A stretch of 43,509 nt of DNA from Guillardia theta CCMP2712 (GCF_000315625.1 NW_005434556.1:44579-88087); one strand, 5' to 3'; shown: positions 1-43,509, counted from the first letter of the stretch. The notes: a model not told the origin generated them from the letters alone. A program made the numbers and translations.

Positions 1-3000
1 GAGCCCAGGAGCCTCCAGCTCCTCGGGAGACCAGGAAAGACGATCTCCTCCTCCTTCTCCTCCTTCTTGGTCTTGATGGTGCTCTTACTCTTGCTCTTGT
101 CGCCTCCTTTCGGTTCCTTTGTGATCGATTTTGCCACCTCCTACGAGCAGAAGATGAGAAGAGAAGAAGACCATGACGGAGAGGTTAGAAGGAAGGAGGG
201 AGAGGAAGAGAGCATGAAGGAGAAGGAGGAGGAGGAGGAGGAGGAGGGAAGAGGAGAAGGTACCTCGAAATTTTTGATTGGCATTCCACTCACGTCGACA
301 GCAGTAAAGCTGTAATAGGTTGGAACGATCCACATCCAAGGAGGAAATTCAACCATCAGCCAAGGCTTCTCTCCTTCTGCTTCTCCTCCCTTCCCCTCCT
401 CCTCCTCCTCCTCCTCCCTCTCTACCCTCCATCCGGCATTGGCAAACTGGCGAGCATTGCGCTCGAGCACGTCAGCAGGGTCTCCAACGGTCCAGGAGGA
501 GGAGGAAACTTTGAGCAGCCCGAGCCGAGCTGGGTTCCTCCAGAGGTGCTCCTCCTCCCCGAGCACGCGACCCATGGTGTCGATGATTCCTCCTCCGCTT
601 CTCCTCCTCCTCCCCGCGCCTGCCACTCCCACGGGGACAGGTAGGAGAAGCAGGAGGAGATGGAGCTGCTGCCGGGGAGCTCCAGGACAGGAGCAGTCTG
701 ACAGGAGGAGTCGGAGGTTTGAGGACGCTGGTAGTCAGAAAGAAGGGAGGAGAGAGTCTTGCTTGCTTGCTTGGCTCCCTCCTCGATCCCCTTGAGAATC
801 TCACTCTCACTCCGATCAGGATAAAAGGAGGACACGGGAGGCAGAAAGAAACGTCCTCCTCCTCCTCCTCCTCCTCCTCCTCCTCCTCCTCCTCCTCCTC
901 CTCCTCCTCCTCCTCCTTTCTTCATCTCCGCAATCCCCTTTCCAGTCTCCACAAGCTCTTCTTCAAGTTGTGCAAGGGACTTTGGCTTCTTTCCCTCCTT
1001 CGAAGTTTTCTTCCCTTCCTCTTCTTCCTCCTCCTCCTCCAGAGGATCAGGAAGCACGAGCTTGTTGCCTTTCTCTGCTTCAGCCCACCACCTTCTCCTT
1101 GTCCATGGTTGCGACAGGGCGGCGAAGGTTTTCGTGACTTCTTCTGTTTTCTTCCTCCTCAGCCTCGGCCACTCGATCTCTTGCTGCTGCTCCACCATGT
1201 TCTTAAGAGTTTTCCTTGCCTCCTCAAGACAACTCTCCGCCTCCTCCACTGCTCCGCTGCTGCTGAAAGAGTCGCACGCTTTCATCCAATTCTGCAGCAG
1301 CGTCTTCCCCTCCTTCATCTTCCCCCGAGCAACTCGTCCCTCCTTCTTCATCGCATTCTCGATCTTCGCGCTCACCCACTTATTCGCACCTGAGAGCAGG
1401 AGGAAAGGAGAGACAGAGGAGGAGGAGGAGGAGGAGGAGGAGGAGGAGTCTTGGAGGGAGAAGCGGAGCTGGTTGATTGGACGCAAGGTGTCTCTCACTT
1501 GAGATGTGGAGATATGCTCCTCCTCGTCCCTGAGAATCTCTTCCTCCAGCCATCGCAGAATCGTCTCTATGGCGGATCGTGAGACCTGTAAAGATGTCAT
1601 GGAAGAATCAAGAGAAAGCGGAGATATGAAGAGCATTTCATAGTCATGATCATCATCATCGCTATCAATTCCATTATCATCTCCATCATCATCTCAATTA
1701 TCATCTCCATCATCATCTCCACCATCAATGGTATTTCTCTCTCACATTTTTCAGCCTTTCTCTGTCCGGTACACGATGTGCAGGGACTACTGTCAGTCTC
1801 TCCACATTCCACAGAGTGTCGCAGGATCGGAACTTACTCCTCCTGTCCTTCTCCTGCTCCTTCAGCTTCCTCGCCACCTCCTCTGCGGTCACAATCTTTC
1901 CCCGCTCCTCCCTCTTCATGTCTAGCAGCCCCTCCAGGCGGACGTTCACAAGAGCATGACACTTTCCCCCTCCCCCTCCCCCTCCTCCTCCTCCTCCTCC
2001 TCTGCCCTCGTCCTCGTCCTCTTCCTCTTCCTCTTCCTCGTCCTTTGTTCTGACAAGACCGCAGTAGAGGAAGCAGTCTGGGGTCAGTCCAGACAAGAGG
2101 GCGAGGTCTTTTCTCAGGAGCAGCTGGAACAAACTCTCCTCCTCTGCTACTGGCACATGTGCACAGTTGAGCGACAAGATCAGCCCGCAGTTGAACGGAT
2201 CCAACTCCTGCTCCTGCTCCTGCTCTTTCTTCTTCCTCCTCCTCCCCTCCCCGCCCTTCTCCGGCGGGTTCGCGTCCTCCTGCGTCAGCCTCGCTCGCCG
2301 CTGCTTGGCAACCAGGTTGACAACGTCGCTGAGGCAGATGGTCAGCAGGAGCCCAGGAGGAGCCCAGCAGAGGTCAGACCTGAGATCCTCCAGCTGAGTG
2401 TGGAGCATGGAGTCCATGGAGATGTCGAGCTTCAAGTTGTGACCCGCTCCTCCTCCTCCTCCTCCTCCTCCTCCTCCTCCTCCACTCTCCTTCCCCTGCG
2501 AGGAGAATCTTCCTTCGATCATTCCTGTGCTGCTCTGCATCTTTCCGGCGTTGGTGAACCACCAGGTGTCAATCCGACGAGGAAGCTCCCATAGCCTGTA
2601 GCTGCTCAGCAGAAAGAACCTCCTCCTCCTCCTCCTCCTCTTACCGATCCTCCTCCTCCTCTTCCTCCTCCTCCTCCTCTTCCTCCTCTTCCTTCTTGGC
2701 CTTGTTTCGATCTATAGGAGGTATCAGGATGCAAGGGAAGTGAATACCAGGGCAGCATTTACAGATGTCTTGGTTGACATTTCTCTGAATTTCTTCATAT
2801 CTTGTGAGGAAATCGGTTGACCGAGATGCTAAAACGAAAGTAAAGACGCCATGAGAGCAAAAACTTTCATCTTCTAATCTCATCTCACATATTCTGATAT
2901 CATACACCTTCTAATCTCATCTCACATCTCTTCACCTTTCTTTGAGTTGTGAGGAGGAGGAGGAGAAACTTTGAGGGTCTCCAGCGCCTTGTAGTGTTCG

Positions 3001-3730
3001 CACCTGCCCAGTACGTCAGGTTGACTTTCTCAGCTGCCCAGCTCACTCACTCCGACAGCCCAGCTGACACAAGAGACGCAAACTCTTTAGGCTCCATGAC
3101 ATTCTCGTCCTTCTTGTACCAGGCGTTCTTACGAGGCTTCTTGAGCAGCTTCTCCTGCTCCTTCCCCTTCCCCTTCTCCCTCCTCCTGTCGTCTTTCATC
3201 CTTGCCGGCTTCGATAGTTTCTCCTCCTCTACCGATGAGGGCGGAAGGTGGGCAGAGCGTCTGTAGAGAGCGTTCACATCACTCTGAAAGTCTTGAAGAA
3301 CGTCGTTGAGCTCTGATATGTGCAGCGGTCGCACAAGCGCTACTTCCTTGCTTGCTTCCTTCACAGTCTTGTTCTTGGGCTTCGCAACAGGCTTGTCAAC
3401 CGGCTTGTCAACCCCAGAGGACAAGAGACTCGGAGATCTTGCCAGCAGCAGCTCGTCGATCAGTTTCTTGGCTTCAGCGATGTCGTAGCTCTTCTCTGCC
3501 TGCCCCCCACCCTCCTCCCTCGCGTATGAGCCCAGCGCTTCACCCTCCACTTCAGCTCGAGGGAACGAGTTGAAAAATCCAGTTTGAAGAGACCGATTGA
3601 GCTCGTCGAGTCCAGAGTTCAAATTTCGAATGATGTCTGAAGAAGAGGACGTCGCTACCTCCTCCTCCTCCTCCTCTTCCTCTCTCACTCTTGAGGCGCT
3701 CTCAGAAATTTCCTCAGTTGGATCTGCCAT
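1..3730 (-). CDS. Uncharacterised multi-exon protein, E/G/S-homopolymer rich; 3' end probably near or beyond the left edge
   Basis: Same-strand ORFs 3047-3730 (MADPTEEISE...), 2641-2907, 1725-2540 and 422-1636 are separated by GT..AG intervals. For example, AGLSE|gtgagtgag..gggcag|CEHYKALETLK keeps frame. Exact exon structure is unresolved, and it could be two genes. Confidence 0.55.
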
Positions 3731-4041
3731 GTTCTGTTCCTGATTCCTCCTCTCTCTCTTTCTCTCTCCTCCTCTCTCTCTCCCTCTCCCTCTCCCCTTT
3801 TCCCTCTCCCCTCTCTCCCTCTCTCCCTCTCTGCTCGATTTCCGTTGAACCGAAACTCTGAAATTAAGGTGACCACCCACCTCCTGGAATGTACTAAAAA
3901 GTACCGGTTACTTTAGTCAAATTTGAGGACTTTCGTGTTGAGGAAAACGGATCACATCACCACTCATAGCAGAATCGAAGGACACGGGTAGGACTAGTCT
4001 CCACCTTGATCGTTCACTTCATTATCGCATGTCTCGTATAT

Positions 4042-7000
4042 CTACATCTTGACTTTGGGAGTGGCTGCCTTCGACCTCTCGTTCCGCAATGCCTCTATCG
4101 CCATCATCATGTCCTCCACCTCGTCACGGAAGTGTGAGATCTGCTTGTTCTTGTTCTCGATCTCCGTCTCCAACTTCGCCTGACTCGACCGACTGGAGAA
4201 CTGCAAACAGTAGGGTGAGAGGGAGCAACAGAGGAGCACATTGCGAGGAGAAGAAAAACGAAGAGGAGGGGGGGGGAGGAGACGAAGGGGGTGGGGGATG
4301 GAAGGACCAAGATGGTTCGAATACCTGCGCCTGCAGTAGCAGAGTCTCGAGCTCTTTCTCTCTTCTCCGATGCTTCTCCTCAAGCTCAGCCAGTCGCTCC
4401 TCCATCCTCTCAAGCTCTTTTTGCTGCAGCCTCGTCGTCAGACGGAGAGGCAGCCAAGCAGGATGAACAGGATGAACCTTTTTGACTTTGAACTCCATCT
4501 GCTGCGAGCTTGAACTCTTTAACGGCGTCATCTCCTGCGCTGCTCCACTCCCTCGGACCATCCTTTCGAGCTCGACAACCTAGCCTCTCGTCACCTTAGC
4601 CCACCAGCAGGCAGCACAACCTTCTGGCGAAGGTCGAGCAGCTCCACTGAGCTCTCGGGCACATGGTCGGGACGCTCTCGGGGCTGCGGAGGAAGCTCCA
4701 CCTGCTCAGCAGTCAGCTGGGCTCGACCCGGAGGCCCGATGGCGAACCGAGTCTGAGTGTGTCGGGTGATCGGAGCCCTGGGGAGCGGAAGGAGCCTGCC
4801 GAGTGCAGCTGAGCTGCTTCAGCAGATCTTCGATGCGCCTTTGAGCTTCGCCCTGCGCCTGCTCGACCACCTGGCGCTCGCTGAGAACGAGAAATCGCTC
4901 GCATGCTCCACTCACCGACTTCGTGCTCTGCTCCACCGCATGCAGAGTCAGCTCAGCGACCTCTCTTGCTCGTTCGCTTTCCTTCAGCTTTTGCTGCATC
5001 ATCATCATCTGATACCTCATTGTGTTCATGGAAGGATCGGAGAACAACGCCTGCATGTACTCAGGATACATGCCTCCTGCGAGTTCCCGTGGAAAGGATT
5101 GCAAGCTCTTGAGCTGTTCTTCCAGCTGTTGAATTCTCCGGTCCTTGAAGTCTGCTTCAGCATGTCCAGAAGCTGCTTGAGTGTCTATATTGTGCTCTGC
5201 TGCGGTAGAGCTCGCTCCCCATGCGACTTTGACCGCTCGATCTGTGGATATTCCACCAGCTTGATATTCTTCCTGTTGTCTCGTATCACGAAACTTTTCT
5301 TGAGGATCATTCGGCGGGAGGGTCTCAGGAACTTGATTGTCGTCCTTGTGTTGCTTGTCCTTTTCAGGAGCTGTGCTAGACGCCTCCTTCAACTTTGCTT
5401 TCGTGTTGGGATCCTGTATCGTTTGACTTGTTCTCAGGACTTTCTCTTCGTTCGCTTCGATCTGCTTTCGCTGTTCCTGATTCAACAATCTTCCTGGGGC
5501 GTTCTGCCTCTGAATAGCTCGATTCGCGTCTTCAAGCTGCTTCTCGAGATCTTTTATCTTTTTTTGATAGAAAGTACGAACGTCAGACATCTGTTTGTCA
5601 ACCTCCTTCTTGGAGAGACTCGCTTCTTTGCCCCCTTGTTTCAACAGAAGCTTGTTGCTGAGCTCCTTGTTCGTCGTTTGCAGAGAAGCTATTCTCTTCT
5701 CATACGCAGTTCTTGCATTTTCTGTCTCTTGTCGCAGAACACGGATTCGTTTTTCGGTATCAGAATGCATCTCATCGATCTCTTGCTCAAGACTTTTTAC
5801 TTTGAGCTGAAGATCCTGCACGACTTCAATCTCCTCTGCACTCGGCTGTGCGGCTCTGATGAGATCCTTGACAATGTTGGGCTCCTGCTCCCTCTCCCTC
5901 TTCTCCTTTTCCAGCTCGGAGATCTGATTACATCCCCGGTCAAGTCTTTTTGAGTGTACAGGAAGCAATACCTTCTTCTTCAAGTTCTTCACAAGCTTGG
6001 ATTCTCCCTTCATTCCACTGTTCTCAAGTTCTGTTCCGAGGTTTGAATTCTTCTCTTCGAGCTGATGTACTTGTCTCTTCAGCTCACCTATCTCCCTCTC
6101 CTGAGACCTCAGCAACTGATCGTTCTTTGTAATGATTTCTTGATTTTCCGAGTACCACTGGACATTGCCTAGTCAGCACCAGAACATGTATTCATGTTCG
6201 TATAGCTTCACCTGGATTCGCGCCATGAGGTCTGTCTTCTCAAGGTCGAACTGCATTCTTTCTCTCTTCAATAAAGATTGCAGCTGTGCCACCTCGTTCT
6301 CATGCTCCACCAGCCTGTTTAAGTCCACCCCTGCCAGTTTTCCTTCTAACTCTTTCTTGGCTTTTCTCAACCGATCAATTTCCTGAAGAGAATTGCATCA
6401 GCACCGTGGTGAAATCAGCGAAGTACCTTACAAATTTCAGTTCTTGCTGCTGCTGCAAATTCTGTCTGCGCTCTGCTTCAAGCTCTTCGACTACCTTTGC
6501 CACTTCTAGCTTGGAGGCAAGATCGCCGGCCTGAAAAGAAGCACTATGAGCTAATGCTCACAGAGAGGAAGCTCCTGCTTGGCGACTTTCACCTGCCCAG
6601 AACTCCGACGAATCACTCTTTCCGTTTCTTCTTGAAGGAATTTGATCTGTTGATTGAGCTTTTGATTCTCAAGAAAGGCGCTGTGGTCCTTTTCTCTGGC
6701 CTGAGCCTGCAGCGATTTGCATTCACCAGTTATCCGTTCATTTTCCTTCTGATAGGCCTGGAATGCGAGCAAATAAACAAGTTGTACTTCATATTGTCAC
6801 TCTCAAACTACCTGAAGAAGAACCTCCTGCTCCCGAATTGCCTTCTCGAGTCTCTCTCTATCTTCCTCTGTGATGCTTGCAGGAATTTTTCCGCCTTTGG
6901 CGACAGCCTTTACCATGTCCATTGCCTCAAGTTCTTCCACTCTGAAACCAGAGATAAGAAACATAATTGCAGCATCCCTCATGCCTATACCTCTTAGACA

Positions 7001-9810
7001 GCACAAAATTTCGTTCCTTTGTTTCTTGAAGCTCACGATCATGTAGCTCCGCCATCTCCCGGATGCGATCGGCATGCTGCTTTCTGAGCTGATCAAGCGC
7101 ACCCTCATACTCTTTGATCATCTTCTCGTGATCCTCTTTCCTGACTTGTGAGCTCAGAGGCAGGATGGCGACTGTTTGTGCCTCCTCGCTCTTGATAGAC
7201 ATGCCTTTTTCAGGTTTCGAAATACTCACTTGAATCGAACTCGATGGGTCTATTTTGGAGCCTTGACTTTGAATGTTTCCTTGACCAGAGTCACATTCAA
7301 CTGTCACACGGAAGCTCTCGCTCGACCCATCCCCTTCCCGTGACACCTTGCTTGTGCTCCCTCCTGCCTCCTTCCGTCCAGCTCTCGTCTCCCTACCAGC
7401 CTCCTGCTGCGCCTTAGTCGAGCCTTTGCTCAGACCCTTGGCAGGTGATATGGAAGGGACCGGCGGCGGCAGAGTCTTCGCGCTCTTCCCGGCTTGGACA
7501 TCCTTGAGGCCGGGACGAGGGGGAGGTTTCAGAAAGGCAGACACCGGCTTGGGATCTGATCTCGGCAGTAGCTTGGACTTCTCGGACCCTGGCGGTAGAG
7601 TAGCCGGCAGAGGCTTGAGGCCTTTCCTCTCTCTCTCCTTCTCCGTCTCCCTCGCCCAGTCGCTGTCAGACTGCCGGGGGCTGTCGTCTTTGGGCTGGAG
7701 ATGCTTGGGCTCTTTATCATCTTTGCTCCCGCTGATGAACTGTTTTTCATTGGCTTCCGCAGATGCCATAAGCTCTGAGATCGCATCACTGACGCTCTCG
7801 AGCCGACTGGGCGCTTGTGGCTCTGTTGGCGTGGGATGACCTGCCACGCATGAAGGCTTCAGATAAAAGCGACTCCACACCATCCGCGTGCCGGGACGCG
7901 ATGCTCATACACAATGAACTACACGAGATGTCACCTTGCAGCCCCGTCGGACGAGGAGCCGCCTCAGTCTCTTCCCCCTCTATCACACCTGCCCAGAACA
8001 CGTCATATACAGCACACTGACTGAGAGTGAAGGCTGCCCCGAGTACCTTGAGGGCGCCCTTTAGCTTGCAAGGCAGTCGGCTCGTGTAAGCCCTTGCCCA
8101 TGACCATCTTCTCATTTGCTTCAGCTGCAGCCAACAGGCTGACAATCTCAGTGCTTGCCAAAGTGGATTCGCTGCAAGTGTATTAGATTGGGAGTCGAAA
8201 CTGTCAAGCACTTTCAATCTGATACCTCACTGCAAGCTTTGCTGGCGAATCCGTCAAGGTTTCTTCAAGGTTGTATCCTGCCCATGACGCCTTCACAGAC
8301 ACTTGTGATGTCCTGACATCATCCTGATAATTTCCAACTCCTGCCTTCGTGGACTCGACTTGGGGCTCTTTGCTTTCCTGAATATCTTTGTTCTCAACTT
8401 CGAGCTTTCGGTTCAGCACCGAGTAATCGACTTGTCCCATCTTCGCGACCTCTTCAAAGAATTTTCGTTTCTCCTAAGGCGTCGAGTGAGTTGGAGTACG
8501 GTTAGGGCAGAGAGTCATCAAATCAACCTCTTCTTCAGTCTCCGAGTCTGTAGCGTAAGATTGATCCTACAAAGTAACCCCAGTCTCAGGAACGATGATG
8601 AGAGGGAACAATAATCCATCACCTTCAGCGCCTCTGAAAAATCTAATTCTCGGAAAACGGTCTTCTTTGCTAGTGAATCTTTGTTCTCCTGACCCAGTCT
8701 CGTGATCTCACTTGTTCCCGTCTGGTTTGATAACTGTGCTGGAATGCTCGAGTCTTTACCGACCGAAGTATCTACCAGAGTCTCTGCGCGCCTCGTTAGT
8801 GGTTCCTTCTCCTTGCTCTCGTTTTCTTTTGTTTGAGCTTTCTGGTTGTCGTTTGGCTCATCATCATCATCATCCCAGTCGTCTTCGTACACTTCTATTT
8901 CCTCTTCCACCGCGTTCTCTCCCATAGAGGGGCTAGGAGCTCTTGGGTGCACTGGCTTCTCCTCTCGAGTCTGTACGAGTAGTTTCCTCGGATTGCTTTC
9001 GTCCTCCTCCTTTGACTTAGAAAGGTGCGACGACCGAACTTCCGCAGTCTTTTCTGCCGGCTTTTCACGCGGGGGATCAACTGCTTTAGAAACATGCACA
9101 GGCTTGAAGCCTAGGGACCTGCCAGATCAGATATAAGACAGAGCTCTTGTTCACATCAAGATGACAAGTCAGAACTCTCACATATAAGACAGAGCTCTTG
9201 TTCACATCAAGATGACAAGTCAGAACTCTCACATATAAGACAGAGCTCTTGTTCACATCAAGATGACAAGTCAGAACTCTCAGATACAAGACAGAGCTCT
9301 TGTTCACATCAAGATGACAAGTCAGAACTCTCACATATAAGACAGAGCTCTTGTTCACATCAAGATGACAAGTCAGAACTCTCAGATACAAGACAGAGCT
9401 CTTGTTCACATCAAGATGACAAGTCAGAACTCACGCTGCAAACTGCCCTGGTTTCATGGGGGCAAAAACACCCTTGGCTCCTCCATGATTTCCGACGCTA
9501 GTCCTCTCCTCTGACTCTCCTTTGTGATGAGATCTGGTTCTGAAGGAGGAGTCCAGTGATGACTTGCTTCCCCCGGGGCTGAAGTTTCCGCTGATATCTC
9601 CTATCGAGCTCTCCTCCGTAGAGTCTTCTGCCATAAACCTACAGTGATTGACATCAGTGGCTGCTGCCATCGCCCTGACGCCTCTAGTTCCATCAAAGAC
9701 CATCACCTTTCAAAGCTGTCGTAGCGAGATGTCTTCCTCTGCTCCTTGCCGCTCGTGGTCTTCTCCTCCTTCATGCTCCCTCTCGCCTTCTCCTCCCTCC
9801 CCCTCAGCAT
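4042..9810 (-). CDS. CEP162: CEP162/QN1-like centrosomal coiled-coil protein (multi-exon)
   Basis: Spliced segments match CEP162 motifs recalled from the vertebrate protein: N-terminal SFER|FMAEDS, LEKAIREQEVLLQ|AYQKENERI...FLENQKL, LIRAAQP...LQLKVKSLEQEI...KRIRVLRQETENARTAYEKRI, and C-terminal KNKQISHFRDEVEDMMMAIEALR. Start codon is at 9810 or 9774. Confidence 0.8.
9128..9432. repeat. 51-bp minisatellite x6 filling a CEP162 intron (9119-9434)
   Basis: Unit atataagacagagctcttgttcacatcaagatgacaagtcagaactctcac starts at 9131, 9182, 9233, 9284, 9335 and 9386. Removing gtgag..cag (9434-9119) joins PGQFAA to SLGFKPVHVSKAVD in frame. Confidence 0.92.
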
Positions 9811-10073
9811 TTCTTCATGGAGCTCTTGCGCGGGAAAATTGCCAAAAGACTGATGCAACCGCGAAAGCTGGTGGACCACTTGTAGTCTCATACAGCCCAG
9901 CATACAGCCCATTCAACGGACACAGCACAGCCCGGGTGACAGCCCGGCCTGGGATAACGGACGGTCTGACGGCAGGTCCGACGGTCTGAGTCTGCTGCCG
10001 GTCTCGGCAACACAGACAAGTACCTAACGTAGTTCTCTCAAAGTGTGCGAGATTTTCTCGAGGTAGCTCGTCC

Positions 10074-10288
10074 TGCTTGTGCTCCCTCCTGCCTCCTTCC
10101 GTCCAGCTCTCGTCTCCCTACCAGCCTCCTGCTGCGCCTTAGTCGAGCCTTTGCTCAGACCCTTGGCAGGTGATATGGAAGGGACCGGCGGCGGCAGAGT
10201 CTTCGCGCTCTTCCCGGCTTGGACATCCTTGAGGCCGGGACGAGGGGGAGGTTTGTTTCAGAGAGGCAGACACCGGCTTGGGATCTGA
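10074..10288 (-). pseudogene. Captured CEP162 exon fragment (copy of ~7349-7559); recurs as a copy of ~7314-7559 at ~13630, 17660, 21442, 24701, 27824 and 31837
   Basis: Near-exact nucleotide match to 7314-7559. A 4-bp gttt duplication frameshifts all copies except unit 5. Confidence 0.93.
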
Positions 10289-10510
10289 GGCCCTTGCCCA
10301 CGACGAGCTTCTCGCGACGACATCTACAAGCCTTGTAGGCGGCAAGCAAGCGCCACTCCTAGCAGACTGACGGCTGACGGCAGGCCCGGTCCAAAGCATA
10401 GCCAGACCGTCTCCCACCATCCCTGCTACTCGTGCGCTAGAGGCCGGGTGAGCATGGTGCAGATGTCTGTCTTTCGCGTGCTCTTCATGTACAAGCCCTG
10501 GTCTAGAGTC

Positions 10511-11554
10511 CTACCGACTCTCTCTACGGGACGGTCGGGACTGACGAGCCGGGGCCGGGCGTCCGATCGACCTACACTCGAAGCATTGCGATCGCTGCTG
10601 GGCGTGCTGGCAGAGCACTATCTCTCCTGCACTCCCGGCGAAGAGAGCGGCGAGGTCGGTGCCGGCAGAGAGCATGTGGGCGACGTCTGGCGGGGGCTGG
10701 GGGCCGAGGCAGGCGGGGGAGCTTGCAGCGGGAGACAGCCTGCAGTCCTTGCATGTAGATCGCCTCCGGGCATGGATACAGATGCTGGCTCCCCCGCACT
10801 CCTTGCACTGAGATCGTATCCGCCCATGGGCACAGATGCTGGCTCCCCCGCACTCCTTGCACTGAGATCGTCTCCGCCCATGGGTACAGATGCTGGCTCC
10901 CCCGCACTCCTTGCAGCAAGATCGCTGGCGCCCATGGGCACAGATGCTGGCTCCCCCGCACTCCTTGCACTTATCTCGCTCGCGCCCATGGGCACAGATG
11001 CTGACTCCCCCGCACTCCTTGCACTTAGCTCGCTGGCGCTGATGGATACAGATGCTGGCTCCCCCGCACTCCTTGCACTGAGATCGCTGGCGCCCATGGG
11101 TACAGATGCTGGCTCCCCCGCAATCCTTGCACTTAGCTCGCTCGCGCTGATGGGTACAGATGCTGGCTCCCCCGCACTCCTTGCACTTAGCTCGCTCCCG
11201 CCCATGGGTGCAGATGCTGGCTCCCCCGCACTCCTTGCACTTATCTCGCTGGCGCCCATGGGTACAGATGCTGGCTCCCCCGCACTCCTTGCACTGAGAT
11301 CGCCTGCGCCCATGGGCACAGATGCTGGCTCCCCCGCACTCCTTGCATCGAGATCGTATCCGCCCGTGCTCGCATGCCTTCCCGGATCCTGTCTGCTTTC
11401 TTCCCCCTCCCGGCTGGGCGTCGCCTGCTGCCAGCTTCGTCTCGTGGGCTCCTCCTGGCCCCGCGGAGCTCTCTGTCCTCGCTCGCTTGCTGCGAGGGCG
11501 GGAGGGGCTGGAGGAGCCTCGCGCCATGTCTCGCGTCAGGATCAGCGCAAACAT
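10511..11554 (-). CDS. Cys/His zinc-repeat protein, copy 1 (12 repeats, 347 aa)
   Basis: Open ORF with a basic N-terminus (RPRSKRAR), CxHx6CxxC 18-aa repeats at 10742-11374 and a distal CQHAQQRSQCFEC unit. Confidence 0.85.
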   Translation of the reverse strand: MFALILTRDMARGSSSPSRPRSKRARTESSAGPGGAHETKLAAGDAQPGGGRKQTGSGKACEHGRIRSRCKECGGASICAHGRRRSQCKECGGASICTHGRQRDKCKECGGASICTHGRERAKCKECGGASICTHQRERAKCKDCGGASICTHGRQRSQCKECGGASICIHQRQRAKCKECGGVSICAHGRERDKCKECGGASICAHGRQRSCCKECGGASICTHGRRRSQCKECGGASICAHGRIRSQCKECGGASICIHARRRSTCKDCRLSPAASSPACLGPQPPPDVAHMLSAGTDLAALFAGSAGEIVLCQHAQQRSQCFECRSIGRPAPARQSRPSRRESR

Positions 11555-14115
11555 GCCGTCTGGTGTGCGGTACCGGTGAGGGTCGGGCTGGGGTAGTGAG
11601 AGGGACGCGCAGGGGGTACAGAGGGGGAAGAAGGAGGGGTAGGGGCGGAGGGTACCGGTGGGGGGGTAGGGGGGGATGGAGAAAAAGGCGGGAAGATGAA
11701 AGTTTGTGGGTTGGTAGGGGAGGGTATCACAGCTATGACCTGATAGAGGTCTGCTACGAGGTGTCCTAGGACCCGGGGCCTGTGGGGCGGGCCCAACAAC
11801 CCGAGAGAGGCAGTAGAGTCAAGGACAAGGTTGAGTGTGACCCGTCAGGGTAGGAGATGACGGACACACAGCACTCGCTCCTTCACCACCGGCACTCTCA
11901 CTCTTGTATGATCCCCTCGGTGCGAAACCCACGATACAGCCACACGCTCAGCTCAGGGCACGAGCTGCTGTCGGTATCGGTGAGGTGCAGATGCGTCGAG
12001 TCCGCGTGTGGGTCGAGGACCGCGTTCCCAAGAAGCTCAAAGGGTCATGAGTAGGCAACACAACAGCAGTGTGTTGTGACGATGGCGAGTGTGATCAAAG
12101 AGTGAGAGAGAGGCAGAGCAGGAGGTGTGTTTTATTTGAGAGAAGGTGCCGAGATCGTCTCAGTGCCAATGAGTTGCAAATGACAAAGAAAGCGGGACTT
12201 TCAGATCAGGATTGAGAGAAAGGGAAATGAGTCAGCGATAGTTTCCTGATGCTGGTCTGTGATGGAGAGAGGGTCGCCCAGTGGCAGAGCAGCGGCAATA
12301 GTCAACGCACCCGCAGAGAGCCAGAGCCAGAGAGAGCACACAGGACCCCCGTCCTTCTCCTGACCAAGTGCGGGGAAAGGACCCCTCATCAGTACTGCTC
12401 GTACGCCAAAATGGATTGGAGGAAAGCCAACTCTTCGTCGTCATCTCTCAACATGGTACCACCCCGTCTCACTGAGCTCCTTGGCCAGAGGAGCCTCGCG
12501 AGATAAGCTAGAGAGTTGCTACTCTATCAGCACTACTACCCCCGGGTGCTACCTCAGAGCTAACAGTCTACAGCTGACTACCGGTGCTCTTGAGCTCGAT
12601 TCACACTTGACTCCAAAGGTCAGCTGGCGTGCTCACCGACCTTACTTGGCAGGAATCAGAGCCAACCGTCGTCACACCAGCATCTCGATCCATCGTGACA
12701 AGCAAGTCACAACAGAGCGATACTCTAGCGTACTTGAAGGAGGGTCTATCCCCTCCCTACCCTCCTCCAGCCCCAGCCGCCAGGTGTGAGGGAGGGTTGA
12801 CGGGAGGTCTAGGGGTAGGGAGGGAGATAGGGACGGGAGAGGAGAGCAGGCAAGACAAAGAGGCAGGGGGGAAGTCAAACGGCTCATGCTCGATGCCTCA
12901 ATGCAACGGGGATAGGAGAGGAAGCACAAGGGAAACTCGTCGCAAGGCTCACCCGAGACGTGGCTCCCTTCATAGTCCAGCTCCCCAAGCGACAGAGGCC
13001 CTCGGGTCTTGCCCCTTCCATCCCCTCACTCCATTCTTACACCTCACATGCCTTGCTCTCCTTCCTTCCTCCGCGGCAAGAGCTAAGCACACCCCTGCAT
13101 TCCCCTGCTGCAGACCAGGTAGGGTCTGTGCCCCGGTGCGACCCAAGGAGACGACGAGGCAGTCCTTGAGGTGCTTCAGAGGGTCCTTGCGAGGCTTGAG
13201 ACCCGGTTGTTCTCCTGCTTGCTACCACCCCCCTCGCCTCCACAAGCCCCGTCACACCCCTGCTTCCACCCCGAAGGAGGCCGCAGGGTCCTCAGCCGGC
13301 AGGGGTGTTCCGTGTAGGGAACACCGGTAGGGCCGTTGGCCGGGGCTTGACAGCAGGGCCCCGTCAGGGTCCCTCCCCACAGACGGGTACCGCAATGGAG
13401 GCCGGCAAGGGGGGGGAGATAGGTAGGGTAGGGAAGTGAAGTAGACGTCATCGAGCTGCGTTGACTAGATCACTACCAGCATGCGCTCGTCTCTCCTGCT
13501 CGCTAGCACATGACCAGCACTTGCTCGCGTGCCTGGTGCTGGTGCTGGTGCCGGGTAGGTTGCGGGAGATCGTAGCCTTGACCCGAGGGCCGGAGCTGAC
13601 TGCGGTGTAGGGATGACTCAACGCACGGCAGCTCTCCCTCGACCCATCCCCTTCCCGTGACACCTTGCTTGTGCTCCCTCCTGCCTCCTTCCGTCCAGCT
13701 CTCGTCTCCCTACCAGCCTCCTGCTGCGCCTTAGTCGAGCCTTTGCTCAGACCCTTGGCAGGTGATATGCAAGGGGCCGGCGGCGGCAGAGTCTTCGCGC
13801 TCTTCCCGGCTTGGACATCCTTGAGGCCGGGACGAGGGGGAGGTTTGTTTAAGAGAGGCAGACTCCGGCTTGGGATCTGAGGCCCTTGCCCACGACGAGC
13901 TTCTCGCGACGACGTCTACAAGCCTTGTAGGCGGCAAGCAAGCGCCACTCCAAGCAGACTGACGGCTGACGGCAGGCCCGGTCCAAAGCAGAGCCAGACC
14001 GTCTCCCACCATCCCTGCTACTCGTGCGCTAGAGGCCGGGTGAGCATGGTGCAGATGTCTGTCTTTCGCGTGCTCTTCATGTACAAGCCCTGGTCTAGAG
14101 TCCTACCGACTCTCT

Positions 14116-15291
14116 CTACGGGACGGTCGGGAGGCGTCCGATCGACCTACACTCGAAGCATTGCGATCGCTGCTGGGCGTGCTGGCAGAGCACTATCTCT
14201 CCTGCACTCCCGGCGATGAGAGCGGCGAGGTCGGTGCCGGCAGAGAGCATGTGGGCGACGTCTGGCGGGGGCTGGGGGCCGAGGCAGGCGGGAGAGCTTG
14301 CAGCGGGAGACAGCCTGCAGTCCTTGCACTTAGATCGCCTCAGCGCATGGAAACAGATGCTGGCTCCCCCGCACTCCTTGCACTGAGATCGCTGGCGCCC
14401 ATGGATGCAGATGCTGGCTCCCCTGCACTCCTTGCACTTAGCTCGCTCCCGTCCATGGATACAGATGCTGGCTCCCCCGCACTCCTTGCACTGGGATCGT
14501 ATCCGCCCATGGGTACAGATGCTGGCTCCCCCGCACTCCTTGCACTTAGCTCGTTCGCGCCCATGGGTACAGATGCTGGCTCCCCCGCACTCCTTGCACT
14601 GAGATCGCCTCCGCGCATGAATGCAGATGCTGGCTCCCCCGCACTCCTTGCATGTAGATCGCTGGCGCTGATGGGCACAGATGCTGGCTCCCCCGCACTC
14701 CTTGCAGAAAGATCGCTCCCGCCCATGGGCACAGATGCTGGCTCCCCCGCACTCCTTGCACCTAGCTCGCTGGCGCTCATGGGTACAGATGCTGGCTCCC
14801 CCGCACTCCTTGCACTGAGATCGTCTCCGCCCATGGATGCAGATGCTGGCTCCCCCGCACTCCTTGCACTGAGATCGCCTCCGCCCATGGGTACAGATGC
14901 TGGCTCCCCCGCACTCCTTGCACTTATCTCGCTCCCGCCCATGGGTACAGATGCTGGCTCCCCCGCACTCCTTGCAGAAAGATCGCTCCCGCCCATGGGC
15001 ACAGATGCTGGCTCCCCCGCACTCCTTGCACTTAGCTCGCTCCCGCCCATGGGCACAGATGCTGGCTCCCCCGCACTCCTTGCACTGAGATCGTATCCGC
15101 CCGTGCTCGCATGCCTTCCCGGATCCTGTCTGCTTTCTTCCCCCTCCCGGCTGGGCGTCGCCTGCTGCCAGCTTCGTCTCGTGGGCTCCTCCTGGCCCCG
15201 CGGAGCTCTCTGTCCTCGCTCGCTTGCTGCGAGGGCGGGTGGGGCTGGAGGAGCCTCGCGCCATGTCTCGCGTCAGGATCAGCGCAAACAT
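14116..15291 (-). CDS. Cys/His zinc-repeat protein, copy 2 (15 repeats, 391 aa, short C-terminus)
   Basis: ATG of MFALIL at 15291; repeats at 14317-15111; ends GRLPTVP*. Confidence 0.85.
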   Translation of the reverse strand: MFALILTRDMARGSSSPTRPRSKRARTESSAGPGGAHETKLAAGDAQPGGGRKQTGSGKACEHGRIRSQCKECGGASICAHGRERAKCKECGGASICAHGRERSFCKECGGASICTHGRERDKCKECGGASICTHGRRRSQCKECGGASICIHGRRRSQCKECGGASICTHERQRARCKECGGASICAHGRERSFCKECGGASICAHQRQRSTCKECGGASICIHARRRSQCKECGGASICTHGRERAKCKECGGASICTHGRIRSQCKECGGASICIHGRERAKCKECRGASICIHGRQRSQCKECGGASICFHALRRSKCKDCRLSPAASSPACLGPQPPPDVAHMLSAGTDLAALIAGSAGEIVLCQHAQQRSQCFECRSIGRLPTVP

Positions 15292-18134
15292 GCCGTCTGG
15301 TGTGCGGTACCGGTGAGGGTCGGGCTGGGGTAGTGAGAGGGACGCACAGGGGGTACAGAGGAGGGAGAAGGATGGGTAGAAGAGGGTACAGAGGGGGGAG
15401 CAGGAGGGGTAGGAGGGATTGTGTGTAAGGGGGTAGCGAGCTGTACTGGGGTAGGGGCGGAGGGTACCGATGGGGGGGGGGGGGTAGGGGGGTGGAGAAA
15501 AAGGCGGGAAGATGAAAGTTTGTGGGTTGGTAGGGGAGGGTATCACAGCTATGACCTGATCGAGGTCTGCTACGAGCTGTCCTAGGACCCGGGGCCTGTC
15601 GGGCGGGCCCAACAACCCGAGAGAGGCAGTAGAGTCAAGGACAAGGTTGAGTGTGACCCGTCAGGGTAGGAGATGACGGACACACAGCACTCGCTCCTTC
15701 ACCACCGGCACTCTCACTCTTGTATGATCCCCTCGGTGCGAAACCCACGATACAGCCACACGCTCAGCTCAGGGCACGAGCTGCTGTCGGTATCGGTGAG
15801 GTGCAGATGCGTCGAGTCCGCGTGTGGGTCGAGGACCGCGTTCCCAAGAAGCTCAAAGGGTCATGAGGACGCAACACAACAGCAGTGTGTTGTGACGATG
15901 GCGAGTGTGATCAAAGAGTGAGAGAGAGGCAGAGCAGGAGGTGTGTTTTATTTGAGAGAAGATGCCGAGAACGTCTCAGTGCCAATGAGTTGCAAATGAC
16001 AAAGAAAGCGGGACTTTCAGATCAGGATTGAGAGAAAGGGAAATGAGTCAGCGATAGTTTCCTGATGCTGGTCTGTGATGGAGAGAGGGTCGCCCAGTGG
16101 CAGAGCAGCGGCAATAGTCAACGCACCCGCAGAGAGCCAGAGCCAGAGAGAGCACACAGGACCCCCGTCCTTCTCCTGACCAAGTGCGGGGAAAGGACCC
16201 CTCATCAGTACTGCTCGTACGCCAACATGGATTGGAGGAAAGCCAACTCTTCGTCGTCATCTCTCAACATGGTACCACCCCGTCTCACTGAGCTCCTTGG
16301 CCAGAGGAGCCTCGCGAGATAAGCTAGAGAGTTGCTACTCTATCAGCACTACTACCCCCGGGTGCTACCTCAGAGCTAACAGTCTACAGCTGACTACCGG
16401 TGCTCTTGAGCTCGATTCACACTTGACTCCAAAGGTCAGCTGGCGTGCTCACCGACCTTACTTGGCAGGAATCAGAGCCAACCGTCGTCACACCAGCATC
16501 TCGATCCATGGTGACAAGCAAGTCACAACAGAGCGATACTCTAGCGTACTTGAAGGAGGGTCTATCCCCTCCCTACCCTCCTCCAGCCCCAGCCGCCAGG
16601 TGTGAGGGAGGGGGTTGACGGGAGGTCTAGGGGTAGGGAGGGAGATAGGGACGGGAGAGGAGAGCAGGCAAGACAAAGAGGCAGGGGGGAAGTCAAACGG
16701 CTCATGCTCGATGCCTCAACGCAACGGGGATAGGAGAACACACACAAGCGTTGAGGGAAGCATAAGGGAAACTCGTCGCAAGGCTCACCCGAGACGTGGC
16801 TCCCTTCATAGTCCAGCTCCCCAAGCGACAGAGGCCCTCGGGTCTTGCCCCTTCCATCCCCTCACTCCATTCTTACACCTCACATGCCTTGCTCTCCTTC
16901 CTTCCTCCGCGGCAAGAGCTAAGCACACCCCTCCATTCCCCTGCTGCAGACCAGGTAGGGTCTGTGCCCCGGTGCGACCCAAGGAGACGACGAGGCAGTC
17001 CTTGAGGTGCTTCAACCGGTAAGGCCGTTGGCCGGGGCCTGACAGCAGGGCCCCTTCAGGGTCCCTTCCCACAGACGGGTACCGCAATGGAGGCCGGCAA
17101 GGGGGGGGGGAGATAGGTAGGGTAGGGAAGTGAAGTAGACGTCATCGAGCTGCGTTGACTAGATCACTACCAGCATGCGCTCGACTCTCCTGCTCGCTAG
17201 CACATGACCAGCACTTGCTCGCGTGCCTGGTGCTGGTGCTGGTGCCGGGTAGGTTGCGGGAGATCGTAGACGGATGGCGGTACGGACATGGAGGACGTCG
17301 GCATGGCGCGGTGTGAGACAGACAGGCCTGCATGGGTCAGCTGGCATCGATCGACTTGCGTGGAGCAGCCGCACGAGCGTCCTCCTCCTCTACGCGCGCG
17401 GGGGGCAAGAAGCGAGAGGCTGCTCGAAGGCTCCTTGCCTTGCGTGCAGGAGCTCCGTCGGTGGAGGGTCTTGATCGTGAGAGAAGCCCCACCCCTTGCA
17501 TCCGGTGGACATGATCTGTACCTCCACCATCAGACCTCGAGGAGGTGTGCGGTATGAGCCTTGACCCGAGGGCCGGAGCGGACTGCGGTGTAGGGAGAGC
17601 TCCTCGACTAGCGTCGATGCCGGAGCTGACTGCGGTGTAGGGATGACTCAACGCACGGCAGCTCTCCCTCGACCCATCCCCTTCCCGTGACACCTTGCTT
17701 GTGCTCCCTCCTGCCTCCTTCCGTCCAGCTCTCGTCTCCCTACCAGCCTCCTGCTGCGCCTTAGTCGAGCCTTTGCTCAGACCCTTGGCAGGTGATATGG
17801 AAGGGACCGGCGGCGGCAGAGTCTTCGCGCTCTTCCCGGCCCTTGGACATCCTTGAGGCCGGGACGAGGGGGAGGTTTGTTTCAGAGAGGCAGACTCCGG
17901 CTTGGGATCTGAGGCCCTTGCCCACGACGAGCTTCTCGCGACGACGTCTACAAGCCTTGTAGGCGGCAAGCAAGCGCCACTCCTAGCAGACTGACGGCTG
18001 ACGGCAGGCCCGGTCCGAAGCATAGCCAGACCGTCTCCCACCATCCCTGCTACTCGTGCGCTAGAGGCCGGGTGAGCATGGTGCAGATGTCTGTCTTTCG
18101 CGTGCTCTTCATGTACAAGCCCTGGTCTAGAGTC

Positions 18135-19124
18135 CTACCGACTCTCTCTACGGGACGGTCGGGACTGACGAGCCGGGGCCGGGCGTCCGATCGACCTACA
18201 CTCGAAGCATTGCGATCGCTGCTGGGCGTGCTGGCAGAGCACTATCTCTCCTGCACTCCCGGCGAAGAGAGCGGCGAGGTCGGTGCCGGCAGAGAGCATG
18301 TGGGCGACGTCTGGCGGGGGCTGGGGGCCGAGGCAGGCGGGAGAGCTTGCAGCGGGAGGCAGCCTGCAGTCCTTGCATGTAGATCGCCTCCGCCCATGGA
18401 TACAGATGCTGGCTCCCCCGCACTCCTTGCATTGAGATCGTATCCGCCCATGGGCACAGATGCTGGATCCCCCGCACTCCTTGCACTTAGCTCGCTGGCG
18501 CGCATGGGTACAGATGCTGGCTCCCCCGCACTCCTTGCACTGAGATCGCTGGCGCCCATGGGTACAGATGCTGGCTCCCCCGCACTCCTTGCACTTATCT
18601 CGCAGGCGCTGATGGATGCAGATGCTGGCTCCCCCGCACTCCTTGCATCGAGATCGCTGGCGCTGATGGATGCAGATGCTGGCTCCCCCGCACTCCTTGC
18701 ACTTAGCTCGCTCCCGCCCATGGGTACAGATGCTGGATCCCCCGCACTCCTTGCACTTAGCTCGCTCGCGCTGATGGATGCAGATGCTGGATCCCCCGCA
18801 CTCCTTGCACTTATCTCGCTGGCGCCCATGGGTACAGATGCTGGCTCCCCCGCACTCCTTGCATCGAGATCGCAGGCGCTGATGGATGCAGATGCTGGCT
18901 CCCCCGCACTCCTTGCACTTAGCTCGCTCCCGCCCGTGCTCGCATGCCTTCCCGGATCCTGACTGCTTTCCTCCTCTTCCCGGCTGGGCCTCGCCTGCTG
19001 CCAGCTTCGTCTCGTGGGCTCCTCCTGGCCTCGCGGAGCTCTCTGTCCTCGCTCGCTTGCTGCGAGGGCGGGAGGGGCTGGAGGAGCCTCGCGCCATGTC
19101 TCGCGTCAGGATCAGCGCAAACAT
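18135..19124 (-). CDS. Cys/His zinc-repeat protein, copy 3 (11 repeats, 329 aa)
   Basis: Open ORF; repeats at 18366-18944. Confidence 0.85.
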   Translation of the reverse strand: MFALILTRDMARGSSSPSRPRSKRARTESSARPGGAHETKLAAGEAQPGRGGKQSGSGKACEHGRERAKCKECGGASICIHQRLRSRCKECGGASICTHGRQRDKCKECGGSSICIHQRERAKCKECGGSSICTHGRERAKCKECGGASICIHQRQRSRCKECGGASICIHQRLRDKCKECGGASICTHGRQRSQCKECGGASICTHARQRAKCKECGGSSICAHGRIRSQCKECGGASICIHGRRRSTCKDCRLPPAASSPACLGPQPPPDVAHMLSAGTDLAALFAGSAGEIVLCQHAQQRSQCFECRSIGRPAPARQSRPSRRESR

Positions 19125-21927
19125 GCCGTCTGGTGTGCGGTACCGGTGAGGGTCGGGCTGGGGTACTGAGAGGGACGCGCAGGGGGTACATAGAGGGCAG
19201 AAGGAGGGGTAGGGGGTAGCGAGCTGTACCGGGGTAGGGGCGGAGGGTACTGGTGGGGAGGGTAGGGGGGTGGAGAAAAAGGCGGGAAGATGAAAGTTTG
19301 TGGGTTGGTAGGGGAGGGTATCACAGCTATGACCTGATAGAGGTCTGCTACGAGCTGTCCTAGGACCCGGGGCCTGTCGGGCGGGCCCAACAACCCGAGA
19401 GAGGCAGTAGAGTCAAGGACAAGGTTGAGTGTGACCCGTCAGGGTAGGAGATGACGGACACACAGCACTCGCTCCTTCACCACCGGCACTCTCACTCTTG
19501 TATGATCCCCTCGGTGCGAAACCCACGATACAGCCACACGCTCAGCTCAGGGCACGAGCTGCTGTCGGTATCGGTGAGGTCCAGATGCGTCGAGTCCGCG
19601 TGTGGGTCGAGGACCGCGTTCCCAAGAAGCTCAAAGGGTCATGAGGACGCAACACAACAGCAGTGTGTTGTGACGATGGCGAGTGTGATCAAAGAGTGAG
19701 AGAGAGGCAGAGCAGGAGGTGTGTTTTATTTGAGAGAAGATGCCGAGATCGTCTCAGTGCCAATGAGTTGCAAATGACAAAGAAAGCGGGACTTTCAGAT
19801 CAGGATTGAGAGAAAGGGAAATGAGTCAGCGATAGTTTCCTGATGCTGGTCTGTGATGGAGAGAGGGTCGCCCAGTGGCAGAGCAGCGGCAATAGTCAAC
19901 TGCTCGTACGCCAACATGGATTGGAGGAAAGCCAACTCTTCGTCGTCATCTCTCAACATGGTACCACCCCGTCTCACTGAGCTCCTTGGCCAGAGGAGCC
20001 TCGCGAGATAAGCTAGAGAGTTGCTACTCTATCAGCACTACTACCCCCGGGTGCTACCTCAGAGCTAAGAGTCTACAGCTGACTACCGGTGCTCTTGAGC
20101 TCGATTCACACTTGACTCCAAAGGTCAGCTGGCGTGCTCACCGACCTAACTTGGCAGGAATCAGAGCCAACCGTCGTCACACCAGCATCTCGATCCATGG
20201 TGACAAGCAAGTCACAACAGAGCGATACTCTAGCGTACTTGAAGGAGGGTCTATCCCCTCCCTACCCTCCTCCAGCCCCAGCCGCCAGGTGTGAGGGAGG
20301 GGGTTGACGGGAGGTCTAGGGGTAGGGAGGGAGATAGGGACGGGAGAGGAGAGCAGGCAAGACAAAGAGGCAGGGGGGAAGTCAAACGGCTCATGCTCGA
20401 TGCCTCAACGCAACGGGGATAGGAGAACACACACAAGCGTTGAGGGAAGCACAAGGGAAACTCGTCGCAAGGCTCATCCGAGACGTGGCTCCCTTCATAG
20501 TCCAGCTCCCCAAGCGACAGAGGCCCTCGGGTCTTGCCCCTTCCATCCCCTCACTCCATTCTTACACCTCACATGCCTTGCTCTCCTTCCTTCCTCCGCG
20601 GCAAGAGCTAAGCACACCCCTCCATTCCCCTGCTGCAGACCAGGTAGGGTCTGTGCCCCGGTGCGACCCAAGGAGACGACGAGGCAGTCCTTGAGGTGCT
20701 TCAGAGGGTCCTTGCGAGGGTTGAGACCCGGTTGTTCTCCTGCTTGCTACCACCCCCCTCGCCTCCACAAGCCCCGTCACACCCCTGCTTCCACCCCGAA
20801 GGAGGCCGCAGGGTCCTCAGCCGGCAGGGGTGTTCCGTGTAGGGAACACCGGTAGGGCCGTTGGCCGGGGCCTGACAGCAGGGCCCCCCCTCCCCACAGA
20901 CGGGTACCGCAATGGAGGCCGGCAAGGGAGGGAGAGATAGGTAGGGTAGGGAAGTGAAGTAGACGTCATCGAGCTGCGTTGACTAGATCACTACCAGCAT
21001 GTGCTCGACTCTCCTGCTCGCTAGCACATGACCAGCACTTGCTCGCGTGCCTGGTGCTGGTGCTGGTGCCGGGTAGAATGCGGGAGATCGTAGACGGATG
21101 GCGGTACGGTACGGACATGGAGGACGTCGGCATGGCGCGGTGTGAGACAGACAGGCCTGCATGGGTCAGCTGGCATCCATCGACTTGCGTTTAGCAGCCG
21201 CACGAGCGTCCTCATCCTCTACGCGCGCGGGGGGCAAGAAGCGTGAGGCTGCTCGAAGGCTCCTTGCCTTGCGTGCAGGAGCTCCGTCGGTGGAGGGTCT
21301 TGATCGTGAGAGAAGCTTCACCCCTTGCGTCCGGTGGACATGATCTGTACCTCCACCATCAGACCTCGAGGAGGTGTGCGGTATGAGCCTTGACCCGAGG
21401 GCCGGAGCTGACTGCGGTGTAGGGATGACTCAACGCACGGCAGCTCTCCCTCGACCCATCCCCTTCCCGTGACACCTTGCTTGTGCTCCCTCCTGCCTCC
21501 TTCCGTCCAGCTCTCGTCTCCCTACCAGCCTCCTGCTGCGCCTTAGTCGAGTCTTTGCTCAGACCCTTGGCAGGTGATATGCAAGGGACCGGCGGCGGCA
21601 GAGTCTTCGCGCTCTTCCCGGCTTGGACAGGCTTGAGGCCGGGACGAGGGGGAGGTTTGTTTCAGAGAGGCAGACTCCGGCTTGGGATCTGAGGCCCTTG
21701 TCCACGACGAGCTTCTCGCGACGACGTCTACAAGCCTTGTAGGCGGCAAGCAAGCGCCACTTCTAGCAGACTGACGGCTGACGGCTGGCCCGGTCCAAAG
21801 CAGAGCCAGACCGTCTCCCACCATCCCTGCTACTCGTGCGCTAGAGGCCGGGTGAGCATGGTGCAGATGTCTGTCTTTCGCGTGCTCTTCATGTACAAGC
21901 CCTGGTCTAGAGTCCTACCGACTCTCT

Positions 21928-22833
21928 CTACGGGACGGTCGGGAGGCGTCCGATCGACCTACACTCGAAGCATTGCGATCGCTGCTGGGCGTGCTGGCAG
22001 AGCACTATCTCTCCTGCACTCCCGGCGAAGAGAGCGGCGAGGTCGGTGCCGGCAGAGAGCATCTGGGCGACGTCTGGCAGGGGCTGGGGGCCGAGGCAGG
22101 CGGGGGGGCTTGCAGCGGGAGACAGCCTGCAGTCCTTGCATGTAGATCGCCTCCGCGCATGGATACAGATGCTGGCTCCCCCGCACTCCTTGCATCGAGA
22201 TCGTATCCGCGCATGGGTACAGATGCTGGATCCCCCGCACTCCTTGCACTGAGATCGTCTCCGCGCATGGGTACAGATGCTGGCTCCCCCGCACTCCTTG
22301 CACTGAGATCGTCTCCGCCCATGGGTACAGATGCTGGCTCCCCCGCACTCCTTGCACTTAGCTCGCTGGCGCCCATGGATGCAGATGCTGGCTCCCCCGC
22401 ACTCCTTGCACTTAGCTCGCTCCCGCCCATGGGCACAGATGCTGGCTCCCCCGCACTCCTTGCACTTATCTCGCTGGCGCCCATGGGCACAGATGCTGGC
22501 TCCCCCGCACTCCTTGCACTTAGCTCGCTCCCGCCCATGGGTACAGATGCTGGCTCCCCCGCACTCCTTGCATCGAGATCGCCTGCGCCCATGGGTACAG
22601 ATGCTGGCTCCCCCGCACTCCTTGCACTGAGATCGTATCCGCCCGTGCTCGCATGCCTTCCCGGATCCTGACTGCTTTCTTCCCCCTCCAGGCTGGGCCT
22701 CGCCTGCTGCCAGCTTCGTCTCGTGGGCTCCTCCTGGCCCCGTGGAGCTCTCTGTCCTCGCTCGCTTGCTGCGAGGGCGGGAGGGGCTGGAGGAGCCTCG
22801 CGCCATGTCTCGCGTCAGGATCAGCGCAAACAT
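21928..22833 (-). CDS. Cys/His zinc-repeat protein, copy 4 (10 repeats, 301 aa, short C-terminus)
   Basis: ATG at 22833; repeats at 22129-22653. Confidence 0.85.
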   Translation of the reverse strand: MFALILTRDMARGSSSPSRPRSKRARTESSTGPGGAHETKLAAGEAQPGGGRKQSGSGKACEHGRIRSQCKECGGASICTHGRRRSRCKECGGASICTHGRERAKCKECGGASICAHGRQRDKCKECGGASICAHGRERAKCKECGGASICIHGRQRAKCKECGGASICTHGRRRSQCKECGGASICTHARRRSQCKECGGSSICTHARIRSRCKECGGASICIHARRRSTCKDCRLSPAASPPACLGPQPLPDVAQMLSAGTDLAALFAGSAGEIVLCQHAQQRSQCFECRSIGRLPTVP

Positions 22834-25158
22834 GCCGTCTGGTGTGCGGTACCGGTGAGGGTCGGGCTGGGGTAGTGAGAGGGACGCGCAGGGGGTACAG
22901 AGGGGGGAGAAGGAGGGGTAGGGGCGGAGGGTACAGGTAGGGGGGGGGTAGGGGGGTAGGGGGATGGAGAAAAAGGCGGGAAGATGAAAGTTTGTGGGTT
23001 GGTAGGGGAGGGCTATCACAGCTATGACCTGATAGAGGTCTGCTACGAGGTGTCCTAGGACCCGGGGCCTGTCGGGCGGGCCCAACAACCCGAGAGAGGC
23101 AGTAGAGTCAAGGACAAGGTTGAGTGTGACCCGTCAGGGTAGGAGATGACGGACACACAGCACTCGCTCCTTCACCACCGGCACTCTCACTCTTGTATGA
23201 TCCCCTCGGTGCGAAACCCACGATACAGCCACACGCTCAGCTCAGGGCACGAGCTGCTGTCGGTATCGGTGAGGTGCAGATGCGTCGAGTCCGCGTATGG
23301 GTCGAGGACCGCGTTCCCAAGAAGCTCAAAGGGTCATGAGGACGCAACACAACAGCAGTGTGTTGTGACGATGGCGAGTGTGATCAAAGAGTGAGAGAGA
23401 GGCAGAGCAGGAGGTGTGTTTTATTTGAGAGAAGATGCCGAGATCGTCTCAGTGCCAATGAGTTGCAAATGACAAAGAAAGCGGGACTTTCAGATCAGGA
23501 TTGAGAGAAAGGGAAATGAGTCAGCGATAGTTTCCTGATGCTGGTCTGTGATGGAGAGAGGGTCGCCCAGTGGCAGAGCAGCGGCAATAGTCAACGCACC
23601 CGCAGAGAGCCAGAGCCAGAGAGAGCACACAGGACCCCCGTCCTTCTCCTGACCAAGTGCGGGGAAAGGACCCCTCATCAGTACTGCTCGTACGCCAACA
23701 TGGATTGGAGGAAAGCCAACTCTTCGTCGTCATCTCTCAACATGGTACCACCCCGTCTCACTGAGCTCCTTGGCCAGAGGAGCCTCGCGAGATAAGCTAG
23801 AGAGTTGCTACTCTATCAGCACTACTACCCCCGGGTGCTACCTCAGAGCTAAGAGTCTACAGCTGACTACCGGTGCTCTTGAGCTCGATTCACACTTGAC
23901 TCCAAAGGTCAGCTGGCGTGCTCACCGACCTTACTTGGCAGGAATCAGAGCCAACCGTCGTCACACCAGCATCTCGATCCATGGTGACAAGCAAGTCACA
24001 ACAGAGCGATACTCTAGCGTACTTGAAGGAGGGTCTATCCCCTCCCTACCCTCCTCCAGCCCCAGCCGCCAGGTGTGAGGGAGGGGGTTGACGGGAGGTC
24101 TAGGGGTAGGGAGGGAGATAGGGACGGGAGAGGAGAGCAGGCAAGACAAAGAGGCAGGGGGGAAGTCAAACGGCTCATGCTCGATGCCTCAATGCAACGG
24201 GGATAGGAGAACACACACAAGCGTTGAGGGAAGCACAAGGGAAACTCGTCGCAAGGCTCACCCGAGACGTGGCTCCCTTCATAGTCCCAGCATGCACATG
24301 ACCAGCACTTGCTCGCGTGCCTGGTGCTGGTGCCGGGTAGGTTGCTGGAGAGCGCAGACGGATGGCGGTACGGACATGGAGGACGTCGGCATGGCGCGGT
24401 GTGAGACAGACAGGCCTGCATGGGTCTGCTGGCATCCATCGACTTGCGTGTAGCAGCCGCACGAGCGTCCTCCTCCTCTTCGCGCGCGGGGGGCAAGAAG
24501 CGTGAGGCTGCTCGAAGGCTCCTTGCCTTGCGTGCAGGAGCTCGGTCGGTGGAGGGTCTTGATCGTGAGAGAAGCCCCACCCCTTGCATCCGGTGGACAT
24601 GATCTGTACCTCCACCATCAGACCTCGAGGAGGTGTGCGGTATGAGCCTTGACCCGAGGGCCGGAGCTGACTGCGGTGTAGGGATGACTCAACGCACGGC
24701 AGCTCTCCCTCGACCCATCCCCTTCCCGTGACACCTTGCTTGTGCTCCCTCCTGCCTCCTTCCGTCCAGCTCTCGTCTCCCTACCAGCCTCCTGCTGCGC
24801 CTTAGTCGAGTCTTTGCTCAGACCCTTGGCAGGTGATATGCAAGGGGCCGGCGGCGGCAGAGTCTTCGCGCTCTTCCCGGCTTGGACATGCTTGAGGCCG
24901 GGACGAGGGGGAGGTTTCAGAGAGGCAATCACCGGCTTGGGATCTGAGGCCCTTGCCCACGACGAGCTTCTCGCGACGACGTCTACAAGCCTTGTAGGCG
25001 GCAAGCCAAGCAGGCTGACGGCTGACGGCAGGCCCGGTCCGAAGCATAGCCAGACCGTCTCCCACCATCCCTGCTACTCGTGCGCTAGAGGCTGGGTGAG
25101 CATGGTGCAGATGTCTGTCTTTCGCGTGCTCTTCATGTACAAGCCCTGGTCTAGAGTC

Positions 25159-25716
25159 CTACCGACTCTCTCTACGGGACGGTCGGGACTGACGGGCCGG
25201 GGCCGGGCGTCCGATCGACCTACACTCGAAGCATTGCGATCGCTGCTGGGCGTGCTGGCAGAGCACTATCTCTCCTGCACTCCCGGCGAAGAGAGCGGCG
25301 AGGTCGGTGCCGGCAGAGAGCATCTGGGCGACGTCTGGCGGGGGCTGGGGGCCGAGGCAGGCGGGGGAGCTTGCAGCGGGAGACAGCCTGCAGTCCTTGC
25401 ATGAAGATCGCCTCCGGGCATGGATGCAGATGCTGGCTCCCCCGCACTCCTTGCACTGAGATCGCCTGCGCCCATGGGCACAGATGCTGGCTCCCCCGCA
25501 CTCCTTGCATCGAGATCGTATCCGCCCGTGCTCGCATGCCTTCCCGGATCCTGTCTGCTTTCTTCCCCCTCCCGGCTGGGCCTCGCCTGCTGCCAGCTTC
25601 ATCTCGTGGGCTCCTCCTGGCCCCGTGGAGCTCTCTGTCCTCGCTCGCTTGCTGCGAGGGCGGGAGGGGCTGGAGGAGCCTCGCGCCATGTCTCGCGTCA
25701 GGATCAGCGCAAACAT
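25159..25716 (-). CDS. Cys/His zinc-repeat protein, copy 5 (3 repeats, 185 aa; collapsed array)
   Basis: Open ORF; repeats at 25390-25536. Confidence 0.8.
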   Translation of the reverse strand: MFALILTRDMARGSSSPSRPRSKRARTESSTGPGGAHEMKLAAGEAQPGGGRKQTGSGKACEHGRIRSRCKECGGASICAHGRRRSQCKECGGASICIHARRRSSCKDCRLSPAASSPACLGPQPPPDVAQMLSAGTDLAALFAGSAGEIVLCQHAQQRSQCFECRSIGRPAPARQSRPSRRESR

Positions 25717-28310
25717 GCCGTCTGGTGTGCGGTACCGGTGAGGGTCGGGCTGGGGTAGTGAGAGGGACGCGCAGGGGGTACAGAGAGGGCAGAAGGAGGG
25801 GTAGGGGTGGAGGGTACCGGGTTAGGGGAGGGGTAGGGGGGTAGGGGGATGGAGAAAAAGGCGGGAAGATGAAAGTTTGTGGGTTGGTAGGGGAGGGTAT
25901 CACAGCTATGACCTGATAGAGGTCTGCTACGAGGTGTCCTAGGACCCGGGGCCTGTCGGGCGGGCCCAACAACCCGAGAGAGGCAGTAGAGTCAAGGACA
26001 AGGTTGAGTGTGACCCGTCAGGGTAGGAGATGACGGACACACAGCACTCGCTCCTTCACCACCGGCACTCTCACTCTTGTATGATCCCCTCGGTGCGAAA
26101 CCCACGATACAGCCACACGCTCAGCTCAGGGCACGAGCTGCTGTCGGTATCGGTGAGGTCCAGATGCGTCGAGTCCGCGTGTGGGTCGAGGACCGCGTTC
26201 CCAAGAAGCTCAAAGGGTCATGAGTAGGCAACACAACAGCAGTGTGTTGTGACGAGGGCGATTGTGATCAAAGAGTCAGAGAGAGGCAGAGCAGGAGGTG
26301 TGTTTTATTTGAGAGAAGATGCCGAGATCGTCTCAGTGCCAATGAGTTGCAAATGACAAAGAAAGCGGGACTTTCAGATCAGGATTGAGAGAAAGGGAAA
26401 TGAGTCAGCGATAGTTTCCTGATGCTGGTCTGTGATGGAGAGAGGGTCGCCCAGTGGCAGAGCAGCGGCAATAGTCAACGCACCCGCAGAGAGCCAGAGC
26501 CAGAGAGAGCACACAGGACCCCCGTCCTTCTCCTGACCAAGTGCGGGGAAAGGACCCCTCATCAGTACTGCTCGTACGCCAACATGGATTGGAGGAAAGC
26601 CAACTCTTCGTCGTCATCTCTCAACATGGTACCACCCCGTCTCACTGAGCTCCTTGGCCAGAGGAGCCTCGCGAGATAAGCTAGAGAGTTGCTACTCTAT
26701 CAGCACTACTACCCCCGGGTGCTACCTCAGAGCTAAGAGTCTACAGCTGACTACCGGTGCTCTTGAGCTCGATTCACACTTGACTCCAAAGGTCAGCTGG
26801 CGTGCTCACCGACCTTACTTGGCAGGAATCAGAGCCAACCGTCGTCACACCAGCATCTCGATCCATGGTGACAAGCAAGTCACAACAGAGCGATACTCTA
26901 GCGTACTTGAAGGAGGGTCTATCCCCTCCCTACCCTCCTCCAGCCCCAGCCGCCAGGTGTGAGGGAGGGGGTTGACGGGAGGTCTAGGGGTAGGGAGGGA
27001 GATAGGGACGGGAGAGGAGAGCAGGCAAGACAAAGAGGCAGGGGGGAAGTCAAACGGCTCATGCTCGATGCCTCAACGCAACGGGGATAGGAGAACACAC
27101 ACAAGCGTTGAGGGAAGCACAAGGGAAACTCGTCGCAAGGCTCATCCGAGACGTGGCTCCCTTCATAGTCCAGCTCCCCAAGCGACAGAGGCCCTCGGGT
27201 CTTGCCCCTTCCATCCCCTCACTCCATTCTTACACCTCACATGCCTTGCTCTCCTTCCTTCCTCCGCGGCAAGAGCTAAGCACACCCCTGCATTCCCCTG
27301 CTGCAGACCAGGTAGGGTCTGTGCCCCGGTGCGACCCAAGGAGACGACGAGGCAGTCCTTGAGGTGCTTCAGAGGGTCCTTGCGAGGCTTGAGACCCGGT
27401 TGTTCTCCTGCTTGCTACCACCCCCCTCGCCTCCACAAGCCCCGTCACACCCCTGCTTCCACCCCGAAGGAGGCCGCAGGGTCCTCAGCCGGCAGGGGTG
27501 TTCCGTGTAGGGAACACCGGTAGGGCCGTTGGCCGGGGCCTGACAGCAGGGCCCCGTCAGGGTCCCTCCCCACAGACGGGTACCGCAATGGAGGCCGGCA
27601 AGGGGGGGAGAGATAGGTAGGGTAGGGAAGTGAAGTAGACGTCATCGAGCTGCGTTGACTAGATCACTACCAGCATGCGCTCGACTCTCCTGCTCGCTAG
27701 CACATGACCAGCACTTGCCCGCGTACCTGGTGCTGGTGCTGGTGCCGGGTAGGTTGCGGGAGATCGTAGCCTTGACCCGAGGGCCGGAGCTGACCGCGGT
27801 GTAGGGATGACTCAACGCATGGCAGCTCTCGCTCGACCCATTCCCTTCCCGTGACACCTTGCTTGTGCTCCCTCCTGCCTCCTTCCGTCCAGCTCTCGTC
27901 TCCCTACCAGCCTCCTGCTGCGCCTTAGTCGAGCCTTTGCTCAGACCCTTGGCAGGTGATATGCAAGGGGCCGGCGGCGGCAGAGTCTTCGCGCTCTTCC
28001 CGCCTTGGACATGCTTGAGGCCGGGACGAGGGGGAGGTTTGTTTCAGAGAGGCAGACTCCGGCTTGGGATCTGAGGCCCTTGCCCACGACGAGCTTCTCG
28101 CGACGACGTCTACAAGCCTTGTAGGCGGCAAGCAAGCGCCACTTCTCCTAGCAGACTGACGACTGACGGCAGGCCCGGTCAAGCAGAGCCAGACCGTCTC
28201 CCACCATCCCTGCTACTCGTGCGCTAGAGGCCGGGTGAGCATGGTGCAGATGTCTGTCTTTCGCGTGCTCTTCATGTACAAGCCCTGGTCTAGAGTCCTA
28301 CCGACTCTCT

Positions 28311-29432
28311 CTACGGGACGGTCGGGAGGCGTCCGATCGACCTACACTCGAAGCATTGCGATCGCTGCTGGGCGTGCTGGCAGAGCACTATCTCTCCTGC
28401 ACTCCCGGCGAAGAGAGCGGCGAGGTCGGTGCCGGCAGAGAGCATGTGGGCGACGTCTGGCGGGGGCTGGGGGCCGAGGCAGGCGGGGGGGCTTGCAGCG
28501 GGAGGCAGCCTGCAGTCCTTGCATGTAGATCGCCTCCGGGCATGGGTACAGATGCTGGCTCCCCCGCACTCCTTGCATCGAGATCGCTGGCGCCCATGGG
28601 TACAGATGCTGGCTCCCCCGCACTCCTTGCACTTAGCTCGCTCCCGTCCATGGGCACAGATGCTGGCTCCCCCGCACTCCTTGCACTGGGATCGTATCCG
28701 CCCATGGGCACAGATGCTGGCTCCCCCGCACTCCTTGCACTTATCTCGCTGGCGCTGATGGGTACAGATGCTGGCTCCCCCGCACTCCTTGCACTGAGAT
28801 CGCCTCCGCGCATGGATGCAGATGCTGGATCCCCCGCACTCCTTGCATGTAGATCGCCTGCGCCCATGGGCACAGATGCTGGCTCCCCCGCACTCCTTGC
28901 ATCGAGATCGCTTGCGCTGATGGATGCAGATGCTGGCTCCCCCGCACTCCTTGCACTTAGCTCGCTGGCGCTCATGGGTACAGATGCTGGCTCCCCCGCA
29001 CTCCTTGCACTGAGATCGCCTCCGCCCATGGATGCAGATGCTGGCTCCCCCGCAATCCTTGCACTGAGATCGCCTGCGCCCATGGGTACAGATGCTGGCT
29101 CCCCCGCACTCCTTGCAGAAAGATCGCTCCCGCCCATGGGTACAGATGCTGGCTCCCCCGCACTCCTTGCACTTAGCTCGCTGGCGCTGATGGGCACAGA
29201 TGCTGGCTCCCCCGCACTCCTTGCACTGAGATCGCTCCCGCCCGTGCTCGCATGCCTTCCCGGATCCTGACTGCTTTCTTCCCCCTCCCGGCTGGGCCTC
29301 GCCTGCTGCCAGCTTCGTCTCGTGGGCTCCTCCTGGCCCCGCGGAGCTCTCTGTCCTCGCTCGCTTGCTGCGAGGGCGGGAGGGGCTGGAGGAGCCTCGC
29401 GCCATGTCTCGTGTCAAGATCAGCGCAAACAT
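28311..29432 (-). CDS. Cys/His zinc-repeat protein, copy 6 (14 repeats, 373 aa, short C-terminus)
   Basis: Open ORF; repeats at 28512-29252. Confidence 0.85.
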   Translation of the reverse strand: MFALILTRDMARGSSSPSRPRSKRARTESSAGPGGAHETKLAAGEAQPGGGRKQSGSGKACEHGRERSQCKECGGASICAHQRQRAKCKECGGASICTHGRERSFCKECGGASICTHGRRRSQCKDCGGASICIHGRRRSQCKECGGASICTHERQRAKCKECGGASICIHQRKRSRCKECGGASICAHGRRRSTCKECGGSSICIHARRRSQCKECGGASICTHQRQRDKCKECGGASICAHGRIRSQCKECGGASICAHGRERAKCKECGGASICTHGRQRSRCKECGGASICTHARRRSTCKDCRLPPAASPPACLGPQPPPDVAHMLSAGTDLAALFAGSAGEIVLCQHAQQRSQCFECRSIGRLPTVP

Positions 29433-32307
29433 GCCGTCTGGTGTGCGGTACCGGTGAGGGTCGGGCTGGGGTAGTGAGAGGGACGCGCAGGGGGTACAGA
29501 GAGGGCAGAAGGAGGGGTAGGGGCGGAGTGTACCGTGGGGAGGGGTAGGGGGGGGGTGGAGAAAAAGGCGGGAAGATGAAAGTTTGTGGGTTGGTAGGGG
29601 AGGGCTATCACAGCTATGACCTGATAGAGGTCTGCTACGAGCTGTCCTAGGACCCGGGGCCTGTCGGGCGGGCCCAACAACCCGAGAGAGGCAGTAGAGT
29701 CAAGGACAAGGTTGAGTGTGACCCGTCAGGGTAGGAGATGACGGACACACAGCACTCGCTCCTTCACCACCGGCACTCTCACTCTTGTATGATCCCCTCG
29801 GTGCGAAACCCACGATACAGCCACACGCTCAGCTCAGGGCACGAGCTGCTGTCGGTATCGGTGAGGTGCAGATGCGTCGAGTCCGCGTGTGGGTCGAGGA
29901 CCGCGTTCCCAAGAAGCTCAAAGGGTCATGAGGACGCAACACAACAGCAGTGTGTTGTGACGATGGCGAGTGTGATCAAAGAGTGAGAGAGAGGCAGAGC
30001 AGGAGGTGTGTTTTATTTGAGAGAAGATGCCGAGATCGTCTCAGTGCCAATGAGTTGCAAATGACAAAGAAAGCGGGACTTTCAGATCAGGATTGAGAGA
30101 AAGGGAAATGAGTCAGCGATAGTTTCCTGATGCTGGTCTGTGATGGAGAGAGGGTCGCCCAGTGGCAGAGCAGCGGCAATAGTCAACGCACCCGCAGAGA
30201 GCCAGAGCCAGAGAGAGCACACAGGACCCCCGTCCTTCTCCTGACCAAGTGCGGGGAAAGGACCCCTCATCAGTACTGCTCGTACGCCAACATGGATTGG
30301 AGGAAAGCCAACTCTTCGTCGTCATCTCTCAACATGGTACCACCCCGTCTCACTGAGCTCCTTGGCCAGAGGAGCCTCGCGAGATAAGCTAGAGAGTTGC
30401 TACTCTATCAGCACTACTACCCCCGGGTGCTACCTCAGAGCTAAGAGTCTACAGCTGACTACCGGTGCTCTTGAGCTCGATTCACACTTGACTCCAAAGG
30501 TCAGCTGGCGTGCTCACCGACCTTACTTGGCAGGAATCAGAGCCAACCGTCGTCACACCAGCATCTCGATCCATGGTGACAAGCAAGTCACAACAGAGCG
30601 ATACTCTAGCGTACTTGAAGGAGGGTCTATCCCCTCCCTACCCTCCTCCAGCCCCAGCCGCCAGGTGTGAGGGAGGGGGTTGACGGGAGGTCTAGGGGTA
30701 GGGAGGGAGATAGGGACGGGAGAGGAGAGCAGGCAAGACAAAGAGGCAGGGGGGAAGTCAAACGGCTCATGCTCGATGCCTCAACGCAACGGGGATAGGA
30801 GAACACACACAAGCGTTGAGGGAAGCACAAGGGAAACTCGTCGCAAGGCTCACCCGAGACGTGGCTCCCTTCATAGTCCAGCTCCCCAAGCGACAGAGGC
30901 CCTCGGGTCTTGCCCCTTCCATCCCCTCACTCCATTCTTACACCTCACATGCCTTGCTCTCCTTCCTTCCTCCGCGGCAAGAGCTAAGCACACCCCTGCA
31001 TTCCCCTGCTGCAGACCAGGTAGGGTCTGTGCCCCGGTGCGACCCAAGGAGACGACGAGGCAGTCCTTGAGGTGCTTCAGAGGGTCCTTGCGAGGCTTGA
31101 GACCCGGTTGTTCTCCTGCTTGCTACCACCCCCCTCGCCTCCACAAGCCCCGTCACACCCCTGCTTCCACCCCGAAGGAGGCCGCAGGGTCCTCAGCCGG
31201 CAGGGGTGTTCCGTGTAGGGAACACCGGTAGGGCCGTTGGCCGGGGCCTGACAGCAGGGCCCCGTCAGGGTCCCTCCCCACAGACGGGTACCGCAATGGA
31301 GGCCGGCAAGGGGGGGGGAGATAGGTAGGGTAGGGAAGTGAAGTAGACGTCATCGAGCTGCGTTGACTAGATCACTACCAGCATGCGCTCGTCTCTCCTG
31401 CTCGCTAGCACATGACCAGCACTTGCTCGCGTGCCTGGTGCTGGTGCCGGGTAGATTGCGGGAGATCGTAGACGGATGGCGGTACGGACATGGAGGACGT
31501 CGGCATGGCGCGGTGTGAGACAGGCAGGCCTGCATGGGTCTGCTGGAATCGATCGACTGCGTGGAGCAGCCGCACGAGCGTCCTCCTCCTCTACGCGCGC
31601 AGGGGGCAAGAAGCGTGAGGCTGCTCGAAGGCTCCTTGCCTTGCGTGCAGGAGCTCCGTCGGTGGAGGGTCTTGATCGTGAGAGAAGCCCCACCCCTTGC
31701 GTCCGGTGGACATGATCTGTACCTCCACCATCAGACCTCGAGGAGGTGTGCGGTATGAGCCTTGGCGTAGGGATAGCTCCTCGACTAGTGTCCATGCCGG
31801 AGCTGACTGCGGTGTAGGGATGACTCAACGCACGGCAGCTCTCGCTCGACCCATCCCCTTCCCGTGACACCTTGCTTGTGCTCCCTCCTGCCTCCTTCCG
31901 TCCAGCTCTCGTCTCCCTACCAGCCTCCTGCTGCGCCTTAGTCGAGTCTTTGCTCAGACCCTTGGCAGGTGATATGCAAGGGGCCGGCGGCGGCAGAGTC
32001 TTCGCGCTCTTCCCGGCTTGGACATGCTTGAGGCTGGGACGAGGGGGAGGTTTGTTTCAGAGAGGCAGACTCCGGCTTGGGATCTGAGGCCCTTGCCCAC
32101 GACGAGCTTCTCGCGACGACATCTACAAGCCTTGTAGGCGGCAAGCAAGCGCCACTCCTAGCAGACTGACGGCTGACGACAGGCCCGGTCAAGCAGAGCC
32201 AGACCGTCTCCCACTATCCCTGCTACTCGTGCGCTAGAGGCCGGGTGAGCATGGTGCAGATGTCTGTCTTTCGCGTGCTCTTCATGTACAAGCCCTGGTC
32301 TAGAGTC

Positions 32308-33189
32308 CTACCGACTCTCTCTACGGGACGGTCGGGACTGACGAGCCGGGGCCGGGCGTCCGATCGACCTACACTCGAAGCATTGCGATCGCTGCTGGGC
32401 GTGCTGGCAGAGCACTATCTCTCCTGCACTCCCGGCGAAGAGAGCGGCGAGGTCGGTGCCGGCAGAGAGCATGTGGGCGACGTCTGGCGGGGGCTGGGGG
32501 CCGAGGCAGGCGGGGGAGATTGCAGCGGGAGACAGCCTGCAGTCCTTGCATGTAGATCGCCTCCGCCCATGGATGCAGATGCTGGCTCCCCCGCACTCCT
32601 TGCACTGGGATCGCCTCCGCCCATGGATGCAGATGCTGGCTCCCCCGCACTCCTTGCATGTAGATCGCTCCCGCCCATGGGCACAGATGCTGGCTCCCCC
32701 GCACTCCTTGCACTGAGATCGTCTCCGCCCATGGGTACAGATGCTGGCTCCCCCGCACTCCTTGCATGTAGATCGTATCCGCCCATGGGCACAGATGCTG
32801 GCTCCCCCGCACTCCTTGCACTTAGCTCGCTCCCGCCCATGGGTACAGATGCTGGCTCCCCCGCACTCCTTGCACTTAGCTCGCTCCCGCCCATGGGTAC
32901 AGATGCTGGCTCCCCCGCACTCCTTGCATCGAGATCGCTTGCGCTGATGGATGCAGATGCTGGCTCCCCCGCACTCCTTGCACTGAGATCGCTCCCGCCC
33001 GTGCTCGCATGCCTTCCCGGATCCTGACTGCTTTCTTCCCCCTCCCGGCTGGGCCTCGCCTGCAGCCAGCTTCGTCTCGTGGGCTCCTCCTGGCCCCGCG
33101 GAGCTCTCTGTCCTCGCTCGCTTGCTGCGAGGGCGGGAGGGGCTGGAGGAGCCTCGCGCCATGTCTCGCGTCAGGATCAGCGCAAACAT
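32308..33189 (-). CDS. Cys/His zinc-repeat protein, copy 7 (9 repeats, 293 aa)
   Basis: ATG at 33189; repeats at 32539-33009. Confidence 0.85.
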   Translation of the reverse strand: MFALILTRDMARGSSSPSRPRSKRARTESSAGPGGAHETKLAAGEAQPGGGRKQSGSGKACEHGRERSQCKECGGASICIHQRKRSRCKECGGASICTHGRERAKCKECGGASICTHGRERAKCKECGGASICAHGRIRSTCKECGGASICTHGRRRSQCKECGGASICAHGRERSTCKECGGASICIHGRRRSQCKECGGASICIHGRRRSTCKDCRLSPAAISPACLGPQPPPDVAHMLSAGTDLAALFAGSAGEIVLCQHAQQRSQCFECRSIGRPAPARQSRPSRRESR

Positions 33190-33439
33190 GCCGTCTGGTG
33201 TGCGGTACCGGTGAGGGTCGGGCTGGGGTAGTGAGAGGGACGCGCAGGGGGTACAGAGGGGGAAGAAGGAGGGGTAGAGGGTACGGGTGTGAGGGGGTAG
33301 CGAGGTATACCGGGGTAGGGGCGGAGGGTACCGGTGGGTGTGTGTGGAGAAAAAGGCGGGAAGATGAAAGTTTGTGGGTTGGTAGGGGAGGGTATCACAG
33401 CTATGACCTGATCGAGGTCTGCTACGAGGTGTCCTAGGA

Positions 33440-33475
33440 CCCGGGTCAAAAAACTTTATTATAAACTTGACCCGG
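33440..33475. other. Inverted repeat/hairpin at the right array boundary
   Basis: ccgggtcaa-aaaac-tttattataaa-c-ttgacccgg: a 9-bp perfect outer stem with an inner AT palindrome. It abuts the 10-bp palindrome gtcctaggac. Confidence 0.75.
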
Positions 33476-33659
33476 CGGGCCGGGACTCTCAACAAAATAT
33501 GGCCCGCGATCTGAGTCATCAGTTTACTATAAAAGCCCTAGGAATTGCTAGGAAGGTCCTAGCCTGTACACTTATTGGTCGTAGAGAGGATGCACTAGTG
33601 GTTCTAGGAAGGTCTTATCGCCTGTAGGGTTGCTATATCCAGCTGTAGGAGGGAACAAC

Positions 33660-36582
33660 ATGGCGAAAGAAATGGTAATGCAAGCAAGGGGAGCAAGGAG
33701 GAGGCAGAATGGGTAGGGAGGAGGCAGGGAAGATGATGAAAGGGATGGTAAATGATGGGAGAAGGGAAGGGAAGGGAAGGGAAGGGATGGGATGGGATGA
33801 GATGGGATGGGAAGCACCCCAACTAATTCCTACGTCTCTCAGGACAAAAACAACAAACTTGAAGCTGGCGCGTTAAAGCTGAAAGAAAATCATGAATGTA
33901 GCATGTTCTCATTCACAAGGAGAATGATACACTGAGTGAAACCCAAGATCTTTCGGAAAGCATGAAATCTCTGGTATAGTTTGATGATGGAAGTTTGATG
34001 AGTAACTGAGTATACGTGTGTAAGGCGAGAGCAAAGACTGCATCGTTGTTTCGGATTTTTCTCGTGAGTTTGTTTCAATGCTCAAAGACACATGCATCAT
34101 TTCCTCCGGATCGAAGAGCAGACTCATCTTTGTCGACAGCTTCACTTTCTTTCTTTCAGATGCAACCTTTATTTGTGAACGTGGGCAATCGAACGAGGTT
34201 TTACTTCAACATGAGATTGGGCGTCTCGGAATCATTCGCAAACTTTGATCAAGCACGGATCATGTTCACAGGACCGAGTCGGACAAGCTCGATCATCACC
34301 TGGATCTCCAAGTCGCGGAGTGTCTTGGGAAGCCAGAGACAGTTCGCTTCCTCAACTTGGTTTGAAGACACAGACGAGGGGGGGCCCTGGGTCGTCGAGA
34401 AGTTGGTCTTGTATGATACGAATGCTAACGGAGTCCTGTGAGTGAGCTTCCATCCTCATCCTCATCCTCATCCTCATCCTCATCCTCATCCTCATCCTCC
34501 CTCTCCCCTTTCATCCTCATCCGCACTCTCCCCTTTCATCCTCATCCTCCCTCTCCATCCTCCCTCTCCCCTGGAGCGTTTCATTTTGTTTCCTTCTTGC
34601 CGACCAAGTCCCGTCTTATCGTTGAGATATTGATTTCTCACCTCCCATCTTCAGGTTCACCCGACAGGTCTTAGCACAAATGGCAGACAGAGTGAACTTG
34701 ACAGTGTACGTGTGGACTCAGTATATGACCAACTGCTCCGCTGTTAAGGATTCGCCATGTACCGCTAGCGGTGGTCATTGCATCGATCGACAACTCGTTG
34801 CTGGCTTGATGGTAGAATGATCTTTTCTGGAGAGCAGGAGCTCTCTTGCCTGACCGTTTCATGTGATCAGCCCATGTCTCTTTGCTCTTGCTCTGGAGAG
34901 AATCTCTGGAGTGACAGTCAGATGTGCATAGATATACAGCAGGCGGCAACGTACAACAGCCAGGGTGAGTGAAGTAGTTCCTTGCCCCTTCTATAGCTTA
35001 CAGGCCTCCAGTCGACCCGTCAAGCCCATTGCCGCAAGACATGAAACCATCATCCGGCTCGAGCCAGGTTGGGGGTCAGTGGGTTTCAAACTCTTCGAGC
35101 ACTGGTAGCTGCTAAGATAGTAATGAAGTCCGGAGAACTGATGGGATTCGCGCAGGAAATACAGTCGCAACGAGCTTGAGGGTCGACGACAGTCCTCCTA
35201 CTTCAAGTGTCGCGAACCTCCTGCAGATCTTAGGGCTCTCAGTGGTTCGTAACAGCTCAGTCTTCCCTCTCTCCCCCACTCTCTCCCTCACTCTCTCCGT
35301 TCCCCCCTAACCCCCTCTTCTCGCTCACAAGGCTACTGCAGATGATTCTGTTCCTGATCTATGCGGTGTACCTCACTTCGACACGGCTACAGGCCATCAA
35401 GCAGCTTTTCTTCTACCGCCGACCTTCCCGAGCGATGGTGAGAGGGTTGAACCCTCCTCATTCGCTTATCCTTCTGCAGCGTCGGCCGCAAGACTCCTTC
35501 TCTCACTTCGACCTGCCGCGCGTCCCCGGCAGGCAGAGCTCGTCCCTTCGGCGTTCCAGCAACTGGTGAGTGATTTCCTCTCCTTGTATCGGAGATGACC
35601 GCACTCGGGCAGGATGGATAACGACAGGAGGGAGAGGATGGATAACGACAGGAGGGAGACCTCTCGGCCAGACTTCTTTCCTACTTCATCCTCCAGGAGG
35701 CATCTCAGCGACCTTGAATCTCAACTTCCTCGGGCTTCCATGCTCCTTCCTCCTCCCCCTCCTCCCGTCTCGCTTCCTCCTCATCTCCTTCCTGGCGCGG
35801 TTCCTTCGAGGAGCACTGGAGGAAAAACAGCTGAGTGCTGCATCTGCTTCGAAGAAAGGGAGCAAGCACGCCTTCTGGTCTGCAATCTTGATCATATCTC
35901 CTCGTCCTCTCTTCTTCTCTTTCCTCTTCCTCTCTTCTTCTCTTTCCTCTTCCTCTCTTCTTCTCTTTCCTCGTCCTCTCTTCTTCTCTTTCCTCTTCCT
36001 CTCTTGTTCTCTTTGCTCGTCCTCTCTTCTTCTCTTTGCTCGTCCTCTCTTCTTCTCTTTCCTCTTCCTCTCTTCTTCTCTTTGCTCGTCCTCTCTTGTT
36101 CTCTTTGCTCCTCCTCTCTTCTTCTCTTTGCTCGTCCTCTCTTCTTCTCTTTGCTCGTCCTCTCTTGTTCTCTTTGCTCGTCCTCTCTTGTTCTCTTTGC
36201 TCGTCCTCTCTTCTTCTCTTTGCTCGTCCTCTCTTCTTCTCTTTGCTCGTCCTCTCTTGTTCTCTTTGCTCGTCCTCTCTTCTTCTCTTTGCTCGTCCTC
36301 TCTTGTTCTCTTTGCTCGTCCTCTCTTCTTCTCTTTGCTCGTCCTCTCTTCTTCTCTTTGCTCGTCCTCTCTTCTTCTCTTCCTCCTTCTCGTTGTTCGC
36401 ATTATGATGCTTCTCCCTCCTCTTTCTCCTCTTCTCCTTCCTCTGACCCGCTCGTTCAGCCGTGTGGCCATTCAGACATCTGCTACGAATGCGCAGAGCA
36501 CATCAAGAAAGCTGCTGGTTCCTGTCCCATCTGCAGAGTGAAAATCGCATCCGTTGTCCGAGTCCGCAACAGAAAGAGCTGA
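33660..36582 (+). CDS. Probable membrane-anchored RING-HC (zf-C3HC4_3-like) E3 ubiquitin ligase, multi-exon
   Basis: Splicing 35878-36459 gives CCICFEEREQARLLPCGHSDICYECAEHIKKAAGSCPICRVKI, which has canonical spacing. Hydrophobic segment MILFLIYAVYL lies at 35342. Upstream exons lie at 34160-34437 and elsewhere. The 5' extent (ATG 33660) is tentative. Confidence 0.7.
35897..36440. repeat. Pyrimidine-rich (ctctttgctcgtcctctcttctt-like) degenerate satellite in the RING intron
   Basis: Directly visible between donor 35878 and acceptor 36459. Confidence 0.85.
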
Positions 36583-36857
36583 TCTTTTGCTGTCATCTGT
36601 GATTCTTCTTCGTCCTCCCCCTCCCCCCCCTCTCTCCTCCTTGCAACTTCCTCTTCCCGTCTGTGGTCTACCCATATCACCTCTTTCTCCAAGCTCCACT
36701 TCCTCTCTTCTCCTCCTCCTCCTCCTCCTCCTCCTCTATCCCTCTCCACTTTCTTCACCCCCCTCGTCTCCCTCCTTCATCTGCTTCTTCATTCTCCGCT
36801 CAACTCATGGGGAGATCGATCGCTATGCTTCCCCCTCCCCTCTAAGGTGTGCGGTCA

Positions 36858-38147
36858 CTATCGATTTCTCTCTTGTACTTGTGCTGTAATATACACGTCC
36901 CAATGATTTAGCTCAGTCGAGGGGCAAGAAAACGACGCCGCATCCATTAATGCAGAATCGAGTGTCGACTGAAAAAATGTCGTGATGATCAGGATGTCGA
37001 GAATGACGAAGACAGAGGATGAGGAGGGGCAGAGAGAGGAGCGAGAGAGGGGCGAGAGGGAGAGAGAGAGAGGGAGGGAGGAGAGAGTGAGAGAGAGGGA
37101 GGAGGAGATCCAGCAGGAGGATGGAGCAGGCGGAGAACAGAAGATAACCTGGACAGCCATCGAAGAGGAAGCCATCGGCCCAAAGCTCTCCGTGGAAGCA
37201 GCCGCAGATCCTGCCGTCTGTTCAGGTGTGAGAAAGTTTTCAGCTCCTCCTCACCGGCACTCGACTCGCTTGCAAATGGGGTGTGAGAATGGATTGCTCA
37301 CCACCTGCCACCAGAAGTGAGGAGGAGGTGGAGGAGGAGGAGGAGGAGGAGGAGGGAGAGGAGGAGGAGGAGGAGGAGGAGGAGGAGGAGGAGGAGGANN
37401 NNNNNNNNNNNNNNNNNNNNNNNNNNNNNNNNNNNNNNNNNNNNNNNNNNNNNNNNNNNNNNNNNNNNNNNNNNNNNNNNNNNNNNNNNNNNNNNNNNNN
37501 NNNNNNNNNNNNNNNNNNNNNNNNNNNNNNNNNNNNNNNNNNNNNNNNNNNNNNNNNNNNNNNNNNNNNNNNNNNNNNNNNNNNNNNNNNNNNNNNNNNN
37601 NNNNNNNNNNNNNNNNNNNNNNNNNNNNNNNNNNNNNNNNNNNNNNNNNNNNNNNNNNNNNNNNNNNNNNNNNNNNNNNNNNNNNNNNNNNNNNNNNNNN
37701 NNNNNNNNNNNNNNNNNNNNNNNNNNNNNNNNNNNNNNNNNNNNNNNNNNNNNNNNNNNNNNNNNNNNNNNNNNNNNNNNNNNNNNNNNNNNNNNNNNNN
37801 NNNNNNNNNNNNNNNNNNNNNNNNNNNNNNNNNNNNNNNNNNNNNNNNNNNNNNNNNNNNNNNNNNNNNNNNNNNNNNNNNNNNNNNNNNNNNNNNNNNN
37901 NNNNNNNNNNNNNNNNNNNNNNNNNNNNNNNNNNNNNNNNNNNNNNNNNNNNNNNNNNNNNNNNNNNNTGCCGCTGCCCCTTCCCCTGCCCTTCCCCTGC
38001 CCCTGCCCCTGCACCTGCTCTTTCTCCTGCTGCTGCTGCTGCCCCTTCCCCTGCCCCTTCCCCTTCCCCTGCTCTTTCTCCTGCTGCTGCCGCTGCCGCT
38101 GCCCCTTCCCCTGCCCTTCCCCTACCCCTGCCCCTGCCCCTGCTCTT

Positions 38148-38179
<32 letters not shown>

Positions 38180-39562
38180 CCCTGCTCCCTCCTGTACCTG
38201 CAGCGCATTCTTCCCGTCTTCAGAACGATACTCAATGTCAGCTCCAGATATCAGAGCCTTCTTTACCTGCAAGCACATGTTACAAGTCCTGTGGCAGCAC
38301 CAGGACAATCGAACTTTGTCATAATCTCCTTCTTGAATCCCAGCAAGTAGTTCTTCGTTGAGCTCATCAGGACTCTTGCTCTTGAGGCCCAGCCAAGAAG
38401 TGATCCATGACAGGTCCGTGAGAAACCTGTTCTGAAAATCCTCCTCCTCCTCCACGATCGACAGAGCCTTTCCCACTGCCTCCTCCTCCCTCCCTGGCTC
38501 CTTTTGCGGCTCATTCTCCGGGAACTCGGAGAAGGTCATGGGATCGGCTCCCGAGTACAGCCAGTCCCTCGTCAACTCAACGTCCTCCTCCTCCTCCTTC
38601 ATGTCAGACGTCAAGTTCACCAGAGGTATCTCCGATTCATCCGCATCTCCTCCTGCTGTCTTGTTGGCTGCTGCCGCCGCCTGGCTCCGCTGCTGCTCCT
38701 CGAGCTCCTCGAAAGCTTGTCGAATCTCACTGGCGTACTCGTATGCTATCGACCCGCTCACGCTGCTGCCGTCGAACACGTTTATCTCGTGCATGAGCTT
38801 CTCGACCTCTGCATTCCCCCCCAGGGTGTAGATCTGCTTCCAGGAGTCTATCCTCGCTCTAGAAACAGTCTGTCGCATCCACTGCAGCGCCTCTCTCGCA
38901 TCCTCCGCATCCTTCTGCAGCGTCTCTGCACTCCTGAACCTCCTCCCGAAGAAGTCAATGGTGACCTCACGTTCCGCTCCCCTCGCATCGTCGTTGGACA
39001 TCTCTTCTTCATCGTACACAGGGATCCCTACAAACATGACCTTCCTCACCAGACCTCGAACCCTCCCACTCAGACGAGCAAAGGGCGAGGAAGAAGGGGA
39101 GACGCTCGGGGGGAAGGAGGACAGGAGGGGGCCATTCATCTCGATTTCCCTCCTCTCCTTCCTGATCGCCCTGCTGAAAACTTTGAACAGGACGCGCGTG
39201 TTTCTGTATGCTCGGACAACCAGAGAGGATCTGCTCAGGAACAAACCCTTCAACCACGACAGCACACTGAAAAGGATCGAGAACGGCTGAAGCAACAGCG
39301 TTTCAGCAGGACTCCTCCTCGTCCTCCTTCTGCTCTCCTGCCCTGGCCCCTGGCCCATCCTTACTTCGTTCCTCCTCTTCCCAGAAGCCCTTCTATTGGG
39401 AGATACTGGTGGTAGCTCCCAGTTGCCCCGGCCTGTCCGACAGCTCAGTTGTCCTTCCCAGCTCCATCCCTTTCCAGCAGCTTGCCACACACTCGAGCTG
39501 CATGCCGAGAAAGCGCAAAGTTCTGCCATCCTCTCCTCTCCCTCCTCCTCCTCCTCCGACAC
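36858..39562 (-). CDS. Multi-exon protein with a C-terminal ankyrin-like repeat; possibly organelle-targeted
   Basis: Long exon ~38313-39530. LNEELLAGIQEGDYDK|VKKALISGADIEYRSEDGKNALQ is ankyrin-like after removing a short intron. Further exons lie beyond the N gap. Start is uncertain. Confidence 0.6.
37399..37968. other. Assembly gap (570 N)
   Basis: N run flanked by simple repeats. Confidence 1.
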
Positions 39563-39735
39563 GATCGACCTGAAACATAGTGCTCAGTGCGACATCTTGG
39601 CTCCCTGCTCCTCTCCTCTCGTCCTCCTCCATCTCTACCTCCCTTCCTCTTTTTGATTTCTCCTCTCTCCCCATCCCTCCCTCCGCTCGCCTCGCCTCTC
39701 GTCTCCTCTCGTCTCGTCACGTCACGTCACGTCAC

Positions 39736-39831
39736 CTCTCCTCTCCTCTCCTCTCCTCTCCTCTCCTCTCCTCTCCTCTCCTCTCCTCTCCTCTCCTCTC
39801 CTCTCCTCTCCTCTCCTCTCCTCTCCTCTCC
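39736..39831. repeat. (CTCTC)n pentanucleotide microsatellite
   Basis: Perfect run of ~19 units. Confidence 0.95.
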
Positions 39832-40405
39832 TTTCCCACTGCACCAAGTCCACAGATCCTGCCATTGCGCCCTTGCAAGTTTCACATCCGCCTCAGACCT
39901 AAATATATCAATACTCTAGGACAGTAAAAATTACATAAAGGTCTTCCAGACTAGCGCAAAGTTGAAACCTTTTGTACGTCCTCCCCCACTTCCTTGTCCT
40001 CCTCCTCCTCCTGCTCCTCCTCCTCCTCCTTCTCCTTCTCCTTCTCCTTCTCCTTCTCCTCCTCCTCCTCCTCCTTCTCCTCCTTCTCCTCCTTCTCCTC
40101 CTTCTCTTACTCCTCCTCCTTTTCTCTTTCTTGTTCGCGTAATCATCCTCCCTCTCAGCCAACTTCGCTCTTCCACCAAACCACACCTCCAGCGTTGATT
40201 CTTCACCATCTCCTTCACTCCCTTCCTAGCACCACTACCTCCTCGCTCTACCTCTCTACGTCCTTCCCCTGCCCTCCTCCCTCCTGTGCTGCTGCTGTCT
40301 GCAGGCTCATCCTGAATCGTGAGCGAGTCACGGAGGAGAATGCAGCTGCTCTCCCGTCCTCCTCGAGCAGGAGGATAAGCAGGATATCCCCCGACCTCGC
40401 ACGCG

Positions 40406-41656
40406 ATGTCGTCGAGGGAGAGCGCGAGAGCAGAGGAGGAGGAGGAGGTGAAAGTCGAGATGATCTCCGACCCCTCCATGTCCTCCACCGCTTCCTCGGC
40501 TGACATTCGCAGCTGCTCCAAGCTCACCACCAGCTCCCATCTGCAGACGACGAGGAGGAGCAAGTGCAGGGATCTGCGGCCCTTCGCGTCATCGGTCGCC
40601 AGGATGCTGCGAGGAAGGGGGGCTCACCGCTGTCTTCCTCCTCTACGTCTGTCTGCATCTCCTGGCAGCAGCGGTCATCGAATGGCAGCGCGCCTCCGGC
40701 ATTATCATGACTCTCCTCGTCTGCGGGTGCGGGGTGGCGCTACATGGAGCGTACAGGAGGCACGAGCTCTTGCTGAGAAGCAGGCTGTACCGGTCCAGCG
40801 CGCTGACCTTGAGGCTGCTGGGGTGGGTCTGGACGATGCCAGTGGGAGTCTCGGTGATACTGTTGCTGGCTGGGCTGGCGAGGCGGCCGGAAGGAGGAAG
40901 TGCGGTGCTGGGGATGATGGCAAGTGTAGGGGCATGCGCCGCCATGTCGAGAGACGTCAGGAAGGTGAAGTGGAAGACAGTTGTCATAGGACTGTCCTTA
41001 CAAGTCATCTTCGCTTTCATCAACTTGCGGACTGAGGCTGGGAAGTCTTTCTTTGCAAGTTTGGGGAGAGGAGTAGAGGAGTTCTTGTCGTTCAGCTACG
41101 TCGGGTCGGACTTTGTTTTCTCCCAGCAGCTGTCAACACAAGCTTTCATTGGGTTCCGAGTACTCCCTGCGATCGTCTTCTTCAGCAGCTTCTCGTGCAT
41201 CCTGTTCTATCTCGGGTGGTTGCAGGTGAGATGGTGGTGGTTGCGTTTGACTGGTCCTGACTTTTACTTGCAAGGTTGTCGTCCATGTTCTGGGAGGTTT
41301 CATGCAGAAGATGATGGGTATGAAAGTGAAAATGACATCTGCTAAACATAGAACCACTGATGTTCCTGTTGTAAACTGTCCTATCATGTTGACTTGTTGT
41401 TTGCCTATCAACTGTATTGTTGACAACCATTGTTTGTCTTGGTAGATGTTCACCTGATAGTGACTACTGTTCTGCCTTCTCGTCTCTGTCAGGAACATCT
41501 CATCTGGAGAGCGTCTGTGCTGCAAGCAACATCTTCCTAGGACAGACTGAAGCGCCGCTGCTGATCGCACCATACCTTCCATGCGCAAAAGAGTGAGTGA
41601 GGAGGAGGAAGGATGGTGACGATGACGGTGATGATGAGGATGAGGATGAGGATGAG

Positions 41657-41689
<33 letters not shown>

Positions 41690-43509
41690 GATGATGATGA
41701 TGATGTTCTTGANNNNNNNNNNNNNNNNNNNNNNNNNNNNNNNNNNNNNNNNNNNNNNNNNNNNNNNNNNNNNNNNNNNNNNNNNNNNNNNNNNNNNNNN
41801 NNNNNNNNNNNNGAGAGGAGGAGGAGGAGAAGGAGGTGGTGGTGGTTCTGACACTGAGCAGTTCTGAGCTTCACTCCATTATGACCTCGGGGTTCTCGAC
41901 GCTGGCGGGAGGAGTTCTTGCGGCATACATCTCCATCGGGATCTCATCGGTTCATCTCATCAGTGCAAGCGTGATGAGGTGTGGAGAGGGAGAAAGAAGA
42001 GAGGAGGAGGGAGAGGAGGAGGTGAAGGAGGAGGAGGAGGAAGAGGAGGAGGAGGTGAAGGAGAAGGAGGAGATGAAGGAGGAGGAGGAGGAGGCGGAGG
42101 AGGAGGGAGAGGAGGAGGCGGAGGAGGGAAGGCAGGCAGGATGAGGGGAGGTAGGAAGGGGACGGGGAAAGGGAATCAATATGGATTATCGAGTAGTTGA
42201 CGACTCGGTGTAGGGGGGCAGGACGGGGAGGGAAACAAGAGGAGGAAGGAGAAGTGAAACTTGATGGTGTTAATCATGTCAATTGTAATGGTGCTGATCA
42301 TATCAATTGTAATAGTGTTGATCATCGTAACTCTAATAGTGTTATTCATATCAACTGTAATGTGTTGATCATCTTAACTCTAATAGTGTTATTCATATCA
42401 ACTGTAATGTATTGATCATCATAACTCTAATAGTGTTATTCATATCAACTGTAATGTGTTGATCATCGTAACTCTAATAGTGTTATTCATATCAACTCTA
42501 ATGGGGCTGCTGTTTTAGTGCTCCTGCAGCATTGGCTTTCTCCAAGATCGCGTATCCATCGGATGTCAATGAAGAGAAGACTGCAGTAGAAGAAGGTTCT
42601 GACGCACTTGAAACGTCTGCTGGATAGTTGTGATGTTTGCAAACAGTCGAAGATGCGTTGGGGAAGACAAGTGACAGCGACCTTGAAGGGATTGGAAAGG
42701 ACAACGGGAGAAGTTTAGAGGAGAAAGATGTTGAGATTGGAGCAAACACCATAGAGGAGGATGAAGAGCCTTTCATGAGATCGAGCGAAGAGGAGAAATG
42801 TCAACCGCAGGAACAAGACAACCTGCTGTCTGCAGCAGCGACGGGGGTCATGAGGGGAGTGCACGTTGCTGCTGTTGTGGGGTGAGAGAAATGTTTTCTT
42901 CCTCTTGCTCAACATGTCAGGCTTCAGATGCTTCTGACTTGTTCAAATTCCTTCATCTAGTCTGTGTTTTCTATGATTGTCCTGCTCCCGCTCCCGCTCC
43001 TCCTCCTCCTCCTCCTCCTCCTCCTCCTCACATTCTCCTCCTCTCGTCCTCTCCTTTTCTCCCTTTCTCCTCTTCGCTTGCTTTATCTTCTTCTTCTCTC
43101 TTCTCACGATGATCTACAGCGGAATGCTGATCGCGTTTCTGGGGCTCGAAGCGGCGATGGACTCGTTCATCTCGTGGTGCAATTTGACAGCCGTCCATGT
43201 GCGAACAAGAACTGAAAGATGAACAACAGGTGGTTCAGTCTGATTGGAATTGAGAACGTCGATCTGAAAAAGGTTCTACACTTATCTGATATTCCATGGT
43301 TTCATCATGTTCTAAGCACCACCAAAATCCTCATCCTCCTCCTCCTCCTCCTCCTCATCATCATCATCATCATCATCATTGACTTCTCTCAGCTCTTCGG
43401 CATTCTCTTCTGGCTGCCGTCTTGGCTCATCGGCATCCCCGCGAGGTTGTTTGACAAGTTTGACAAGTTTGCACCTTCTTGACGTCAGAGTACAGAGATT
43501 GTCAACAGG
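40406..43509 (+). CDS. Concentrative nucleoside transporter (SLC28/CNT/NupC family), multi-exon, truncated by the window end
   Basis: Family motifs VKWKTVVIGLSLQVIFA, VLPAIVFFSS, NIFLGQTEAPLLIAPYL, SELHSIMTSGFSTLAGGVLAAY, HLISASVMS|APAALAFSKIAYP and MLIAFLGL. Confidence 0.93.
41713..41812. other. Assembly gap (100 N)
   Basis: N run inside a CNT intron. Confidence 1.
42302..42500. repeat. 47-bp AT-rich minisatellite (~4 copies) in a CNT intron
   Basis: Unit tcaactgtaatgtgttgatcatcgtaactctaatagtgttattcata starts at 42351, 42398 and 42445, with degenerate copies upstream. Confidence 0.9.

What the first reader, a model, noticed from the sequence alone, without database searches (positions are those of the whole stretch)
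10511..33189. Candidate programmable zinc-repeat repertoire: seven tandem paralogues, each with a unique string of 18-aa Cys/His modules
Seen: seven intact ORFs are nearly identical outside the repeat tract but carry 12, 15, 11, 10, 3, 14 and 9 repeats (74 total). All are in frame with no stops, and no two share the same order. The scaffold C-x-H-x-R-x-R-x-x-C-K-E-C-G-G-A-S-I is almost invariant, including a ~29-nt DNA core (cagatgctggctcccccgcactccttgca). Variation concentrates at position 2 (E/A/T/I/F), 4 (G/Q/A/E), 6 (I/R/Q/E/L/K) and 8-9 (SQ, SR, ST, SF, SC, SK, SS, AK, AR, DK), next to fixed arginines. An NLS-like RPRSKRAR precedes the tract, and no catalytic domain is present. Established: PRDM9 zinc-finger minisatellites and TALE RVDs show the same pattern of homogenised scaffold plus hypervariable contact residues. 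Inference: this is a recombination-diversified nucleic-acid recognition code, for example against viruses or transposons. I recall similar CEHxxxRxxCKECGG repeats in algal and giant-virus proteins, but that needs a search.
Basis: partly seen in the sequence, partly recalled or inferred. Interest (0 to 1): 0.92.

Follow-up and report, generated by a model that had tools for sequence, protein, structure and literature searches.

The report
Tandem hypervariable mini zinc-finger array genes
Seven freshly duplicated, intronless algal genes each encode a differently shuffled chain of an unnamed 18-residue zinc-binding repeat that is common in algae and giant viruses. In the viruses the repeat sits in front of DNA-cutting domains, so it probably reads DNA, but no binding code or clear expression has been shown.

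Summary
Seven minus-strand ORFs between 10511 and 33189 carry 12, 15, 11, 10, 3, 14 and 9 in-frame 18-aa repeats (74 in all). Cys1, His3, Arg5, Arg7, Cys10 and Cys13 never change. A 29-nt core occurs 67 times, and residues 2, 4, 6, 8 and 9 vary.

The spacers between genes are 98-99% identical, so the duplication is very recent. The arrays differ by reshuffling of an older pool of repeat variants, not by new mutations.

The repeat belongs to a large family with no Pfam model: 5,685 cluster representatives from algae and giant-virus MAGs. It is not the EsV-1-7 motif. In the viruses the same arrays precede an A20-like finger plus a restriction-endonuclease-fold domain, or an HNH-like motif. That supports DNA recognition by inference only.

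The cautions are these:
- Non-repeat coding parts evolve at about dN/dS = 1.
- One RNA run shows almost no reads.
- A one-repeat-one-base code and an antiviral or anti-transposon role are untested.
- The repeat order in the assembly could not be verified.

The scan has already noted this family elsewhere in the same genome (s1-437028, s1-441113, s1-435540, s1-443927).

Verdict: a real, interesting new zinc-finger variant; the "programmable code" reading is only partly supported.

The parts
10074..33445 (-). Whole tandem array: seven units of 3.15-4.0 kb (gene plus 2.3-2.9 kb spacer), G+C 0.59-0.64 against about 0.50-0.55 in the flanks
   Evidence: Limits were set by homology of the flanks to the spacers. 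Unit lengths and 98-99% spacer identity come, composition.
10511..11554 (-). Gene 1, 347 aa, 12 repeats (tract 10727-11374), long C-terminal ending
   Evidence: A 251-nt contig of run X10 matches 10559-10809 exactly.
14116..15291 (-). Gene 2, 391 aa, 15 repeats (tract 14302-15111), short ending (17-nt deletion, junction 14124-14139)
18135..19124 (-). Gene 3, 329 aa, 11 repeats (tract 18351-18944), long ending
21928..22833 (-). Gene 4, 301 aa, 10 repeats (tract 22114-22653), short ending
25159..25716 (-). Gene 5, 185 aa, 3 repeats (tract 25375-25536), long ending. Its first two repeats are nucleotide-identical to those of gene 1, so it looks like a deletion derivative.
28311..29432 (-). Gene 6, 373 aa, 14 repeats (tract 28497-29252), short ending; collinear with gene 2 (13 aligned repeats, none identical)
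32308..33189 (-). Gene 7, 293 aa, 9 repeats (tract 32524-33009), long ending
11477..11500 (-). Basic NLS-like motif RPRSKRAR (residues 19-26). The same motif is in all seven genes at 15214-15237, 19047-19070, 22756-22779, 25639-25662, 29355-29378 and 33112-33135.
   Evidence: The motif is conserved as RARSKRPR in the paralogous cluster 100 kb away. A nuclear-import function is inferred only.
10574..10612 (-). Extra isolated C-x-H-x6-C-x2-C module (CQHAQQRSQCFEC) in the C-terminal tail, present in all seven genes
10541..10557 (-). 17-nt segment present in genes 1, 3, 5 and 7 (also 18165-18181, 25189-25205, 32338-32354) and absent in genes 2, 4 and 6. It shifts the frame and gives the two alternating C-terminal endings.
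11555..14115 (.). Spacer 1 of 6 (the others are 15292-18134, 19125-21927, 22834-25158, 25717-28310 and 29433-32307). They are 98-99% identical apart from indels of 144-558 nt. No Pfam-recognisable ORF was found.

Best explanation
This is a very young tandem cluster of seven intronless, array-only genes. They belong to a large family, without a Pfam model, of 18-residue Cys3His mini zinc fingers.

Structure (inferred). Each unit is a 13-residue C-x-H-x6-C-x2-C module that probably binds one zinc ion, joined to the next by a G-G-[AS]-S-I linker. The units string into a highly basic chain (R5, R7 and K11 are fixed). Residues 2, 4, 6, 8 and 9 differ from unit to unit.

How the arrays change (shown). 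The 27-29 nt encoding the constant half is identical in nearly all units, so it offers a substrate for unequal exchange and gene conversion. These processes delete, duplicate and re-assort a pre-existing pool of variable halves. As a result the arrays change far faster than the surrounding DNA.

Function (inferred). The proteins enter the nucleus through the N-terminal basic motif and bind nucleic acid, most likely DNA. Array composition would set the specificity. The window genes have no effector domain, so they would act as binders or blockers. The giant-virus relatives carry nuclease domains behind the same arrays.
For: Anatomy and invariant ligands:
- Cys and His codons 1 and 3 and Arg codon 5 vary only synonymously (TGT/TGC 46:21, CAT/CAC 60:7, CGG/CGC 37:30), and Arg codon 7 does not vary at all.
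- No ligand is lost and no stop occurs in 74 units, where about 6-10 non-synonymous hits in ligand codons are expected at the spacer divergence (P about 0.003 to 5e-5).
- The in-unit ligand register is supported by complete first, last and isolated modules.

Fold:
- The AF2 model of five units has pLDDT 92.3.
- Independent ESM Atlas models of chlorophyte and Nucleocytoviricota clusters have the same shape (TM 0.82-0.84, rmsd about 2 A).

Recombination:
- Spacers are 98-99% identical.
- Aligned repeats diverge 11.5% in the variable half and 0.8% in the constant half.
- 86 of 136 site pairs show four gametes.
- Only 7 singleton variants occur.

Family:
- More than 3,217 homologues at E<=1e-3, down to E 1e-125.
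- 5,685 representatives in 1.84 billion proteins.
- At least 347 matches on 30 or more contigs of this genome.
- Positions 6 and 9 are the most variable family-wide.

Link to DNA:
- 68 of 120 top hits, and at least 572 IMG/VR loci (many on GVMAG contigs), carry an A20-like finger plus a domain whose model matches only PD-(D/E)xK nucleases. These include Hjc (E 7e-4), Bax1, McrC, the R2 endonuclease and restriction enzymes.
- 7 of the 120 carry an HNH-like motif.
- Other fusion partners are T5orf172, DNA ligase, chromo and SWIM domains.
- Viral nuclease-like tails that are 84-96% identical carry 6, 9, 11 or 15 repeats.
- The window proteins have net charge +19 to +41 and pI 9.3-10.4.
Against: - No binding, zinc or localisation data exist for any family member. 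Nothing was found in the paper library.
- The window proteins have no effector domain.
- The non-repeat coding parts show 18 variable codons with amino-acid changes against 5 with synonymous changes only since duplication, which is about neutral. The N-terminus has omega 0.74-1.09 against the paralogous cluster.
- In RNA run X5 (about 6% sampled) only 4 reads fell on 6 kb, all in spacers. The one exact contig from X10 is only guessed to be RNA.
- None of the seven proteins is in the 15-billion-protein collection, so they appear to be unannotated.
- Some fusion partners (RING, OTU) point to protein-level roles.
- No solved structure resembles the array, so the DNA-binding geometry is unknown.
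Confidence: 0.6

Rival explanations
1. This is a neutral, essentially silent amplification. A single family member was tandemly amplified very recently. The copies are intact only because they are young. Array differences are by-products of minisatellite instability and have no function.
For: - Spacers are 98-99% identical.
- Flanking coding parts evolve at about omega 1.
- Synonymous marker sites are reshuffled nearly as much as non-synonymous ones (0.34 vs 0.47).
- A frameshifting 17-nt indel is tolerated in 3 of 7 copies.
- RNA is almost absent in X5.
- The proteins are absent from public protein sets.
- A collapsed, frameshifted copy exists on another contig (L081).
Against: - There is no stop, frameshift or ligand loss in 74 repeats, against about 6-10 ligand hits expected.
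- The scaffold has pN about 0.008 against pS 0.13.
- The same architecture is kept in a second cluster with 11, 26 and 36 repeats and in thousands of proteins elsewhere.
- The exact X10 contig of gene 1 may be a transcript.
Confidence: 0.2
2. The arrays are functional but are not sequence-specific DNA readers. They would be basic zinc-knuckle chains that bind RNA or single-stranded nucleic acid non-specifically, bind proteins, or buffer metal.
For: - Short Cys/His knuckles such as retroviral CCHC bind single-stranded nucleic acid (established knowledge).
- The proteins are 7-12.5% Cys.
- Some relatives are fused to RING, OTU or starch-binding domains.
- No structural analogue with DNA was found.
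Against: - The dominant fusion partners are DNA-cleaving folds.
- Hypervariability concentrated at 2-5 positions per unit, beside fixed arginines, is the pattern of base-reading arrays rather than of bulk binders.
- Array length changes on otherwise conserved viral nuclease-like proteins.
Confidence: 0.15
3. The different repeat orders and counts are an assembly artefact of a collapsed or chimeric tandem repeat.
For: - The units are 98-99% identical and contain internal 54-nt minisatellites.
- Logan contigs of the 2011 DNA runs break inside the arrays, with depth of 0 to about 5 over 28674-29270.
Against: - Spacers differ by specific indels (144, 421 and 558 nt) and 53 singleton SNPs.
- The two ending types alternate regularly.
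- A 251-nt contig from an independent 2019 run matches the gene 1 tail and last repeat exactly.
- Variable arrays are a family-wide property in other loci and organisms.
Confidence: 0.05

Closest known systems
C2H2 zinc-finger minisatellite arrays (PRDM9, KRAB-ZNF)
   Same: Both are tandem zinc modules encoded by a minisatellite. The scaffold is homogenised at the DNA level, variation is confined to a few residues per unit, and arrays turn over quickly by unequal exchange or conversion. Both occur as tandem gene clusters.
   Different: The unit here is 18 aa rather than 28. The ligands are C-x-H-x6-C-x2-C (Cys3His) rather than C-x2-4-C-x12-H-x3-5-H. There is no beta-beta-alpha fold and no Pfam zf-C2H2 hit. 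There is no SET or KRAB effector domain. DNA binding and the number of bases read per unit are unknown.
TALE repeats (Xanthomonas and Ralstonia effectors)
   Same: The logic is the same: near-identical repeats with a few hypervariable residues, an N-terminal import signal and an array length that varies between paralogues.
   Different: TALE units are 33-35 aa helical hairpins without metal and have two variable residues with a proven one-repeat-one-base code. No such code is shown here, and there is no sequence or fold relation.
EsV-1-7 cysteine-rich repeat family (Pfam PF19114; Ectocarpus IMM)
   Same: Both are virus-associated, cysteine-rich putative zinc motifs. Both are expanded in tandem gene arrays in algae and have no other Pfam domain (bioRxiv 10.1101/2024.02.19.579948; 10.64898/2026.04.27.720984). 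The EsV-1-7 motif co-occurs with the 18-aa array in a few viral proteins.
   Different: EsV-1-7 is a different motif, a 35-position profile with C-x4-C-x16-C-x2-H spacing. PF19114 does not hit the window proteins even at E<=1. In the 4 homologues that match it, the hit lies in the N-terminal leader in the two examined (residues 5-38) and not in the repeat array.
Nucleases targeted by modular DNA-binding parts (R2 retrotransposon restriction-like endonuclease with N-terminal zinc fingers; GIY-YIG and HNH homing endonucleases)
   Same: The giant-virus relatives place the arrays N-terminal to a PD-(D/E)xK-fold domain or an HNH-like motif. A phage GIY-YIG cluster in the ESM Atlas has a partly similar array shape (TM 0.56).
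   Different: The seven window genes have no nuclease domain. Cleavage and homing have not been demonstrated for any relative.

Membership tests
Unnamed 18-residue Cys3His mini zinc-finger repeat family (algae and giant viruses; no Pfam model) | Exact 18-aa period with invariant C1, H3, C10 and C13 and a G-G after C13 | tested here: met
   There are 74 units at 18-aa spacing. The ligands are invariant, and G15 is invariant in the 67 full units.
Unnamed 18-residue Cys3His mini zinc-finger repeat family (algae and giant viruses; no Pfam model) | Significant sequence similarity to other members | tested here: met
   phmmer E-values reach 1e-125 with more than 3,217 hits. A profile of 5-repeat slices finds 5,685 representatives.
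Unnamed 18-residue Cys3His mini zinc-finger repeat family (algae and giant viruses; no Pfam model) | Common predicted fold of the array | tested here: met
   The AF2 model has pLDDT 92.3. ESM Atlas clusters from Chlorophyta and Nucleocytoviricota match at TM 0.82-0.84 and rmsd about 2 A over all 95 residues.
Unnamed 18-residue Cys3His mini zinc-finger repeat family (algae and giant viruses; no Pfam model) | One zinc ion bound per unit | not testable with these tools
   This is inferred from the ligand pattern only.
Nuclease-fused viral branch of that family | C-terminal A20-like finger plus PD-(D/E)xK-fold domain, or an HNH-like motif | tested here: not met
   The window proteins end in a 70-90 aa tail with no Pfam hit and no [IVL]x[IV]DExxH or DHxxP motif. 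The fused branch itself is documented.
EsV-1-7 domain family (PF19114 / IPR043822) | Match to the PF19114 profile; C-x4-C-x16-C-x2-H spacing | tested here: not met
   hmmscan finds no family at E<=1 for three window proteins. The spacing differs: compare the N-terminus of P0028 with its array.
C2H2 zinc-finger arrays (PRDM9 / KRAB-ZNF type) | C-x2-4-C-x12-H-x3-5-H unit of about 28 aa; zf-C2H2 profile match | tested here: not met
   There is no Pfam hit, and the unit is 18 aa with Cys3His ligands.
C2H2 zinc-finger arrays (PRDM9 / KRAB-ZNF type) | Minisatellite-encoded array with a homogenised scaffold and hypervariable residues (a way of working, not homology) | tested here: met
TALE repeats | 33-35 aa helical repeat with a variable di-residue at positions 12/13 | tested here: not met
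   The period is 18 aa and the unit is Cys/His-based with almost no helix in the model.
CCHC zinc knuckle (PF00098) | C-x2-C-x4-H-x4-C | tested here: not met
   The ligand order and spacing differ, and there is no Pfam hit.

The most novel reading that the evidence does not exclude
The 18-residue Cys3His unit is a third natural class of modular, re-programmable DNA-recognition repeat, after C2H2 fingers and TALEs. Residues 6, 8 and 9 (and here also 2 and 4) would specify bases. Giant viruses would use such arrays to aim nucleases. The algal host would keep clusters of effector-less arrays that are continually reshuffled by recombination into new specificities, for example to bind viral or transposon DNA.
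Probability: 0.2. Interest if true: 0.9.

Novelty: new variant of a known kind. Interest (0 to 1): 0.66.

Why it matters
If the arrays read DNA modularly, an 18-residue unit would be the most compact natural programmable DNA-binding module known. It would come with thousands of natural variants and ready-made nuclease fusions in giant viruses, which makes the code directly decodable by DAP-seq or SELEX and cleavage mapping.

This window adds a natural experiment. The seven copies have spacers that differ by only 1-2%, yet their arrays are almost completely rearranged. That gives a direct measure of how fast the arrays turn over compared with neutral DNA.

It also documents a large family shared by viruses and algae that has no Pfam model, and for which no description was found in the searched literature.

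Tried and rejected
- EsV-1-7 membership was my first lead, from memory. I rejected it: PF19114 does not hit the window proteins, the ligand spacing differs, and where examined the motif only co-occurs in the leader of a few viral homologues.
- Pfam and PHROGs scans of the window proteins gave nothing.
- A PDB sequence search gave only chance nanobody matches at E>0.5.
- Foldseek and VIA-align wide searches of the 5-repeat model found no solved analogue, with 0 chains at Z>=2.
- Paper searches for the motif strings and for descriptive terms found nothing relevant.
- The original IMM paper (10.1242/dev.141523) is not held in the library.
- An exact look-up of the seven proteins in the 15-billion-protein collection found none.
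This is not decisive either way.
- Positive selection: per-codon Nei-Gojobori ratios were 3.5-4.9 at positions 2, 4 and 8 but 0.5-0.7 at positions 6 and 9, and 1.5 overall. Comparing synonymous markers with non-synonymous sites in aligned repeats gave 0.34 vs 0.47. Neither separates diversifying selection from unconstrained reshuffling, so I make no selection claim.
- A clean two-gene amplification unit is suggested by the alternating endings. The spacer indels and SNP patterns do not follow it, so this is left open.
- Whether the variable residues form one face could not be tested, because model coordinates are not exposed.


Full report
OBSERVATION

The window has seven minus-strand ORFs that all start with MFALILTRDMARGSS. 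They lie at 10511-11554, 14116-15291, 18135-19124, 21928-22833, 25159-25716, 28311-29432 and 32308-33189. Each has four parts: a 60-aa leader, an array of 18-aa units at exact spacing, a tail of about 40 aa, and one further isolated C-x-H-x6-C-x2-C module. The arrays hold 12, 15, 11, 10, 3, 14 and 9 units, 74 in total.

Tandem Repeats Finder finds the seven 54-nt arrays independently. The coding frame is not in doubt, although other frames are also open across the repeats. Only the Cys/His frame has thousands of homologues, with E-values down to 1e-125.

In the 67 full units, C1, H3, R5, R7, C10, K11, C13, G15, S17 and I18 never change. Positions 2 (T/A/I), 4 (G/Q/A/E), 6 (E/Q/R/I/L/K), 8 (S/A/D) and 9 (K/Q/R/T/F/C) do change, giving 43 different five-position combinations. 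E at position 2 is confined to the first unit of each gene. The last unit of each array is degenerate after C13.

ANATOMY OF THE UNIT

The first unit, the truncated last unit and the isolated C-terminal module all contain a complete C-x-H-x6-C-x2-C set. The structural module is therefore most likely these 13 residues (Cys3His, one zinc ion), and G-G-[AS]-S-I is a linker. This is an inference.

An AlphaFold2 model of five units was built on 120 in-register slices of family members. It is confident (pLDDT 92.3). It has an 18-residue periodic pattern with a short helical turn at residues 7-9, just before the C-x2-C knuckle. ESM Atlas models of chlorophyte and Nucleocytoviricota clusters have the same shape (TM 0.82-0.84, rmsd about 2 A). 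No solved structure resembles it, by sequence, by Foldseek or by VIA-align wide. I could not inspect coordinates, so whether the variable residues share one face remains untested. The proteins are very basic, with net charge +19 to +41 and pI 9.3-10.4.

HOW THE ARRAY EVOLVES

The six spacers (2.3-2.9 kb) are 98-99% identical apart from a few large indels. Homology to the unit ends at about 10074 and about 33445. The duplication is therefore very recent, or the copies are kept alike by conversion.

The arrays, in contrast, can hardly be aligned:
- In the best repeat-level alignments, aligned units differ by 11.5% in codons 1-9 and by 0.8% in codons 10-18. Random unit pairs differ by 25.5% in codons 1-9.
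- Only 7 nucleotide variants are singletons.
- 86 of 136 site pairs within the 27-nt variable half show all four gametes.
- Synonymous marker sites in codons 1, 3 and 5 are reshuffled almost as much as the non-synonymous sites (ratios 0.34 and 0.47).

The differences therefore come from deletion, duplication and re-assortment of an older pool of unit variants, not from new point mutations. The invariant half of the unit is the obvious recombination substrate. Gene 5 looks like gene 1 with nine internal units deleted. Genes 2 and 6 are collinear over 13 units, none of which is identical.

A 17-nt indel near the 3' end produces two C-terminal endings. They alternate along the array, with genes 1, 3, 5 and 7 long and genes 2, 4 and 6 short.

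SELECTION

Two signals point in different directions.

Purifying selection on the scaffold is clear. The Cys, His and Arg codons 1, 3 and 5 carry common synonymous variants but no replacement. There is no stop, frameshift or ligand loss in 74 units. About 6-10 non-synonymous hits in ligand codons would be expected at the spacer divergence (P about 0.003 to 5e-5, a rough Poisson estimate).

The non-repeat parts look neutral. Among the seven copies, 18 variable codons carry amino-acid changes and 5 carry only synonymous ones. The leader has omega 0.74-1.09 against the paralogous cluster.

Diversity at the variable positions is about equal to synonymous diversity. I therefore cannot tell diversifying selection from lack of constraint, and I make no claim of positive selection.

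WHAT FAMILY IT IS

Pfam, PHROGs and the PDB have no model or relative for the repeat. My first lead was the EsV-1-7 family, and it fails. PF19114 is a different 35-position motif with C-x4-C-x16-C-x2-H spacing. It does not hit the window proteins. It hits 4 of the 219 homologues scanned, and in the two I examined the match lies in the N-terminal leader.

The 18-aa repeat is nevertheless very common:
- More than 3,217 hits in the word-indexed search.
- 5,685 representatives at 50% clustering with E<=1e-3, and 3,230 at E<=1e-10, in an exhaustive profile search.
- At least 347 matches on 30 or more contigs of this 87-Mb genome.

A second cluster about 100 kb away on the same contig has a homologous leader. 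It carries 11, 26 and 36 CPHGR-type units and shows block duplications. The codons of the constant half are the same in both clusters. Family-wide, positions 9 and 6 have the highest entropy, and positions 5 and 7 are R or K.

I found no paper that describes the motif.

FUNCTIONAL INFERENCE FROM RELATIVES

68 of the 120 best hits carry a conserved C-terminal domain behind the array. So do at least 572 loci in IMG/VR, many on giant-virus MAG (GVMAG) contigs. This domain has two parts:
- It begins with an A20-like zinc finger (PF01754).
- The remainder has invariant D, E, D, E and H residues. Its AF2 model (pLDDT 86) matches only PD-(D/E)xK nucleases: Hjc resolvases (E 7e-4), Bax1, McrC, the R2 retrotransposon endonuclease and several restriction enzymes. 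TM-scores are modest (0.3-0.4), but the hit list is uniform.

Seven of the 120 hits carry an HNH-like motif. Only two of these were scanned against Pfam HNH, with one weak match (E 0.036).

Longer members are fused to T5orf172/MUG113, ATP-dependent DNA ligase, chromo and SWIM domains, and also to RING and OTU. Viral tails that are 84-96% identical carry 6, 9, 11 or 15 units. In a pair whose tails are 78% identical, the variable positions are only 21% identical against 69% for the scaffold.

This is the pattern expected for a modular targeting array on a DNA-cutting enzyme. It is the main, indirect support for nucleic-acid recognition.

The seven window genes are array-only. They carry a conserved basic motif, RPRSKRAR, which appears as RARSKRPR in the other cluster. 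It may be a nuclear import signal (inference).

EXPRESSION AND ANNOTATION

I had one search for sequencing runs and one call to lay reads. An RNA-seq run of the same species label (X5, about 6% sampled, 764 million letters) gave only 4 reads on 5,951 bases, all in spacers.

A 251-nt Logan contig of run X10 is identical to gene 1 at 10559-10809. That run is only guessed to be RNA.

DNA-run contigs cover the spacers but break inside the arrays, so they do not verify the repeat order. None of the seven proteins is present in the 15-billion-protein collection. Transcription is therefore unproven, and in one sample it is close to nil.

CONTEXT

The flanks hold ordinary host genes: a RING-finger ORF at 35614-36582 and a concentrative nucleoside transporter N-terminus at 40707-41345. 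The spacers have no recognisable ORF. The cluster is not inside an obvious viral insert.

The genome size of 87.1 Mb in 669 contigs fits my memory of that genome. I did not verify the identity independently.

RELATION TO EARLIER SCAN NOTES

The same family has already been reported from other DNA of this genome. The notes are s1-437028 and s1-441113 (the latter is the cluster about 98 kb beyond this window), both with follow-ups that reached the same reading, and s1-435540 and s1-443927. These are AI notes, not independent evidence. I re-derived the family, the nuclease fusions and the variable positions here.

Note s1-442684 says the units carry pieces of the neighbouring locus. I confirmed one piece: 7307-7559 is 96% identical to a spacer segment.

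VERDICT

The finding is real. It is a young, recombination-shuffled cluster of a large and undescribed class of mini zinc-finger arrays. It works like PRDM9/KRAB-ZNF or TALE arrays in its evolutionary logic, but it belongs to neither family, nor to EsV-1-7.

DNA recognition is the most likely function (about 0.6). A decodable per-unit code is possible (about 0.2). A role against viruses or transposons is speculation. The main risk is that these particular seven copies are silent, neutrally drifting duplicates (about 0.2).

Noticed in passing
L083:1707-2613 (-) and L084:1170-2925, 5397-7692 (+) = G000:C118 about 181-193 kb: A second cluster sits on the same contig with a homologous leader (MFALPWTGDMARSSSSPCRARSKRPR). 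It has CPHGR-type units in 11, 26 and 36 copies. The 36-unit gene contains a block of about 9 units repeated three times, so block duplication also builds arrays.
   Followed up: partly
L081:1836-2355 (-) = G000:C81 about 326 kb: A dispersed copy of the same gene type has a frameshifted leader and an array collapsed to one terminal unit plus the isolated module. It is probably a decayed copy.
   Followed up: partly
window 7307-7559: A 253-nt piece is 96% identical to a segment present in the array spacers. So material of the left-flank locus is repeated in each unit (compare note s1-442684).
   Followed up: partly
window 9127-9432: There is a 51-nt tandem repeat of 6 copies with 97% matches, about 640 nt beyond the left limit of the array (10074). 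Its function is unknown.
   Followed up: no
window 35614-36582 (+), repeat at 35901-36381: This ORF ends in a C3HC4 RING finger (E 4e-9). It runs through a 23-nt tandem repeat of 21 copies, and 23 is not a multiple of three. The repeat is either an intron or a repeat read in all three frames.
   Followed up: no
window 40707-41345 (+): This ORF holds the N-terminal domain of a Na+-dependent (concentrative) nucleoside transporter (PF01773, E 9e-21). It is an ordinary host gene flanking the cluster.
   Followed up: no
window 10541-10557, 18165-18181, 25189-25205, 32338-32354: A 17-nt presence/absence polymorphism alternates strictly between odd and even genes. This hints at amplification of a two-gene unit, but the spacer indels and SNPs do not follow the same alternation.
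   Followed up: partly
ESM Atlas cluster, row 4: A phage (Uroviricota) cluster in which 83% of members carry GIY-YIG has a partly similar array shape (TM 0.56 over 60 residues). Similar mini-finger chains may also serve homing endonucleases of phages.
   Followed up: no
P0058: A family member with an N-terminal HNH-like part and a C-terminal HNH motif is labelled in NCBI as a Promethearchaeia archaeon MAG protein. It is more likely a mis-binned giant-virus or eukaryotic contig.
   Followed up: no
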